A DNA stretch of 44,173 nucleotides from contig CAVHJW010000001.1 in assembly GCA_963636335.1 (NCBI GenBank), positions 1 to 44,173 on the forward strand, given 5' to 3'. Shown here piece after piece: positions 1 to 44,173 of the stretch (positions within the stretch are counted from its first letter, which is position 1; each line of letters begins with the position of its first letter). The stretch comes from a bacterium. GTDB taxonomy: Bacteria; Verrucomicrobiota; Kiritimatiellia; RFP12; UBA1067. Position numbers and translations under genes: made by a program. The notes under the pieces were generated by a model. It did no database searches and was not told the origin of the DNA. It saw only the letters and a program-made list of their open reading frames with translations.

Positions 1-22
1 CGGTTGCGCGACGGGGCGTGAA

Positions 23-33
23 TGTGGTAAAAT
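23..33 (+). promoter_or_regulatory. candidate extended -10 promoter (TGTGGTAAAAT) upstream of infC
   Basis: TGn + TAAAAT at 26-33. It lies in the only non-coding stretch before infC and resembles the TGGTATAAT boxes found at other operon starts in this window. Confidence 0.35.
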
Positions 34-71
34 AGTTTGTATCTTAAATCAAAATTAAAGAGAGGTGGGTT

Positions 72-656
<585 letters not shown>

Positions 657-690
657 AGGCCGCCGTTCTTCTTGAAAGAGGGCCGATGAA

Positions 691-1569
691 ATGGGTCGTT
701 TCAGATTGAGAGGGCGTCGTCGCCGCGTGCGCGCGGAGAGGCGCGAGCGCATTCCGTTTAAGGCGATCTTTCCAAACCTCATCACGTCGCTCGCGGCGTG
801 CGCGGGCATTACATCTATCTCGCTCTCATCAGAGGGGCGGTTTTTGGAGGCGCTCGTTGCGCTCCTCGTCGCGTGCATTTGCGACGGTGTTGACGGGCGT
901 GTCGCGCGGCTCTTGAAGGCGAGCTCCAAACTCGGCGCAGAACTTGACTCGCTCGCCGACTTCGTGAACTTCGGTGTTGCGCCGGCGATGTTCATGTACT
1001 TTTGGATGACAGGAGGCCCTAATCACATCCTCGCGGACGGCACCGTCGTCTCGCCGATGTTCATCCGTCTCGTCCTCGGCTGCTCGCTTTACTACGCGAT
1101 GTGCGACTGCTTCCGCCTCGCGCGTTTCAACACGATGCTCGAGCAGGAGACCGCGCCCTACTGGCTCAATTTCTTTACGGGCGTTCCTGCGCCGGGCGGA
1201 TGCTGGATGGTGCTTTCGCCCGCCGTGCTTTCGCTCGCGCTTGATGCGAAGGGTTCGTATCCTGCGCTCGCGACGTTCTTGCAGAACCCGTGGATGGGCG
1301 TCTTTATGCTTCTCTTCGTCGGGTCGCTGATGGCCTCGCGCCTGCCGACGATTTCGCTCAAGCATCTGCACTTCTCGCGTCGGCAGTTGCCGCTCGTCAT
1401 CGCGTTCTTGTTGCTGATTGTCGCGTTCCTCGTCTCAAACTTCTGGCTTGCGATTGGAACGATTGGCATCCTCTACATCTTCACGGTGCCCATTTCGGGT
1501 CTCTTCTTCCTCCGCGCCCGTGCGCAGTACGAGCGCGAGCAGCAGAAGAGCGTGCCGACTATCCCTTAA
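691..1569 (+). CDS. pssA: CDP-diacylglycerol--serine O-phosphatidyltransferase (CDP-alcohol phosphatidyltransferase family)
   Basis: DGRVARLLKASSKLGAELDSLAD fits the D-G-x2-A-R-x8-G-x3-D-x3-D signature. The rest of the protein is multi-pass hydrophobic. Confidence 0.8.
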   Translation: MGRFRLRGRRRRVRAERRERIPFKAIFPNLITSLAACAGITSISLSSEGRFLEALVALLVACICDGVDGRVARLLKASSKLGAELDSLADFVNFGVAPAMFMYFWMTGGPNHILADGTVVSPMFIRLVLGCSLYYAMCDCFRLARFNTMLEQETAPYWLNFFTGVPAPGGCWMVLSPAVLSLALDAKGSYPALATFLQNPWMGVFMLLFVGSLMASRLPTISLKHLHFSRRQLPLVIAFLLLIVAFLVSNFWLAIGTIGILYIFTVPISGLFFLRARAQYEREQQKSVPTIP

Positions 1570-2626
1570 AGAAGGTGTCAAAGTCGCGCGTCGTGATGTC
1601 GCTTGCGATGTCCGTGCGCGGTCGTGCGCAAGCGTTCAAGAGGTCGCGGCATTGGCCGCAGTTTCGGCAGTGGCTCGCGTCGGGGCAGTCGCGCACCGCG
1701 GGCCAAAGCGGTGAGGCCCCGAGCGCATCGTTGTCAATGATCATTGGAAACGTAAAGCACGGATCCATGATTTCGGCAAGGTCGCCCGCGTGGTGGTAGG
1801 TCGCGTAGGCTCGAATCACTTTCTCGGGGGCGGGATGCCGCCGCGTCGCGAGTTTGATGATATCGACGTGTTGTTCGACGCGCGGGAGGTCTTCGGGGCG
1901 AATCCAGATGGCGCGCAGAAAGTCCTCATAGCGGCCGCGTGCGTAGTTCGTCTTGCATCGGAAGACGCTAAAATTGAAGGCCGCGCCCGCGGCGGACTGG
2001 CCTATGCGGTCGTGCCCATGGAGGTTGTTATGAAACTGGTGGAAGGGGCAGTCACGCAGACAACCGACATTCGCCTGAAGACCGACCCTCTTGCCTCGCG
2101 CGTGTGCCCAGGCGGCGATGCGCGCGACGTAGTCAACCTGGCGGTGTTTGTTTCGCCCCACGTAGAACGCATCATAGAGCTCGTCAATGTAGGAGAGCGC
2201 GATCTCGCTTTCAATGTCCATGTTAATGGAGAGGCGAATCTTGACGGTGGGGAAGCGTGCGCGGACGACGGTCGCAATGAAGGGCGAGGTCGTTGTGAGA
2301 TGCTCAGGAAAGAGCCCCACGGCGTCCATCTCGCGCAGAACCTCCGTCACGTGGTCGGCGAGCGTTTCGGAAATTGCAATGTCGCCGTAGCAGTTCGCGT
2401 TGAAGATCGTATCAAGTTCAACACCGTGCGCGCGCGCCCAGCGGAGGTCGGCGAGAAGATGCTCGCGGCGCGATGGCGTCCAATCGTCCATCGGGCGGCT
2501 CGCCTTGACGCCCGGCCAGGCGAAGAAGACTTCTTTTATTCGAGGGAGGAAGTCTTCGCAGGATGTGATGAAGGAGCGGTTATCAAACCAGCCGACGGCG
2601 AGCGTTCTTCTTGTTGTCGGTTCCAT
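1559..2626 (-). CDS. hypothetical protein, weakly peptidase-U32-like TIM-barrel with a C-terminal Cys cluster
   Basis: This is a long ORF with normal amino-acid composition. I chose the start at MEPTT (ATG at comp 2626), 10 nt downstream of a TATGGTATAAT box, because the tracked start at 2716 would leave no promoter space before the divergent gene at 2724. The C-terminus carries CPDASHCRNCGQC. The family assignment is from memory of overall U32 layout only. Confidence 0.45.
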   Translation of the reverse strand: MEPTTRRTLAVGWFDNRSFITSCEDFLPRIKEVFFAWPGVKASRPMDDWTPSRREHLLADLRWARAHGVELDTIFNANCYGDIAISETLADHVTEVLREMDAVGLFPEHLTTTSPFIATVVRARFPTVKIRLSINMDIESEIALSYIDELYDAFYVGRNKHRQVDYVARIAAWAHARGKRVGLQANVGCLRDCPFHQFHNNLHGHDRIGQSAAGAAFNFSVFRCKTNYARGRYEDFLRAIWIRPEDLPRVEQHVDIIKLATRRHPAPEKVIRAYATYHHAGDLAEIMDPCFTFPMIIDNDALGASPLWPAVRDCPDASHCRNCGQCRDLLNACARPRTDIASDITTRDFDTFFKG

Positions 2627-2636
2627 ATCGGCTTTC

Positions 2637-2647
2637 ATTATACCATA
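2637..2647 (-). promoter_or_regulatory. extended -10 promoter TATGGTATAAT (minus strand)
   Basis: The reverse complement of 2637-2647 is TATGGTATAAT. The ATG at comp 2626 lies 10 nt downstream with no Shine-Dalgarno sequence. Confidence 0.55.
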
Positions 2648-2675
2648 AATTCTCACTCCACAAGTTGGCGCGATT

Positions 2676-2686
2676 TGTGTTATACT
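2676..2686 (+). promoter_or_regulatory. candidate extended -10 promoter (TGTGTTATACT) for the antiporter operon
   Basis: TGT + TATACT at 2678-2686, lying 37 nt upstream of the ATG at 2724 in the divergent intergenic region. Confidence 0.4.
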
Positions 2687-2723
2687 ATTAGAATATTCAA
2701 CAAACGAAAGAATCATTCTCTAA

Positions 2724-5090
2724 ATGAAAAACAGAAAGTTGTTTTTGGTGGTCGCCACAATTTTGTGTGCGGCGGGTGTTTTTGCTTCTCATGACGCAGG
2801 GCCGCCGGCCTATCCGAACTTCGGTATGCCGCGTGTTGAGGAGATGATGTTCCTGGTTCTTCAGATTGGTGTCATCATTTTTGCCGCGCGTCTCGGCGGT
2901 GCCATCGCCTCGCTCTTCAAACTTCCTTCCATCCTCGGCGAACTCGCGGCTGGTATCGTGATCGGTCCGTGGGCCTTGGGCGGCATCGGCTTTGGCGACG
3001 GGCTCTTTAAGTATGGTCTCTTCAACGGCGGCGCGCTGAAGGCGATGAATGCTGTTGCGTACGTGGCCGAGGGCGTGGCGGGTCCCGCGCGCGAGATGTT
3101 CGGTACGGTCGCGGGCAATGGCAATATGTTCGACGCGACAAGCCCTGCGCTCTATGGCATCGCGACGCTCGCGTCGGTGATTCTCTTGTTCCTCTCGGGT
3201 CTTGAGACGAACTTGAAACTCTTCATCCGCTACTCGTTCGTCGGCCTCATGGTCGGCCTCGGTGGCGTCATCGTCTCGTTCCTCTTTGGCGACCTCTGCG
3301 CGGTTTACTTGCTGCCTGAATACTTTGATCACTTCGCCTACCTGAAGGATCTGCCACTTGCGGCGGCGATGACGAAGGAGGCCCCGCTCTATATGGGCAT
3401 CATGTCAACGGCGACGTCGGTCGGCATCACGGCGCGCATTCTCTCTGAGAAGAAGCAAATGGACTCGGAGGAAGGCGTGACGATTATGGCGGGCGCGGTG
3501 ATCGATGACGTCTTGGGTCTCATTGTTCTTGCGATTGGTAACGGCATCATCGTTGCCAATCACGCGGCAACGGCCTCGGGTGCCGAGGGCGGCGCGATGG
3601 ATTGGGGCGCGATCGGTCTTGTTGCGTTGAAGGCGTTCGGCGTCTGGCTCGGCGCGACGGTGATTGGCCTGCTCGCGGCACGCTACATCGCGAAGTTCCT
3701 GAAGGCGGCCTTTAAGAGCCCGGTCGTGATTGCGACGATGGCCTTCGGTCTTGCGCTTGTTCTTGCGGGCTTCTTCGAGTTCATGGGGCTTGCGATGATT
3801 ATCGGCGCGTATGTGATGGGTCTTGCGCTCTCGCGCACAGATTTGAAGCACCCGATTCAGGAGATGCTGACCCCCGTCTACACGTTCCTCGTGCCAATCT
3901 TCTTCTGCTCGATGGGTATGATGGTCGACGTCTCCGCACTTTGCTCAAAGCCCGTTCTCATCTTCGGTAGCATCTACACCGTGCTCGCTGTGATGGCGAA
4001 GGTGCTCGGCTGTATGGTTCCGTCGCTCTGCTGTGGCTTTAACTTCCTCGGCGGTCTGCGCGTCGGCGCGGGCATGGTGCCGCGTGGCGAAGTCGCCCTC
4101 ATCGTGGCGGGCCTCGGCCTTTCAAGTGGCTTCTTGACTCAGGAAATCTTCGGCATCGGCATTTTGATGACGCTCATCACGACCATCGTCGCGCCGCCCG
4201 CGCTCGTCGGTCTTTTCACGCCCAAGGCGCGCGGTGTTCGCCACCCGAAGCAGAGTCACAACAATTCGCGCCCTGTCACATTTGAACTCTCATCAAACGA
4301 TGTGGCCGAGCTCATGCTTGAAAAACTCGTTGCCGAGTTCCGTAACGAGGGCTTTTACACGTCGCTCCTCTCCAAGGAGGATAGCATCTGGGAGATCGCG
4401 ATGGATGACATGGAGCTTTCGGTTCGCCGCGACAAGAACGTGATTGAGGTTTCGTGCACGCCCGCCGAGGAAGCGATTGTGATGACGGCGTGGATGGAGG
4501 TCGCCTCCGAGATGAATGACCTCGCGCGCCAGATTTCAAAGCCGATCCGTCGCACGGATGTGAACAAGATTCTCTCCGACGAGGCTGCCGCGAAGAGCCG
4601 CGCCTCGGGTGGCGTGGGGCGCATCTTGCAGAACTTCGTCATGGTGCCGAACTTCCGCGCCGCGACGAAGAAGGAGGCCTTTGAGCGCCTCATCACCGAG
4701 ATCGCGGCGGCGCATCCGAACGCGCTCCATAACACGGCCGATGCGCTGTCGGCCGTCTTGCGTCGCGAGGAGTCGATGCCGACGGGTCTCGACCATGGTA
4801 TCGCCGTTCCGCACGGGCGCACGGCCTCGGTGGACGGCATCATCGGCGCGGTCGCGGTCATTGACAATTCTGACCCCGAGAAGGGGTGCTTGTCCGATTA
4901 TGAGACGATTGACAATTCGCCCGTCTCAATCCTCGTTCTGACACTCGCCAACGATGGCACACAGACGCCGTACCTTCAGCTCATGAGCTTCATCTCAAAG
5001 GCCTTGCGTGCGAATGGCGGCTATCTGCGGCTCGCGAAGTGCAAGACGGCCGATGAGATGCGTCGCTATTTCCGCGAGGTGAAGGGTTGA
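2724..5090 (+). CDS. CPA2 (Kef/NapA-type) cation:proton antiporter fused to a C-terminal PTS EIIA-2 (PtsN-like) domain
   Basis: About 500 aa are multi-pass membrane domain with Na_H_exchanger-like segments (for example MVPRGEVALIVAG). The C-terminal roughly 160 aa read REESMPTGLDHGIAVPHGR...IDNSPVSILVLTLANDGTQTPYLQLMSFISKAL, which is near-collinear with E. coli PtsN (REKMGSTGIGNGIAIPHGK...IDNQPVDLLFALLVPADQTKTHL). Confidence 0.8.
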   Translation: MKNRKLFLVVATILCAAGVFASHDAGPPAYPNFGMPRVEEMMFLVLQIGVIIFAARLGGAIASLFKLPSILGELAAGIVIGPWALGGIGFGDGLFKYGLFNGGALKAMNAVAYVAEGVAGPAREMFGTVAGNGNMFDATSPALYGIATLASVILLFLSGLETNLKLFIRYSFVGLMVGLGGVIVSFLFGDLCAVYLLPEYFDHFAYLKDLPLAAAMTKEAPLYMGIMSTATSVGITARILSEKKQMDSEEGVTIMAGAVIDDVLGLIVLAIGNGIIVANHAATASGAEGGAMDWGAIGLVALKAFGVWLGATVIGLLAARYIAKFLKAAFKSPVVIATMAFGLALVLAGFFEFMGLAMIIGAYVMGLALSRTDLKHPIQEMLTPVYTFLVPIFFCSMGMMVDVSALCSKPVLIFGSIYTVLAVMAKVLGCMVPSLCCGFNFLGGLRVGAGMVPRGEVALIVAGLGLSSGFLTQEIFGIGILMTLITTIVAPPALVGLFTPKARGVRHPKQSHNNSRPVTFELSSNDVAELMLEKLVAEFRNEGFYTSLLSKEDSIWEIAMDDMELSVRRDKNVIEVSCTPAEEAIVMTAWMEVASEMNDLARQISKPIRRTDVNKILSDEAAAKSRASGGVGRILQNFVMVPNFRAATKKEAFERLITEIAAAHPNALHNTADALSAVLRREESMPTGLDHGIAVPHGRTASVDGIIGAVAVIDNSDPEKGCLSDYETIDNSPVSILVLTLANDGTQTPYLQLMSFISKALRANGGYLRLAKCKTADEMRRYFREVKG

Positions 5091-5788
5091 AAACCTGCGT
5101 CGTCATTCCGACCTACGACGAGCGCGCGAACGTTGAGAAGATGGCGCGCGCCGTCTTGGGTCTTGGCATTGATGGCCTTGGGGTTCTCTTCGTTGACGAC
5201 AACTCGCCCGACGGAACGGGCGCGCTCTTGGATGCACTCTCAAAAGAGGATGCGCGCGTCAAGGTTCTTCACCGCGAGAGAAAAGAGGGGTTAGGGCGCG
5301 CCTATGTCGCGGGTTTCCGCGCCGCGCTTGAGCAGGGGGCGGAGCGAATTGTCCAGATGGACTGCGATTTCTCGCATGACCCAAAGGATGTCGCTCGTCT
5401 TCTCGCCGAGGATGCCGACCTTGTCATCGGCTCGCGCTATGTGCCAGGCGGCGCGACACCGGGTTGGCCGTTTAAGCGTCGCCTTGTTTCGCGCGCGGGT
5501 GGGGTCTTCATCCGCATTGTCACGGGAATGCCGCTTCGTGATCCGACGGGTGGCTTTAAGTGCTGGAAGGCCGAGACGCTGAAGAAAATTGACTTTGAGA
5601 CCGTCGCGTCAAAGGGTTATTCGTTTCAGCTTGAGATGAATCATCGCACGTGGAAGGCGGGGTGCTCGATTCAAGAAATCCCCATTGTTTTCACCGATCG
5701 CGCGGCGGGCTATTCAAAGATTACGTCCGGCATTGCCGTTGAGTCCGTCAAGGTTGCCTTGAAATTGCGCGTTGGGGCGTTGACATGA
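5087..5788 (+). CDS. GT2 polyprenol-phosphate mannosyl/glycosyl transferase (Dpm1/Ppm1-like), TTG start
   Basis: Motifs VVIPTYDERANV, FVDDNSPDGTG and MDCDFSHDP. The TTG start overlaps the upstream TGA stop (GTTGA). Confidence 0.75.
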   Translation: MKTCVVIPTYDERANVEKMARAVLGLGIDGLGVLFVDDNSPDGTGALLDALSKEDARVKVLHRERKEGLGRAYVAGFRAALEQGAERIVQMDCDFSHDPKDVARLLAEDADLVIGSRYVPGGATPGWPFKRRLVSRAGGVFIRIVTGMPLRDPTGGFKCWKAETLKKIDFETVASKGYSFQLEMNHRTWKAGCSIQEIPIVFTDRAAGYSKITSGIAVESVKVALKLRVGALT

Positions 5789-6897
5789 CGAAGGCGCCGC
5801 CACTCGTTTGGCCGCAGTTCGATCGCACGACGATTCGCGCCGTTCAGGACATCTTGCGTTCGGGGCGCGTCAACTACTGGACAGGATCCGTCGGCCGCGC
5901 GTTTGAGTCGGCGTTCGCCGATTACCTTGGTGTGCGTGAGGCGACGAGCGTGGCGAATGGGTCGCTAGCACTGGAGCTCGCGCTTCTTGCGTTGGGAGTC
6001 GGCCCTGGCGATGATGTTGTCGTTACGCCCTATTCCTTTCGCGCCTCGGCAACATGTGCCGCGCGTGTCGGTGCGAATATGGTTTTTGCAGACGTCGCCG
6101 AAGACCATCTCTTGTGCGCTGAGACGATTGAGCGGGCACTCACGCCCAAGACAAAGGCGGTCGTCGTCGTCCACCTCTACGGTCAGGTCGTTGATATGAG
6201 GCCGATCCTCGCGCTGGCGCGTCGCCGCCATTTCTTTGTTATTGAGGACTGCGCGCAATGCCTCGGCGGTCGCTACGACGGCCGCCTTGTTGGGACACTC
6301 GGCGATGTCGGTTGCTTCTCGTTTTGCCAGTCGAAGCACATCACGACAGGGGGCGAGGGCGGCCTCGTCGTTGCGCGTCGCGCCGATGTTGCTTGGCGGG
6401 TGCGGTCGTTGCGCGATCACGGCTGGGTTGTTGGCTCTGCGCCGAAGGTCTTTGATGCGATAGGGACAAACGCGCGCCTCACCGAGATTCAAAGCGCGAT
6501 TGGACTCGGCGCGTTGAAGCGCTTTGAGACGTGGAATGCGCCGCGCCGTGCCGCGCGCGCCGCCGCCTACAGGGAGGCGTTGCAGAATCATCCACTCGTT
6601 CTTTCCGCGCCCGTTGATACGCCGCTTCGACGCGCGAGTTTCTGGCTGATGCCGTTTGTTCTGGATCCATCGCGTCTCGCGTGCCCCGTTGCGACGTTCA
6701 TTGAGCGGATGCAGGCGGAGGGGGCTCTTGTGTACAAAATTTTGTGGCCGCTCCTTTCACCAACGCCTGTCGCTTCGCGCCTCATTGAGAACACGGTCGG
6801 CTTCTGGGTTCATCCGACGATTCCGATGCGCGAGATTAAGAAGACGATCGCCGTTTTCCGTCGCCTCGCGCGAGAAAATGAGAAGTCCGTCTCCTAA
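5785..6897 (+). CDS. DegT/DnrJ/EryC1/StrS-family PLP-dependent sugar aminotransferase
   Basis: Motifs FESAFADYLGV, NGSLALELAL, HLYGQ, IEDCAQ and FSFCQSKHITTGGEGGLV (PLP lysine context). ATGA overlap with the upstream gene. Confidence 0.85.
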   Translation: MTKAPPLVWPQFDRTTIRAVQDILRSGRVNYWTGSVGRAFESAFADYLGVREATSVANGSLALELALLALGVGPGDDVVVTPYSFRASATCAARVGANMVFADVAEDHLLCAETIERALTPKTKAVVVVHLYGQVVDMRPILALARRRHFFVIEDCAQCLGGRYDGRLVGTLGDVGCFSFCQSKHITTGGEGGLVVARRADVAWRVRSLRDHGWVVGSAPKVFDAIGTNARLTEIQSAIGLGALKRFETWNAPRRAARAAAYREALQNHPLVLSAPVDTPLRRASFWLMPFVLDPSRLACPVATFIERMQAEGALVYKILWPLLSPTPVASRLIENTVGFWVHPTIPMREIKKTIAVFRRLARENEKSVS

Positions 6898-6916
6898 AGA
6901 AGGGGAGACGGACTTC
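6882..6916. terminator. 13-bp perfect hairpin between convergent genes (probable bidirectional terminator)
   Basis: GAAGTCCGTCTCC (6882-6894), a 9-nt loop, then GGAGACGGACTTC (6904-6916). The left arm overlaps the TAA stop of the aminotransferase gene. On the minus strand a T-rich tract follows the stem. Confidence 0.6.
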
Positions 6917-6942
6917 ATTCACTCTAACAAGAGTGGCGGTGC

Positions 6943-7290
6943 TTACTTGACGGTGATCACCGAGTTGAACGTGCCCTGGTCATTCGCGACCGAGTTGACG
7001 TTCTCGGGATCGGCGCACCAGATGCCGTCGATGACGAACTTGTACTGGTAGGTGCCCGCCGCGAGCTTGACAGCGGCCGAGTAGACGCCCGCCTTGAACG
7101 CCATCTTCGTGGCCGTCGGGTTCCAGGCGTTGAAGTCGCCCGCGAGGTAGACGGCCTTGCCTTTCTCCGCGTGGACGGAGAACGTAACCGCCTTCTTGGT
7201 GGCCTTCTTGGCGGCAGGCGCCTTGACGGCCGGCTTCTTAGTGGCAACCGTCTTCTTGGCGGCGCACGCTTTGCATGTCTTTGTCTTCAT
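6943..7290 (-). CDS. small CBM48/AMPK-beta-like glycogen-binding domain protein with a Lys/Ala-rich N-terminal tail
   Basis: GKAVYLAGDFNAWNP...GTYQYKFVIDGIWCADPEN is typical of CBM48 / AMPK1_CBM. The N-terminus is MKTKTCKACAAKKTVATKKPAVKAPAAKKATKKA. I chose the start at the MKTKT ATG (comp 7290), which is preceded by AAGGAA. Confidence 0.65.
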   Translation of the reverse strand: MKTKTCKACAAKKTVATKKPAVKAPAAKKATKKAVTFSVHAEKGKAVYLAGDFNAWNPTATKMAFKAGVYSAAVKLAAGTYQYKFVIDGIWCADPENVNSVANDQGTFNSVITVK

Positions 7291-7360
7291 CTTGAAGGAT
7301 TCCTTTTTTCTTATTTTTCCCTGTTCCCCGCCAAAACCGCTTCTGAACAGAGAACGAGCA

Positions 7361-7373
7361 TATAGTATCTCAT
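7361..7373 (-). promoter_or_regulatory. possible -10 region (TATGAGATACTAT, minus strand) for the CBM48 gene
   Basis: The reverse complement reads TATGAGATACTAT, about 70 nt upstream of the ATG at comp 7290. It is a weaker match than the other boxes. Confidence 0.25.
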
Positions 7374-7463
7374 ATTTTTTGAAAAAGTCAATGACAAAAT
7401 GCGCACATTTTTTTGGCTGTTCGCGGCGCGACACGCGGAGTCTATTTTGGGGGAAGCGAGAAA

Positions 7464-7474
7464 TATGGTATAAT
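7464..7474 (+). promoter_or_regulatory. extended -10 promoter TATGGTATAAT
   Basis: Exact 11-mer. The ATG at 7488 lies 13 nt downstream with no Shine-Dalgarno sequence. Confidence 0.55.
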
Positions 7475-7487
7475 GTCTTAGAACCCT

Positions 7488-9191
7488 ATGAAAGACATTC
7501 TCATCATTCTCTTGACTGTTCTCGGTGGCCTTGGCATCTTCCTTCTCGGTATGAAGCATCTCTCCGAGGGTCTTCAGGCGGCGGCGGGGGGCGGACTTCG
7601 CAAGTTTATGTCAAAGGCGACAAGCCACCGCCTTGTCGGCGTTGGCTCGGGCATCATCTCAACGATCCTCGTGCAGTCGTCGTCCATCATCACGGTGATG
7701 CTTGTCGGTTTCGTCTCAACGGCGATTATGACGTTGCCGCAGGCGTTCGCCGTCCTCATCGGCGCGAACATCGGCACGACGGCGACGATCTGGATCATCG
7801 CCTACGCGCCCGACCCGCAGATGCTCGGCTTTATCGGCCTTGCGACGGGCGGCATCATGTATTTCTTCTTCCGCGGCGAGCGCGTCCACCACCTCGGCCT
7901 CACGATCATTGGGCTTGGGCTCGTTTTCCTTGGTCTTTACTTCATGTCGAAGGGCGTCGCGCCCATTAAGCAGAACCCAGCCTTCGCCGAGGTCTTCACG
8001 AAGATGAACGCGAACGCGATGCTCGATGTCTGCCTCATTGCGCTCACGGCGACGCTCGTGACGGCGATCATCCAGAGCTCCGCCGCGACGATTGCGATTG
8101 CGATGGCCATGGCGACGCAGGGGCTTATCACTTACGAAGTCGCGATTGCGGTTCTCTTCGGTGCGAACATCGGCACGACGGCGACAGGTTGGATTGCCGC
8201 AATCGGCGGCACGGCGGACGCGAAGCGCACGGCGATGTCGCACACACTCTCAAACCTCTTTGGTAGCGCGATCCTCATTTGGTTCTTCCCACTCTTCGTC
8301 AAAGTGGGTCAGGTCTGTTTTCCAAATTGGAACGTTGCCGAGACGATGACCGTCTCCGGCAAGAGCGTCCAGGCCTTCACGCACATGATGGCGCCGATCG
8401 CCGTGACGGATACAATCTTTGCCGTCTGCCGTGGGCTTATTTTCTTCCCGATTGTGAAGCCGTTCTGCCGCCTCGTTGAGTGGATCATCAAGCAACCCGA
8501 GAACGAGAAGCCACACCTTTCCTGTCTCAAGGTCGGCGTGAAGATTTCGCCCGTCATCGCCTGCGACCAAGCGCTCTGCGAGGTCGACTTCATGAAGCAG
8601 TCCAACCTTGAACTTCTCAACTGCGCGCGTAAGGTTCTTTCTGGCGCAACGGCGAATGACGAAGGCCCTGAAAAGCACATTATTCATCGCGAGGATATTC
8701 TTGATAATGTTCAGCATGAAGTGACGGAATTCTTGGGCGCGATTATGTCAAAGCGCCTCGCGTGGGATGTGGCGGAGCGTGCCCGTCGTCTTTTGCGTCT
8801 CACGGATGAGCTGGAGTCGGTCTCCGACGAATGCGCGCAGGTATTGAAAGTCGTGAAGCGGTTGCGCCGGAATGGGCAGAAGATTTCCAGTGTGTCGGAG
8901 GCGCTTCTTCTCGATGTCCATGATCGCACGGCTGCATTCGCCATTGAGGTGACGCCGCTTATTTGCTCGCCGCGTGTTCCTTTTAATCTTGAATCTCTTC
9001 AAAAGAAGTCGTCAGATCTTCACGAGTTTATTCGCGAGTGTCGTCAAGCGCAACTCGGCCGTGTTGGACCCGAAGATCCCGGCTCGGCCGTGCGCGTCTT
9101 GGGCGAACTGGACATCATCAATGCTTACGAACGCATCCGCGCCTATTACCTCAACTGCGCAGAAGTCTTGGCCGGCGGCAAGCGTCTTTAG
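7488..9191 (+). CDS. Na+/phosphate cotransporter family protein (NptA-like) with C-terminal PhoU-like region
   Basis: GGLGIFLLGMKHLSEGLQ and the repeated GANIGTTAT motifs are typical of Na/Pi cotransporter II-related proteins. The C-terminal roughly 200 aa are soluble and helical. Confidence 0.8.
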   Translation: MKDILIILLTVLGGLGIFLLGMKHLSEGLQAAAGGGLRKFMSKATSHRLVGVGSGIISTILVQSSSIITVMLVGFVSTAIMTLPQAFAVLIGANIGTTATIWIIAYAPDPQMLGFIGLATGGIMYFFFRGERVHHLGLTIIGLGLVFLGLYFMSKGVAPIKQNPAFAEVFTKMNANAMLDVCLIALTATLVTAIIQSSAATIAIAMAMATQGLITYEVAIAVLFGANIGTTATGWIAAIGGTADAKRTAMSHTLSNLFGSAILIWFFPLFVKVGQVCFPNWNVAETMTVSGKSVQAFTHMMAPIAVTDTIFAVCRGLIFFPIVKPFCRLVEWIIKQPENEKPHLSCLKVGVKISPVIACDQALCEVDFMKQSNLELLNCARKVLSGATANDEGPEKHIIHREDILDNVQHEVTEFLGAIMSKRLAWDVAERARRLLRLTDELESVSDECAQVLKVVKRLRRNGQKISSVSEALLLDVHDRTAAFAIEVTPLICSPRVPFNLESLQKKSSDLHEFIRECRQAQLGRVGPEDPGSAVRVLGELDIINAYERIRAYYLNCAEVLAGGKRL

Positions 9192-9236
9192 TTAAGGTGG
9201 CCAACGCCTTTAGTCAACATGCGGGCACGTGCCTGT

Positions 9237-9270
9237 AAATTCAGGCGTGTCACGCCTGAATTTTTTTGTG
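9237..9270 (+). terminator. Rho-independent terminator
   Basis: AAATTCAGGCG / CGCCTGAATTT inverted repeat, followed directly by TTTTTGTGGCTTTTTT. Confidence 0.8.
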
Positions 9271-9297
9271 GCTTTTTTATTTTCTTCTCGCAAATGT

Positions 9298-9308
9298 TGT
9301 GGTATAAT
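9298..9308 (+). promoter_or_regulatory. extended -10 promoter TGTGGTATAAT
   Basis: TGG + TATAAT. The ATG at 9318 lies 9 nt downstream with no Shine-Dalgarno sequence. Confidence 0.55.
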
Positions 9309-9317
9309 TTGCGGCAT

Positions 9318-12300
9318 ATGAAAAACGCTATTCAGTCAATTCTCCTTGTTGTTCTTACCTTTGCACTTTGCGCTGTTTTTTGGCGAATACTTGCGTTTAA
9401 CGCAAAGAATGAGTGCAATGTCTTGACGGGTCGCCCGCCGGCGGCGCGTGTGGCAGAGACGAATGCGCAGTCGGTTGTCATAAATAATCCATCTGAGAAA
9501 CAAGAGAGTACGATTCTTTCAGGGCATGAGAGGCGCTCACCCACGGTTGAATCGACGCCACAACCTGGAAGGGTTCGGGAGATTGAGTTTGTTGATGATG
9601 AGACGTGCCCCGAGATTCGAATTGATCTTGATCGCGAACCGAAGCAAGATGGAATCCTTCAGTCGGTGACAATTGAACCTGCGGTTGAGAATCTTTCCGT
9701 CAAGGTTGGAGATTTTTCGGATTCTTCGTATGGGTGGCCGTGGCGCGTTAGCCTTGCGAGCCCCAACTTTCTCTTTCGCACGAATTATCTTGTCACGGTC
9801 AAGAGCACATTTCCGTTTGCAGACGGAACAACGCTTTCCAACGAGGTTCGTCGCACCTTTTGTCGGCGAGATCTCGATACGTGCGTCCGTTTTGCCGACT
9901 TTGGCCGCTATCTCCCATCGTTTGGCGCGCGCGAACTTGCGCTCAATCTTGTGAACGTGACGAACATTGACTGCGCGGTTGCGTCTGTCTTGCCTGAGAA
10001 TGTTGTTCAACTTCTGGCGCGTGAGGAAGATGTTTATACGGATGTCTACCGCGTCCGCGCCGACAGCCGAGCCACGTTTGATCTTGCGAAAGCCCCAACA
10101 TGCTGGAGTGAGCGTGTGGACCTTGCGGTCAACACGCCTGAAAAACGCGTGTTGCGACTTGGCGCGGAACAGGGCGTCGTCTCGAATGGTATTTATCTCG
10201 TTTCCGTTCGCGACTCAAACTGCAAGAGCGAATATTTGTGGCGCATGCGAAACATGTTTGATTATCGCCTTGTTTGCGTCACCGATCTCGCACTTTCTCT
10301 TCGTAAAGATTCAAAGAGTCTTCGCCTTTGGGTGACTTCGCTTTCGGCGGGGCGCCCCCTTGCGGGCCTGGATGTGCGCCTCTACGCCGCAAGCCGAGCC
10401 TGCCTGGCGACGGGCGAAACAAACGAAGAGGGCGAATTTGTTTTCTCGTCATGGGATGCGCGTGAGATCCCGTTCGCCGTCGTCGTCTCGAAAAAGGACG
10501 GCTCGGATGCGACCTTTATGGCTCTTCGCTCGTCCATGGAGATTGACGAGACGCTCACAAGTGGGGGGCGCAAAAATTACCTTGATGTTGGCGAGGCACA
10601 AGCCTTCATTTGGTCAGATCGTGGCATCTACCGCCCGGGCGAGCGAATGATGGTTCACGCGCTCTTGCGCGATCACGCGATTTCTGCTCCCACCTCGTTT
10701 CCTGTTGTTGTCTCGCTCGTGAAGCCTGATGGCAAGACGCTCGTCTCAAAGACGTGCCGCGCGGATGCGTTCGGCTCGCTTGTCGTTGACGACTTTGTTT
10801 TCCCCGTTGACCAACCGACGGGGAAGTGGCGCGTCAAGCTTGCCATTCCTGGTGAATGCGGCGAGGTGCTTGGGTCGCGCGTTGTGAAGGTTGAGGATTT
10901 TGTCCCGCCGCTCGTGCGTGTCTCGGTTGAGGATTTGCCCGATATGTCTCTTCACGCAACGAATCTTCAGTGGCGCGTCAAGGCGGAGAATCTCTACGGA
11001 GGCCCTGCAACACTCTTGAAGGCAGAAAGTCGCGTTGTTTTCACGGACGCACCGTTTGCGCCAACTGCTTTTTCAGCGTTTCGTTTTGGAGATGCGGAGT
11101 TGGGCTTAAAACCTAACCAAACGGAACTTGCCTCCACGAAGACAGATGAGCGCGGTGAGGCGACTTTTGCGTGCTCCTTTAATGAGGCGTGGGGGGCGCC
11201 GAAGGCCGCGATGCGTCTTCTCGTGCAAGGCGCGGTCGTGGAGGCGAATGGACGCGCTGCGTATGCTCGCGCGAGTGCCATTGTTCATCGCTATCCGTAT
11301 TACATTGGCTCAGATGTTCCGAAGCAAATCGTCAAGGCGCCGGGCGCGCGAGAAATTCGCGTTGTTTTGGTGAACCCGGATGGCACGCTTCACACAGAGG
11401 CGCGCGAACTCAAGGTTGAACTTTTGAAGATTGATTATGTCCACAATCTTCGTTCGCGCAACGGCTCGCTCGCGTGGGAATCCACGCGCGTGACGCGGCG
11501 CGTACCTTGCGCGGAATCCGTCCAGATTGCGGCGAATGGCGAGGGGACTTTTGCGCTTCCAATTTCGGGGCAAGGCGATTATGAACTTGTTCTCTCAGAC
11601 GAGGCGCGCGGCCTTTCGCACCGCGCCGCGTTTTGGATTTCGGATACGGCAGACGAAGAGGTTCATACATCGCTTGAAAATCCCGCGCGTGTCCTCATCA
11701 TGCCCGACAAGAACGTCTATCGTGAGGGTGATCGGCCGCGCCTGACAATTAAAGCGCCATTCCCGGGCGCGGCGTATCTGACCGTGATGCGTGAAAACGT
11801 TCTTTCAACGCGTGTTCTCATGTTGACGAATGCAACGAGTGTCGTTGAATTGGAGAGTCTAGATGCGGCGTGGGCGCCGAATGTGGATGTCGCGGTGAGC
11901 GTTGTGCGTGCCATCAAGGCGACAAATGGCGCGTTCACATCGCGCGCGCATGGCATCGCCGCCCTCGCCATTCGTCCGCGTCGAGCCGAAATTCCTGTCA
12001 CGCTTGCGGCGGTCGCAACGCCTTCTTCGGAAGGGGGCTCGACCCTTGATGTGAACATCTCGGCCGTCGGTGCCGATCGTGTTTGCCTCACCGTTGTTGA
12101 CGAGGGCGTCCATCTTCTGACGACTGAACCCGTGCCGAATCCAATTGCCACGTTTGCCATTCTTCGTGAAGGCTGTCATCCGCTCTATGATCTCTTTAGC
12201 CGTGTTTTGCCCGTCTATGATGGCACATTGAAGGCGATCGGCGCGAAGACGGGTGGCGGAAGCGCGGCGGATCTCTTTAATCGCGTGAGCCCTGTCCCAA

Positions 12301-14276
12301 CGCGCCGCTTTAAGCCCTTGAGCCTTTGGAAGGAGGATGTGCCGCTCACAAATGGAGTTGCCACGGTGCGCTTCCATTTGCCTGAATTCGCCGGCGAGGT
12401 GCGCGTCACCGCTGTTGCCTACTCAAAGGTGGGGACGGGGGCGTGCGCCATCAAAAAGAAAGTCGCGCCGCGCCTTATTATGCAGTGCGATGCGCCCCGT
12501 TTTGTTGCGCCGGGCGACCAGTTTGACCTTACGCTCGTTCTCGTGAATCGAAGCGGGAAGGCATCGCAGGCCTCCTACGCACTTTCGTCGGATGGCACAA
12601 TCCAGATTCACGGCGCACCATCAGGTTCTGTGACACTGGCCGCAAACGAGACAAAGACGCTCCGCTTTGCGGCAACATCCGCGCGCGCCGTGGGAGAAGG
12701 GCACATCACCTTCCGCACGACAGGGTGTGGCGAAACACATTGCGAAACAGTGGATCTACCGATTCGTCCTGCTGTTTCGTGGGCGAAGTGCGCCGAGGTC
12801 ATTGTTCTGAAGCCGGGCGAGACAAAGAGCCTGCCCGCCGTTTCGGGTACTTTCGCGGATGCTGCACGCCGTCGTCTTCTGTTGTCAGGTACGCCCACGG
12901 CCGAACTCGTTTCCGCGTTGGACTATTTGGCGGACTATCCGTATGGGTGCCTTGAGCAAACGGTCTCGCGTCTGTATCCGCTTCTCACGGGCGATGTCTT
13001 TCTCACGCGCCTTTCAACGAATGAGACGAGCAAAGCCGAGGAGCGTACGGCCATCTTGGCGGGCGGTGTCGCGCGTGTCGCTTCAATGGTGCGCGAAAAT
13101 GGTTTTACCATGTGGCCCGATGTCAATGTCGAACCATGGGATCTTGAAGTTTCGGCTTATGCGGCGCGCTTCCTCATTGAGGCCTCCGAGGCGGGCATCC
13201 CGCTCTCGCGTTCCGTTCGTTCGCGCGTGATGCGCTTCTTGCAGCGTTGGGTGTATAGCGGGGAGACGAACGTTTGCGCGGCGGCTTGCGAGGCGCTCGT
13301 CCTCGCGCGCGCGCCGAACCGCGACCGCATGTTTTCCCTTTATGACGCGCGCGCGTCGCTCTCGTTGCTCGCGCGTGCACGTCTTGCGCGCGGCTTTATT
13401 CGTCTTGGTGAGATGGCGCGCGCGCGCGAACTTGTCTCTGAGACTGCGTTCGCGCCCACAGATGTTGAAGAGGCGGCCGAAGCACTTCTTGCGCTTCTTG
13501 AGATCGATGCGACAGATCCGCGTGTCGGGCGTCTCGTTCTTGATTTGCAGGCGCGGCGCGACCGCACGCGCTTCCATTGGGGGACGACGCGCGCAAATGC
13601 CGCCGCGCTTCATGCGCTTGGCGCCTACTATCGTGTGGCGGGGCTCGGAGAAGGCACGCCGGAGGTGACGGTGACGAAGGACGGCGCGTCGGTGGCTCTG
13701 CTTCCGAACGGCGAGCGGACGGAAGTCGCGGGTGGCGCGGCGTTGACACTTGCGAATACGGGCAAGGCGACGGCGTTCGTCTCGCTTGATGCGTGGTCGC
13801 TTCCCAATGTTGAGTCAATCACGAATGCGCATCAGGCCATCACCATTGAGCGCACATTTTGGACGATGAAGGGTGAGAAGGCCGATCTTAAGAACGTGAC
13901 GCGCGGGGATATCCTTATTGGCGCGATCACACTCGCGGCAGATTGCGAACTTTCTATCACCGATCTCGTCATTCAAGATTTGCTCCCGGCGGGACTTGAG
14001 CCGGACAGCCCAGACCTCGCTTCAACCTTTGCCGCTCTCGCGCATGCGAAGAAACAAACGTGGGTTTTGCGCGATGACATTCGGGACGATCGCGTTCTCG
14101 TCTTCTCGCGCCCCGTCACGCTTTCGCCGCGTGCGGATGGCGCTCTCACGTATTACTACGCCGTGCGTGCGGTCTCGTCCGGAACGTTCGTCCTGCCGGG
14201 CGTGCGTGTCGAGGCCATGTATGCGCCTGAGATTTTCGCTGAGACGGCTCCGCGCGAACTTGTTATCAAACCTTGA
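9318..14276 (+). CDS. bacterial alpha-2-macroglobulin family protein (thioester-containing)
   Basis: About 1650 aa with the YPYGCLEQTVSRLYPLL thioester motif (CLEQ at 12948-12959). N-terminal hydrophobic anchor MKNAIQSILLVVLTFALCAVFW. I chose the start at 9318 over the tracked 9219, which would run through the terminator and promoter. Confidence 0.85.
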   Translation: MKNAIQSILLVVLTFALCAVFWRILAFNAKNECNVLTGRPPAARVAETNAQSVVINNPSEKQESTILSGHERRSPTVESTPQPGRVREIEFVDDETCPEIRIDLDREPKQDGILQSVTIEPAVENLSVKVGDFSDSSYGWPWRVSLASPNFLFRTNYLVTVKSTFPFADGTTLSNEVRRTFCRRDLDTCVRFADFGRYLPSFGARELALNLVNVTNIDCAVASVLPENVVQLLAREEDVYTDVYRVRADSRATFDLAKAPTCWSERVDLAVNTPEKRVLRLGAEQGVVSNGIYLVSVRDSNCKSEYLWRMRNMFDYRLVCVTDLALSLRKDSKSLRLWVTSLSAGRPLAGLDVRLYAASRACLATGETNEEGEFVFSSWDAREIPFAVVVSKKDGSDATFMALRSSMEIDETLTSGGRKNYLDVGEAQAFIWSDRGIYRPGERMMVHALLRDHAISAPTSFPVVVSLVKPDGKTLVSKTCRADAFGSLVVDDFVFPVDQPTGKWRVKLAIPGECGEVLGSRVVKVEDFVPPLVRVSVEDLPDMSLHATNLQWRVKAENLYGGPATLLKAESRVVFTDAPFAPTAFSAFRFGDAELGLKPNQTELASTKTDERGEATFACSFNEAWGAPKAAMRLLVQGAVVEANGRAAYARASAIVHRYPYYIGSDVPKQIVKAPGAREIRVVLVNPDGTLHTEARELKVELLKIDYVHNLRSRNGSLAWESTRVTRRVPCAESVQIAANGEGTFALPISGQGDYELVLSDEARGLSHRAAFWISDTADEEVHTSLENPARVLIMPDKNVYREGDRPRLTIKAPFPGAAYLTVMRENVLSTRVLMLTNATSVVELESLDAAWAPNVDVAVSVVRAIKATNGAFTSRAHGIAALAIRPRRAEIPVTLAAVATPSSEGGSTLDVNISAVGADRVCLTVVDEGVHLLTTEPVPNPIATFAILREGCHPLYDLFSRVLPVYDGTLKAIGAKTGGGSAADLFNRVSPVPTRRFKPLSLWKEDVPLTNGVATVRFHLPEFAGEVRVTAVAYSKVGTGACAIKKKVAPRLIMQCDAPRFVAPGDQFDLTLVLVNRSGKASQASYALSSDGTIQIHGAPSGSVTLAANETKTLRFAATSARAVGEGHITFRTTGCGETHCETVDLPIRPAVSWAKCAEVIVLKPGETKSLPAVSGTFADAARRRLLLSGTPTAELVSALDYLADYPYGCLEQTVSRLYPLLTGDVFLTRLSTNETSKAEERTAILAGGVARVASMVRENGFTMWPDVNVEPWDLEVSAYAARFLIEASEAGIPLSRSVRSRVMRFLQRWVYSGETNVCAAACEALVLARAPNRDRMFSLYDARASLSLLARARLARGFIRLGEMARARELVSETAFAPTDVEEAAEALLALLEIDATDPRVGRLVLDLQARRDRTRFHWGTTRANAAALHALGAYYRVAGLGEGTPEVTVTKDGASVALLPNGERTEVAGGAALTLANTGKATAFVSLDAWSLPNVESITNAHQAITIERTFWTMKGEKADLKNVTRGDILIGAITLAADCELSITDLVIQDLLPAGLEPDSPDLASTFAALAHAKKQTWVLRDDIRDDRVLVFSRPVTLSPRADGALTYYYAVRAVSSGTFVLPGVRVEAMYAPEIFAETAPRELVIKP

Positions 14277-14341
14277 GGCGGCGTCATCTGCGTCTGACAA
14301 ATTTGGTGGCAAATCTTTCAATTGAGGCGTTCGCGCGTATT

Positions 14342-14350
14342 TGATATACT
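14342..14350 (+). promoter_or_regulatory. candidate extended -10 promoter (TGATATACT) for the ppdK operon
   Basis: TGn + TATACT in the 132-nt intergenic region, about 60 nt upstream of ppdK. This one has a leader and an AAAGAG Shine-Dalgarno-like element. Confidence 0.4.
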
Positions 14351-14408
14351 GTAAGAAAAGGAACGAAAATAACGACGCGGTGCCTTTCGGCATCGGATAT
14401 GAAAGAGA

Positions 14409-17057
14409 ATGAGCATGAAAGAGAAGAAGTACGTCTATTTCTTTGGTGATGGGCAGACCGAGGGTAATGCGAATATGCGCGAGCTTCTGGGCGGCAAGGG
14501 CGCGAACCTCGCCGAGATGGCGGGGCTCGGGCTTCCCGTGCCGCAGGGCTTCACAATCACGACTGAGGCGTGCACGCGCTACTACGATGACGGCAAGAAG
14601 ATCGGCGCGGATATCGAACGCCAAGTGCTTGACTACATCAAGAAACTGGAGGCCTCTGCGGGTAAGAAGTTCGGCGACAAGAAGAACCCGCTGCTCGTCT
14701 CGGTGCGTTCGGGTGCGCGCGCGTCAATGCCAGGCATGATGGATACGATCCTCAACCTCGGTCTCAACGAGACGGTTGTTGAGTCGCTCGCGAAGCAGAC
14801 GAAGAATCCGCGTTGGGCGTGGGACTGCTACCGCCGCTTCATTCAGATGTTCTCTGATGTCGTCATGGAAGTCGGCAAGAAGCACTTTGAGAAACTCATC
14901 GACGAGATGAAGGCAAAGAAGCGCGTCAAGAACGACGTCGACCTCACCGCGACTGACCTCAAGGCACTCGCCGCGCAGTTCAAGGCCGAGTATAAGTCGG
15001 CGATCGGCAAGGACTTTCCGACGGACGCGAAGGAGCAACTCTTTGAGGCGATCAAGGCCGTCTTCCGCAGCTGGGACAACCCGCGCGCGAACGTCTACCG
15101 CCGCGACAACGACATTCCGTATTCGTGGGGTACGGCCGTCAACGTTCAGATGATGGCGTTTGGCAACCTGAATGACAACTCGGGTACGGGCGTTGCCTTC
15201 ACGCGCGACCCCGCGACAGGTGAGAAGAAGCTCATGGGCGAGTTTCTCATGAACGCGCAAGGCGAAGACGTGGTTGCGGGCGTGCGCACGCCGATGCCGA
15301 TTGCGAAGATGGCCGAGGTCATGCCGAAGGTCTTCAAGCAGTTCCAGAAGATTTGCGAGACGCTTGAAGAGCACTATCGCGACATGCAGGATATGGAGTT
15401 CACGATTGAGAATCAGAAACTCTTCATGCTCCAAACGCGCAACGGCAAGCGCACGGCAAAGGCCGCGCTCAAGATTGCGTGCGACCTCGTGGATGAGGGC
15501 ATGCGCACCGAAGAAGAAGCCGTCCTCATGATTGATCCGCGCAATCTGGATACGCTTCTTCACCCGCAGTTTGACGCCGTTGCGCTCAAGAACGCGACGC
15601 CGAAGGGGCGGGGGCTTGCGGCTTCGCCGGGCGCGGCGTGCGGTAAGGTCGTCTTCTCGGCGGCCGAGGCGATGGCGTGGAAGAAGAATGGCGAGAAGAC
15701 GGTGCTCGTGCGCCTTGAGACCTCGCCCGAGGACATTGAAGGCATGAAGGCGGCCGAGGGCATCCTCACGGTGCGCGGCGGTATGACGAGCCACGCGGCC
15801 GTCGTCGCGCGCGGCATGGGTGAGTGCTGTGTGTCGGGTTGCCAAGACATCGTGATGGACGAAGAACATAAGAAGTTCGTTCTCGGTGGAAAGGTCTTCA
15901 AGGAAGGGGACTGGATCTCAATTGACGGCTCAACGGGTTACATCTACGATGGTGTCATTCCGACCGTGGACGCACAGATCGCGGGCGAGTTCGGCCGCAT
16001 CATGAACTGGGCTGACAAGTTCCGCAAGCTCCACGTGCGCACGAACGCCGACACGCCGCGCGATGCGCGCAAGGCGAAGGAGCTTGGCGCGGAGGGCATT
16101 GGCCTTTGCCGCACGGAGCACATGTTCTTCGAGGCCGACCGCATTGCGGCGTTCCGCGAGATGATTTGCGCCGATACGGTTGAGGAGCGCGAGATTGCGC
16201 TTGCGAAGATTCTTCCTTATCAGCAAGACGACTTTGAGCAACTCTTTGAGGCTCTTGAGGGCAAGCCTGTCACGATTCGCTTCCTTGATCCGCCGCTCCA
16301 CGAGTTCGTGCCGCACGCCGATGACGAGATCAAACTTCTCGCGAAGGCGCAGCATAAGAGCGTCGCGCAGATTATGGAGCTTATTGATTCACTCAAGGAA
16401 TTCAACCCGATGATGGGGCATCGTGGTTGCCGCCTTTGCGTCACGTATCCCGAGATTGCCCGTATGCAGACGACGGCCGTCATTCGCGCCGCCGTGAAGG
16501 TGCAGAAGGCGCATCGTACGTGGACGGTGAAGCCCGAGATCATGATTCCGTTGACGGGTGATGCGAAGGAGCTCAAATACGTCAAGGATATCGTCGTTAA
16601 GACGGCGAACGAGGAAATCGCGCACGCCGATGTCAACATCGCCTACAAGGTGGGCACGATGATTGAGATTCCGCGTGCGGCGTTGACGGCCGACAAGATT
16701 GCCGAAGAGGCGCAGTTCTTCTGCTTTGGTACGAATGACCTCACGCAGATGACCTACGGTTTCTCGCGTGATGATGCAGGCAAGTTCCTCTCGGCCTACT
16801 ACGACAAGAAGATTTTTGAGAATGACCCGTTCTCAAAGCTCGATCAAGAGGGCGTTGGCAAACTCATGGAGATGGCCATCCGCCTTGGTCGCGGCGTCCG
16901 CCCGAAACTTCACTGCGGCATTTGCGGTGAGCACGGCGGCGACCCGACGTCGGTTGAGTTCTGCCACTGCCTCGGCCTTGACTACGTGAGCTGCTCGCCG
17001 TATCGCGTGCCGATCGCGCGTCTTGCGGCGGCGCAGGCGGCGTTGCGCAACAAGTGA
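14409..17057 (+). CDS. ppdK: pyruvate, phosphate dikinase
   Basis: Motifs KYVYFFGDGQTEGNANMRELLGGKGANLAEM, the catalytic His context GGMTSHAAVVARGMG, and the C-terminal GICGEHGGDP. The start may instead be the ATG at 14415. Confidence 0.95.
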   Translation: MSMKEKKYVYFFGDGQTEGNANMRELLGGKGANLAEMAGLGLPVPQGFTITTEACTRYYDDGKKIGADIERQVLDYIKKLEASAGKKFGDKKNPLLVSVRSGARASMPGMMDTILNLGLNETVVESLAKQTKNPRWAWDCYRRFIQMFSDVVMEVGKKHFEKLIDEMKAKKRVKNDVDLTATDLKALAAQFKAEYKSAIGKDFPTDAKEQLFEAIKAVFRSWDNPRANVYRRDNDIPYSWGTAVNVQMMAFGNLNDNSGTGVAFTRDPATGEKKLMGEFLMNAQGEDVVAGVRTPMPIAKMAEVMPKVFKQFQKICETLEEHYRDMQDMEFTIENQKLFMLQTRNGKRTAKAALKIACDLVDEGMRTEEEAVLMIDPRNLDTLLHPQFDAVALKNATPKGRGLAASPGAACGKVVFSAAEAMAWKKNGEKTVLVRLETSPEDIEGMKAAEGILTVRGGMTSHAAVVARGMGECCVSGCQDIVMDEEHKKFVLGGKVFKEGDWISIDGSTGYIYDGVIPTVDAQIAGEFGRIMNWADKFRKLHVRTNADTPRDARKAKELGAEGIGLCRTEHMFFEADRIAAFREMICADTVEEREIALAKILPYQQDDFEQLFEALEGKPVTIRFLDPPLHEFVPHADDEIKLLAKAQHKSVAQIMELIDSLKEFNPMMGHRGCRLCVTYPEIARMQTTAVIRAAVKVQKAHRTWTVKPEIMIPLTGDAKELKYVKDIVVKTANEEIAHADVNIAYKVGTMIEIPRAALTADKIAEEAQFFCFGTNDLTQMTYGFSRDDAGKFLSAYYDKKIFENDPFSKLDQEGVGKLMEMAIRLGRGVRPKLHCGICGEHGGDPTSVEFCHCLGLDYVSCSPYRVPIARLAAAQAALRNK

Positions 17058-17109
17058 TGGCGCGATGGAGTAAACGCGATTTTACGAAAAAGAAAGAGAG
17101 AATAAAGAG

Positions 17110-18465
17110 ATGAGTATTTTCAAGGCCTATGACATCCGCGGCATCTACGGCGAGGACGTGTGTGATGACGATTTCTATCGCATCGCACGCGCCTATGCGC
17201 GCTTCTGCGGCTTCACGAACAAGGGTGCGAAGGTTGTCGTTGCCCGCGACTGCCGTACGTCGTCACCCGCGCTTTTTAAGGCGTTTGCGAAGGGGCTTGT
17301 GGACGAGGGCGTTCATGTTGTTGACATTGGGCTTGCCTCAACGCCGATGAGCTATTTCGCGAACGCCTCGTTGAAGGCCGACGGCTCGGTGATGATTACC
17401 GCCTCGCACAATACGAAGGAGTGGAACGGCTGCAAACTTTGCAAGGCGAATGCCGTGCCGATCTCGGGCGCGACGGGCATCAAGGATATTGAGAAGTTGT
17501 ATGCGGGCATTCAGACAACGGAGGCGCCCACGGGGACGGGGACGATTGAGCGCGTGGATGTTTCGGCCGCTTATGCCGCGCACGCGAAGACGTTCGCCCA
17601 CTTGAAGCGGCCTCTCCATCTCGCGCTCGACTTTGCGAATGGTATGGGCATCGCCGAGTCGGTTGCCTTCAAGGACTCAATGATTACCTACGATGCGCTC
17701 TACGGCGACTTCGATGGCAACTTCCCGAATCACGATGCGAACCCGCTTCATGTTGAGACGCTTCGCGACCTTCAGAATCTCATCAAGGCGAATCCCGGCA
17801 AGTATGCCTTTGGCGTTGCCTACGACGGCGATGCGGATCGCGCGGGTTTCGTGGACGAGAAGGGCGAGGTCATCCCGATGGACTTTGTGACCGCGCTCAT
17901 CTCGAAGGATTTGCTCGCGTCCAACCCGGGCGCGGCGTGCTTCTACGATTTGCGCTCCTCAAAGGTCTGCGAGGAGGTGATCGCATCGGCGGGCGGGCGG
18001 CCCATGATGTCGCGCGTTGGTCACTCCTTCATCAAGGAGCAGATGCGCCAGAACGACGCGATCTTCGCGGGTGAACTTTCGGGTCACTACTACTTCAAGG
18101 CGAACTCAACGGCCGAATCGAGCGCGATGGCAACGTTTGCGCTTGCGAACATCGTCTCGGCGAGTGACAAGCCACTTTCCGAACTCGTCGCGCCGCTCCG
18201 CAAGTACGCGCAGTCGGGCGAGATCAACACGAAGACGGTGACGCCGCCGGCGGAAGTCCTCGCGAAGATCAAGGCCTCCTACGCGGCAAAGGCTCGCGTC
18301 TTTGAATTGGACGGTGTCTCGGTCGATGCGTGGGATTCAGAGGGCTACTGGGCGAATGTGCGCATGTCCAATACGGAGCCACTTGTGCGCCTCAACCTTG
18401 AGGGCAAGACGCGTGAAATCATGGAGGCGAAGCGTGACGAATATCTCACACTCATTCGCGCTTAA
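17110..18465 (+). CDS. phosphomannomutase / phosphoglucomutase (alpha-D-phosphohexomutase family)
   Basis: FKAYDIRGIYGED, the phosphoserine loop ITASHNTKEWNG, the metal loop AYDGDADR and GELSGHYYF. Confidence 0.85.
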   Translation: MSIFKAYDIRGIYGEDVCDDDFYRIARAYARFCGFTNKGAKVVVARDCRTSSPALFKAFAKGLVDEGVHVVDIGLASTPMSYFANASLKADGSVMITASHNTKEWNGCKLCKANAVPISGATGIKDIEKLYAGIQTTEAPTGTGTIERVDVSAAYAAHAKTFAHLKRPLHLALDFANGMGIAESVAFKDSMITYDALYGDFDGNFPNHDANPLHVETLRDLQNLIKANPGKYAFGVAYDGDADRAGFVDEKGEVIPMDFVTALISKDLLASNPGAACFYDLRSSKVCEEVIASAGGRPMMSRVGHSFIKEQMRQNDAIFAGELSGHYYFKANSTAESSAMATFALANIVSASDKPLSELVAPLRKYAQSGEINTKTVTPPAEVLAKIKASYAAKARVFELDGVSVDAWDSEGYWANVRMSNTEPLVRLNLEGKTREIMEAKRDEYLTLIRA

Positions 18466-19582
18466 AGCTCTCGCCCTCGCCACGCTCACCCTCCTTGCGG
18501 GGTGTGGCGCGTCGGACGGCTCAAAAGAACTCGCGGCGGGCCAGGCGGCTTTGGCCTCTGGCCATGTCAAACGAGCCGAGGCGCTCTTCGCCTCTTCGCT
18601 TGAGGCGAACCCGACCAATGTTGACGCGCACGTCTACATGGCCCTTGTCAACTTGCAGCAGGGGCTTCTTCAAGAGGCTTGTGAGCACGCGCTTGAAGCC
18701 GAGTCGCTTGCGGGCGGTGATGTCGATGTTCGTCTTCTTTCCGCGCAGATTGCTTGGCACTTGAAGGATTACGAAAAGGCGGCTCGGATTTACCGCGCGC
18801 TTGCCGAAGATGCGGCGCTTCCTGCGTCCCTTCGCGCGCGCGCGTGGACAGAATTGGGTATCGTCCAAATGGCGGGCGATGCCTACGATCTCGCGCGCCT
18901 CTCGTTTTTGCGTGCCCTGCGCCTTGATTTCAAGAGCCCCGCCGCCCACTATCACCTTGGCGCGCTTTACCGCTATGCGCCTTTCGCCTATGCGGAGGCC
19001 GCGCTTGAGCAGTTTGAGATTTTCGTGCGCCTTTCGCCAGAGATGGATGCGCGCGTCCAGAAGACGTGCAAGACGACGATCCTCGCGCTCAAGGAGACCA
19101 TTGCCCGTCAGACGGCTGACATTCCAGGTGTCGCACGGCGCAACAGTGCGGCGAGTGTTGCCGCTCTTGCGCGTGCGGATAAGGCGTGGAAGAAGAATTC
19201 TTTCAAGACGGCGGTCAAGGAGTATCGTGCGGCCTGTGAGGCCGATCCGCTCGCTTATCCGGCCGCGCGGGGGCTCGCGCGTGCACTTCTGAAGGCTGAT
19301 GCCTCGCGTGCGGGTCAGAAGCAGGCGCTTGATGCCTATCGTCGGGCGTGTGCGCTTCGTCCTGGCGCGGTTGCGACATTCGTTGAGGCGGGTTTACTCG
19401 CCGAGCGCCTCGGGCAGGTGGCGACGGCGCGCGAGATTTATTCGCGTGCGCTCGCGGCCGACCCCACCTCGGCTGATGTTCTCGCTGGCCTCGTCCGCGC
19501 GCTCCGCAAGGCAGGCGACAAGAAGACGGCGGCCGCCTATCAGGCCTATCGCGAGAGCCTCGCGAAGAAAGGGCAGAGGTAA
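18434..19582 (+). CDS. TPR-repeat lipoprotein, probable GTG start
   Basis: The lipobox is LTLLAGC|G after a hydrophobic h-region, and the protein has repeated TPR-like helices. The tracked ATG at 18302 lies inside the phosphomannomutase gene and would encode Arg-rich shadow sequence. GTG at 18434 gives MTNISHSFALKALALATLTLLAGC. Confidence 0.6.
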   Translation: MTNISHSFALKALALATLTLLAGCGASDGSKELAAGQAALASGHVKRAEALFASSLEANPTNVDAHVYMALVNLQQGLLQEACEHALEAESLAGGDVDVRLLSAQIAWHLKDYEKAARIYRALAEDAALPASLRARAWTELGIVQMAGDAYDLARLSFLRALRLDFKSPAAHYHLGALYRYAPFAYAEAALEQFEIFVRLSPEMDARVQKTCKTTILALKETIARQTADIPGVARRNSAASVAALARADKAWKKNSFKTAVKEYRAACEADPLAYPAARGLARALLKADASRAGQKQALDAYRRACALRPGAVATFVEAGLLAERLGQVATAREIYSRALAADPTSADVLAGLVRALRKAGDKKTAAAYQAYRESLAKKGQR

Positions 19583-19585
19583 GCG

Positions 19586-20005
19586 ATGGATCTGACCGTT
19601 CTTGACTACACGATTTTGGCCGTGTCGGCGGCGGGGCTTGTCGTCGGTCTTTTTATCGGCGTCTCGGGCGCGCTCGCGTTCTTGGCGGGTGTCGTCACGT
19701 CTGCGCTCGCGGGTTACTTTGCTTGGGCTCCCCTTGCTCAGGCAATCCATTCGCGTCCGCTCGCGATCCTCGCGCTGATTGTCGGTGCGCTTCTCGTCTT
19801 TGGCCTTGTGCGCTTTCTTGTGAAGAAGTTCGTTCACGGCCTCGTGGCTCAGCCCGGGGACGCGATTCTTGGCTCGCTCCTCTCGGCGCTGGCTGCGCTC
19901 CTCGTTGCGCTTGCAGCCGCTGGCGCGTTAGCCGCGTTCTTCCCGGAGGCGGAGAGCCTTCGTTCTGTCCTGCTTGATAAAATGCTTGCCCTGATTGGTT
20001 CATGA
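19586..20005 (+). CDS. CvpA-family integral membrane protein
   Basis: 139 aa with four predicted TM segments. N-terminal DYTILAV and central PGDAILG resemble E. coli CvpA (IDYAIIAV, GTDRVLG). Confidence 0.55.
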   Translation: MDLTVLDYTILAVSAAGLVVGLFIGVSGALAFLAGVVTSALAGYFAWAPLAQAIHSRPLAILALIVGALLVFGLVRFLVKKFVHGLVAQPGDAILGSLLSALAALLVALAAAGALAAFFPEAESLRSVLLDKMLALIGS

Positions 20006-20793
20006 ACACGCAGCCCATCCTTGAAGTCCGCGACCTAAAGGTCCATTTCCCGATCAAGAAGGGTGTTTTCGCCCGCACCGTTGGATGTGTGAAGGCCGTT
20101 GATGGCGTTTCCTTCGTTCTTCGCCGTGGCGAGACGCTTGGTGTTGTCGGTGAGTCGGGGTGTGGCAAGTCAACAACGAGCCGCGCGATTTTGGGGCTCG
20201 TGAAGCCGTGCGGCGGCGAGATTCTCTTTGACGGCCGCCCCGTCGGCGAGATGAATCCGCTTGACTACCACCGCCGCGTGCAGGTCGTTTTTCAAGATCC
20301 TATGGCCTCGCTCAATCCGCGCCATACGGTGCGCGAGACCTTGAGCGAGGGGATGGTCTATCATCGCCTCTGCTCACGAGAGGAGGCGCGTGTGCGCGCC
20401 GCGACACTCCTTGATCAGGTGGGGCTTCCGGCGAGTTTTCTTGATCGCTACCCGCATGAGTTCTCGGGCGGCCAGCGGCAGCGAATTTGCATTGCGCGCG
20501 CCATCGCGCTCAAGCCCGAGGTCCTCATTTGCGACGAAGCCGTTTCGGCGCTTGACCTCTCCATTCGCGCACAAGTGCTCGATTTGCTCGCCGATTTGAA
20601 GGCGAAGATGAATCTCTCGTTCCTCTTCATCACGCATGACATTGGCGTTGTGCAGCATTTCTCCGACCGCATTCTCGTTATGAATCAGGGGCGCGTCGTT
20701 GAGGCGGGTGAGACCGCGGCGGTCTTGAAGTCGCCGAAGGAGGAGTATACGCGCCGTCTGATGGCGGCCGTTCCGCGTATGAGGGGCGCGTAG
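20002..20793 (+). CDS. OppF/DppF-type ABC transporter ATP-binding protein (no permease adjacent)
   Basis: Walker A GESGCGKST, signature FSGGQRQR, Walker B LICDEAVSALD, and the oligopeptide-type C-terminal tail PKEEYTRRLMAAVP. Confidence 0.85.
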   Translation: MNTQPILEVRDLKVHFPIKKGVFARTVGCVKAVDGVSFVLRRGETLGVVGESGCGKSTTSRAILGLVKPCGGEILFDGRPVGEMNPLDYHRRVQVVFQDPMASLNPRHTVRETLSEGMVYHRLCSREEARVRAATLLDQVGLPASFLDRYPHEFSGGQRQRICIARAIALKPEVLICDEAVSALDLSIRAQVLDLLADLKAKMNLSFLFITHDIGVVQHFSDRILVMNQGRVVEAGETAAVLKSPKEEYTRRLMAAVPRMRGA

Positions 20794-20796
20794 GCG

Positions 20797-21738
20797 ATGA
20801 AGCGCCTTCTCGTCGGTTATAAGGCGGCGGATCTTAGAAGGGATCTCCTTTCGGGCGACTGCCTCTGCCACGCGCTTGATATCTATCACGCGCATGCGAT
20901 TGAAACCGTCTGGAAGGTTCCTGTTGTGACGACGGCGCACCTGCCTGAAGGGCCGTGGGACGAGATTTTTTTCAAGACGGGCCCGAAGTTGATGAGCGGA
21001 GAGCTTTCGCTCGATCTTCTTCAGGAGATTTCAATTCTTCTCGGGGGCAACCTTCGTGCGCCTCACTTCCATCTTGATTTCGTGGGTCGCGAGCGCGACC
21101 GCAATGATCTCTTGAACAAGGTCAAGGACGACCCCAAGCGCGTCCGAGACTTCTCGGCGAAGTGGCCGGCGAGTGTTCCAGGTGGGCCGAAGCTTCTCTT
21201 TACATCGTTCCCAGGTTGTTTTTGCCATCGTCGCCTTGATGAGGGTGGGCTTGCGCTCGCGGAGGTTGTTTGCCGAGATTTGGAGGAGACGTGGGGCGCG
21301 AGGGCTGGGGAACGCCGCCTTTCTCTTTTGGATATGGGCTGCGGGTGTGGGCTTGTGGGGCTGTTGATTGCGACGCGGTTCTCTTCGCCGATTTCGGTGA
21401 CGCTTGTTGATTCGCATACGCGCGCTCTTGAGGCGGCGGAGGTGAATGCGAAGGCGTTCGGCCTTTGTGATGCGACAACTCTTCTTCTTTCGGACAATGG
21501 AACACCGAAGGAGACGGACGGCACGTTTGATATCTTTGTCGGAAACCCGCCCTATTATTCCGATTACCGCATTGCGGATGTCTTTCTCGAGACGGCGCGC
21601 CGCGCCTTAAAGCCTGGCGGTGTGTGCTACAGCGTGTGCAAGAATGCGGCGGGGCTTGAGCCTGTTCAGAAGCGATTCTTCTCGGCGGTTGAGATCATCC
21701 CGCGCCGCGGCTATTCGGTTCTCAAGTCCGTGCGATAA
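20797..21738 (+). CDS. class I SAM-dependent methyltransferase with NPPY motif (RsmC/RlmG- or HemK-like small MTase domain)
   Basis: Motif I is LLDMGCGCGLVG and motif IV is FVGNPPYY. The N-terminal roughly 160 aa are of unknown function. Confidence 0.6.
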   Translation: MKRLLVGYKAADLRRDLLSGDCLCHALDIYHAHAIETVWKVPVVTTAHLPEGPWDEIFFKTGPKLMSGELSLDLLQEISILLGGNLRAPHFHLDFVGRERDRNDLLNKVKDDPKRVRDFSAKWPASVPGGPKLLFTSFPGCFCHRRLDEGGLALAEVVCRDLEETWGARAGERRLSLLDMGCGCGLVGLLIATRFSSPISVTLVDSHTRALEAAEVNAKAFGLCDATTLLLSDNGTPKETDGTFDIFVGNPPYYSDYRIADVFLETARRALKPGGVCYSVCKNAAGLEPVQKRFFSAVEIIPRRGYSVLKSVR

Positions 21739-21764
21739 CGCGCCACCCCTCGGCGCGACTTTTT
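21739..21764 (+). terminator. weak candidate Rho-independent terminator
   Basis: CGCGCC / GGCGCG stem with a 7-nt loop, followed by ACTTTTT, immediately after the methyltransferase stop codon. Confidence 0.35.
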
Positions 21765-21792
21765 GGCGACTTTTCACCATTCTACGCTCCGA

Positions 21793-21803
21793 TATGGTAT
21801 AAT
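21793..21803 (+). promoter_or_regulatory. extended -10 promoter TATGGTATAAT
   Basis: Exact 11-mer. The etfB ATG at 21812 lies 8 nt downstream of the hexamer with no Shine-Dalgarno sequence. Confidence 0.6.
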
Positions 21804-21811
21804 ACATAAGT

Positions 21812-22609
21812 ATGAACGGATATAACTGCATTGTCTGCATCAAGCAGGTGCCAGACACGAAACAGGTGACTGGCGCGGCGATGAAGGAGGATGGCACGAT
21901 TAATCGCGCCGCCCTACCCGCAATCTTCAACCCCGAGGACAAGAACGCCCTTGAAGCGGCGCTCTGGGTCAAAGAGACGTATGGTGGCACGGTGACCGTC
22001 ATCACGATGGGTCTCCCCGCCGCGAAGGCGATTTTGCGCGAGGCGTTGATGTGCGGCGCGGATCGCGCCGTCCTCGTCACGGATCGTAAGGCGGCCGGTT
22101 CGGATACGCTTGCGACGAGTTACATTCTCTCGCAGGCCGTGAAGAAATTTAATCCCGATCTCGTCTTTTGCGGTCGTCAGGCGATTGACGGCGACACGGC
22201 GCAGGTCGGCCCGCAGATTGGCGAGAAGCTCGATTGCGCGGTCGTCACGTACCTTGAGAAACTTGAAATGGAGGGGAATGTCGCCATCGCGACGCGCGAC
22301 ATTGGTACGGGCATTGAGACGTGCCGCGCCAAGCTCCCCGCGCTCTTCACCGTGACCGAGAAGTTCGGCGAGCTTCGCCCTTATCGGATGCGCCGTGTTA
22401 TGAAATATAAAAACGCCGAGCCCGAGATTCTCGACTGCGCGGCGATTGGTTGCGAGGACGCGCGTTGCGGCTTCGCCGGCTCGCCGACGAGCGTCAACAA
22501 GATTGAGTCCGTCGTCCTCGCGGGCGGCGCGTTCAAGGAGGTCGCTCCGACCGACGAAGGCCTTGCGGGTCTTGTCGCGGAACTCGTGGCAGACCACACA
22601 ATCGGCTAA
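21812..22609 (+). CDS. etfB: electron transfer flavoprotein beta subunit, bifurcating-type signature
   Basis: CIKQVPDT, NPEDKNALEAAL and CGRQAIDGDTAQVGPQIGEKL. The last is the DGDTAQVG form seen in anaerobe bifurcating Etf, unlike the DDDCNQTG form of mitochondrial-type Etf. Confidence 0.9.
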   Translation: MNGYNCIVCIKQVPDTKQVTGAAMKEDGTINRAALPAIFNPEDKNALEAALWVKETYGGTVTVITMGLPAAKAILREALMCGADRAVLVTDRKAAGSDTLATSYILSQAVKKFNPDLVFCGRQAIDGDTAQVGPQIGEKLDCAVVTYLEKLEMEGNVAIATRDIGTGIETCRAKLPALFTVTEKFGELRPYRMRRVMKYKNAEPEILDCAAIGCEDARCGFAGSPTSVNKIESVVLAGGAFKEVAPTDEGLAGLVAELVADHTIG

Positions 22610-22638
22610 AAACTCAAAACGTCTAACGGACAATCGCT

Positions 22639-23688
22639 ATGGAACGAAATAAAGGTGAAGTCTGGGTCTTCGCGGAGCAGGAAGAAGGGCGCCTCTCCGA
22701 CATCGTCTTCGAGTTGCTTGGCAAGGCGCGCGAGCTCGCCGCGACACTGAATGTCAAGGTCGGCGCGGTCTTGATGGGCGCGTTCGATGAGAAGGGGCTT
22801 TCGACTCTCGCGTCCTCGCTCACGGCAGGCGGCGCGGATCGGGTGCACGTCCTCAATGACGCGGCGCTCAAGGTCTTCCGCAACAAGGCCTACCGCCATT
22901 CGCTCGTGGAACTCGTGAAGGAATGTGCGCCGCAGATCGTGATCTTCGGCGCGACGCACATGGGTCGCGACCTCGCGCCCTCGGTTGCTTCCGCGCTTCG
23001 GTGCGGGCTGACGGCCGACTGCACGGATCTTCAGATTGGAAACTTTGAAGACAAGAAGACGAAGGAGACGTTTACGAACGTCCTCCATCAGATTCGTCCC
23101 GCGTTCGGCGGCAACATCATCGCGACAATCGTCAACGCGCGCCATTGGCCGCAGATGGCGACGGTGCGCGAGGGTGTCATGAAGGCGTTGGATGAGACGG
23201 AAAAGTCTTCGCGTGCTTCAATGACGCCTGATGTCGTTGTTCACGATGCGCATCTCGCGGGCGTTGAAATTCCCGTTGAGGTTGTTGAGATTCTTCGCAA
23301 GGTCTCATCCGTCAACTTGAAGGGTGCGCGCATCATCGTCGCAGGCGGTGCGGGCGTGGGTTCGAAGGAGAACTTCAAACTTCTCCATGAGCTCGCCACG
23401 CTTCTCGGTGGCGCGGTTGGCGGCTCACGTGCGGCGGTGGACTTGGGCTACTGCGAGCACGAGCGTCAGATTGGTCAGACGGGCGTTACGGTGCGCCCAG
23501 CGCTCTTCATCAGTTGCGGCATCTCGGGGGCCGTGCAGCACCTCGCGGGCATGCAAGACTCGGCGAAGATCATCGCGATCAACACGGACAAGGACGCGCC
23601 AATCTTTCAGGTGGCGCACTACGGCATTGTGGGCGATCTGAACGTCGTCCTCCCGAAGCTCATCAAGGCGATTCGCGCGAAAGGCTAA
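22639..23688 (+). CDS. etfA: electron transfer flavoprotein alpha subunit
   Basis: RCGLTADCT, the C-terminal FAD-binding SRAAVDLGY...QIGQTG and ISGAVQHLAGM...IIAINTD. Confidence 0.9.
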   Translation: MERNKGEVWVFAEQEEGRLSDIVFELLGKARELAATLNVKVGAVLMGAFDEKGLSTLASSLTAGGADRVHVLNDAALKVFRNKAYRHSLVELVKECAPQIVIFGATHMGRDLAPSVASALRCGLTADCTDLQIGNFEDKKTKETFTNVLHQIRPAFGGNIIATIVNARHWPQMATVREGVMKALDETEKSSRASMTPDVVVHDAHLAGVEIPVEVVEILRKVSSVNLKGARIIVAGGAGVGSKENFKLLHELATLLGGAVGGSRAAVDLGYCEHERQIGQTGVTVRPALFISCGISGAVQHLAGMQDSAKIIAINTDKDAPIFQVAHYGIVGDLNVVLPKLIKAIRAKG

Positions 23689-23692
23689 GACC

Positions 23693-25420
23693 ATGGGTAA
23701 CTTCTACACAGACAATCAGGACATCGCAGACACGCTCGACCTTCTGGACCTTTCAGAGGTCGCGACCCTCTTTGAGGAGGACTTCCGCTTCGCGAAGGAA
23801 TATGACTTCGCGCCGAAGAGCGCGGAGGAGGCGATTGATAACTACAAGCGCGCGATTTCGCTTTGTGGTGACATTATGGCCAACCGCATCGCGCCGCTCG
23901 CTGAAGAGACCGACCGCGTTGGCAACACGCTGAACGAGGACGGCTCGGTGACGCGCGCGCCTGGGATGAAGCTCGCGATTGACCTCTTTGGTCAGACGGG
24001 GTTGATGGGTGTGACCATTCCCTATTACCTCGGCGGCCTCAACATGCCGGGCACGGTGCTCACGGCTTGCAATGACATCGTCTCGCGCGGCGACGCCTCG
24101 CTCATGAACCTCTTTGGCCTTCAGGGCATCGCCGAGACGATCAATCAGTTCGCCGACGAGGAGATCAAGAAGGAATACGTGCCGCGCCTCGTCTCGGGCG
24201 AGTGGACGGGCGCGATGGTTCTCACGGAACCCGATGCCGGCTCGGATCTTCAGAGTGTGAAGACGACGGCCTATCAGGACGCGAACGGCAACTGGTTTGT
24301 GAACGGCGTCAAGCGCTTCATCACGAACGGCTGCGGCGAGGTGCTGCTCGTCCTCGCGCGCACCGAGCCCGAGTTCTCGGACGGGCGCGGGCTTAGCTGC
24401 TTGCTCGTTGAGAAGGGCCCCTGGGTGAAGGTGCGTCGGCTTGAGAACAAACTGGGTATCCATGGCTCGCCGACGTGCGAGATGGTCTTCACCGAAGCGC
24501 CCGCGAAGTTGATTGGCCTTCGTAAGCGCGGCCTCATCACCTACGTCATGTCGCTTATGAACGGCGCGCGTATGGGTATCGCCGCACAGGGCACGGGCAT
24601 TGGCGAGGCCGCCTTGCGCGCCGCGCGCGAATACGCCGCGAGCCGTGCGCAGTTCGGTGTGACGATTGACCACTTCCCCGCGTTGCGCGAAATCATGAGC
24701 ACGATGAGCGTTGAGTTGCAGGCCTCGCGCCTTCTCACCTACTACGCCTCCAAGAACGTCGATCTGGAGGCGGGGCTGACGCGCAAGTTCGCTGCGCTTA
24801 AGGGGACGAGCGAGGCGGCGGGGGTGCGCACACGCCTCAAGAAATACGCCGCGTTCAACAAGATGCTGACGCCGATGGCGAAGTACTACGGCTCGGAAAT
24901 GTCGATGCGCAACGCGCAGGGCGCGATTAGCGTCCTCGGCGGTTCGGGCTTCATGAAAGACTATCCGTGTGAGCGCTACTTGCGCGACAGCCGCATCGCG
25001 ACGATCTACGAGGGTACCTCGCAATTGCAAGTCGTTGCCGCCGTCGCGGGCGTGACGGGTGGGCTCGTGAAGGATGTCATCGACGACATTCTGGGCGAGG
25101 GCTGGCGTGCGAACCATCCGCGCATGTCCGCACTCCTTGACGATCTTGCCGCGACGATTGAAGGCATGAAGGCGCATGAAGATGCGAAGACCTACCATGA
25201 CCTTTCCGCGCGCAAACTCGTCGATGTCGGCATTTGGCTCGTCGTGGCCGCGCTTTTCGTGAAGGCCTCCGAGAAGAAGGCTTCCAAGAAGGCCGCGCTT
25301 GAGTTCTGGCTTCAGGTTGCGCTGCCGCGTGTCCGCGCGGAGTTGGAACTCGTCAAGTCGGGCTACATGGGGTCGACGGCGGACTTTGAGACGCTCGCGC
25401 CGATGCCGCAGGAAGTTTAA
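23693..25420 (+). CDS. long-form acyl-CoA dehydrogenase (about 575 aa, with N- and C-terminal extensions)
   Basis: ACAD core with GAMVLTEPDAGSD, FITNG and the catalytic Glu context IATIYEGTSQLQ. The roughly 130 aa C-terminal extension resembles the bacterial Acyl-CoA_dh_C type. Confidence 0.85.
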   Translation: MGNFYTDNQDIADTLDLLDLSEVATLFEEDFRFAKEYDFAPKSAEEAIDNYKRAISLCGDIMANRIAPLAEETDRVGNTLNEDGSVTRAPGMKLAIDLFGQTGLMGVTIPYYLGGLNMPGTVLTACNDIVSRGDASLMNLFGLQGIAETINQFADEEIKKEYVPRLVSGEWTGAMVLTEPDAGSDLQSVKTTAYQDANGNWFVNGVKRFITNGCGEVLLVLARTEPEFSDGRGLSCLLVEKGPWVKVRRLENKLGIHGSPTCEMVFTEAPAKLIGLRKRGLITYVMSLMNGARMGIAAQGTGIGEAALRAAREYAASRAQFGVTIDHFPALREIMSTMSVELQASRLLTYYASKNVDLEAGLTRKFAALKGTSEAAGVRTRLKKYAAFNKMLTPMAKYYGSEMSMRNAQGAISVLGGSGFMKDYPCERYLRDSRIATIYEGTSQLQVVAAVAGVTGGLVKDVIDDILGEGWRANHPRMSALLDDLAATIEGMKAHEDAKTYHDLSARKLVDVGIWLVVAALFVKASEKKASKKAALEFWLQVALPRVRAELELVKSGYMGSTADFETLAPMPQEV

Positions 25421-25433
25421 GGGAGAAAAAGTC

Positions 25434-26264
25434 ATGGGTTGGTTTGAGCCAAAGAAGGAGAAGGTGGCCATCGCGCCGGCGAAGGCGCTCTGGGCGATTT
25501 GCCCGAAGTGCAAGAGCCACTTCGAGAAGTCGGTCTGGAAGAAAAATAATTCAATTTGCTCGAAGTGCAATTACCACGGGCGGCTTCCTGTCCGTGAGCG
25601 CATTGCGCAGATTGCAGACGCGGGTTCGTTCAAGGAGGTCTTCCGCGAGATCTCCTATTCGGATCACCTCGCGTTCCATGATGCGACGGGGGCCTACAAA
25701 GAGAAGGTTGAGGCCACGATTGCGAAGACGGGCGAGACCGAATCCATCGTGATGGGCGCGTGCACCATTGACAAGCATCCCGCGATGCTGGGCGTGATGG
25801 ACTTTGGCTTCATGGGTGGTTCGCTCGGCACGGGCACGGGTGAACGCATCGCCCGCGCGTGTGAGCAAGCGATTGCCGAGCGCCGTGCGCTCGTCATTTT
25901 CTCGGCCTCAGGCGGCGCGCGCATGCACGAGGGTATTCTTTCGCTTATGCAAATGGCGAAGACGTCGGCCGCGATCGCGCGGCTGAAAGAGGCGGGGCTT
26001 CCCTTTATCTCCGTTCTCACCGACCCGACGACGGGCGGTGTCTCGGCTTCGTTCGCGATGCTCGGTGACATCAACGTGACGGAGCCGAAGGCACTCATCG
26101 GTTTCGCGGGGCGTCGCGTCATTGAGAACACGATTCACCAGAAGCTTCCTGATGACTTCCAGACGGCCGAGTATCTCGAGAAGCACGGCTTCATTGACCG
26201 CGTCGTTGAGCGTAAAAATCTCAAGGCGTTCATCGCGAAGATGCTCGGCTATTTCGGCGTTTAA
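25434..26264 (+). CDS. accD: acetyl-CoA carboxylase carboxyltransferase beta subunit
   Basis: N-terminal Zn ribbon CPKCKSHFEKSVWKKNNSICSKCNYH, then GFMGGSLG and SASGGARMHEG. I chose the ATG at 25434 (GGGAG Shine-Dalgarno sequence) over the tracked 25299, which lies inside the ACAD gene. Confidence 0.9.
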   Translation: MGWFEPKKEKVAIAPAKALWAICPKCKSHFEKSVWKKNNSICSKCNYHGRLPVRERIAQIADAGSFKEVFREISYSDHLAFHDATGAYKEKVEATIAKTGETESIVMGACTIDKHPAMLGVMDFGFMGGSLGTGTGERIARACEQAIAERRALVIFSASGGARMHEGILSLMQMAKTSAAIARLKEAGLPFISVLTDPTTGGVSASFAMLGDINVTEPKALIGFAGRRVIENTIHQKLPDDFQTAEYLEKHGFIDRVVERKNLKAFIAKMLGYFGV

Positions 26265-26285
26265 AGACTTTCAAGGAGAAGAGAC

Positions 26286-27089
26286 ATGGCTGGCAAGACA
26301 ATGACGGCGTTTGATAAGGTGAAGATCGCGCGCGACCCGAAGCGCCCGCACCTGAAAGACTTCATCGCTGGGATGTGCGAGGATTTTGAGGAACTTCATG
26401 GCGACCGCCTCGTGAACGACGACCGCGGTCTCGTTGCGGGCTTCGCAACGATTGACGGCGAGAAGTGCCTCGTTCTCGGACACAACAAGGGCGCGACGGT
26501 TGAGGAGAATATGGCCTCCAACTTCGGCATGGCGAATCCCGATGGCTATCGCAAGGCGATGCGTCTTGCGAAGCTCGCCGAGCGCTTCGCGTTGCCGGTT
26601 GTCACCTTCGTTGACACGCCCGGTGCCTATCCAGGCAAGGAGGCGGAAGAGCGCGGTCAGGCCGAGGCGATTGCGAAGAGCCTTGAGTTCTTCTCGCGTC
26701 TCGCTACGCCAATCGTTGTTGTCGTGACGGGTGAAGGCGGTTCGGGCGGCGCGCTCGCGATCGCCGTCGGTGATCGTATCCTCATGATGGAGAACGCGGT
26801 CTATTCGGTGATTTCCCCCGAGGGATGCGCAGGCATTCTTTGGCGTGACGGCAAGAAGGCACCTGAGGCGGCTGAGGCGCTCAAGGTGACGGCCCCTGAT
26901 CTTCTTCAGTTGAAGGCGATTGATGAGATTGTCAAAGAGCCCGCGGGTGGCGCGCAAAAGAATCATAAGACGGCGATTGCGAACGTAAAGAAAGCCGTCT
27001 TGAAGGCGATTCGAGAATTGAAGAAGATTCCCGTTGAGCAACTTCTTGAGATGCGCTACGAAAAATTGCGCGGCTACGGCAAGAAGTGA
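26286..27089 (+). CDS. accA: acetyl-CoA carboxylase carboxyltransferase alpha subunit (short N-terminus)
   Basis: ARDPKRPHLKDF, VLGHNKG, FVDTPGAYPG and GEGGSGGALAI. Confidence 0.9.
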   Translation: MAGKTMTAFDKVKIARDPKRPHLKDFIAGMCEDFEELHGDRLVNDDRGLVAGFATIDGEKCLVLGHNKGATVEENMASNFGMANPDGYRKAMRLAKLAERFALPVVTFVDTPGAYPGKEAEERGQAEAIAKSLEFFSRLATPIVVVVTGEGGSGGALAIAVGDRILMMENAVYSVISPEGCAGILWRDGKKAPEAAEALKVTAPDLLQLKAIDEIVKEPAGGAQKNHKTAIANVKKAVLKAIRELKKIPVEQLLEMRYEKLRGYGKK

Positions 27090-28219
27090 GCGCCGTCTCC
27101 CTTTCGGACTTCGGTCTCGTCTCGGCGCTTGGTTGCGGGAAAGAAGAAAGCGAAAAGAATCTTTTTCTCGGCTCGCGCACGAACATGAAGGAAATCTCGC
27201 TCGCAGGAGGCGAGACTTCCTTTTTTGGCTTTGCCGCGCTTACTCCTGATGGGTTTGCGTCCGCGCCAACGCGTGTCGCCGCGCTTCTTGATGCGGCCGC
27301 GCGTCAACTTGATTGGAAGGCGCTCTACGCAGAGGTTGATCCGCGAAAAGTCGGCGCGGTTGTCGGGACGAGTAACTCAACGATGGAGGAGTTTACGGAT
27401 AAGCCCGACAAGATTGATATGGCTTATCCAGCCGAGCGCCTACGCGAAGTCTGGGGGGTGAAGGGCCCCGCCTACAGCGTTTCCACGGCGTGCTCGTCGA
27501 GTGCGAAAGCGTTCATGTCGGCGCGCCGTCTTCTTGAAGCGGGTGTTTGCGATGCCGTCATCGTGGGTGGCGCGGACGCAAAGACGCGCACCGTGATTGA
27601 AGGCTTTCATTCACTTGAGTCGCTTGCTGCGGGGTACACGAAGCCGCTTTCTGACGCGCGCGACGGCATCAATTTAGGCGAAGGCGCGGCCCTCTTTGTC
27701 ATGCGCCGCCTTGGCGAGAGTCGCGCCCCAGATGACATTCTTCTTCTGGGCGTGGGCGAGTCATCTGATGCCTATCACCTCACTGCGCCCGATCCCGAAG
27801 GGCGCGGCGCGGAGCGCGCGATGCGCCTCGCCCTTGAGGATGCGGGGCTTTCGCCCTCTCGCATTGACTATATCAACTTACATGGAACGGGGACGCGCTA
27901 TAATGACGCGATGGAATGTGCGGCCGTTCGGCGCGTTTTTGGTGACCAGATTCCTGTTTCCTCCACGAAGCCTTTAACGGGGCATTGCCTGGGCGCGGCG
28001 GGGGCTGTTGAAGCCGCGCTCTCGGCGCTTGCGCTTCAGCGAGGAAGGGGACTTCCGCCGCACGTCATTGATGCGCCCATTGATCTTAACCTCGCGCCAT
28101 TCCCAATTCCGAGCGTTGGTGACAAGACGCCTGTTCAGACGATTCTTTCAAATGCATTCGCCTTCGGTGGAAGTAACGCGAGCCTTATCCTCTCTCGCGC
28201 GCGAAAGGGGGACGCATGA
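27086..28219 (+). CDS. beta-ketoacyl synthase, aryl-polyene ApeO-like position (Cys-His-His intact)
   Basis: Active-site TACSSS (Cys codon 27491-27493), NLHGTGT and TGHCLGAAG. The GTG start overlaps the accA stop (GTGA). Confidence 0.8.
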   Translation: MSAVSLSDFGLVSALGCGKEESEKNLFLGSRTNMKEISLAGGETSFFGFAALTPDGFASAPTRVAALLDAAARQLDWKALYAEVDPRKVGAVVGTSNSTMEEFTDKPDKIDMAYPAERLREVWGVKGPAYSVSTACSSSAKAFMSARRLLEAGVCDAVIVGGADAKTRTVIEGFHSLESLAAGYTKPLSDARDGINLGEGAALFVMRRLGESRAPDDILLLGVGESSDAYHLTAPDPEGRGAERAMRLALEDAGLSPSRIDYINLHGTGTRYNDAMECAAVRRVFGDQIPVSSTKPLTGHCLGAAGAVEAALSALALQRGRGLPPHVIDAPIDLNLAPFPIPSVGDKTPVQTILSNAFAFGGSNASLILSRARKGDA

Positions 28220-28671
28220 CAGATCTTGAACGCCTCCTGCCGCAGAAGAGCCCGATGATCCTCTTGAGCGGCTACGACGAATCGGGTGATGACGTGATGC
28301 GCGTCACGGCGTATGTTGATATTGAGGCCTCGTCGCCGTTCTGTGAGGCCGAGGGTGTCCCAGCGTGTGTGGCGCTCGAATATATGGCGCAGGCGATGGC
28401 CCTTGTCGTCGGTCGCCTCCGCGCGGCGCGGGGGCTTTCTGCACAAATCGGCTTTGTTCTGGGCTCACGCAAATTTGAGACATTTATTCCTTTTTTTGCC
28501 CGTGGTCAGCGTTACACGGTGACCGCCTCATGCACCTACGAAGATGAGTCGTTTGGCAGTTTCGACTGCACGGTTTCGTCTTCCTCGGGTGTGCTCGCCG
28601 CGCGCGCGACGATGACGGCATACCAACCTTCGGGCGACATGACAGAGGAGAAACTTGAAGCCTATGAATAA
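28216..28671 (+). CDS. hotdog-fold 3-hydroxyacyl-ACP dehydratase-like protein (ApeP-like), with Gln at the expected His position
   Basis: 151 aa. N-terminal LLPQKSPMILL and central ACVALEYMAQAMAL resemble the FabZ / ApeP-type LLPHxxPMLLLD ... E..AQ layout. ATGA overlap with the upstream KS. Confidence 0.6.
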   Translation: MTDLERLLPQKSPMILLSGYDESGDDVMRVTAYVDIEASSPFCEAEGVPACVALEYMAQAMALVVGRLRAARGLSAQIGFVLGSRKFETFIPFFARGQRYTVTASCTYEDESFGSFDCTVSSSSGVLAARATMTAYQPSGDMTEEKLEAYE

Positions 28672-29341
28672 GACGGTCATCGTGACGGGGTCAAGCCGCG
28701 GCATCGGCAAGGCGATTGCCGAGACGCTACGCGCCGACGGTTATTCGGTTGTCACGCACTCGGTGAAGTCGGGCGGCACCGACCTCGTCTTCGATGTCGC
28801 CGACCGCGCGGCGGCGAAGGCGGCGTTGGACGCGTTCGTGGCCGAGCACGGCGCACCCTATGGCATCGTTCTTAACGCGGGTATTGCCGATGACAATGCG
28901 TTCCCCGCGATGGAGGATGCGCAGTGGGATCGCGTCCTTCGGACGGACCTTGACGGGTTTTACAATGTCCTAAAGCCTCTCGTCCTGCCTATGGTCCAAG
29001 CGCGACAGGGCGGGCGCATCGTCGTCATCTCGTCAATCTCGGGCGTGATTGGCAATCGCGGCCAGACGAACTATGCGGCCGCGAAGGCGGGGCTTATTGG
29101 CGCGGCGAAGTCGCTCGCGGTGGAGCTCGCGCGCCGTCGGATCACGGTCAACTGCATCGCGCCGGGCGTTGTTGAGACGGAGATGATTGAGGGCGTCTTT
29201 GCCGAGGAGGTCTTAAAGGCGATCCCGATGCGGCGCTTTGGTCGCCCCGAGGAGGTCGCGGGGGCGGTTCGTTATTTTCTTTCTGATGAGGCCGCTTATG
29301 TGACGCGGCAGGTCTTGAATGTGAACGGAGGGATGTTCTGA
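28664..29341 (+). CDS. 3-oxoacyl-ACP reductase (SDR, FabG/ApeQ-like)
   Basis: TGSSRGIG, NAG and the catalytic S...YAAAK (NYAAAKAG). An alternative TTG start lies at 28655. Confidence 0.85.
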   Translation: MNKTVIVTGSSRGIGKAIAETLRADGYSVVTHSVKSGGTDLVFDVADRAAAKAALDAFVAEHGAPYGIVLNAGIADDNAFPAMEDAQWDRVLRTDLDGFYNVLKPLVLPMVQARQGGRIVVISSISGVIGNRGQTNYAAAKAGLIGAAKSLAVELARRRITVNCIAPGVVETEMIEGVFAEEVLKAIPMRRFGRPEEVAGAVRYFLSDEAAYVTRQVLNVNGGMF

Positions 29342-29342
29342 A

Positions 29343-30566
29343 ATGAGGCGCGTCGTTGTCACGGGAATGGGAATTGTCAGTTCGCTCGGCCATGATGTCG
29401 CGACGGCCTTTGAGCACCTTCAGACAAAGAAAAATTGTGTTGAGGTCTCGGCGGATCTCATGACCTATAAGGGGCTTCAGACGCACCTCTGGGCACCCGC
29501 AAAATGGACGCGCCCCGCGCGCTATACACGTAAGATTGTGCGCACGATGAGCCCTGTTTCGGAAATGGCGCTCGATGCGACCGAGCAGGCCATCGCTCAG
29601 GCCGGGCTTACCGATTCGCCCATTCTCAAGGCGGGTCGTTGCGGCGTTGCTTACGGCTCGTGCTCGGGTGGCGTTGAGGCGAACGCCGACTTCTTCTCGA
29701 TTCTCATGAACCGCGAGGTGCGGAACGTGACGAGCTCAACCTACATCAAGATGATGCCGCAGACCTGCGCCGTGAATCTCTCCGTTCATTTCGGGACAAC
29801 GGGGCGACTTTTGCCGACGGGAACGGCGTGCACGTCGGGTTCGCTCGCAATCGGCGAGGCGTGCGAGGCCATTCGCTTCGGTCAGCAGGATGTCATGATC
29901 GCGGGCGGCGCGGAGGAGTTTTCCGTCACACAGGTCGCCGTCTTTGATACGCTCTTTGCAACGTCGCGTTGTAATGAAACACCCGAGGCCACGCCGCGTG
30001 CGTTTGATTCAAGCCGTGACGGGCTTGTGATTGGCGAGGGCGCGGCGACGCTCATCTTGGAGGAGCGTGACCATGCGCTTGCGCGTGGCGCGACCATTCT
30101 CGCGGAGGTTGCGGGTTTTGGTACAAACACCGATGGACGCCACGTCACCCAGCCGAATGCCGAGACGATGGCGGCGGCCTTGCGCCTTGCGCTTCAGGAT
30201 GCGGTCCTCTCGCCGGAGGCGATTGGCTACGTCAATGCGCACGGCACGGCGACCGATCGAGGCGATGTCGCAGAAGGGACGGCGATGGCGACCGTCTTTG
30301 GCGCCTCGCGCCCCGCCGTGAGCACGATTAAAAACTACACGGGGCATACGCTCGGCGCGTGTGGTGCGATTGAGGCCATCATGACGATTGAAATGATGCG
30401 CCACGGTCTTTTCGCCCCGAACCTCAACCTTGTCACGCCCGACCCCGCCTGCGGTGAGCACGACTTTATTATGGGCGATATGCGGCATCTTGAAACCGAG
30501 TATGTGATGAGCAACAATTTTGCCTTCGGTGGCATCAACACCTCGCTTGTTTTTCGTCGCACATGA
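29343..30566 (+). CDS. beta-ketoacyl-ACP synthase (FabF/FabB-like, ApeR-like position; Cys-His-His intact)
   Basis: GTACTSGS (Cys codon 29829-29831), NAHGTAT, TGHTLGACG and the C-terminal NNFAFGGINTSLVF. Confidence 0.85.
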   Translation: MRRVVVTGMGIVSSLGHDVATAFEHLQTKKNCVEVSADLMTYKGLQTHLWAPAKWTRPARYTRKIVRTMSPVSEMALDATEQAIAQAGLTDSPILKAGRCGVAYGSCSGGVEANADFFSILMNREVRNVTSSTYIKMMPQTCAVNLSVHFGTTGRLLPTGTACTSGSLAIGEACEAIRFGQQDVMIAGGAEEFSVTQVAVFDTLFATSRCNETPEATPRAFDSSRDGLVIGEGAATLILEERDHALARGATILAEVAGFGTNTDGRHVTQPNAETMAAALRLALQDAVLSPEAIGYVNAHGTATDRGDVAEGTAMATVFGASRPAVSTIKNYTGHTLGACGAIEAIMTIEMMRHGLFAPNLNLVTPDPACGEHDFIMGDMRHLETEYVMSNNFAFGGINTSLVFRRT

Positions 30567-31027
30567 AAAAAGCTCGTCTACTCGGCATGCGGCGCGTTCA
30601 GTCGCTCAACGAGGCGGATGTCTCGTTCGTGCCGCCGCTTTTGCGTCGTCGCCTCTCGCCTCTGCAACGGATTTTCTTCTTTCTCGCGCACTTTGACGAG
30701 ACGCTGCCGACACCGAAGCGCGTTGTCTTCGCAAGTCGCGACGGCGAAGATACGCTCACGCGCCGCACGGTTGAAGATTTTCATACGGATGGCACCGCCT
30801 CACCGCATCGCTTCAGCGCGTCTGTCTATAACGCCGCGCCTGGGCTTTGGAGCGTCTTTACGAAGAACATCGCGCCTTACACGTCTGTTGCCGCCGGGCG
30901 TGAAACCGTTCGCGTCGGCCTTTTGGAGGCGCTTCTCCCCGCCGAGACGCCGACCCTGTTTGTCTACGCTGAAGAAACGGATGGCGGGCACGGCTTCTCT
31001 TGTCTCTATGGCTTCGACGGCGATTAG
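30563..31027 (+). CDS. chain-length-factor-like protein (Ketoacyl-synt_2 / ApeC-like, no active-site Cys)
   Basis: 154 aa. LLRRRLSPLQR, VFASRDGE, SPHRFSASVYNAAPG and LFVYAEE follow the pattern of the short KS N-terminal-domain proteins that partner with KS in aryl-polyene-type clusters. ATGA overlap with the upstream KS. Confidence 0.65.
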   Translation: MKKARLLGMRRVQSLNEADVSFVPPLLRRRLSPLQRIFFFLAHFDETLPTPKRVVFASRDGEDTLTRRTVEDFHTDGTASPHRFSASVYNAAPGLWSVFTKNIAPYTSVAAGRETVRVGLLEALLPAETPTLFVYAEETDGGHGFSCLYGFDGD

Positions 31028-31736
31028 GCTTCTGCGCGGCTCTCTTGCGGTCCTCTTCGGCTTTGCCTTCGCCGTGGGCGCGATTCTTCTTTCGCCGCTC
31101 ATGCTCGTTTTCTCGCGCCCCGAAGGCGCCCAGCCGCTCGTTCGCGCCATTTGGCGACCGCTCGTGTGGCTTTTTGAGAAAACGCGCCTCATTCGCGTCG
31201 TGCGCGGCGATGTTGAAAGCCCACACGGCGCGATCATCGTCGCGAATCACCCCTCGCTCATTGATGTTGTCCTTTTTGTCGCGCTTTTTCCAAAGACGCT
31301 TTATGTTGCGAAGTCGCCTCTTCGCTCAAGTTTCGCCCTTGGGCGCATCGTCCGCGCGACCTCGCTTTTTGATGACGCGCGTCTTCTTGATGAGGCGCGG
31401 CCCTATCTTGAGCACGGTTGGAATATCCTTATTTTTCCCGAGGGGACGCGCTCGCCAAAGGAAGGGCTTCATTCCTTCCGGCGCGGCGCGGCGCAACTCG
31501 CCCTCCGCACGGGCGCGCCGCTTGTTGCGATGGGTCTTTGTCTCTCGCGCCGTATTCTTGCGAAGGGACAGCCGCTCTTTGACATGGGCGAAAAGACGGT
31601 CGTCTATTCGTTTCACGCGCGCGCGCCGTTTCGCGCCGAGGTGAGACCTGGAGAGAGCGCGCACGCGGCGGCGGTACGTGTCACGCGTGATCTTGAAGAG
31701 GCGATCGCCCTGAATCTTCAGAAGGACAGTGAGTAA
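31008..31736 (+). CDS. lysophospholipid / 1-acyl-sn-glycerol-3-phosphate acyltransferase family (LPLAT, ApeD-like position)
   Basis: HX4D motif NHPSLID (31248-31265), FPEGTRS, and an N-terminal TM segment. I chose the ATG at 31008. The tracked 30618 start is Arg-rich shadow over the CLF gene. Confidence 0.75.
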   Translation: MASTAIRLLRGSLAVLFGFAFAVGAILLSPLMLVFSRPEGAQPLVRAIWRPLVWLFEKTRLIRVVRGDVESPHGAIIVANHPSLIDVVLFVALFPKTLYVAKSPLRSSFALGRIVRATSLFDDARLLDEARPYLEHGWNILIFPEGTRSPKEGLHSFRRGAAQLALRTGAPLVAMGLCLSRRILAKGQPLFDMGEKTVVYSFHARAPFRAEVRPGESAHAAAVRVTRDLEEAIALNLQKDSE

Positions 31737-31771
31737 CCGAGTAATATTCGATAATGAAGGGGGAATCAAAA

Positions 31772-32536
31772 ATGGAACAGGGCTCTCGAGGCGAGTATGA
31801 TTTTAGGGTGCGCACATACGAGTGCGGACCCGATGGCGTTGCGACATTACCGACCCTTTGCAATTATTTGCAGGAAGCAGCCAGTATGAATGCGGAGGCG
31901 TTGGCTTTCTCGCGCACAAACTTTATGGCGGAGGGTGAGAATATCTCGTGGGTGTTGACGCGCTTGCGCGTTTGCATGACGCGCTATCCGAAATGGGAGG
32001 AGACTGTGCATGTTGTCACGTGGCCGAGCGGTGGGCGGCGCGTGGCTGCGACGCGCGAGTTTAGGCTCTGCGACGACACGGGCGCGCAAATCGGTGTGGC
32101 GACGAGCGAGTGGATGCTCATTGATCTTGCGACGCGCCGCATCGTGCCTATCCCCGAAACGGTTCTTGCCCTTGCGCAGGGATCTACGCGCGTGCTCGAA
32201 GACGCGCCCTTTACAAAATTGCGCTGGACCTGCACGGAGACGACATCTGACGCGCAGACGTTTCGCGCACGCCGCAGCGACATTGACCTCAACGGCCATG
32301 TCAACAACGTTCATTATGTTTCATGGCTTCTTGAGACGGTGCCCGCAGGCTTTTGCACGGATTTTGAAATCGTCTATCGCTCCGAGACGCGGGTCGGCGA
32401 AATCGTGCGTGCGGAGAGCGTGGAGGTTGAGCCTCACGTCTTCGTGCATCGCCTTTCCGATTCCACCGGCCACGATCACGTTCTCGCTTGTACGCGCTTC
32501 GCGAGCGAGCCGACACGTTTATCGGATCGTTCATAG
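31772..32536 (+). CDS. acyl-ACP thioesterase (FatA/FatB-type double hotdog)
   Basis: YDFRVRTYECGPDGVATLPTLCNYLQEAA and DIDLNGHVNNVHY are typical of the Acyl-ACP_TE family. The ATG at 31772 follows an AGGGGGA Shine-Dalgarno sequence, and the ATG at 31754 is an alternative start. Confidence 0.75.
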   Translation: MEQGSRGEYDFRVRTYECGPDGVATLPTLCNYLQEAASMNAEALAFSRTNFMAEGENISWVLTRLRVCMTRYPKWEETVHVVTWPSGGRRVAATREFRLCDDTGAQIGVATSEWMLIDLATRRIVPIPETVLALAQGSTRVLEDAPFTKLRWTCTETTSDAQTFRARRSDIDLNGHVNNVHYVSWLLETVPAGFCTDFEIVYRSETRVGEIVRAESVEVEPHVFVHRLSDSTGHDHVLACTRFASEPTRLSDRS

Positions 32537-32537
32537 G

Positions 32538-32548
32538 TGTGGTATAAT
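32538..32548 (+). promoter_or_regulatory. extended -10 promoter TGTGGTATAAT
   Basis: TGG + TATAAT starting 2 nt after the thioesterase stop codon. The ruvA ATG at 32557 lies 8 nt downstream. Confidence 0.5.
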
Positions 32549-32556
32549 AGAGGGAT

Positions 32557-33150
32557 ATGATTTCATTTATCCGAGGAATTTTGGTCGAAAAGACACCGAC
32601 AAGCGCGATTCTTGATGCGTCGGGGGTTGGCTATGAACTCCTCATTCCCATCTCAACTTACGAGAAACTTCCGCGCGAGGGGGAGGAGGCTAAACTTCTC
32701 ACCGCGCATATCGTGCGCGAGGATGATGAGATCCTCTTTGGGTTTGCGACGGCGAATGAGCGCGAGATGTTCAGGAAACTAATTGGGGTTTCTGGTGTGG
32801 GGCCGCGCACGGCCCTTGCGATTCTCTCGGGCGTCTCGGCGGGCGAACTTGCGCTTGCGATTGCCGCGGGCGACGCGAAGAGACTTTCCGCCGTGAAGGG
32901 TGTCGGCAAGAAAACGGCCGAGAAGATTTGCATTGAACTAAAAGACAAGGTCTCAAAACTGGAAGCGCAGGCTCTCGGCTCATCGCTGAAGCCCGAGCGT
33001 CAGGCTGTTGTCGCCGACACGATTGCTGCCTTGCGCGCGCTCGGCTTCAACGAGGAGACGTGTTCAAAGATGGTCGCCGATGTTCTCGCGAAGCATCCTG
33101 AGGTGGAGGATGTTGAGAAGGCGATTCGCCTGGCGCTGTCAAGTCGGTAG
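32557..33150 (+). CDS. ruvA: Holliday junction DNA helicase RuvA
   Basis: MISFIRGILVEK...GVGYEL, and the helix-hairpin-helix pair LIGVSGVGPRTALAILS / LSAVKGVGKKTAEKI. Confidence 0.9.
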   Translation: MISFIRGILVEKTPTSAILDASGVGYELLIPISTYEKLPREGEEAKLLTAHIVREDDEILFGFATANEREMFRKLIGVSGVGPRTALAILSGVSAGELALAIAAGDAKRLSAVKGVGKKTAEKICIELKDKVSKLEAQALGSSLKPERQAVVADTIAALRALGFNEETCSKMVADVLAKHPEVEDVEKAIRLALSSR

Positions 33151-33159
33151 GAAAAGGGC

Positions 33160-33756
33160 ATGAAGAAGGTCACGAAGACGATGAAAAGGCTAACGAAGCG
33201 AGAGCCCGACGAGAAGGCGCTCGCCGCGCTCGTGAGAAAAATTCTAATTGAACTCGGAGAAGATCCTGAGCGCGAGGGGCTTCAGAAGACGCCCATGCGG
33301 GTCGCGAAGGCGATGACCTATTTGACGCGCGGTTTGCGTCAGGACGTGAAGACGGTCGTGAATCAGGCCTACTTCAAGTCGGGCACGAACCACATGGTGA
33401 TTTTGAAGGATATCGAAATGTACTCCCTTTGCGAGCATCACCTGTTGCCGTTTTACGGCCGTTGCTCCATTGGCTACATCTCAAAGGGGAAGGTGCTGGG
33501 GGTCTCAAAACTGGCGCGCATTGTTGACATGTACGCGCGCCGTCTTCAGATTCAGGAGCGTCTCACGGAAGAGATTGCAAACGCCGTCATGGCCGAGACG
33601 GGCGCAGAGGGTGTCGGCGTCGTCATTCGCGCCAAGCATTTGTGCATGATGATGCGCGGTGTTGAAAAACAGAACAGCGAGATGACGACGAGTGCAGTCC
33701 TTGGCTCCTTCCGCGCTGATGAGAAGGTTCGACAGGAGTTCCTCTCCCTCATTTAA
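33160..33756 (+). CDS. folE: GTP cyclohydrolase I
   Basis: [46 protein letters not shown] and HLCMMMRGV. Confidence 0.92.
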
Positions 33757-33774
33757 GTGAAAGAGAAAGATGCG

Positions 33775-34599
33775 ATGAAAAGGCTTCTAACGATTCAAGA
33801 TATTTCCTGCGTGGGGCAGTGCTCCACGACGGTCGCGCTCCCGCTCGTGAGCGCTTGCGGTGTTGAGTGCGCCATTCTGCCGCCCGCCATCCTCTCAAAC
33901 CACACGGGCGGCTTTAAAACGTGGAGTTTCGTTGACTTGACGAGCGAGCTTAAAAAAGTTGAGGCGAAGTGGATTGAGCAGGATATTCGCTTTGATGCGT
34001 TTTACACGGGCTACGTTTGTGAGAGCCATATTGACCCAATCCTTTCAATTATGAAGACGTGCGCCCGTGACGGCGCGTTGCGCTTCGTTGATCCCGCGAT
34101 GGCCGATAATGGCACGCTCTACGCGGGTTTCGCGCCCGACTTTCCATCAAAGATGGCGCGCCTGTGCGCGGGCGCGGATTTCCTTCTTCCAAATCTCACC
34201 GAAGCCGCGCTTCTCGTGGGCGATGAGCCTGGGCGTTATCTGAAGAGTCTGAATGAGGCGGATGTCGCCTCGCTCACGAAACGTCTTCATGCGCTCGGTG
34301 CGAAGACAGTCGTCCTGACGGGCGTCAGCTTTGATGTCGGTCTTCTCGGCACGGCGGTCTCGGACGGAAAGACGATCACCTACGACTTCAACCCTCGTAA
34401 CCCCCGCAGCGCACACGGCACGGGCGATGTCTTCGCCTCCGTCTTTGCGGGCGCGGTTCTGCGCGGCAAGACGGCTGTCGAGGCGGCATCGCTTGCGGCC
34501 GATATCGTCTGCGCGGCCATTGAGGCGACCGATCCGGAACATTGGTACGGCGTTTCGTTTGAGCGCGTCATTCCGCTTCTCACAAAGGCGCTCGCCTAA
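33775..34599 (+). CDS. pdxK: pyridoxal/pyridoxamine kinase (ribokinase superfamily)
   Basis: LTIQDISCVGQCS, FDAFYTGY, FVDPAMADNG and the C-terminal GTGDVFAS anion-hole motif. An alternative GTG start lies at 33757. Confidence 0.7.
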   Translation: MKRLLTIQDISCVGQCSTTVALPLVSACGVECAILPPAILSNHTGGFKTWSFVDLTSELKKVEAKWIEQDIRFDAFYTGYVCESHIDPILSIMKTCARDGALRFVDPAMADNGTLYAGFAPDFPSKMARLCAGADFLLPNLTEAALLVGDEPGRYLKSLNEADVASLTKRLHALGAKTVVLTGVSFDVGLLGTAVSDGKTITYDFNPRNPRSAHGTGDVFASVFAGAVLRGKTAVEAASLAADIVCAAIEATDPEHWYGVSFERVIPLLTKALA

Positions 34600-35384
34600 T
34601 GTGGCGTGCGCGCCTCGCTCTCGCACTTCTCGCGGCCGTCATCATCACGGCACCATCTTTGCGTGCCGACACGTGGCGAAACCTTGACGACGAGAATCAT
34701 ATTGCGGGGCGCATGTGTCGCGCGGGCTATCTTACGGGGAAGGTCATCCTTCTTTCGCGTGCGGTGGATGACGCGCAACGGTTGGAGGAAGTCTGGTCGA
34801 GTTTCAAGACGAAGTCGTTTGTCCTTTTGGGCGCGTATGCCTCTGCGCCTCAAGGCGTGACATTCCCCGTCTACGCGGCGGCAACGCGAGACGGCGCGCC
34901 CCTATCGCCACTTGTCCTCTTTGACGCAACGGGGCGCATCGTCTATTCGGGCGCGGACGTGAACGCGGCGACGGAGGCGCTCGTCACGGCGCTTACGGAT
35001 TTCGCCGCGCCGCCGACGGTGGTGGCCTTTCGCGCGCTTCTCAATTTTGAACTTGAGAATCTGCCCGCGCACGCAACGATTCGGTATGCGGCCTTTCAGA
35101 AGGCGCACCCCGAGGAGGCACGCGATTACGCGGCGCGGCTTGACGCGCTTGCGAAGACACCCCATTTGAAGGCCCTTGTCGCGCTTGTGCGCCTCGCTGA
35201 GACGGTGAAGGATGCGCGCACCTTGGATGCGAAGAAGGACGCGCACGTTCGATCGCGCGTTCTGAAGCGTATTGATGAGGCAGAAAGGAAGTACGCATTT
35301 TTGAAGGTGGCGGAAGATCCGCGTGTTGCACAAGAGGCAAAGAACGCTCTCGCAGATCTCGCGTGGGCGAAGGCCACGCTCTGA
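34599..35384 (+). CDS. secreted hypothetical protein (signal peptide; possible thioredoxin-like fold without CxxC, plus a helical C-terminal domain)
   Basis: MWRARLALALLAAVIITAPSLRA|D is signal-like. The start overlaps the pdxK stop (TAATG). I recognise no family motif. Confidence 0.45.
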   Translation: MWRARLALALLAAVIITAPSLRADTWRNLDDENHIAGRMCRAGYLTGKVILLSRAVDDAQRLEEVWSSFKTKSFVLLGAYASAPQGVTFPVYAAATRDGAPLSPLVLFDATGRIVYSGADVNAATEALVTALTDFAAPPTVVAFRALLNFELENLPAHATIRYAAFQKAHPEEARDYAARLDALAKTPHLKALVALVRLAETVKDARTLDAKKDAHVRSRVLKRIDEAERKYAFLKVAEDPRVAQEAKNALADLAWAKATL

Positions 35385-35419
35385 CGGCATTTTAAGAGAA
35401 ACAGGAAAGGGAGAGAAAA

Positions 35420-37125
35420 ATGGAGACATCATTCGAGACCGTTGTTGAGATTTTGGAACGCAACGCGCGCGAGTGGCCGAACGACGTCGCGCTCGTTGAG
35501 ATCAATCCGCAAGAGCTGGAAGCGCACCATACGACATGGCGCGAATATTCGCTCATTGAGAGTTCTTCCATTGAGGCGTTTCGGAGCGAGATGACATGGC
35601 GCGCATTCGATGAGAAGGCGAATCGCTTTGCGAATCTCCTTTTGAGCCGCGGCTTCAAGAAGGGCGAGAAGGTCGCGATTCTCCTCATGAATGGCTTGGA
35701 GTGGTTGCCGATTTACTTCGGCATTTTGAAGGCGGGCTGTATGGCTGTGCCGCTCAACTTCCGCTACACGGCCGACGAGATCAAGTATTGCCTCGAGCTT
35801 TCGGATGCGCAAGCCCTCGTCTTTGGGCCTGAGTTTATTGGTCGCGTTGAGCAGATTATTGACCTCGTGCCGGCCGTTAAGACGCGTTTCTATGTGGGCG
35901 ATGACTGCCCCTCGTTCGCTGATTCCTACCAGACGCTTCTTTCCTATTGCTCGTCTAAGGCACCCGCGATTCCGATGACGACGGATGACGAGGCGGCTAT
36001 CTACTTTTCGTCGGGGACTACGGGCTTCCCGAAAGCGATCGTCCTTCAGCACCACTGCCTTGTCCATGCCTGCAAGGTTGAGCAAGATCACCACGGCCAG
36101 ACGAAGGACGACACGTTCCTCTGCATTCCGCCACTCTATCATACGGGCGCGAAGATGCACTGGTTTGGCTCGTTGCTCGTGGGTGGCCGCGCCGTTCTCC
36201 TAAAGGGTGTCAAGCCCGAGTGGATTTTGCGTGCGGTCTCGGAGGAACGTTGCACGATTGTTTGGCTGCTCGTTCCTTGGGCGCAAGACATCTTGGACGC
36301 CATTGAGCGCGGTGATGTGAACCTCGCAGACTTCCGCCTTGCGCAGTGGCGGCTTATGCATATCGGTGCGCAGCCTGTTCCGCCCGCGCTCATCAAGAGG
36401 TGGAAGACGGTCTTTCCTCATCACGACTACGACACGAACTACGGGCTTTCGGAGTCGACGGGTCCGGGAGCCGTTCACCTGGGCGTTGAGAACATTGACC
36501 ACGTTGGCGCGATTGGCGTTCCCGGCTACGGTTGGCAGACAAAGATTGTGGGCTCAGACGGCATCACGCCCGTCGAGGACGGCAAGGTGGGTGAACTTGC
36601 GCTCAAAGGCCCAGGCGTCATGAAGGAATATTATAAGAACCCGCAGGCGACGGCCGAAATTATGAAGGAGCCCGGGTGGCTCTTGACGGGCGACATGGCG
36701 GAAAAGCGCGATGGTTTCATTTACCTCGTTGATCGCGCGAAAGATGTCATCATCTCGGGTGGCGAGAATCTTTACCCCGTTCAGATTGAAGACTTCATTC
36801 GCGCACATCCCGCGGTGAAGGATGTTGCGGTCATCGGCCTACCTGACAAGCGCATCCCGCGGTGAAGGATGTTGCGGTCATCGGCCTACCTGACAAGCGA
36901 CTCGGTGAAATCGCGACGGCGATTGTCTCGGTGAAGGATGGCGCGACGCTCGACGAGGCGCAGTTGCAGACGTTCTGTTTGGGGCTGCCGCGCTACAAGA
37001 GACCGCGCAAAATCATCTTCGCAGAGGTGCCGCGCAACCCGACGGGCAAAATTGAGAAGCCGCGCCTCCGCAAAATGTATGGCGCGGAGACCCTCGTCGC
37101 CCAGCAGAACGGCATTGAGGTCTAA
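35420..37125 (+). pseudogene. AMP-dependent acyl-CoA/aryl-CoA ligase interrupted by a 47-bp tandem duplication (frameshift)
   Basis: Motifs YFSSGTTGFPKAI (A3), NYGLSES (A5), LTGDM (A7) and VDRAKDVIISGGENLYP (A8) lie in ORF 35420-36865. The remaining C-terminus, including PRNPTGKIEK (A10 Lys), lies in ORF 36862-37125 in another frame. Deleting one 47-bp copy yields a continuous 552-codon ORF reading ...GLPDKRLGEIATAIV.... Confidence 0.8.
36805..36898 (+). repeat. perfect 47-bp direct tandem duplication (2 copies)
   Basis: 36805-36851 and 36852-36898 are both CATCCCGCGGTGAAGGATGTTGCGGTCATCGGCCTACCTGACAAGCG, verified base by base. Confidence 0.95.
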
Positions 37126-37150
37126 CGAATCAGGGCAACATTCGGCCGAA

Positions 37151-37161
37151 TATGGTATAAT
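37151..37161 (+). promoter_or_regulatory. extended -10 promoter TATGGTATAAT
   Basis: Exact 11-mer. The ATG at 37172 lies 10 nt downstream with no Shine-Dalgarno sequence. Confidence 0.6.
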
Positions 37162-37171
37162 ACGATACAAT

Positions 37172-39271
37172 ATGGACAAGCAGAATCTCTATCTCGGTAT
37201 CGACATTGGCTCGACGACGTTCAAGGCTGTTCTTCTCGCGGGCGATGGCACTGTCCTTCGCACCGTCTACAAGCGGACGCAGCCCGTTGAGGCGGGCAAG
37301 GTCGCGTGCACGGGGCACTGTCATGCGTGTGGCGCGTGCAGCGGCGGGTCGGTGAAGCGTCTCGCGCTTGAGTTCCTGAAGGTTGCGGGCATCGCATCTT
37401 TCTCGGATCTCTCGTCTTTTGTCGTGACGGGTAGCCAGATTGTTGAGGACACAAAGAAATTCTTGCCTTTCGACTTTCAGGTGAGTGAGGTGACCGCGCA
37501 CGTTGCGGGCGCAAAGTTCCTTCATCCCGATGTTGATGCCATTATTGACTGCGGCGGTCAGGACTCAAAGTGCATGGTCTACAATCCGCCGATGAACCTC
37601 TGGACGAGCATGATGAGCGGCGTCTGCGCGGCGGGAACGGGCAGTTTCCTCGACTCGGTGGCGCAGAAGCTCGGCGTCCGAATTGAGGATGTCGCCGACC
37701 GTGTCAACTACGACTCAAAGACTGAATTCAGTTCCGTCTGCGCCGTCCTCTCGGCGACGTCGATCAACAAGTTTAAGAACCGCGTGCCGCTCGGTGATCT
37801 CTTGGCCGGCGCGTGCAAGGCGCAGGCGCGCACGATTCTTAACTCGGTTGGTCAGCTCCTCTTGAATGCTCCAGGTCGCAAGATTCTCTTTCAGGGCGGC
37901 GTTGCGTTCAACAAGGCCGTTGCTTACTTCCTCGGCAAACTGACGGGCAGCGAGATTATTATTCCGCAGTATCACGAGGTGATGGGCGCACTCGGCGCGG
38001 CCGTCATTGCGCGCCAACTTCATGACCTCAAGGTGTCGGGTCATCTGAATCTTGAGAAGGTTGACTACGAGCCGACGCGCGGGAAGTCCGTTCTTCTGCG
38101 CATCAAGTCGACGAAGCACGACTTCTTCTCGAAGGACGAAACGAAGCCGCTCGTTTGGCGCAATCTCTTCTTCCCGACTGAAATCCTGAATGCGATGGAC
38201 TGCCGCGTGCGCACGCTTGAGACCTACGCCGCGCTCTTTGGTCGCCGCGCCGACAAGGTGAAGGAGGCTCTCGGGCGCGCCGCGCAGAAGGGCTTCGACG
38301 GGCAGACGTGTTCGTTTTTGCGTATGCTTGAAGGTATGGATCTCGAGAAGCCTGACTTCATCGTCTCAACCGTTCAGCCGTGTCAGCAGGCCGAGCGTGT
38401 TTTCGCCGATCTCGCGCGCGAATACAAAATTGAGGATCGTCTCTACTCGTTGCAGACGCCGATCAACGCACACTCGCGCAACGCCGTGGAGGTGATGGCC
38501 GACGGGCTTGCCGAGTCTGTCTTTGAGATGGAGAAGGCCTTTGGGCGCAAGATGGATCCAGGTCGACTTGAAGAGGCGTGCGTCCTTTCAAACGAGGCCG
38601 CCGCGCTTGCGAAGAAGTGTCAGGAATTGCGCTTCACATCCCCGCCGCTCGTGCGCGGGAGCGAGGCGATTTACAACGCTATCGTCTTCTCGCAGCTCTG
38701 GGGGCGCCAAGATCTCGTGGATATCCAGAAGGCCTACTACGAGGAACTTCTGATGAAGAAGGAGTGGGCCGAGAAGCGCTACAAAATGGGTGACACGCAC
38801 CGCCTCCTCTGGCTTCACCTGCCACCGTTCTACGATACGCGCCACCTTGACTTTATTGAGACGACGTGCAATGCGCCGATCGTCTTCGAAGAGACGAACT
38901 TCGTCGGCTGGGAGCCGCTTGACCCGAAAGATCCCTACCGCTCGCTCGCGAAGAAGCTCCTTCAGTCAGGCTTTCTCGACCCCGCGCTGCGCGTTGAGTA
39001 CGTCAAGCGCGCCATTCCAGCGGGTCAGTTCAATGGCGTCATCCTCTACACACACGGCTTTGGTCGCTGCTCGCTTGCCGACCGCGCGCTCTCCAAGCAT
39101 CTGCGCGAGGAGCTTGATGCGATCCATGTGCCGCTTCTCACGCTTGAGGGCGACTGCATGGATGCGTCGATCGACCCGTGCTCAACAACGACGAAGATTG
39201 CTTCGTTCGCGGAGGCGCTGAACCTAAACCGTTACGGGAATATCTTCGGCAAACTCAACGAGAAGAAATGA
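37172..39271 (+). CDS. fusion of a BcrAD/BadFG-type (HgdC-like) ATPase activase with a 2-hydroxyacyl-CoA dehydratase (HGD-D) domain
   Basis: The N-terminal half has LGIDIGSTTFKAV, DCGGQDSKC, VCAAGTGSFLD and SSVCAVLSATS, collinear with HgdC including its two cluster Cys. The C-terminal half has QTCSFLR, QPCQQAE, TTCNAPIV, GFGRCS and LEGDCMD, which is HGD-D-like. I chose the start at 37172. The tracked 36938 start is an Arg-rich overlap with the ligase gene. Confidence 0.8.
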   Translation: MDKQNLYLGIDIGSTTFKAVLLAGDGTVLRTVYKRTQPVEAGKVACTGHCHACGACSGGSVKRLALEFLKVAGIASFSDLSSFVVTGSQIVEDTKKFLPFDFQVSEVTAHVAGAKFLHPDVDAIIDCGGQDSKCMVYNPPMNLWTSMMSGVCAAGTGSFLDSVAQKLGVRIEDVADRVNYDSKTEFSSVCAVLSATSINKFKNRVPLGDLLAGACKAQARTILNSVGQLLLNAPGRKILFQGGVAFNKAVAYFLGKLTGSEIIIPQYHEVMGALGAAVIARQLHDLKVSGHLNLEKVDYEPTRGKSVLLRIKSTKHDFFSKDETKPLVWRNLFFPTEILNAMDCRVRTLETYAALFGRRADKVKEALGRAAQKGFDGQTCSFLRMLEGMDLEKPDFIVSTVQPCQQAERVFADLAREYKIEDRLYSLQTPINAHSRNAVEVMADGLAESVFEMEKAFGRKMDPGRLEEACVLSNEAAALAKKCQELRFTSPPLVRGSEAIYNAIVFSQLWGRQDLVDIQKAYYEELLMKKEWAEKRYKMGDTHRLLWLHLPPFYDTRHLDFIETTCNAPIVFEETNFVGWEPLDPKDPYRSLAKKLLQSGFLDPALRVEYVKRAIPAGQFNGVILYTHGFGRCSLADRALSKHLREELDAIHVPLLTLEGDCMDASIDPCSTTTKIASFAEALNLNRYGNIFGKLNEKK

Positions 39272-40602
39272 CCGTCCTCCTCGCCATCGCGCTTCTTCTG
39301 GCGGATGTCCCTTTGACAGACCGCGAGGTTTGGAACGAGGGTGTTTCGTATTATGAGGCGGGTGACGCGACGAACGCCCTGCGTGTTCTACGACCCCTGA
39401 TGCTCTCAAAGACGCACGGCGCGCGCGCGGCCGAGGTCGTTGCGAAGCTCGAATATGAGAAGGGGAATCAGGAGGCTGCGGCCGAGGCGGCGCAGATTGC
39501 GCTCCGCGCCGCGCCGTCTGATGCGAAGGCGAATCGCAACTTCACGCGCGCCACAAGCGGTCTTCCTGCGCGTCGCGAGAAAGAGCATATTGACGCGGTG
39601 CTGAAGGCTGCCGAGGGTCAAGATCCAGGCGCGTTGCTTTTGACGGCGACGAAGAATGCGCGCCGTCTCTTCGCTGAGTCGGCGACATATCGCACGAACG
39701 AAGCGTCTCGCGCCGTTGCGCGTGCCGACCGCCTTGCGGCTGACGCGGCGACGCTTGCCGACGCTTGGATTCCTGTCCGTCAGGCCATCACGCAGTCCGT
39801 CACAAATGAAGAGCAGGCTGCAACGATTCTGATGCAAATTGAACAGGCTGAGTCAAAGACGAAGGACGCCGCACGAGCTCTGGGAGATCTTGATGAGTCG
39901 GCGTATGCCATGCTTTCTGATGTTGAGCACGACTTGACGCGCTTTCTAAAACTTGCGATCTTGCCGCCGCCCGCGATGGACGAAGATCTCGTGGCCCAGT
40001 CAAATGCTTGGCTTGATGTTGAGAAGGTGAACGGTCGCAACTGGCAACAGGACGCGCTTGATTTCACGCGCGCGTTTCGTGCGAAGTTCCCCGCGTGGGC
40101 GAAGGCATACGAGCAACAAGCGCAGTCTGACACCAATAAGCCGCCTTTCACGGCGGAGGATCAGGCCAAAGTCTCGGCCCTCTCAACGGAACTTGAGAAG
40201 ATTCAGATTTCTTGCGTTGAGAAGGTTGTTGCCGCCGATCAGGAGAAAGCCTTGCGTCTTATTGATGAGATTCGTGCGCTTCTTCCGAAGAATCCGAATG
40301 GGGGTGGCGGGTCAAATCAACAGCCGAACGAGGGCGCCCAGAATCCGAATCAGTCGCCGCAGAATAACGATTCGCAGAATCAGCCTCAGCCAAACGAGAC
40401 GGACGAAAAACAGACAGAAGACCCCAACGAGCAGAAGGGTGAGGAGGATGAAAAGGAGGCGGGCGAGACGGCCGAAGAGCCACCCGACGAGCAGGTCGAA
40501 GACGTTCTTAAAAAGGCGCAAGAGCGCAATGATGAACACGAGGCGGACAAGAAGGCGCGTATGCGCAAGGCGCCGCTTCCGCCGAACGAACGGGACTGGT
40601 AG
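39268..40602 (+). CDS. TPR-like protein with acidic/Gln-Asn-Pro low-complexity C-terminal region (BatC-like tail ending in RDW)
   Basis: N-terminal hydrophobic segment MTVLLAIALLLA, TPR-like helices, low-complexity NPNGGGGSNQQPNEGAQNPNQSPQNNDSQNQPQPNE...EEDEKE, and the ending KKAQERNDEHEADKKARMRKAPLPPNERDW. ATGA overlap with the upstream gene. The BatC similarity is from memory of tail architecture only. Confidence 0.45.
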   Translation: MTVLLAIALLLADVPLTDREVWNEGVSYYEAGDATNALRVLRPLMLSKTHGARAAEVVAKLEYEKGNQEAAAEAAQIALRAAPSDAKANRNFTRATSGLPARREKEHIDAVLKAAEGQDPGALLLTATKNARRLFAESATYRTNEASRAVARADRLAADAATLADAWIPVRQAITQSVTNEEQAATILMQIEQAESKTKDAARALGDLDESAYAMLSDVEHDLTRFLKLAILPPPAMDEDLVAQSNAWLDVEKVNGRNWQQDALDFTRAFRAKFPAWAKAYEQQAQSDTNKPPFTAEDQAKVSALSTELEKIQISCVEKVVAADQEKALRLIDEIRALLPKNPNGGGGSNQQPNEGAQNPNQSPQNNDSQNQPQPNETDEKQTEDPNEQKGEEDEKEAGETAEEPPDEQVEDVLKKAQERNDEHEADKKARMRKAPLPPNERDW

Positions 40603-40605
40603 ACG

Positions 40606-41682
40606 ATGAAAGTTGTTGTCGCATGTGGGGGAACGGGCGGTCACGCCTTTCCGGGGTTGGCAATCGCCGAGGCTCTCGCCGCGCGTGGCCATGAGGTGAC
40701 GATTTGGGATTCGGGGCGCGCCATTGAGTCGCCCGTCCTTGCGCGTTGGACGGGTCCGCGCTTCTCGACGTACGCGAAGACGCTCTCTCTTCGGCACGCC
40801 CTCGCACTGTTGCGTTCGCTTTGGCGCTGCCGCCGTGAGATGAAGCGTCAGAAGCCCGACGTTCTCGTTGCGATGGGCAGTTACTCGTCGCTTCCGCCCG
40901 TCCTCGCCGCGAAGAGTTGCGGTGTGCGCATTGTCCTTCACGAAGCGAATACCGTCCCAGGTAAGGCGATTGACGCGCTCTCGAGGTTCGCCGATGTTGT
41001 GGCGATCAGTTTTGCGGCAACGGCGCGTTATTTGCCGCATGCACGCACGGTGCTGACAGGGCTTCCTATTCGCAAAGAGATTGCCGAGGGAACGCGCTTT
41101 GATTTCATTCCCGCGAATGCGTTTGTCCTTTTTGTGACAGGCGGCTCGCAAGGTGCGCACGCGGTCAATGAACTCGTTTCGGAGGCGGTCGTTGAGATGA
41201 AGGCCAAACTCGACGAACGGGCGAAGGCGGGTGAAACGATTCGGCCGCTCTACGTCATCCATCAGACGGGTACGGCGGATGAAGGTCGCGTTCTCGCCCG
41301 TTATCTTGACAAAGGGATTCCGAGTCGTGTTCATGCCTTTGAACGCGAGATGGCGCAGGCCTTCGCGTCGGCAGATTTCGTCGTCGCGCGCGCGGGTGCC
41401 TCAACGTGTTTTGAATTGGCGGCCTGCGCGAAGGCTGTCCTGTTTATTCCGCTACCGAGCGCGTTACGCAATCACCAACATTTTAACGCCGAAGCCTTTG
41501 CCGCTCTTGGCGCGGCCGATGAGGGATGTCAGGCGAAACTTGACGCGCATGCGCTCGCACAGTATCTCATCAATATTTACGATCATCCCGAGCGCGTTCG
41601 GGCGATGTCCGAAAAAATTCGGGCGTTGTCAACACCTGATGCGGCTGCGCGTGTTGCTGAAATTGTGGAGGAAAAGAAATGA
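40606..41682 (+). CDS. murG: UDP-GlcNAc:undecaprenyl-PP-MurNAc-pentapeptide GlcNAc transferase
   Basis: MKVVVACGGTGGHAFPGLAIAEAL, HEANTVPG, VTGGSQGA and ARAGASTCFELA. Confidence 0.9.
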   Translation: MKVVVACGGTGGHAFPGLAIAEALAARGHEVTIWDSGRAIESPVLARWTGPRFSTYAKTLSLRHALALLRSLWRCRREMKRQKPDVLVAMGSYSSLPPVLAAKSCGVRIVLHEANTVPGKAIDALSRFADVVAISFAATARYLPHARTVLTGLPIRKEIAEGTRFDFIPANAFVLFVTGGSQGAHAVNELVSEAVVEMKAKLDERAKAGETIRPLYVIHQTGTADEGRVLARYLDKGIPSRVHAFEREMAQAFASADFVVARAGASTCFELAACAKAVLFIPLPSALRNHQHFNAEAFAALGAADEGCQAKLDAHALAQYLINIYDHPERVRAMSEKIRALSTPDAAARVAEIVEEKK

Positions 41683-43592
41683 AGACGACATTTCCAGATT
41701 GGTCATCTTTCACGCCCGAGGTGGCGGCGAAGAATCTAGATCGACTTCTCAAGGAGACGGAGGCGGAGATTGTGGCGTCTGAGGCCGCGCGCCCCATGAC
41801 CTATGAGGCGTTCGCGTATACGGGTCTTGCCGCACGCGACCTTTATGAATGCTGGGGGAAGGTCTCGCACATGATCGGCGTCATGAATGACGAAGCTTGG
41901 CGCGATGTTGAAGCGAAGTACCAACCTGCAATCGTTCGCATATCGCTTCGGGCTTGCCAGTCTAAGCCGATTTATGAGTCGGCGAAGCGCGTCCTCGCCG
42001 CAGACAAGACGCTTGACGCGACGCGCCGTCGCATTCTTGAAAAGGCGGTCAAAGGGGCCGAGCAGGCGGGTGTCGGTCTTGACGGGGAGAAGAAGACGCG
42101 CTTCAATGAGATTCAAGAGCGCTTGGCTAAACTTTCAATGGATTTCTCAAACGCGGTCATTGATGCGACGAAGGCGTTCTCGTTTGAGAAGGGCGGTAAG
42201 ACCTATACGATTGATGATGCCGCCTATCCTGAGACGATGAAGCATTGCGCGGATCGCGAGGTGCGTGAGCGACTCTACCGTGCCCGCGCAACGCGTGCGA
42301 GTGAGAATACAGCGCGCATTGACGAAATGCTCGCCTTGCGACAGGAGCTTTCCGAGATTCTCGGCTATGACGACTTCGCGCACCTCTCGCTTTCGTCTAA
42401 ATGTGCGGCGACACCCGAGGCGGTCTTCAAGATGATTGACGAAATGGACGCGGCCACGGTTTCGCCTGCGCACGAGGAGGATCGCGAACTTGGCGAGGAT
42501 CTCGCGCCGTGGGATCGCACGTTTGCGGCCGAACGTCTGCGCGAAAAGAAGTACGCTTATTCCGAAGAAGAACTGAAGCGCTTCTTTGAGTTGGAGGATG
42601 TCCTTCGCGGTCTCTTCACGCTTTCGCATACGCTCTTTGGTATCGTCGTTCGCGAGATGACGGGCGCACGGAAGCCGTCCGTTTGGCATCCCGATGTCCG
42701 CGTCTTCGCCGTTGAGGAGAAGGGCGAAGAAATCGCGCACTTCTATTTTGACCCCTTTGTTCGAAATGGGCAGAAGCACGGTGGCGCGTGGATGAACGAG
42801 TTTCGCAATCGCCGGCCGATTGTCCAGTTCTGCGAGGGGAAGGTTGTGTGGCCCGAGGGCGAGGGGGTGTTTGAGACGCCGCTCGCGCTCGTTGCGACGA
42901 ACTTCCCGAAGCCAGATGCCGACGGCAAGTGCTTTTTGCCGTTCCGTGAAGTGGAGACGCTCTTCCACGAATTTGGTCACGCGCTTCAGCAGATGCTCAC
43001 GCGCGTCAATGAGGATGGTGCGGCAGGCATCAATCTCGTTGAGTGGGATGCCGTTGAGGTCGCCTCGCAATTTATGGAGAACTGGTGTCTTGATGGTCGC
43101 ACGGGGATTCGCGTCCCTGCCGATTTGAAGGCGAAGGTCCTCGCGGCGAAGAACTTCCGCGCCGCGAGCGCGTGTCGCCGCCAGCTCGCGTTTGCGAAGA
43201 CAGACCTTCTTCTTCACCTCAAGGAATTTGCCCAGTCTCACGAGACACCGAACGGTTTGAAGAAAAAGGTGTTCACTCATTTTGATTTCCCGATGGTTGA
43301 TGAGGATATCTTCCTCTGCGCTTTCACGCACATCTTTTCGGGCGGCTACGCGGCGGGCTACTACGGCTACAAGTGGTCGGAAGTGATGAGCGCGGATTGC
43401 TACGGCGCGTTTGAGGAGGCGGGGCTTCAAGACGACGCGAAGATGAAGGAGCTGGGCGCACGCTACCGTGAGACAATCCTCGCGCTCGGCGGCTCACGCT
43501 CCGCGCTTGATGTTTTTAGACTCTTCCGTGGGCGCGATCCGAATAGTACGGCACTCCTGCGTCAGCAAGGGCTCAAAGGAGATTCAAAATGA
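41679..43592 (+). CDS. prlC: M3-family zinc oligopeptidase (oligopeptidase A-like)
   Basis: The zinc site is HEFGHALQQML (HExxH), with downstream EVASQFMENW and FSGGYAAGYY typical of M3A. ATGA overlap with murG. Confidence 0.85.
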   Translation: MKTTFPDWSSFTPEVAAKNLDRLLKETEAEIVASEAARPMTYEAFAYTGLAARDLYECWGKVSHMIGVMNDEAWRDVEAKYQPAIVRISLRACQSKPIYESAKRVLAADKTLDATRRRILEKAVKGAEQAGVGLDGEKKTRFNEIQERLAKLSMDFSNAVIDATKAFSFEKGGKTYTIDDAAYPETMKHCADREVRERLYRARATRASENTARIDEMLALRQELSEILGYDDFAHLSLSSKCAATPEAVFKMIDEMDAATVSPAHEEDRELGEDLAPWDRTFAAERLREKKYAYSEEELKRFFELEDVLRGLFTLSHTLFGIVVREMTGARKPSVWHPDVRVFAVEEKGEEIAHFYFDPFVRNGQKHGGAWMNEFRNRRPIVQFCEGKVVWPEGEGVFETPLALVATNFPKPDADGKCFLPFREVETLFHEFGHALQQMLTRVNEDGAAGINLVEWDAVEVASQFMENWCLDGRTGIRVPADLKAKVLAAKNFRAASACRRQLAFAKTDLLLHLKEFAQSHETPNGLKKKVFTHFDFPMVDEDIFLCAFTHIFSGGYAAGYYGYKWSEVMSADCYGAFEEAGLQDDAKMKELGARYRETILALGGSRSALDVFRLFRGRDPNSTALLRQQGLKGDSK

Positions 43593-44167
43593 AAAGGTTC
43601 GCGTTCCTTCTTCTTGTCCCGATTCTTTCGGGTTGCTTCTCATCCTCTGCGCCACGCACGTCGGATTGGTCGGTTGATGCCGCCGCGCCGAAGGCGGTGA
43701 CGACCGAGCCGTCGCGCTTTGGCGTGACGCGCCTTTCGTTTGTTGACGTCCTCGCACCCTACGATGAGCGCGAAATCAAGGTGACGTGCGCCGATGGGAC
43801 GCTCGCGACCGATCCCTATAATCTCTTCGCGGCTGTCCCCTCGCGTCTTCTGCGCACGCCCACGCTGGATCTTCTCGCCGCATCTGGTCGCTTCGCCGCC
43901 GTTGTCGCGCCGAGTTCGTCGGCGAACGCGGCGTTCGTTGTTGAAGTTTCTGTTTCGGATCTCCATCTTGATGCGACGACACGCGAGAACGACAAGACGG
44001 TTTGCCGTGCTGTTGTGCGCTTGAGACTTCTTGTCCTTGATAAGTCGCGTGCGATTGTCGGCGACGCGGTTGGCGAAGACACCGAAATCGTTCAAGACGG
44101 CGACTTCGGCAAGGCCTTCTCAGCGGCGTTTGCTACGGCCATCAAGTCAGCGCTTGCCAAGATTTGA
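43589..44167 (+). CDS. lipoprotein, possibly ABC-type transport auxiliary component (PqiC/DUF330-like)
   Basis: Lipobox ILSGC|F, size about 190 aa, and a central DPYNLFAAVPSRLLRTPTLDLLAASGRF resembling the ...W..pl...l...l...L family pattern. ATGA overlap with the upstream gene. Confidence 0.4.
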   Translation: MKRFAFLLLVPILSGCFSSSAPRTSDWSVDAAAPKAVTTEPSRFGVTRLSFVDVLAPYDEREIKVTCADGTLATDPYNLFAAVPSRLLRTPTLDLLAASGRFAAVVAPSSSANAAFVVEVSVSDLHLDATTRENDKTVCRAVVRLRLLVLDKSRAIVGDAVGEDTEIVQDGDFGKAFSAAFATAIKSALAKI

Positions 44168-44173
44168 TGCGCC

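Follow-up and report, generated by a model that had tools for sequence, protein, structure and literature searches.

Extended -10 boxes at leaderless-type spacing ahead of operon-first genes in a gut or rumen Kiritimatiellia genome

Boxes and genes of the window

The window considered here is a stretch of 44,173 nt from a gut/rumen Kiritimatiellia (Verrucomicrobiota) MAG of 1.45 Mb, which is 82% complete and consists of 143 contigs. The 9-mer TGGTATAAT is found in this window exactly six times (Table 1), as an earlier note on the same DNA had claimed, and the strands and the remeasured hexamer-to-ATG spacers are identical to those it gave. The chance expectation is 0.02 copies based on dinucleotide shuffles, and none of 100 shuffles reached six. 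Four of the boxes had been described as one exact 11-mer, which is confirmed: TATGGTATAAT is present at four sites and TGTGGTATAAT at the other two. The ORFs opened by the six ATGs encode 355, 567, 1652, 265, 197 and 699 amino acids, and five of the six are supported by Pfam, the 355-aa protein behind box 1 (1559-2626) having no match. The gene behind box 3 encodes a bacterial alpha-2-macroglobulin (9318-14276), EtfB behind box 4 opens a long gene run on the + strand that ends at 32536, and the gene behind box 6 is a fusion of a BcrAD-type activase and an HGD-D dehydratase (37172-39271).

Two terminator-like hairpins lie directly upstream of boxes. One closes the Na/Pi cotransporter unit 37 nt ahead of box 3, and the other follows the stop at 21738 directly, 38 nt ahead of box 4. 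Box 5 starts only 2 nt past the preceding stop, so that its upstream promoter DNA is inside the preceding gene, and since no terminator lies upstream of it, read-through must also yield long-leadered transcripts of ruvA. The earlier note held that the boxes correct four over-extended starts of the ORF track; by the rule of the first start codon after a stop there are only three, namely 1559-2716 (- strand), 9219-14276 and 36938-39271, and the over-extension of the alpha-2-macroglobulin gene to 9219 crosses the terminator hairpin. It had also warned of intragenic copies missed by eye, and the window holds no exact intragenic copy. The one-mismatch copies at 25-33, 2678-2686 and 14342-14350 stand at the heads of the remaining + strand units. 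The second of these is divergent from box 1, and its unit as well as that of ppdK is leadered, not leaderless. Rfam families gave no match in the window, and thus the boxes are outside known riboswitches and small RNAs there.

Table 1. Boxes and terminator-like hairpins in the window (9-mer, position of TGGTATAAT within the box)
Feature	Position	Strand	9-mer	Sequence	Relation to gene
Box 1, extended -10	2637..2647	-	2637-2645	TATGGTATAAT	10 nt (gaaagccgat) to ATG 2626-2624
Variant box	2678..2686	+		TGTTATACT	37 nt before ATG 2724 of 788-aa gene (2724-5090)
Box 2	7464..7474	+	7466-7474	TATGGTATAAT	13 nt to ATG 7488, Na/Pi cotransporter (7488-9191)
Hairpin and T-run	9237..9263	+		AAATTCAGGCGTGTCACGCCTGAATTT (12-pair stem), then TTTTTGTGG	
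Box 3	9298..9308	+	9300-9308	TGTGGTATAAT	9 nt to ATG 9318, alpha-2-macroglobulin
Variant extended -10 box	14342..14350	+		TGATATACT	58 nt before ppdK (14409-17057)
Hairpin and T-run	21739..21757	+		CGCGCCACCCCTCGGCGCG, then ACTTTTTGG	
Box 4	21793..21803	+	21795-21803	TATGGTATAAT	8 nt to ATG 21812, EtfB
Box 5	32538..32548	+	32540-32548	TGTGGTATAAT	8 nt (agagggat) to ATG 32557, ruvA (32557-33150)
Box 6	37151..37161	+	37153-37161	TATGGTATAAT	10 nt to ATG 37172

A promoter motif across the genome

A genome-wide count, which the earlier note had proposed as a check, gave 147 copies of TGGTATAAT, with none inside same-strand coding sequence and one antisense within a gene. A long-ORF start follows within 15 nt in 71 cases, 49 copies lie 16-150 nt upstream of ordinary leadered genes, 13 are farther from genes, and 14 are at contig ends. 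More broadly, 212 of the 361 genomic TATAAT hexamers are preceded by TGN. The full consensus is W-T-D-TGG-TATAAT-A, its information content is restricted to positions -18 to -6, and the flanks beyond are unrelated among sites. The upstream extension of the motif in the earlier note needs to be redrawn, for what is conserved there is T-D-TGG and not "TA". Of 140 sites, 125 have T at -17, position -16 is occupied by A (52), G (35) or T (53), and -13 is G in 69% of the TGNTATAAT boxes. A -35 consensus was sought in the box alignment and is absent, the best column (-36/-35) reaching at most 0.22 bit. A standard -35/-10 scan of the window detected none of the six boxes, which again indicates that no -35 element is present there.

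By our own count, a TGNTANNNT box is located 12-30 nt upstream of 20 of the approximately 27 tRNA or tmRNA genes that are first in their cluster. RNA genes carry no translation signals, so a box at this place speaks for transcription only. It is extremely unlikely that the motif is not a promoter at all and represents instead a dispersed repeat, a transcription-factor operator, or an A/U-rich translation enhancer in long 5' UTRs. Such readings could appeal to the unusual uniformity of a 12-nt motif by the standard of promoters in model bacteria, but they are opposed by the exact match to TGnTATAAT, the boxes ahead of tRNA and tmRNA genes, the variable distance to SD-led genes (16 to 150 nt), the terminators directly upstream of boxes 3 and 4, and an orientation that is strictly towards genes. 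A dispersed repeat or mobile element in particular is ruled out, because nothing is conserved outside -18 to -6.

The genome encodes a single-copy RpoD that contains RIPVHMIETINKL and TRERIRQIEAKALRKLRHP. Its regions 2.4, 3.0 (the TG contact) and 4.2 we take to be canonical in comparison with the E. coli residues. An unusual sigma factor was considered as a cause of the -35 independence and rejected, since regions 3.0 and 4.2 look canonical. Taken together, TGGTATAAT is very probably a consensus extended -10 promoter that is read by the ordinary housekeeping sigma factor RpoD and that has leaderless-type spacing at about half of its copies.

Spacing to start codons and translation signals

For the 71 copies of TGGTATAAT near long-ORF starts the spacing is mostly 7-11 nt with a sharp peak, and in the wider set of TGNTATAAT boxes 110 of 212 have a long-ORF start at 3-15 nt. 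Gene starts throughout were taken from a crude ORF map of our own. On this map, spacers of 7, 8, 9, 10 and 11 nt are observed at 23, 28, 27, 18 and 15 sites, with a tail to 11-13 nt. In 92 cases a candidate ATG follows the end of TATAAT at 7-11 nt, versus about one case for decoy in-frame ATGs, and the start codons near TATAAT (n = 122) comprise 108 ATG (89%), 7 GTG and 7 TTG.

The anti-SD tail is canonical, GGATCACCTCCTTTCT, in two congeners, from which it was read because the 16S of the MAG itself is unassembled. The earlier note had proposed a test for SD depletion at operon-first genes, and indeed none of 29 box-proximal starts has strong SD pairing (dG <= -8), which is found at 29% of the starts inside operons and at 3% of decoys. 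The duplex energy at the box 1 start is -2.9 kcal/mol. The related claim that SD or ATGA coupling serves the internal genes is borne out for many of them, with -8 to -11 kcal/mol at the internal starts 5087, 26286, 28216, 28655, 29343, 35420, 41679 and 43589, and fails at several other internal starts, where the duplex is weak. Even internal genes make little use of the SD, at 29-36% depending on the threshold applied.

A further signal lies immediately before the start codon. At spacers of 8-10 nt the base ahead of the ATG is T in 44 of 66 cases (67%) versus 48 of 254 controls (19%; p = 3e-13), in agreement with the Y(-1)R(+1) rule for start sites that Cappable-seq has reported as universal (PMC4782308). 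Spacers of 7-8 nt would fit a transcription start on the A of the ATG itself. Those of 9-13 nt would probably leave leaders of 1-6 nt, unless RNA polymerase starts unusually far downstream, and box 2, having the longest spacer, is the likeliest of the six to carry such a leader, predicted at 5-6 nt. Where exactly the transcripts begin and how they are translated we infer from sequence, and the wording "leaderless or near-leaderless" chosen in the earlier note appears to be the right hedge.

The strongest competing account keeps the same promoter and lets transcription start conventionally, at the 6th to 8th base after the hexamer, so that leaders of 1-6 nt would arise at all spacers of 9-13 nt, i.e., in most of the mRNAs and in five of the six in the window, and translation would be SD-independent. 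We give this a little less than an even chance. The distribution of the spacers given above is in its favor, together with the 13-nt spacer of box 2. Position 6 after the hexamer is purine-rich at spacers of 9 and 10 nt, and so is position 7 at a spacer of 9 nt, which makes a conventional start there plausible. Moreover, the modal spacers of 7, 8 and 9 nt exceed the 6-8 nt of Mycobacterium (PMC6028130). Against it, T at -1 is strongest at spacers of 8-10 nt, as expected if the A of the ATG initiates, and the share of ATG fits recognition of a 5'-terminal AUG.

Another account holds that the box-proximal ATGs are not real starts and that the true ones lie downstream behind an SD, with leaders of 30-100 nt. 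The starts come from the ORF map, and for ribosomal protein S2, a gene of the sister class described below, the first in-frame start is probably too far upstream. We nevertheless regard this account as highly improbable: the 92 in-frame ATGs in the 5-nt window behind TATAAT versus about one in decoys weigh against it, the RuvA_N profile of Pfam begins with its position 1 at residue 1 of RuvA, orthologues support the N-termini of the Na/Pi cotransporter and EtfB, and the etfB box travels with its ATG. The Pfam profile BcrAD_BadFG likewise has its position 1 at residue 8 of the box 6 protein.

Conservation in relatives

All four etfB orthologues from other genomes have TG(G/A)TATAAT 7-10 nt ahead of their own ATG, and although the N-termini of these orthologues are 8 residues longer, the box is shifted along with the ATG. 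At ruvA, 21 of 79 orthologue loci have TATAAT at a distance of 7-9 nt from the start codon, which is ATG or GTG, several orthologues having GTG behind the same box; the flanks of the box cannot be aligned at these loci, and in many others of the 79 ruvA is an ATGA-coupled internal gene. The N-terminus MK(D/E)..LTVLGGL of the Na/Pi transporter recurs in most of 30 congener loci. Its box is found only in the genome of the window and in one other genome, and the gene is operon-internal in most congeners, which indicates that this promoter is young. Absence of the box elsewhere is thus promoter turnover and no argument against function.

Among 18 congeners sampled, the 9-mer occurs 69-355 times per genome versus 0-27 times for the reversed control, and within the class the leaderless-rich organisation is found chiefly in one family and in a few lineages related to it. 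One of the genomes, G014, has 79 copies of TTGATATACT versus 69 of TGGTATAAT, which suggests that box usage shifts between species.

A sister box

The variant TGATATACT is found ahead of tRNAs, ribosomal proteins, rpoB and ppdK, and never at leaderless spacing. In ribosomal protein S2 it is only at residue 46 that the Pfam domain sets in, and therefore the first in-frame start chosen is probably too far upstream. A speculative joint reading, which we consider rather unlikely, is that this gut Kiritimatiellia family has a two-flavour, compact, -35-independent promoter code in which box and spacer together set transcription class and translation mode. TGGTATAAT would then serve protein genes, about half of them leaderless, with a T(-1)A(+1) step that would steer the polymerase to the ATG even where this lies 9-11 nt past the hexamer, and TGATATACT would be reserved for always-leadered units of tRNA, probably rRNA, ribosomal proteins, rpoB and ppdK. 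If this were true, no division described for leaderless-rich bacteria would be as sharp.

Proposed mechanism

For the promoter itself we propose that contacts to the TG and to the T at -17 substitute for a -35 element, so that the 12-nt block alone would position RNA polymerase. Selection has probably put this box 7-11 nt before the operon-first ATG at the sites in the window and at about half of the genomic copies. Transcription would begin on the A of the ATG or 1-5 nt before it, leaving no room for an SD, and translation would hence follow the leaderless route, where an AUG at the very 5' end is recognised by a ribosome that carries initiator tRNA. The downstream genes of the same units would depend on SD pairing or on stop/start overlap. 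Were the polymerase to start at its usual place, the 7th base after the hexamer, leaders of 1-5 nt would result in most of these mRNAs, and in E. coli leaders of this length are translated poorly via the leaderless route, which speaks against the scheme.

Relation to known systems and implications

Extended -10 promoters are familiar from Bacillus and other Gram-positives, where the "-16 region" gives TRTGnTATAAT, and from the TGn promoters of E. coli. The box described here shares with them the TG one base before TATAAT, the T two bases further up, and a dispensable -35. It differs from the "-16 region" promoters in that -16 is A, G or T and not purine only, -13 is mostly G, and the host is Gram-negative and belongs to the PVC superphylum.

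Leaderless operon-first genes with a Pribnow box approximately 10 nt before the start define "group C" of GeneMarkS-2, whose genomes belong mainly to Actinobacteria and Deinococcus-Thermus (PMC6028130; PMC3160421). The present genome resembles this group in the -10 box at a fixed short distance from operon-first starts, the SD-free interval, the use of an RBS by other genes (a dual start model), and the tens of percent of transcription units apparently affected. In contrast to group C, the present genome belongs to Kiritimatiellia (Verrucomicrobiota), its box is an extended -10 that comes close to perfection, T-D-TGG-TATAAT without -35, and not a loose TANNNT, the spacers are 7-11 nt versus 6-8 nt in M. 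tuberculosis, and internal genes, too, make weak use of the SD.

A second parallel is Akkermansia muciniphila of the same phylum and also from the gut, for which Cappable-seq of the mouse gut placed about 10% of start sites on an annotated start codon and found a -10 resembling TATAAT as well as the Y(-1)R(+1) rule (PMC4782308). That result is experimental, unlike ours, which is known from sequence alone. In the present genome the share appears to be larger, with about half of the consensus promoters involved, and the consensus is longer and stricter. The arrangement itself is well known, and the literature that could be searched holds no report of it for Kiritimatiellia.

With this finding, a further branch of Verrucomicrobiota joins the lineages that have a leaderless-rich gene organisation. 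SD-tuned gene callers will misplace starts in this lineage, as illustrated by three of the six genes here that are over-extended on a naive ORF track, and a dual promoter/RBS start model is advisable for the abundant, uncultured Kiritimatiellia of rumen and gut. In such MAGs the 12-nt box is also a cheap and precise marker of transcription units, for example the etfB run from 21812 to 32536. Finally, its concentration in one family and a few lineages offers a natural comparison set for the gain and loss of leaderless initiation.

The promoter box in the window

An exact search of the window returns the 9-mer TGGTATAAT six times, at the coordinates and on the strands that the earlier note had reported, where dinucleotide-preserving shuffles expect 0.02 copies and never gave six in 100 trials. 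The extended form TATGGTATAAT is found at four of the sites, as had been claimed, and TGTGGTATAAT at the remaining two; the spacers between the TATAAT hexamer and the following ATG were likewise reproduced on recount. Every one of these ATGs opens a long ORF, and those at 32557 and 37172 are supported as starts because the RuvA_N profile starts on residue 1 of the one protein and the BcrAD_BadFG profile on residue 8 of the other. The note had counted four over-extended ORFs; under a first-start-after-stop rule, three cross a box. A standard -35/-10 scanner run over the window reported 0 of the 6 boxes, which are therefore without a -35 match.

Boxes, downstream genes and neighbouring features in the window (products from Pfam)
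Feature	Position	Strand	Spacer (nt)	ATG	Gene or neighbourhood
Box 1	2637-2645	-	10	2626	355 aa, no Pfam match
Box 2	7466-7474	+	13	7488	Na/Pi cotransporter, 567 aa
Box 3	9300-9308	+	9	9318	bacterial alpha-2-macroglobulin, 1652 aa
Box 4	21795-21803	+	8	21812	EtfB, 265 aa
Box 5	32540-32548	+	8	32557	RuvA, 197 aa
Box 6	37153-37161	+	10	37172	BcrAD-activase / HGD-D fusion, 699 aa
Terminator-like hairpin with T-run	9237-9263	+			directly upstream of box 3
Terminator-like hairpin with T-run	21739-21757	+			directly upstream of box 4
Second box TGATATACT	14342-14350	+			ahead of ppdK

Within 32534-32548, the ruvA box begins 2 nt past the stop of the gene before it, and no terminator separates the two. 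Because of this, read-through transcription should supply additional ruvA messages with a long leader, on which AGAGGGA would serve as a weak Shine-Dalgarno sequence (-5.2 kcal/mol, duplex energy to the anti-SD).

Genome-wide distribution

The assembly containing the window (1.45 Mb, 143 contigs, 58% G+C, 82% complete) holds 147 copies of TGGTATAAT. TATAAT occurs 361 times, in 212 cases preceded by TGN (147 G, 39 A, 19 C, 7 T). For the genome-wide count proposed in the earlier note, the sites were placed against a codon-usage ORF map: 71 of the 147 have a long-ORF start at most 15 nt away, 49 lie 16-150 nt upstream of a gene, 13 are farther from a gene (several ahead of tRNAs, and one antisense within a gene), 14 fall at contig ends, and none is within same-strand coding sequence.

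In a logo of 140 sites, information is confined to -18 to -6, reading W, T (125/140), D (C never), TGG, TATAAT and A, and the best -35 column reaches 0.22 bit. The possibility that the boxes are copies of a repeat element was rejected, since information is restricted to this short interval. Aragorn finds 37 tRNA/tmRNA genes in the genome, and by hand count of its output a TGNTANNNT box stands 12-30 nt upstream of 20 of the ~27 that come first in their cluster; as RNA genes carry no translation signals, these boxes support promoter function independently of translation. The genome encodes a single RpoD sigma factor, whose regions 2.4, 3.0 and 4.2 look canonical. We have very little doubt that the TGGTATAAT box is a promoter.

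Start codons and Shine-Dalgarno use

TATAAT ends 7, 8, 9, 10 and 11 nt before candidate ATGs in 20, 23, 23, 13 and 13 cases, respectively, and at these distances before in-frame decoy ATGs about once in total. The looser TANNNT shows an excess of ~170 at 7-11 nt before candidate ATGs, which suggests ~170 leaderless-type starts, with the start codon of a long ORF a few nucleotides behind the hexamer, among ~1,290 ORFs. ATG makes up 108 of the 122 start codons lying 6-12 nt behind TATAAT.

Shine-Dalgarno pairing was scored as duplex energy to the anti-SD in 279 genes with an unambiguous start, a dG of -8 or lower being counted as strong. Strong pairing is seen at 0 of 29 leaderless-type starts; the share is 29% among operon-internal genes, 7-9% among other first genes and 3% among decoys. 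Operon-internal genes are also sparing in these sequences (29% strong, 36% moderate, versus 3-9% at decoys). At first genes with no recognisable box they are likewise scarce (9%), and for this reason a third initiation mode or weaker boxes may operate there. A 16S gene is absent from the window's own assembly, an 82% complete MAG; in two congeners the 16S tail GGATCACCTCCTTTCT is canonical (CCUCC anti-SD), so that the Shine-Dalgarno route is available but little used, in agreement with the listing of Verrucomicrobia among 'SD-scarce' organisms that retain CCUCC (PMC10783764).

Where transcripts would begin

Among 66 sites whose spacer is 8-10 nt, 44 have a T directly before the ATG; among control starts the figure is 48 of 254 (Fisher p = 3e-13). 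Since Cappable-seq reports pyrimidine (-1) followed by purine (+1) as a universal start-site signature (PMC4782308), this T fits transcripts that begin with the A of the ATG. At spacers of 9-10 nt a conventional start with a predicted leader of 2-4 nt is equally possible, because position 6 past the hexamer is purine-rich at both spacers, as is position 7 at spacer 9. The box 2 transcript, given its 13-nt spacer, almost certainly has a predicted leader of 5-6 nt. Judged from the sequence, very short or absent leaders are likely behind leaderless-type boxes.

A second box

The second box, TGATATACT, has 39 copies in the genome and differs from the main box at two co-varying positions, with A for G at -13 and C for A at -8. 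It lies ahead of tRNAs in 11 of 39 cases versus 4 of 147 for TGGTATAAT (p = 7e-6), and at leaderless spacing in 0 of 39 versus 71 of 147 (p = 7e-10). Protein genes behind it include those for ribosomal proteins S1, S2 and L25, RpoB and pyruvate phosphate dikinase (ppdK). Those at contig ends probably lie ahead of rRNA. The second box looks like a class of promoters serving stable RNA and the translation machinery. TTGATATACT is enriched in most congeners too; one of them, G014, favours TTGATATACT (79 copies) over TGGTATAAT (69), so the balance between them varies from one species to another.

Orthologues and spread across the class

Carriers of RuvA orthologues are nearly all gut/rumen MAGs labelled Kiritimatiellae/Kiritimatiellia or Verrucomicrobia. 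TATAAT, mostly as TG(G/A)TATAAT, stands 7-9 nt before the ATG/GTG start of ruvA in 21 of 79 orthologue loci, and its flanks do not align; in many others ruvA is internal and its ATG overlaps the upstream stop (…TTCGCATGA). RuvA genes 60-80% identical to that of the window also occur in records labelled as a Methanomethylophilaceae archaeon, Faecalibacterium prausnitzii, Alistipes onderdonkii, Anaerovoracaceae, Barnesiella and Faecalibacterium sp. (L002, L003, L004, L032, L042, L043). Where upstream sequence is present, it shows the same promoter box; probably the contigs are mis-binned or the bins mislabelled.

In all four etfB orthologues found (L117-L120; two of the same genus, two of another), the box is 7-10 nt before the gene's own ATG, which lies eight codons upstream of the window start position (21812). 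The box therefore tracks the start codon: it has moved together with the new ATG at a preserved 7-10 nt spacer. The window EtfB is without the 8-residue N-terminal extension (e.g. MNAKTLGR) present in all four. The start codon of the Na/Pi transporter recurs in most of 30 congener loci, and its box is found only in the window genome and one other; elsewhere the gene is operon-internal (L086-L114). This box (7464-7474), with its unusually long 13-nt spacer, is a case of promoter turnover, a promoter recently gained in the window genome.

The 9-mer TGGTATAAT is present in 18 of 18 sampled congeners at 69-355 copies each (reversed control 0-27), and at only 0-21 copies in 10 of the 12 genomes that represent the order's other families. 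The leaderless arrangement, counted as TGNTATAAT-N7-10-ATG across 91 genomes of the class, occurs 86 times in the window genome (reversed control 1), 35 and 55 times in two further genera of its family (2 and 0), 52 and 23 times in some genomes of the same order (5 and 3), and 0-6 times in most other families. By these counts the perfect-box arrangement is concentrated in the window genome's family, plus a few related lineages. Both the box in its perfect extended -10 form and its leaderless spacing are abundant across the 18 sampled congeners and the two further genera, and nearly missing from most other Kiritimatiellia families.

Relation to known systems

GeneMarkS-2 models the same arrangement as 'group C', in which a Pribnow box lies ~10 nt from leaderless first-gene starts and other genes have an RBS. 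This group, with 25-50% of operons covered, is common among Actinobacteria and Deinococcus-Thermus (PMC6028130; also PMC3160421). Within Verrucomicrobiota, ~10% of Akkermansia start sites are leaderless by Cappable-seq (PMC4782308). One paper gives 63% SD:anti-SD use for Kiritimatiellae, and the papers mentioning Kiritimatiellae in the literature searched do not discuss leaderless genes in this group. The Kiritimatiellia case, known here from sequence alone, differs from the known kind in degree, by its near-perfect extended -10, absent -35, somewhat longer spacers and T at -1. The arrangement is thus already known in kind and the mechanism is not new; its value lies in annotating this Kiritimatiellia lineage, with modest interest for the evolution of leaderless initiation.

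Follow-up and report, generated by a model that had tools for sequence, protein, structure and literature searches.

Ape synthases make a polyene product and normally work without an enoyl reductase (PMC8253772), and their ApeI/ApeP heterodimer has one active site only (PMC8041823). A canonical full Ape cluster, represented among the loci compared here by L124, runs ApeH/I-J-K-L-M-N-O-P-Q-R-B-C-D-ACP. The window analyzed here, a 44,173-nucleotide stretch of a Kiritimatiellia genome, carries a six-gene ketosynthase (KS) block, KS1-DH-KR-KS2-CLF-LPLAT, in the same order. A sequence-only reading had likened KS1-DH-KR-KS2 to ApeO-P-Q-R and CLF-LPLAT to ApeC-D, and homology is indeed found for both. 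The block lies within 12 plus-strand genes, from EtfB through an acyl-ACP thioesterase (positions 21812 to 32536), which also encode an Etf-acyl-CoA dehydrogenase (ACAD) trio and AccDA. As these modules are inherited apart in relatives and joined in one small gut-bacterial lineage, the locus is judged to be known modules fused into an operon by that lineage and not a new integrated pathway. A co-directional array from a single sub-lineage, in which separately inherited modules were joined, is the probable explanation of the locus as a whole; the fusion would have arisen among gut Kiritimatiellia/Lentisphaerae-type bacteria.

All 12 tightly packed genes of the earlier reading were found, homology searches supported each of its gene identities, and recomputation returned its gap list unchanged: 29, 4, 13, 21, -4, -4, -8, 1, -4, -20, and 35 nt in gene order. 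The array is probably a single transcript, co-transcription being plausible as judged from the sequence, and the 4-nt overlap between accA and KS1 suggests translational coupling. Same-strand packing is nothing special for this unit, as the plus strand carries 37 of the 41 open reading frames (ORFs) called across the window. Unrelated housekeeping genes, namely ruvA, folE, and a thiD-like gene, also sit inside the co-directional, packed window.

The two ketosynthases are Ape-like. KS1 (27086 to 28219), whose GTG start overlaps the accA stop, is ApeO-like, scoring 387.8 bits against NF006618 (PRK09185), just below the cut-off of 407. It keeps the Cys/His/His motifs (ACSSS, HGTGT, and GHCLG), and its top PDB matches are the ApeO chains 6qsp_A and 7f28_B, at 236 to 246 bits versus ~170 for FabF. 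KS2 (29343 to 30566) is ApeR-like (NF006587 [PRK09116], 587 versus a cut-off of 470), also keeps the Cys/His/His motifs, and matches 4ewg_A and 7f27_A at 437 to 449 bits versus 257 for FabF/FabB; both 4EWG and 7F27 are ApeR (PMC8358021). Identification of KS1 and KS2 as housekeeping FabF/FabB is ruled out by scores of 226 and 344 bits, respectively, against the FabF model TIGR03150 (cut-off, 493.75), and profile and PDB scores alike place them with ApeO and ApeR, as had been proposed.

Between the ketosynthases lie an ApeP-like hotdog dehydratase subunit, DH (28216 to 28671; PF22817, 46.3 versus a cut-off of 27; best PDB match, 6qsr_B), and KR (28664 to 29341), a ketoreductase of the FabG/FabG2 (ApeQ-like) type that scores 329 versus 273 for NF004200 and, at 319.5, falls just under the cut-off of 338.85 for TIGR01831 (fabG_rel). 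DH retains the glutamate of the EYMAQ motif and, by alignment and histidine count, has zero histidines, and therefore cannot form a His/Glu site alone. Downstream of KS2 are CLF (30563 to 31027), a short ApeC-like chain-length-factor subunit of 154 amino acids (PF13723, 97.7 bits; E = 9.6e-11 to 7f28_A [ApeC] and 3.6e-4 to 6qsp_B), and LPLAT (31008 to 31736), an ApeD-like lysophospholipid/glycerol-3-phosphate-type acyltransferase (PF01553, 61.7 bits) that also comes after CLF in relatives and in L124. This acyltransferase would hand the product of the Ape-type synthase to a membrane lipid. The last gene encodes a FatA/B-type acyl-ACP thioesterase (31772 to 32536; PF01643 and PF20791), whereas ApeK of Ape clusters is 4HBT-type, another family. 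It is missing 3' of LPLAT in the related loci L160, L164, and L166. The FatA-type enzyme is counted as a fourth module.

In relatives, the Ape-like cluster reads ACP-ACP-x133-ApeH/ApeI-x180-~970 aa-KS1-DH-KR-KS2-CLF-LPLAT and is frequently divided among several loci. Just its 3' part is present in the window, putatively the end of an Ape-type type II synthase in its Kiritimatiellia version; neither an ACP, an ApeI-like ORF, nor any further Ape gene was found in the window. Such a fragment would need two ACPs and an ApeH/ApeI starter-loading/dehydratase-partner fusion, presumably encoded elsewhere in the genome. Relatives have these parts beside the KS block or on separate contigs. The missing parts, together with the histidine-free DH and the short CLF, could instead mark the block as a decaying remnant, severed from its ACPs, ApeH/ApeI, and the ~970-aa partner, with its product no longer made. 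This is very improbable, as all six ORFs are intact with zero frameshifts, both ketosynthases keep their catalytic motifs, and identity to orthologues is high (KS2, 73 to 81%; KR, 70 to 85%; KS1, 63 to 72%). Moreover, a DH with 0 or 1 histidine and a short CLF are common to the full-cluster relatives L160, L164, and L166, and ApeH/I is often on another contig in this clade.

The first three genes form the Etf-ACAD trio. EtfB (21812 to 22609; PF01012), the small Etf subunit, scores 128 to 179 bits against five solved bifurcating small subunits (5ol2_B, 6fah_B, 7koe_A, 4kpu_B, and 7qh2_B) versus 61 to 79 bits against canonical Etfs (1efp_B, 1efv_B, and 1o94_C), and its GRQAIDGDTAQVGPQI stretch is identical in Clostridioides difficile EtfB. 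The large subunit, EtfA (22639 to 23688; PF01012 and PF00766), in which the N-terminal ferredoxin domain is absent, scores 225 to 281 bits against bifurcating EtfA/CarE/LctC and 81 to 143 bits against canonical ones. Both subunits are thus far closer to the solved bifurcating proteins than to canonical Etfs, and the earlier call of a bifurcating-type Etf holds by similarity, bifurcation itself being predicted. The third gene encodes a long-type ACAD of 575 amino acids (23693 to 25420) with four ACAD Pfam domains, N- and C-terminal extensions, a YEGT catalytic-Glu motif, and a weak match to PF12186. It reaches no cut-off among the NCBIfam equivalogs. The best PDB matches of its core are short ACADs and Bcd, while full-length matches are ACADs of 591 to 611 amino acids (e.g., 8r1e, 6ijc, and 6kse), and homologues at ≥80% identity fill more than 120 clusters. 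Most likely, the trio forms a bifurcating-type complex, an enoyl-CoA reductase/acyl-CoA dehydrogenase dependent on NADH, that would serve anaerobic energy or acyl-CoA metabolism.

AccD and AccA exceed NCBI housekeeping equivalog cut-offs, in agreement with the identities first given to them. AccD (25434 to 26264), the acetyl-CoA carboxylase carboxyltransferase beta subunit, scores 346.8 bits against TIGR00515 (cut-off, 317.45), and an N-terminal CxxC...CxxC zinc ribbon can be read from its sequence. AccA (26286 to 27089), a short form of the alpha subunit, scores 400.6 versus 357 for NF004344 and 358.4 versus 319.3 for TIGR00513; it is without ~50 N-terminal residues of the model, with PF03255 covering profile positions 49 to 310 of 310. 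The pair likely provides the usual carboxyltransferase part of acetyl-CoA carboxylase.

To establish how the modules travel, synteny was compared around three anchors. For ACAD, 80 loci from other species or genomes were gathered, of which 64, 61, and 54 were informative for EtfBA, AccD, and the KS block, respectively. EtfBA adjoins ACAD in ~50 of the 64, at ACAD identities of 43 to 97% and from Kiritimatiellia to Planctomycetota and Bacteroidales, which is what a stand-alone trio would show. In contrast, AccD follows ACAD in 6/61 loci and the KS block in 1/54 (L080); the L006 and L005 contigs end inside KS1 and AccD, respectively. Many relatives with 83 to 86% identity and full 10-kb flanks (e.g., L011 to L013, L025, and L058) have neither Acc nor KS genes near ACAD. 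The KS2 anchor gave 73 metagenome loci, and none of the 29 informative ones (at least 4 kb upstream) has Etf, ACAD, or Acc nearby; in two of these, the close relatives L088 and L090 (77 to 80% KS2 identity), the KS block lies between helicase, surface protein, and ComM-like genes. Likewise, none of the six KS1 contigs (63 to 70% identity) carries AccA, ACAD, or Etf near KS1, where the recurrent neighbors are those of the Ape-like cluster, ACP-ACP-x133-ApeH/ApeI-x180-~970 aa. One locus, L160, has the full layout as far as LPLAT, with 69%, 85%, and 78% identity to KS1, KR, and KS2 of the window. The system is also dispersed in relatives: L161 is a stand-alone ACP-ACP-x-ApeH/I operon from the same metagenome-assembled genome (CAYQUI01) as L029, where neither Acc nor KS genes accompany Etf-ACAD. 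The proposed synteny therefore stands within the nearest sub-lineage alone, which comprises the window species, L080, and the truncated L005 and L006, and fails elsewhere.

These distributions bear on the integrated pathway first envisaged, in which AccDA supplies malonyl units, the Ape-like core builds an unsaturated chain, and Etf/ACAD replaces a FabI/K/L/V enoyl reductase. Some ACAD-family enzymes use carrier-protein-bound acyl chains. This ACAD is weakly similar to MbtN, RedW, and PigA (NCBIfam), and the single promoter box, the tight spacing, the start/stop overlaps across junctions, and the persistence of the arrangement in the three nearest loci would fit such a pathway, as would the fact that no enoyl reductase-type gene was found within the 12-gene unit. 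This last argument, however, is weightless given that Ape synthases normally dispense with that enzyme. Furthermore, the KS block and ACAD part company beyond the nearest sub-lineage, the Etf-ACAD trio is conserved alone across three phyla, and ACAD is closest to acyl-CoA rather than acyl-ACP enzymes. ACAD is also >80% identical in relatives where it is far from any KS block, a degree of conservation that speaks against a substrate newly acquired by this lineage. We thus consider the pathway very improbable. With such counts, neither a role of Etf/ACAD in supplying or removing double bonds for the synthase nor AccDA as its dedicated extender supply is supported, and the alternative also raised, a lipid-metabolism supra-operon with no mechanistic link, fares better than coupling. 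A functional link that evolved in this lineage alone would be compatible with the absence of synteny elsewhere.

A milder reading is co-regulation alone: the housekeeping carboxyltransferase, the acyl-CoA redox module, and the Ape-like synthase would be expressed from a single leaderless promoter, making the output of membrane lipid follow acyl-CoA/redox status, with enzymes that share no intermediates. All modules handle acyl thioesters, and the arrangement persists at both 59% and 67% GC. ACAD-AccDA without the KS block occurs in L009, L032, L039, and L040, as if lipid-related genes had accrued step by step behind a strong etfB promoter. Nevertheless, the window is mostly co-directional and packed, unrelated genes included, making adjacency weak evidence of selection, and we find this reading possible but rather unlikely. 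Under the preferred explanation, a lineage-specific fusion, the inter-module link would be at most shared regulation of acyl-thioester/lipid genes, with no shared catalytic cycle. Despite a GC content of ~67% in L080 and L006 versus 59% in the window, and a KS1 identity of just 69%, the fusion recurs beyond one species, in L080, L006, and L005. Its retention between organisms this far apart could stem from selection for co-expression.

Boundaries of the unit are suggested by its flanking signals. As had been claimed, one promoter box precedes the first gene and another lies just after the last stop. The first, an extended -10 box TGGTATAAT at 21795 to 21803 (plus strand) within TATGGTATAAT (21793 to 21803), is separated by 8 nt from the etfB ATG downstream, a position that predicts a leaderless or near-leaderless transcript. 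On the 3' side, the unit is bounded by the next TGGTATAAT box (32540 to 32548, plus strand), which lies 4 nt beyond the end of the thioesterase gene and is followed after 8 nt by the ruvA ATG (32557); the ruvA product has 197 amino acids, with its RuvA_N match beginning at residue 1. Terminator-like sites are not enriched between 20.5 and 33.5 kb (20 versus 17.4 ± 4.7 in shuffles), and those internal to the unit are all within coding sequence, so that no credible terminator was found between 21812 and 32536, as previously stated. None was found between the thioesterase and ruvA either, making read-through possible. A terminator-like hairpin with a T-run (21739 to 21757, plus strand; 6 G-C pairs, 7-nt loop, tail ACTTTTTGG) comes directly after the stop codon of the methyltransferase gene that precedes the unit; with a fold of -12.6 kcal/mol and z = -1.08 versus shuffles it is thermodynamically unremarkable, and its candidacy as the 5' boundary is weak. 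Scanning of the window located six copies of TGNTATAAT, none within the 12-gene unit, versus 0.11 expected (0/100 shuffles reach six), and all six are followed 8 to 13 nt later by an ATG opening an ORF of 197 to 1,652 amino acids. Whereas etfB and ruvA, the first genes of their units, have no space for a Shine-Dalgarno sequence, the internal genes have purine-rich Shine-Dalgarno-like tracts or overlap the preceding stop.

Positions 21812-32536 hold twelve plus-strand genes (etfB-etfA-acd-accD-accA-KS1-DH-KR-KS2-CLF-LPLAT-thioesterase), a set supported alike by the ORF listing, by Pfam and NCBIfam and by the gene calls of the assemblies. When the intergenic gaps were recomputed, they were identical to those of the sequence-only reading (29, 4, 13, 21, -4, -4, -8, 1, -4, -20 and 35 nt), and its statement that the unit has no internal terminator also stands, as the hairpins inside the unit all lie within coding sequence. 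Terminator-like hairpins at 20.5-33.5 kb number 20 against 17.4 +/- 4.7 in shuffled sequence and so are not commoner than chance; the one after the upstream methyltransferase is weak, and as its fold is unremarkable (z = -1.08) it is termed merely terminator-like. There is no terminator between the thioesterase and ruvA genes, and an Rfam scan of the window returned no family at its gathering score. The G+C content of the window is 58.8%. Proteins across the region are 99-100% identical to those of contigs from the metagenome-assembled genome (MAG) assemblies GCA_963651625.1, GCA_963628225.1 and GCA_963615675.1, and among GTDB genomes the closest relatives are MAGs from gut and rumen that bear the labels Kiritimatiellae/Kiritimatiellia, Lentisphaerae or Verrucomicrobia.

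The unit is bracketed by promoter-like boxes. On its 5' side, TATGGTATAAT (21793-21803, plus strand) has a core, TGGTATAAT, that ends 8 nt 5' of the etfB ATG; on its 3' side, a second TGGTATAAT (32540-32548, plus strand) lies 4 nt past the thioesterase stop and 8 nt ahead of the ruvA ATG. The six TGGTATAAT copies of the window are at 2637-2645 on the minus strand and at 7466-7474, 9300-9308, 21795-21803, 32540-32548 and 37153-37161 on the plus strand. Every one has an ATG 8-13 nt downstream that opens an ORF of 197-1652 aa, none lies inside the 12-gene unit, and no -35 consensus is visible at any of them. The pattern TGNTATAAT occurs six times against 0.11 expected, a number reached in 0 of 100 shuffles. 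This suggests that the TGGTATAAT copies are extended -10 promoters whose mRNAs are leaderless or nearly so, and their positions imply true starts that are shorter than the longest ORFs, at ~9318, 37172 and 2627 (minus strand). The first genes, etfB and ruvA, have no space for a leader; the internal genes of the unit have purine-rich Shine-Dalgarno-like tracts or overlap with the preceding stop. It is reasonable to predict from the sequence that the twelve genes are transcribed as one unit, with the caveat that co-directionality is not specific to them, since 37 of the 41 ORFs across the whole window are on the plus strand.

Both Etf subunits are more similar to Etfs whose bifurcation is experimentally established than to the canonical kind. 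Against five solved bifurcating Etfs (C. difficile Bcd-Etf 5OL2, CarDE 6FAH, 7KOE, A. fermentans 4KPU and LctBC 7QH2), EtfB scores 128-179 bits vs 61-79 for the canonical proteins, and EtfA 225-281 vs 81-143; they are thus putatively of the bifurcating type, by similarity only. One EtfB stretch, GRQAIDGDTAQVGPQI, is identical to that of C. difficile EtfB; we take it to be diagnostic, and it is the sole lead for a second (bifurcating) FAD in place of AMP and for ferredoxin reduction driven by NADH. The label calls for caution, because a related clostridial-type ETF from Fusobacterium nucleatum is reported to work as a canonical ETF (PMC12630350). As in the bifurcating Bcd/EtfAB (C. difficile 5OL2, A. 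fermentans 4KPU/4L1F) and CarCDE (6FAH) complexes, against which both subunits score best, etfB-etfA adjoin an acyl-CoA dehydrogenase (ACAD) gene, here with a 4-nt gap. Differences from these complexes include the gene order, etfB-etfA-acd, and EtfA, unlike CarE and LctC, lacks a ferredoxin domain. Aligned to Bcd and CarC, the core of the ACAD scores 130-170 bits. However, at 575 aa it is a long form with N- and C-terminal extensions, unlike the ~380-aa Bcd; it aligns over its full length to the 591-611-aa ACADs of the PDB, which it resembles more closely in architecture. It holds the YEGT glutamate motif, and as it matches no NCBIfam model above its cut-off, no substrate is assigned. Relatives appear to have another long ACAD, closely similar but not beside etfBA: in loci L004, L015-L018, L026 and L055 of other genomes, a long ACAD 83-86% identical has no Etf nearby, and the contexts are unrelated (in L004, for instance, genes for a peptidase U32 and an Lnt-like protein). 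MAG RUG10640 has both the Etf-linked copy and a second copy (L048, L064).

The next two genes encode an ordinary pair of carboxyltransferase subunits. Like the housekeeping AccA and AccD of type II fatty-acid synthesis, both exceed NCBIfam/TIGRFAM equivalog cut-offs (AccD, TIGR00515, 346.8 vs 317.45; AccA, NF004344, 400.6 vs 357, and TIGR00513, 358.4 vs 319.3), and the AccD zinc ribbon, CPKC...CSKC, can be read from the sequence. AccA departs from its housekeeping counterparts in being short, with ~50 N-terminal residues of the model missing, and in the unusual overlap of its stop with the start of an Ape-type ketosynthase (KS) gene. Neither accB nor accC is in the window.

Both KS proteins of the block that follows fall below the equivalog cut-offs for FabF (TIGR03150, 493.75; KS1 226, KS2 344) and FabB (NF005935, 630; KS1 145, KS2 296), which bears out the view that they are not housekeeping enzymes. 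KS1 scores 387.8 with PRK09185, slightly under the cut-off of 407, and its top PDB matches are the ApeO chains 6qsp_A and 7f28_B. KS2 scores 587 bits with NF006587 (PRK09116; cut-off 470), and 437-449 bits with 7f27_A/4ewg_A vs 257 with FabF/FabB; 4EWG and 7F27 are ApeR (PMC8358021). The 154-aa CLF is of the ApeC type (PF13723, 97.7 bits; ApeC chain 7f28_A, E = 9.6e-11), the DH is ApeP-like (PF22817; 6qsr_B), and the KR is FabG/FabG2-like, while the LPLAT (PF01553) and a FatA-type thioesterase were confirmed. The window therefore holds an ApeO-type KS with a small ApeC CLF, a second, FabB-like KS (ApeR) and an LPLAT. Locus L124, a distant KS2 relative, carries the canonical cluster ApeH/I-J-K-L-M-N-O-P-Q-R-B-C-D-ACP, and the Ape order proposed from sequence recurs there as its O-P-Q-R...C-D segment. 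A 514-aa homologue (P0193) has a KS1-type ketosynthase fused to an ApeP-like domain (PF00109, PF22817, PF02801), which supports a direct functional link between KS1 and DH.

The block thus resembles the Ape clusters of E. coli CFT073, Xenorhabdus doucetiae and Acinetobacter baumannii in its ApeO/P/Q/R/C/D homologues and their order, in having the Ape proteins themselves as best solved-structure matches, in an acyltransferase to join the product to lipid, and in the absence of an enoyl reductase. This last feature had been taken to mean that, with no FabI/K/L/V-type enzyme, the Etf/ACAD pair was needed; the argument falls, as Ape synthases make polyenes and are without an enoyl reductase by design (PMC8253772). 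Unlike the full ApeA-R set, the window has 6 of the 18 gene functions and no more. Judged by its gene content, the block is best described as a 3' fragment of an Ape-like cluster of the Kiritimatiellia type, itself reduced, and since the starter unit is not inferable from the window, we do not call the product an aryl polyene.

The Ape genes missing from the window are those for the ACPs (ApeE/F), the aryl-starter ligase ApeH, ApeI, the methyltransferase ApeB, ApeJ, the 4HBT thioesterase ApeK and the LolA/RND/DUF3261 export set. A phmmer search with two AcpP sequences, run on every six-frame ORF of 45 aa or more, found no ACP in the window, and its small ORFs have no PP-binding Pfam match; the relatives L160, L161 and L165 do have tandem ACPs. 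The sole AMP-binding gene of the window (35420-36865) has no ApeI-like domain and, compared with locus L160, which holds an ApeH/I gene, gave no match covering at least 50% of the query. Of the lipid attachment and export set, the LPLAT is present, and the ApeJ, LolA, MMPL and DUF3261 genes, all found in L124, are not in the window.

Dehydratase parts lie at 28216-28671 in the window (ApeP-like), 8289-8663 in L088 and 3265-4584 in L160. The FabZ catalytic pair consists of the His of 'GHFP' and the Glu of 'EAMAQ', and this numbering was checked against the P. aeruginosa FabZ chain in an alignment with 1U1Z. The ApeP-like DH of the window has no His at all (0-1 in relatives); 'GHFP' is absent from all ApeP-like proteins, which retain the Glu motif alone, and is kept in the ApeI-like ones. 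An H-to-Q change in the 'LPH' motif of the DH, considered as loss of the catalytic His, was dropped, as that His sits in 'GHFP'. The split of the two motifs between ApeI-like and ApeP-like proteins fits the published ApeI/ApeP heterodimeric dehydratase with its single active site (PMC8041823). Six-frame translation of the window has no ApeI-like ORF (three probes from relatives); in relatives the partner has its own gene (L088, L092, L112) or is fused to the ApeH ligase (L160, L161, L165), and given the single-site heterodimer it would be expected elsewhere in this genome as well. With no ACP, no ApeH-type loader, no ApeI-like subunit and a DH lacking His, the window block cannot be a self-sufficient synthase. 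That it is a decaying remnant is nevertheless highly improbable, because its ORFs are intact, their catalytic motifs are present and conservation is 63-85%.

To place the unit among its relatives, gene neighborhoods were compared from three anchors: ACAD (185,579 species genomes, 80 loci from other species), KS2 (metagenome contigs, 73 loci) and KS1 (six contigs). With the ACAD anchor, the EtfB-EtfA-ACAD trio is kept in about 50 of 64 informative loci, at ACAD identities from 97% to 43%, and extends to Planctomycetota and Bacteroidales, e.g., Alistipes putredinis. AccD comes next in only 6 of 61 loci and the KS block in 1 of 54 (L080), while the L005 contig ends inside AccD and that of L006 inside KS1. 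Many relatives with an ACAD 83-86% identical and full 10-kb flanks have neither AccD nor the KS block. The arrangement is intermediate in four loci (L009, L032, L039 and L040), where AccDA lies ~600 nt past EtfBA-ACAD and the KS block is missing downstream.

The KS anchors gave no such linkage. Etf, ACAD or Acc genes occur in 0 of the 29 KS2 loci having at least 4 kb upstream, and AccA, ACAD or Etf genes in 0 of the six KS1 contigs (63-70% identity) within 7-8 kb. The close relatives L088 and L090 (KS2 77-80% identical) have just [ApeI-like]-DH-KR-KS2-CLF-LPLAT, next to a helicase, a large surface protein, a sugar transferase or a ComM-like gene. The KS1 contigs show a recurrent layout, ACP-ACP-x133-ApeH/ApeI fusion-x180-~970-aa protein-(lipoprotein)-KS1-(x)-DH-KR-KS2-CLF-LPLAT, which is complete in L160 (KS1 69%, KR 85% and KS2 78% identical to the window), a locus as near to the window as L080, and broken past KS1 in L158, L159 and L165. 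In MAG CAYQUI01, ACP-ACP-x-ApeH/I is a separate operon (L161), and neither Acc nor KS genes accompany Etf-ACAD (L029). The hit P0341, found on many NCBI contigs, had been considered as the window genome's own ApeH/I locus and belongs to this relative. The Ape-like system itself is thus frequently split, and the three anchors together indicate that the Etf-ACAD trio, AccDA and the Ape-like genes move independently.

The fused arrangement is limited to a sub-lineage made up of the window species, L005, L006 and L080. L006, L007, L031 and L080 have a G+C content of 66.6-67.7% and an ACAD 80-89% identical to the Kiritimatiellia one, although their bins are labelled Methanomethylophilaceae, Faecalibacterium prausnitzii, Muribaculaceae and Alistipes onderdonkii; these are probably mis-binned contigs of a Kiritimatiellia-like organism.

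A lineage-specific operon fusion, with any link between the modules at the level of acyl-thioester co-regulation, is the best explanation of the unit, and we hold it to be probable. A strong leaderless promoter would drive the Etf/ACAD redox module first, then an ordinary ACC carboxyltransferase, the 3' half of the clade's Ape-like lipid synthase and the thioesterase; the modules, if linked, may share co-regulation of acyl-thioester metabolism. A fusion of purely regulatory benefit is a less likely account, and we regard it as doubtful. The sequence-only reading had proposed that the Etf/ACAD pair may serve the synthase, with dedicated extender-unit supply, which is not upheld by relatives in which the modules are separate (KS block after the ACAD in 1/54 loci; Etf, ACAD or Acc genes near KS2 in 0/29 and near KS1 in 0/6). 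Catalytic coupling of Etf/ACAD to the synthase could have newly evolved in this Kiritimatiellia sub-lineage alone: the bifurcating-type Etf/long-ACAD would act on enoyl products of the stripped-down Ape-like synthase, either while these are still on the ACP or after the FatA-type thioesterase has released them and they have been re-activated to CoA esters. A strict anaerobe would in this way make a membrane lipid that is partly saturated and not a pigment, and ferredoxin would be reduced as a side effect. If true, a type II synthase would here have recruited a flavin-bifurcating enoyl reductase, and an electron-bifurcating Etf/ACAD would for the first time serve a type II polyketide/fatty-acid synthase as its reductase. 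Coupling is made unlikely by the comparative data, it has no positive support, and its origin in this sub-lineage alone is very unlikely. Nothing in the unit is outside known kinds; the gene neighborhood is the unusual feature and is explained by rearrangement.

A reduced, often fragmented Ape-like lipid synthase with lineage-specific, uncharacterized parts is widespread in gut and rumen Kiritimatiellia. Cluster-calling tools based on contiguity will mis-delimit it, either including neighboring Etf/ACAD/Acc genes or missing the distant ACP/ApeH half. The residual value of the locus lies in the clade-specific uncharacterized Ape-cluster genes and in the leaderless promoter pattern. For the latter, the window is a clear example of TGGTATAAT-type promoters 8-13 nt 5' of start codons, whose placement points to leaderless first genes in a poorly studied Kiritimatiellia group.

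As to the former, Kiritimatiellia relatives differ from known Ape clusters in having the ApeH/ApeI fusion, the ~970-aa protein and small lipoproteins. The ~970-aa protein is conserved at or near the 5' side of KS1, is without a Pfam match, and is encoded at 5095-8004 in L158, 5053-8004 in L159, 5101-8004 in L160, 4080-6998 in L165 and 1140-4067 in L166. In L158, L159 and L160 the stop of its gene overlaps the KS1 start by 4 nt, and in L166 a 130-aa lipoprotein gene lies between the two. It is accompanied by conserved proteins of ~133 aa, ~180 aa and ~130 aa (the lipoprotein). Neither it nor these companions are in the window, and together they are uncharacterized parts of the Kiritimatiellia Ape-like cluster. 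A further acyl-CoA redox module (35420-39271) lies 2.9 kb downstream of the 12-gene unit, past ruvA, folE and a thiD-like gene; it comprises a gene for an AMP-binding acyl-CoA synthetase-like protein and, next, one that fuses a BcrAD-type activase with HGD-D (2-hydroxyacyl-CoA dehydratase-like) and has a TGGTATAAT box of its own.

Follow-up and report, generated by a model that had tools for sequence, protein, structure and literature searches.

The closest described systems to the locus analysed here are the aryl polyene (APE) gene clusters of Escherichia coli CFT073 (apeA-R), Xenorhabdus doucetiae and Acinetobacter baumannii, with which it shares a core enzyme set. To our knowledge, APE clusters normally do without fabD, and the lack of this gene can be regarded as normal because their reconstitution in vitro reportedly borrowed FabD from primary metabolism. 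Clusters classed as 'arylpolyene' by antiSMASH are also known from gut Lentisphaerae and Verrucomicrobia metagenome-assembled genomes (MAGs) (PMC9769736). The stretch of DNA examined here (44,173 nucleotides; hereafter the window) stems from an animal-gut Kiritimatiellia species and presents 99.5% identity to six MAG contigs. On its forward strand, six core genes encoding two ketosynthases (KS1 and KS2), a dehydratase, a ketoreductase, a chain-length factor (CLF) and an acyltransferase are followed by a thioesterase gene. The gene content and motifs ascribed to this block by an earlier note, made from the sequence alone, were borne out by Pfam searches and motif inspection, with the starts of the acyltransferase and thioesterase genes corrected to 31008 and 31772.

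KS1 (27086-28219; 377 aa, GTG start) is a predicted ApeO-type elongating ketosynthase, and KS2 (29343-30566; 407 aa) a predicted ApeR-type, FabB-like homodimeric ketosynthase. Both retain the Cys-His-His residues claimed for them: Cys136, His266 and His300 in KS1 (TACSSS at 134, HGTGT at 266 and GHCLG at 299), and Cys163, His300 and His335 in KS2 (TACTSG at 161, HGTAT at 300 and GHTLG at 334). KS1 encompasses domains PF00109 and PF02801, falls below the cutoff of NF006618/PRK09185 (387.8 bits; cutoff 407) and has XdApeO (6qsp_A, 245.8 bits) and AbApeO (7f28_B, 236.4 bits) as its best PDB matches, with FabF structures reaching at most 170 bits. KS2 passes the ApeR-type equivalog NF006587/PRK09116 (587 bits; cutoff 470), and its best PDB matches are 4ewg (448.9 bits) and 7f27 (437.1 bits), corresponding to PpApeR and AbApeR (PMC8358021), with FabF and FabB at or below 258 bits. 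The 154-aa protein encoded downstream of KS2 (30563-31027) is a half-size ketosynthase devoid of a catalytic Cys, its single Cys (C147) lying outside any active-site context. The suggestion that it is CLF-like, and the HMM check proposed for it, were both upheld: the Ketoacyl-synt_2 model (PF13723) yielded 97.7 bits (cutoff 25), PDB sequence matches were obtained to AbApeC (7f28_A, E 1e-10) and XdApeC (6qsp_B, E 4e-4), and an AF2 model (pLDDT 84) returned ApeC chains as its top Foldseek matches (E 5e-9 to 1e-7). The family alignment identifies it as a short form of the ApeC-type CLF, in which some 45 residues found at the C-terminus of most Kiritimatiellia homologues are missing.

The dehydratase subunit (28216-28671; 151 aa) maps to the ApeP-like hotdog family PF22817 (46.3 bits; cutoff 27) and, among PDB sequences, matches XdApeP best (6qsr_B, E 9e-13). 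Alignment with FabZ, XdApeP and ApeI domains revealed that it contains no His at all and keeps the FabZ-type Glu (ALEYMAQ), while the ApeI domains conserve only the His half-site (GHFPG) and carry a Gly at the Glu position. The ketoreductase (28664-29341; 225 aa), with its start chosen according to the gene calls of the six sister MAGs, is a predicted ApeQ-type SDR 3-ketoacyl-ACP reductase presenting TGSSRGIG and YAAAK motifs; it passes NF004200 (329 bits; cutoff 273) and stays below the cutoff of TIGR01831 fabG_rel (319.5 bits; cutoff 338.85). The core open reading frames are intact in seven genomes of the species, and in comparison with a sister species (locus L007) five of the six core genes present dN/dS values of 0.02-0.11 (KS1 0.106, dehydratase 0.077, ketoreductase 0.018; 0.059 for accA), the value of 0.50 for the acyltransferase being unreliable, as it was computed on a stop-to-stop frame including an out-of-frame overlap. 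By this measure the core genes are functional and under strong purifying selection. Given a dehydratase with no His and only the Glu half-site in a core so constrained, partners are almost certainly needed, and the dehydratase is not expected to work unless an ApeI-type partner is supplied.

The acyltransferase (31008-31736; 242 aa), a predicted ApeD-type lysophospholipid acyltransferase (LPLAT) of the PlsC family, presents an N-terminal transmembrane segment, an HPSLID motif at residue 81 and matches to PF01553 (61.8 bits) and to the TIGR00530 domain. In related loci its gene always comes after the ApeC-like gene, as it does after the ApeC homologue in canonical clusters. The slot after it varies, being taken by an ApeK-like 4HBT thioesterase in the sister species, by an ApeJ-like GT2 in L009-L012 and, in the window, by a FatA/B-type acyl-ACP thioesterase (31772-32536; 254 aa, PF01643 and PF20791). 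The earlier proposal of two competing off-loading enzymes was not supported, as this thioesterase is widespread in the Kiritimatiellia (792 homologues, many of those in this group 57-76% identical) and adjoins the core in the window species only, with no instance within 10 kb of APE genes in any other locus examined. Although adjacent to the core, it is probably not dedicated to the cluster.

Homologues of the 154-aa protein were used to retrieve 60 GTDB species loci with enough flanking sequence, and the (KS1)-DH-KR-KS2-CLF-LPLAT core was present, whole or mostly, in every one of them, with the dehydratase, ketoreductase or acyltransferase absent in a few. In many related genomes the six genes are directly preceded by genes for two ACPs, a small membrane protein, an ApeH-ApeI fusion, a LolA-like protein (LolA_3) and a large 12-TM protein, and this arrangement is contiguous with the core in at least 11 loci. 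Dozens of metagenome contigs, moreover, carry homologues of all these proteins in the canonical arrangement C-D-E-F-G-H/I-J-K-L/M-O-P-Q-R; homologues of ApeA, of the methyltransferase ApeB and of ApeN were not seen in any Kiritimatiellia locus. Together with the NCBIfam, Pfam, PDB and Foldseek matches, which substantiate the APE-like type II core recognized earlier, these loci indicate that the six proteins are orthologues of ApeO, ApeP, ApeQ, ApeR, ApeC and ApeD and that an APE-type cluster belongs to the usual gene complement of Kiritimatiellia living in animal guts. The order had been described as permuted, which is accurate insofar as the Kiritimatiellia order (E-F-G-H/I-L-M-O-P-Q-R-C-D) can be obtained by rotating the canonical C-D-E...O-P-Q-R order of E. 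coli; the rotation is common to the clusters of this group.

Within the clade the cluster is broken at differing points, and in three MAGs its two parts lie on separate contigs (UBA1731, L018 and L075; CAYQUI01, L030 and L071; CAVAHB01, L040 and L082). The idea of a minimal or trimmed pathway is not sustained by these relatives, which carry the same six genes contiguous with the parts missing here or split from them. We therefore consider it reasonably probable that the block represents one half of an ordinary APE-type pigment-lipid cluster split by genome rearrangement, namely the half that builds the chain and attaches it to a lipid, and not a new minimal pathway, with the other half presumably retained elsewhere in the genome. 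By homology to the E. coli, Xenorhabdus and Acinetobacter systems, KS1 and the ApeC-like CLF would pair to extend an ACP-bound starter with malonyl units, with initiation and throughput assisted by KS2. Each beta-keto group would become a trans double bond through the ApeQ-like reductase and ApeP-like dehydratase and, with no enoyl reductase involved, a conjugated polyene would grow, to be placed by the ApeD-like acyltransferase on a lysolipid-type anchor. Rearrangement would have put this module behind accD-accA and away from the two ACPs, the ApeG-like membrane protein, the ApeH-ApeI fusion for starter loading and dehydration, the LolA-like protein and the exporter, all of which would act in trans from other sites in the genome. 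The product may be an aryl polyene, and another polyenoyl lipid is equally compatible with the data.

Carrier, loading and export genes are absent from the 27 kb upstream and 11 kb downstream of the module. No ACP-like reading frame was detected by phmmer in the full 44 kb with three ACPs as queries (best E 0.34), and Kiritimatiellia ACP1/ACP2, ApeG-like, ApeH/I, LolA-like, exporter, ApeK-like 4HBT and ApeJ-like GT2 queries gave no match in the window at E<0.2. The absences listed earlier thus stand locally for ACP, ApeI, ApeH and export, but other parts of the window do encode a GT2 (5087-5788; only about 25% identical to the cluster-linked GT2s), a methyltransferase (20797-21738) and, 2.9 kb downstream of the block, a FadD-like AMP-binding protein that is not ApeH-like (35420).

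These absences are also what would be expected of a truly trimmed pathway, in which the first half (the ACP, ApeG, ApeH-I and exporter genes) has been lost and the ApeOPQRCD core, co-expressed with accDA, works on housekeeping AcpP and FabD. The chain so made would lack a starter, be of polyenoyl or hydroxyacyl type, and be either passed on by the acyltransferase or set free by the FatA/B thioesterase. The six sister MAGs were not represented among the 12 inspected contigs with ApeH/I homologues, and none of the inspected first-half contigs resembled the window in tetranucleotide signature (best r=0.65, against 0.79 both between window halves and for L007), but this negative result carries little weight, the sample being small (about 14 of 565 ApeH/I clusters). 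Loss of the first half does occur, since in lineage L085-L094 it has decayed through deletion of the ACPs and of the ApeI domain. The new neighbours at both cluster ends are conserved within the clade: accA is translationally coupled to KS1, its stop codon overlapping the GTG start by 4 bp (GTGA), a junction kept in the window, L007 and L009, and in both the window and L007 the gene after the acyltransferase encodes a thioesterase of some type. In E. coli, moreover, deletion of apeF (ACP) leaves the mutant partly pigmented, and AcpP is considered a possible malonyl carrier (PMC8253772). Against this reading, the dehydratase holds half of a FabZ-type site, for which the only known donors of the other half are ApeI-type subunits, and is nonetheless strongly constrained, and the thioesterase is a general Kiritimatiellia gene unlinked to the core elsewhere. 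We thus regard a trimmed pathway as rather unlikely.

Housekeeping FAS II (FabF/FabB, FabG, FabZ/FabA) involves the same superfamilies, carries out condensation, reduction and dehydration on ACP thioesters and draws malonyl-CoA from accDA. The block could accordingly be read as such a system, with etfBA and an acyl-CoA dehydrogenase (acad) providing enoyl reduction and accD-accA (25434-27089), which encode the carboxyltransferase subunits of acetyl-CoA carboxylase directly upstream of KS1, supplying malonyl-CoA. The genes from etfB-etfA-acad-accD-accA-KS1 through the thioesterase lie on one strand with gaps of at most 44 bp behind a terminator-like hairpin immediately upstream of etfB, and between them they would account for the condensing, reducing and dehydrating steps, perhaps an enoyl reduction, and the transfer and hydrolysis of the acyl chain. 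The genes of the block overlap or abut (spacing of -20 to +35 bp), but such packing is uninformative because the entire window is equally tight. Both ketosynthases fail the FabF equivalog TIGR03150 (226 bits for KS1 and 344 for KS2; cutoff 493.75), the His-less dehydratase is of the ApeP family, FAS II has no role for a half-size CLF, and Pfam, profile and phmmer searches of the window detected no FabH, FabD, AcpP or enoyl reductase (FabI/K/L/V). Furthermore, the Etf and acyl-CoA dehydrogenase proteins are CoA-type enzymes, adjoining the core in the window clade only among the related loci compared, and relatives embed the six genes in complete APE clusters, all of which makes a housekeeping role very improbable. 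A non-functional relic of a cluster undergoing loss, as the locally missing partners and the decay in another lineage might suggest, is scarcely credible in view of intact catalytic motifs, reading frames preserved across the species and low dN/dS.

Among the APE-family branches, flexirubin and xanthomonadin clusters employ KS, KR and DH families related to those of the window, but the ketoreductase scores 230 bits against the FlxB model, below its cutoff of 340, and annotations of the window and related loci with general models contained no DarA/DarB-type dialkylresorcinol, halogenase or tyrosine ammonia-lyase genes. The agreement is closer with the described APE clusters, whose O-P-Q-R order and C-D adjacency are preserved and from which come the solved structures (ApeO/ApeC, ApeR and ApeP) that the window proteins match best in the PDB. 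Their remaining components (tandem ACPs, ApeG-like, ApeH, ApeI, LolA-like and exporter) are found in relatives of the window, some of which also encode the ApeJ-like GT2 and ApeK-like 4HBT proteins. In contrast to these clusters, the module of the window stands alone behind accDA in a strict gut anaerobe, places C-D after R and not before E, and encodes an ApeC homologue of 154 aa (204 aa in AbApeC and 239 aa in XdApeC) and an ApeP homologue from which the catalytic His, still found in XdApeP, has been lost. The full-length Kiritimatiellia clusters (such as L010 of UBA1727, L025 and L067) share 60-80% protein identity with the window and the same KS1-DH-KR-KS2-CLF-LPLAT order and overlaps; they present the ACP-ACP-membrane protein-ApeH/I-LolA_3-12-TM protein genes immediately ahead of KS1 and, in many cases, a GT2 gene after the acyltransferase, the positions that accDA and the FatA/B thioesterase occupy in the window.

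The block at 27086-32536 comprises seven closely packed genes on the + strand, encoding two KS proteins (KS1, 377 aa; KS2, 407 aa) separated by a hotdog protein (151 aa) and an SDR (225 aa), and followed by a Ketoacyl-synt_2 protein (154 aa), a PlsC-type acyltransferase (242 aa) and a FatA/B-type acyl-ACP thioesterase (254 aa). The motifs previously quoted for KS1 (TACSSS, HGTGT and GHCLG) and KS2 (TACTSG, HGTAT and GHTLG) were all found at the expected positions, as was the HX4D motif of the acyltransferase. On the basis of profile and structural homology, the first six of these genes are predicted to constitute an ApeO-ApeP-ApeQ-ApeR-ApeC-ApeD core of the aryl polyene (APE) family of type II PKS.

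KS1 presented its best PDB matches with ApeO proteins (246 bits for Xenorhabdus and 236 bits for Acinetobacter), FabF scoring 170 bits or less. The 154-aa protein, which the earlier note had regarded as CLF-like, did match the PF13723 profile (97.7 bits), and contains a single Cys, close to its C-terminus. Its best match among PDB sequences was ApeC (7f28_A, E 1e-10; also 6qsp_B), and the top three Foldseek hits for its AF2 model (pLDDT 84) were ApeC chains, with the actinorhodin CLF ranking next. The block hence contains the combination expected of the APE family, an ApeO-type KS and a half-size chain-length factor of the Cys-less ApeC type, and the two are predicted to pair. The second, FabB-like homodimeric KS of APE clusters (ApeR) is also represented, with KS2 scoring above the NCBIfam equivalog NF006587 (587 bits, cutoff 470). 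The closest solved relatives of KS2 were 4ewg (PpApeR, 449 bits) and 7f27 (AbApeR, 437 bits), both named ApeR by their depositors (PMC8358021), with FabF and FabB reaching at most 258 bits. The hotdog protein falls in the ApeP family PF22817 (46.3 bits, cutoff 27; best PDB match 6qsr_B). The acyltransferase matches PF01553 and is a putative lysophospholipid acyltransferase encoded, like ApeD, next to ApeC, a homologue of which always precedes it in related loci. The SDR appears borderline for the ApeQ-type model TIGR01831 (fabG_rel), scoring 319.5 bits, slightly under the cutoff of 338.85, and 329 bits against NF004200 (FabG), over the cutoff of 273; its place between ApeP and ApeR is that observed in the APE family.

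Both the gene block and the local absences described in the earlier note were confirmed. No ACP-like ORF was detected in any frame across the 44 kb, and the two tandem dedicated ACPs of APE clusters (ApeE and ApeF), which relatives carry beside the core or on another contig, are missing from the window. So are an ApeH-like ORF for the acyl-ACP synthetase that loads the aryl starter, and the APE export set (ApeG, LolA-like ApeL, RND-type ApeM and ApeN). Queries with the cluster proteins of relatives returned no homologues of the ACPs, the ApeG-like protein, ApeH/ApeI, the LolA-like protein, the exporter, the ApeK-like 4HBT thioesterase or the ApeJ-like GT2 in the 44-kb window. Two genes considered as displaced cluster members were rejected. 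The window GT2 (5087-5788), a candidate displaced ApeJ, presents ~25% identity to cluster-linked GT2s, which share 60-80% among themselves, and the AMP-binding gene at 35420, which is FadD-like (NF004837, 324 bits), shows only 25-27% identity to the acyltransferase-adjacent AMP genes of related loci L016 and L026.

The window is 99.5% identical to contigs from six MAGs, hereafter sister MAGs. When one genome for each GTDB species was scanned with the 154-aa family, 60 loci were recovered, labelled nearly all as Kiritimatiellia, Verrucomicrobia or Lentisphaerae and originating from animal guts; fetched through a homologue of the 154-aa gene, this set documents the companions of that gene and not the frequency of the cluster in the clade. 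Most loci with enough flank contain the (KS1)-DH-KR-KS2-CLF-acyltransferase core, with the DH, KR or acyltransferase missing in a few. In at least 11 loci the first half lies directly 5' of KS1, encoding a pair of PP-binding proteins (92 and 85 aa), a 4-TM protein of ~130 aa, an AMP-binding/ApeI-like fusion of ~440 aa (ApeH/I), a LolA_3-like protein and an 820-1050-aa protein with ~12 TM segments and no Pfam match. The export-type genes of these relatives encode the small 4-TM, LolA_3-like and 12-TM proteins. Some lineages additionally harbor an ApeJ-like GT2 along with an ApeK-like 4HBT thioesterase, or present KS1 and the dehydratase as one fused protein. In the 'Candidatus Spyradenecus' group, the GT2 and 4HBT thioesterase genes lie between ApeH/I and the LolA-like gene, and the ApeO-like KS and ApeP-like dehydratase appear fused (~520-560 aa), as confirmed with Pfam in L058 (L058:6256-7900) and inferred from ORF length in L042, L055, L059-L062, L064 and L066. 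Several MAGs with a Kiritimatiellia-type locus (L008, L009, L011, L034, L040, L048 and L050) are titled as Methanomethylophilaceae archaeon, Alistipes onderdonkii, Faecalibacterium prausnitzii, Gemmiger, Lachnospira or Azospirillum, which points to mislabelled bins or contaminating contigs.

A JGI metagenome scan with the same reference proteins identified dozens of contigs, mostly distant APE clusters from other phyla, presenting the canonical order ApeC-ApeD-ACP-ACP-ApeG-ApeH/I-(J)-(K)-exporter-ApeO-P-Q-R. The Kiritimatiellia order is hence a rotation of the canonical cluster and the window holds the distal half of this rotated cluster.

The window DH (28216-28671) and its Kiritimatiellia orthologues were aligned with E. 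coli FabZ, Xenorhabdus ApeP (XdApeP) and ApeI-like domains. The alignment revealed that in all Kiritimatiellia ApeP-like proteins the "EAMAQ" helix known from FabZ retains its Glu (ALEYMAQ) but the "GHFPG" His is lacking, with no histidine at all in the window DH. Xenorhabdus ApeP, unlike them, still presents both residues. In ApeI domains (the C-terminal regions of ApeH/I from L010, L025 and L067, and the solved 6qsr_A and 3esi_A), GHFPG is kept and Gly replaces Glu (LPGVAQ). The active site of FabZ-type dimers combines a His from one subunit with a Glu from the other, and only an ApeP/ApeI heterodimer would therefore complete the site here. With Glu confined to the ApeP subunit and His to the ApeI domain, these complementary half-sites would make heterodimerisation obligate. 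Relatives encode ApeI as a fusion with ApeH, and no ApeI-like ORF is present in the 44 kb. The core is clearly maintained, with dN/dS values against the sister species (L007) of 0.106 for KS1, 0.077 for the DH, 0.018 for the KR, 0.063 for KS2 and 0.10 for the CLF, and of 0.059 for accA; the acyltransferase was excluded because an overlapping frame distorts its figure. A DH that is maintained and yet lacks His implies a partner encoded elsewhere. As read from these residues, the core cannot be self-sufficient, since its DH would need an ApeI-type partner.

The data hence favor a split APE cluster, the first half of which would reside elsewhere in the genome. Break points differ by lineage. The cluster is interrupted after KS1 in L068-70, L075, L082 and L084, after ApeH/I or the LolA-like gene in L071-74, L077, L079-81 and L095-100, and before KS1 in the window clade, where accD-accA sit 5' of KS1 not only in the window but also in L007 (84% nt identity) and L009. 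In three MAGs, UBA1731 (L018 and L075), CAYQUI01 (L030 and L071) and CAVAHB01 (L040 and L082), both parts were found on separate contigs, with unrelated genes at the break. Locus L012 (L012:5952-8865) carries an insertion of ~4 kb between KS2 and the ApeC-like gene, made up of two unrelated ORFs (529 and 438 aa) and further sequence, indicating that the ApeR-ApeC junction is also breakable. In L079-L081 (e.g. L079:6424-11841), a module of ACP-ACP-membrane protein-ApeH/I-LolA-like genes is located directly 3' of mlaE-mlaF-mlaD, which serve outer-membrane lipid transport.

The first half was sought by searching a protein collection with the L010 ApeH/I, listing the members of 30 clusters and inspecting candidate contigs, and through the JGI metagenome scan, which yielded nothing useful for the window species. 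None of the first-half loci found came from GCA_963628225.1 or the sister MAGs, a weak negative given how few of the 565 ApeH/I clusters were looked at. No inspected first-half locus resembled the window in tetranucleotide usage (best r=0.65; the value was 0.79 between the two halves of the window and likewise for L007), and neither GC content nor shared housekeeping genes linked any of them to it. The argument that the lack of a 68-77% ApeH/I match implies loss was dropped, since many other lineages are at least as close to L010 as the window core is. Protein p637, considered as a MurC/B orthologue for gauging divergence from L079, is an M3 peptidase and was rejected.

True loss of the first half in the window lineage has a parallel in the L085-L094 lineage (e.g. 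L085:7280-9349; Kiritimatiellia, related to L071), where this half has decayed to a divergent GT2, a 278-aa ApeH without ApeI domain and a 171-aa LolA-like gene, with the ACPs and the membrane protein deleted, in an arrangement shared by 23 contigs from many samples. Given this precedent, and set against the partner that the maintained DH calls for, we consider true loss an unlikely outcome that nonetheless deserves some weight.

At the boundary between accA and KS1, the stop and start codons overlap (GTGA), and this junction is conserved within the window clade, making co-expression of the core with malonyl-CoA supply (accD-accA) plausible, and etfB-etfA-acad lie just upstream of accD-accA. 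From etfB (21812) to the AMP-binding gene all intergenic gaps span 44 bp or less; all credible genes of the window (1-44173) are on the + strand, and the whole 44 kb, including the etfB-acad region, is tightly packed. A GC-rich hairpin with a T-run (21739-21757), located in the 73-bp gap 5' of etfB, is the sole terminator-like site close to the block that falls between genes and could mark the start of a long transcription unit from etfB to the acyltransferase; in a promoter/terminator scan, motif counts did not exceed those of shuffled sequence. The proposal that the acyltransferase and the thioesterase compete for off-loading was not upheld. The FatA/B thioesterase is most likely a neighbor, a common gene (792 homologues, many at 57-76% identity, apparently in many Kiritimatiellia) that was not found within 10 kb of APE genes in the other loci examined. 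The slot 3' of the acyltransferase is occupied by an ApeK-like 4HBT thioesterase in L007 and by an ApeJ-like GT2 in L009-L012, which identifies it as a rearrangement hotspot.

Further downstream, the FadD-like gene (35420-) contains a perfect 47-bp tandem duplication (36806-36899; 2.0 copies, 100% match), missing from all six sister MAG contigs, that shifts the frame and shortens the product to 481 aa from 552 aa in the MAGs; it is explained either by a genuine recent mutation or by an error of assembly. At 36938-39271, a BcrAD/BadFG-type activator ATPase and a 2-hydroxyacyl-CoA dehydratase D-component are fused within a single ORF (777 aa in the window; the gene calls of the sister MAGs give 699 aa), and the gene at 9219-14276 encodes a bacterial alpha-2-macroglobulin of 1685 aa that comprises MG2, bMG3/5/6/10, bait-region and TED domains.

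A more elaborate version of the loss scenario holds that the ACP, ApeH-ApeI and export half is truly gone and that the core has been rewired into one operon with accD-accA, perhaps etfBA-acyl-CoA dehydrogenase, and the FatA/B thioesterase. It would operate on housekeeping ACP with a non-ApeI His donor for the DH, yielding a polyenoyl or hydroxyacyl membrane lipid built without a starter, in a host that is a strict anaerobe of the gut. The accA junction fits this scheme and the neighbor status of the thioesterase does not; we regard the block as ordinary and grant the rewired, trimmed variant a modest chance, considering it improbable.

For the preferred split cluster, a mechanism can be drawn by homology to the systems in PMC8253772 and PMC8358021. 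ApeH would load the starter onto ACP for condensation with malonyl-ACP, ApeR aiding initiation and throughput and ApeO/ApeC elongating the chain. Each beta-keto group would be reduced by ApeQ and then dehydrated by ApeP/ApeI, and a conjugated polyene would grow in the absence of enoyl reduction. ApeD would move the chain to a lysolipid-type anchor, and LolA-like and RND-like proteins would export the product, which in the APE family is a lipid-bound, aryl-capped conjugated polyene carboxylic acid.

Comparison with known systems sets the block apart from housekeeping FAS II, an alternative named in the earlier note. KS1 and KS2 score under the FabF model TIGR03150 (226 and 344 bits, cutoff 493.75), the DH lacks the His of the FabZ/FabA His-Glu/Asp dyad, and enoyl reductase, FabD, FabH and ACP are all absent within the window. 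With respect to flexirubin clusters, the SDR scores under the cutoff of NF053542 (FlxB; 230.5 bits, cutoff 340). A seemingly "minimal" BGC fragment in one window can be a piece of a broken-up cluster. The APE-type cluster of gut Kiritimatiellia is interrupted at several different points, each piece still under selection, and cluster-based genome mining can therefore be expected to under-call or mis-call it. The retention of a putative APE-type lipid throughout an order of gut bacteria that are strict anaerobes is of mild interest to the debate over the role of such "antioxidant" pigments. APE-type clusters were already visible in these bacteria from antiSMASH surveys, which include counts of "arylpolyene" clusters for Lentisphaerae and Verrucomicrobia MAGs from the gut (PMC9769736). 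The APE family is well known; what distinguishes the member in the window is the site of its break, the shortness of its ApeC and the lack of His in its ApeP.

Follow-up and report, generated by a model that had tools for sequence, protein, structure and literature searches.

The locus described here raises the question whether a gene coding for an AMP-dependent ligase in an uncultured gut bacterium has really been broken by a perfect tandem duplication, and, if so, whether this duplication is a fresh mutation, a reversible switch, the origin of a split enzyme or a product of sequence assembly. The window, i.e. the whole stretch of DNA that was analysed, comprises 44,173 nucleotides of contig CAVHJW010000001.1 (assembly GCA_963636335.1) from a member of the Kiritimatiellia. 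All coordinates given below refer to it and all features of the ligase locus lie on its forward strand.

Structure of the tandem duplication

Inspection of the 44-kb window with TRF yields a perfect two-copy tandem repeat at positions 36806-36899 with a period of 47 nt, 2.0 copies, 100% match and a score of 188. Exact string comparison resolves it into two identical blocks and extends the repeat no further on either side. Copy 1 (36806-36852; CATCCCGCGGTGAAGGATGTTGCGGTCATCGGCCTACCTGACAAGCG) provides the codons for H463-R478, and copy 2 (36853-36899), which is 100% identical to copy 1, is missing in all relatives according to the sibling alignments. At the junction of the copies the window reads ...CTGACAAGCG|CATCCCGCGG..., where the single-copy counterpart has ...CTGACAAGCG|ACTCGGTG...; the same junction is also given as ...CCTACCTGACAAGCG|CATCCCGCGGTGAAG... 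and the single-copy form ...CTGACAAGCG|ACTCGGTGAAATC.... A preliminary description of this DNA had already recognized a perfect 47-bp tandem duplication, which both methods find in the sequence, but had placed its copies at 36805-36851 and 36852-36898. This is off by one, since the first bases of those blocks differ (A versus G) and the correct start is one base to the right.

Chance is excluded as the origin of a tandem perfect 47-mer, which is not expected in 44 kb. The second-longest two-copy array detected by TRF in the window has a unit of only 18 nt, and for periods of 20-400 nt neither the window nor the first 18 related loci contain a further perfect tandem repeat. The window contains no Ns.

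Identity of the interrupted gene

After removal of one copy the gene consists of 552 codons and encodes a full-length enzyme, as had been proposed. The restored protein shows the two-domain architecture of the ANL superfamily with an AMP-binding domain (PF00501) and an AMP-binding_C domain (PF13193), both of which are also present in its single-copy homologues including P0001 and the identical-sequence cluster of P0123. Its core motifs are found in the typical order with A3 (SSGTTG) at residue 197, A5 (YGxSE) at 341, A7 (TGD) at 423, A8 at 438 and A10 (PxxxGK) at 525-531. The closest solved structure is FadD13 from M. tuberculosis (3R44, E 7e-71, aligned residues 57-540). Domains, motifs and this alignment agree with the AMP-dependent ligase named in the preliminary description, and judged from them the gene is a FadD-like ANL (AMP-dependent) acyl-CoA ligase. 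A substrate and an exact subfamily are not assigned, because the best NCBIfam match, the long-chain-fatty-acid--CoA ligase family PRK06187, scores 385.8 bits and thus remains below its curated cutoff of 476.

The ligase protein is 68-75% identical among gut MAGs of Kiritimatiellia, Victivallales/Lentisphaeria and many Clostridia (window compared with loci L040-L098), the latter comprising Acutalibacteraceae, Lachnospiraceae and Ruminococcus. This unusually high identity across phyla suggests that the gene may have spread horizontally among gut anaerobes.

Effect on the reading frame

The length of the duplication is not a multiple of three and translation confirms the resulting frameshift in the ligase. 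The open reading frame that begins with ATG at 35420 runs to 36865 and ends after ...GLPDKRIPR with a premature TGA at 36863-36865, inside copy 2, exactly where the preliminary description had seen it. Its 481 residues correspond to native residues 1-478 followed by an aberrant IPR and the stop. This truncated frame keeps the N-terminal AMP-binding domain together with A3 (197), A5 (341), A7 TGD (423) and the A8 hinge DRAKD (438), and its product (P0007) is accordingly recognized by PF00501 only. Exact look-up finds no other record of the 481-aa product, which is the sole member of its 90% cluster.

The remaining, native C-terminal part is encoded in a different frame that runs up to position 37125, also in agreement with the earlier reading. 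The remnant is an ORF of 87 aa (36862-37125; P0125) that equals native residues 466-552 and carries the A9-like LPRYKRP (507) and A10 PTGKIEK (525). Its start codon had been taken for an ATG; it is a GTG at 36862, which overlaps the TGA in the tetranucleotide GTGA. The frameshift after residue 478 removes the last 74 native residues including A9/A10 and K528. The codon of this A10 lysine, located at 37048-37050, is out of frame with the N-terminal part, and in the FadD13 (3R44) alignment the residue sits in the conserved PRNPTGKI block. The A10 lysine is needed for adenylation. The frame breaks about 25 residues inside the C-terminal subdomain, past the A8 hinge (DRAKD 438-442), and hence upstream of the A10 lysine as had been claimed; the wording that it lies just before this lysine is loose, as 50 codons separate it from K528.

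Copy number and selection among relatives

Comparison with orthologues had been suggested as a check and was carried out here. Exact-protein look-ups supplied 12 conspecific contigs, namely ten NCBI MAG contigs (GCA_9635-9636 series) and two Logan contigs (SRR13434646, SRR13434647), with 98.9-99.5% nucleotide identity to the window. All 12 contain one copy of the 47-bp unit and, apart from these 47 bp, they align with the window around the ligase without gaps; elsewhere in the 44 kb, gaps against sibling contigs measure only 2-3 nt. A single copy is likewise found in about 100 loci of other species. A 30-mer spanning the junction has no match in the GTDB species representatives or in the JGI metagenomes. 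The restored protein has thousands of full-length homologues, and among the best 120 of them the window product is the only truncated one; those with a name belong to MAGs of Kiritimatiellae/Kiritimatiellia, mostly from the ruminant gut.

The collapsed window gene encodes exactly P0123, a protein present in GCA_963660195.1 and GCA_963629165.1, and differs from P0001 in a single residue (D223N). Among the 13 conspecific gene copies 27 of 1659 sites are variable, 24 of them synonymous and 3 non-synonymous, and the sister species has retained 98.7% protein identity at a nucleotide identity of about 86%. No second lesion is seen in the window copy. This predominance of synonymous changes, the closeness of the sister protein and the identity with a sibling protein show clearly that the gene is functional and under strong purifying selection in the species and that the lesion is young. 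An old, fixed pseudogene, which had been one branch of the preliminary description, is refuted by the single-copy relatives: the lesion is not shared by them, and the gene reveals neither additional degeneration nor relaxed selection.

Genomic neighbourhood

Downstream of the ligase (37172-40602) the window encodes a 699-aa protein in which a BcrAD_BadFG (TIGR00241) acyl-CoA dehydratase activase is fused with an HGD-D-type dehydratase or double-cubane-reductase-like domain, and a 444-aa protein without family match. A conserved operon of the ligase and the BcrAD_BadFG/HGD-D fusion was considered and rejected, since the two genes are neighbours in this species and its sister alone; all 64 other loci whose downstream sequence is long enough lack this arrangement. 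Upstream there is a lipid or polyketide-like cluster (25434-32536) with two carboxyltransferase subunits, two ketosynthases and a Ketoacyl-synt_2 partner, an ApeP-like dehydratase, a ketoreductase, an acyltransferase and an acyl-ACP thioesterase. Ahead of this cluster lie genes for ETF alpha/beta and for an acyl-CoA dehydrogenase (21812-25420).

Within the gene of a 261-aa hypothetical protein (34599-35384) nine substitutions are concentrated in 25 bp (35144-35168), five of them found only in the window and four common to the window and one sibling contig (L007) only; this patch has the appearance of a short tract of recombination or gene conversion. In the window, as in most siblings, the alpha-2-macroglobulin-like gene (9219-14276) encodes 1685 aa; in three sibling loci (L104, L112, L113) it has another start region and encodes 1660 aa. 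In the Na/Pi cotransporter gene (7488-9191) a sequence of about 23 nt is repeated exactly and in direct orientation at a distance of 399 nt (7764-8186), which probably reflects the internal duplication of this transporter family.

Haplotype and assembly context of the breakpoint

Directly 5' of copy 1, at position 36805, lies a polymorphic synonymous site (GCA/GCG, Ala465). The SNP tables give A for the window and for one single-copy contig (L099, GCA_963592415.1), and G for the 11 other conspecific contigs. As the single-copy L099 already carries A, this allele predates the duplication. That an edge of the duplication coincides with a polymorphic site has a chance of about 3% (27 of 1659 sites variable, two flanks). 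Slippage normally uses microhomology. The A36805 haplotype has none at the breakpoint, whereas the common G haplotype presents GCG before the unit as well as GCG at the unit end.

Three rare alleles (36676, 36769 and 36805) are found within the 177 bp to the left of the junction, and the 2.3 kb to its right contain none. All of them are synonymous third-position changes and therefore real variants, not contig-end errors. The window matches L099 from 36677 to 37542, and conspecific contigs show hardly any variation over the 650 bp that follow the junction on its right, so that a haplotype switch at this point, as in a chimeric join, would leave little trace. In about 85 loci of other species a search for the source of the rare alleles in a neighbouring lineage remained without an informative match, and the single-copy 24-mer with the A allele has no match in the JGI metagenomes. 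The gene also contains a natural 12-nt direct repeat (CGGTGAAGGATG, encoding VKD both times) at 36813-36824 and 36929-36940, whose two occurrences are 69 nt apart in the single-copy gene. Slippage on this repeat was rejected as origin of the lesion, because it would yield a 69-bp and not a 47-bp event.

Traces of the assembly process are visible in a sibling assembly (GCA_963618255.1), in which this region is divided between two contigs: exactly 55 bp, at window positions 14311-14365, are shared by the end of contig 33 (L114) with the start of contig 2 (L121). Such an overlap implies an assembler of the SPAdes-type de Bruijn class with k = 55 for this sibling. If the window was produced by the same pipeline, the 47-bp repeat would be shorter than k and would create no repeated k-mers, and the path through the graph would therefore need read-backed 56-mers containing A36805 and the junction; on this basis we infer that the junction was present in the source reads. 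A recurrent graph branch is implied at 14311-14365, and in one sibling contig (L112) a gene of an rve-family integrase lies just downstream of it. Both window ends (positions 1 and 44173) coincide with contig ends in sibling assemblies.

Origin of the duplication

On balance, a single spontaneous and very recent 47-bp tandem duplication, either fixed or polymorphic in the sample, is slightly more likely than not to be the cause of the broken ligase gene. It would have arisen on the T36769/A36805 haplotype of this uncultured gut species of the Kiritimatiellia and would be carried by all or part of the strain population in the one sample behind the contig. The reading frame of the FadD-like ANL acyl-CoA ligase would shift after residue 478, leaving a product whose mobile C-terminal subdomain lacks its final 74 residues. 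Since the A10 lysine is lost with these residues, the truncated protein is expected to be inactive and the gene to be non-functional. On this reading the duplication is neither conserved nor programmed nor regulatory. An error of assembly or polishing is the serious alternative, of somewhat lower probability. It supposes that pieces overlapping by 47 bp were abutted untrimmed, or that a local re-assembler or polisher inserted a repeat of k-mer length, with strain variation at 36805 as the trigger and a real gene that is single-copy and intact. Such an error would agree with a duplication private to one of 13 conspecific contigs, with a junction missing from the GTDB representatives and JGI metagenomes and with a ligase gene otherwise free of decay. 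The boundary of a de Bruijn artefact is expected at a branch, i.e. a variant site, and copy 1 begins indeed one base past the polymorphic 36805; the clustering of rare alleles on the left side of the junction only and the breakpoints without microhomology on the window haplotype point in the same direction. The length of 47 equals the default K of the local de Bruijn re-assembly in Pilon (PMC4237348), but there is no sign that Pilon or a scaffolder was used. The overlap in the sibling assembly speaks against the error, because an untrimmed graph overlap should measure 55 and not 47 bp, these parameters being those of the sibling assembly and not of the window's own. Moreover, no standard SPAdes step was identified that would make the junction, the window has neither Ns nor – like the first 18 related loci – a second perfect tandem repeat of 20-400 nt, and the rare alleles beside the junction are real synonymous variants. 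A mis-overlap by the SPAdes gap closer is unlikely, as a comparison by eye at 47-nt spacing gives 4 mismatches in the best 10-nt window.

Tandem duplications collapse at high frequency. It had therefore been proposed that the strain toggles its ligase by gain and loss of the 47-bp copy, and a collapse would indeed restore the gene exactly. In phase-variable loci the repeat copy number varies among strains, whereas here all 12 other conspecific contigs are single-copy, and the duplication recurs neither in the 10 sister-species contigs nor in the 80 loci of other species. Together with a junction that is absent from two public collections, a truncated product that is unique among the best 120 homologues and the lack of any pre-existing repeat array or microhomology that could make the duplication recur, this renders a reversible switch very improbable. 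To a genuine reversible within-host switch of the ligase or, alternatively, a junction formed by illegitimate inter-strain recombination at the GCG microhomology we likewise concede a very small chance. Still less credible is a split enzyme, in which the fragments of 481 and 87 aa, the latter reinitiated at GTGA, would reassemble into an active ligase. The overlap of GTG (36862) with TGA (36863-36865) is a layout that can allow termination-reinitiation, and the duplicated beta-strand segment is present in both fragments. However, by eye the 20 nt that precede the GTG reveal nothing purine-rich that resembles a Shine-Dalgarno sequence, the GTGA arises incidentally from the native codons GCG GTG AAG, no relative possesses a split gene, and the break is situated about 25 residues past the A8 hinge within the C-terminal subdomain. 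The preliminary description had doubted a split enzyme for this position of the break, and we share this view.

Significance and comparison with known systems

The main use of this analysis is in quality control and as a caveat for annotation. Pangenome studies and metabolic reconstructions should not count the ligase as lost or pseudogenised in the species, because all other genomes of this species have it intact and constrained. A real duplication would add one more case in which an uncultured gut bacterium has freshly acquired a loss-of-function mutation within its host; an artefact would offer a concrete MAG example of a duplication error at a strain-variable site.

In favour of a real mutation, 1.3 Mb of related MAG loci contain further perfect two-copy tandem duplications, of 21-32 bp; regardless of how they arise, such duplications are no rarity in MAGs. 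In the Ruminococcus MAG RUG12176 (L074) a perfect 32-bp tandem duplication at 8103-8166 splits an apparent gene of about 530 aa into two ORFs (7840-8169 and 8142-9428) that are in frame after removal of one copy. A frameshifting tandem duplication is thus seen in another MAG contig as well, one that was produced by a different pipeline.

With FadD13 and other FadD-type fatty-acyl-CoA synthetases the restored protein shares motifs A3, A5, A7, A8 and A10, including VAVIGLPD..GEI and PRNPTGKI, but in contrast with members of PRK06187 it stays under the family cutoff. Duplications that result from untrimmed overlaps or local re-assembly resemble the present one in being perfect and two-copy, in their k-mer-like length, in their position right after a variant site and in their restriction to one assembly; they differ from it in that the graph overlap of the sibling is 55 and not 47 bp and the window contig is devoid of gap characters. 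The known class of short tandem-duplication frameshifts in bacterial genes is likewise characterized by an exact head-to-tail copy of some tens of bases that is not divisible by 3, a premature stop, restriction to one lineage, an otherwise undamaged gene and a possible collapse to the wild type. Its members usually arise between short direct repeats, whereas the A36805 haplotype has no microhomology at the breakpoint. Taken as a whole, the duplication, whether lesion or assembly error, is an ordinary and one-off event in a ligase gene that is conserved and of housekeeping type; it is of an already known kind and no new element.
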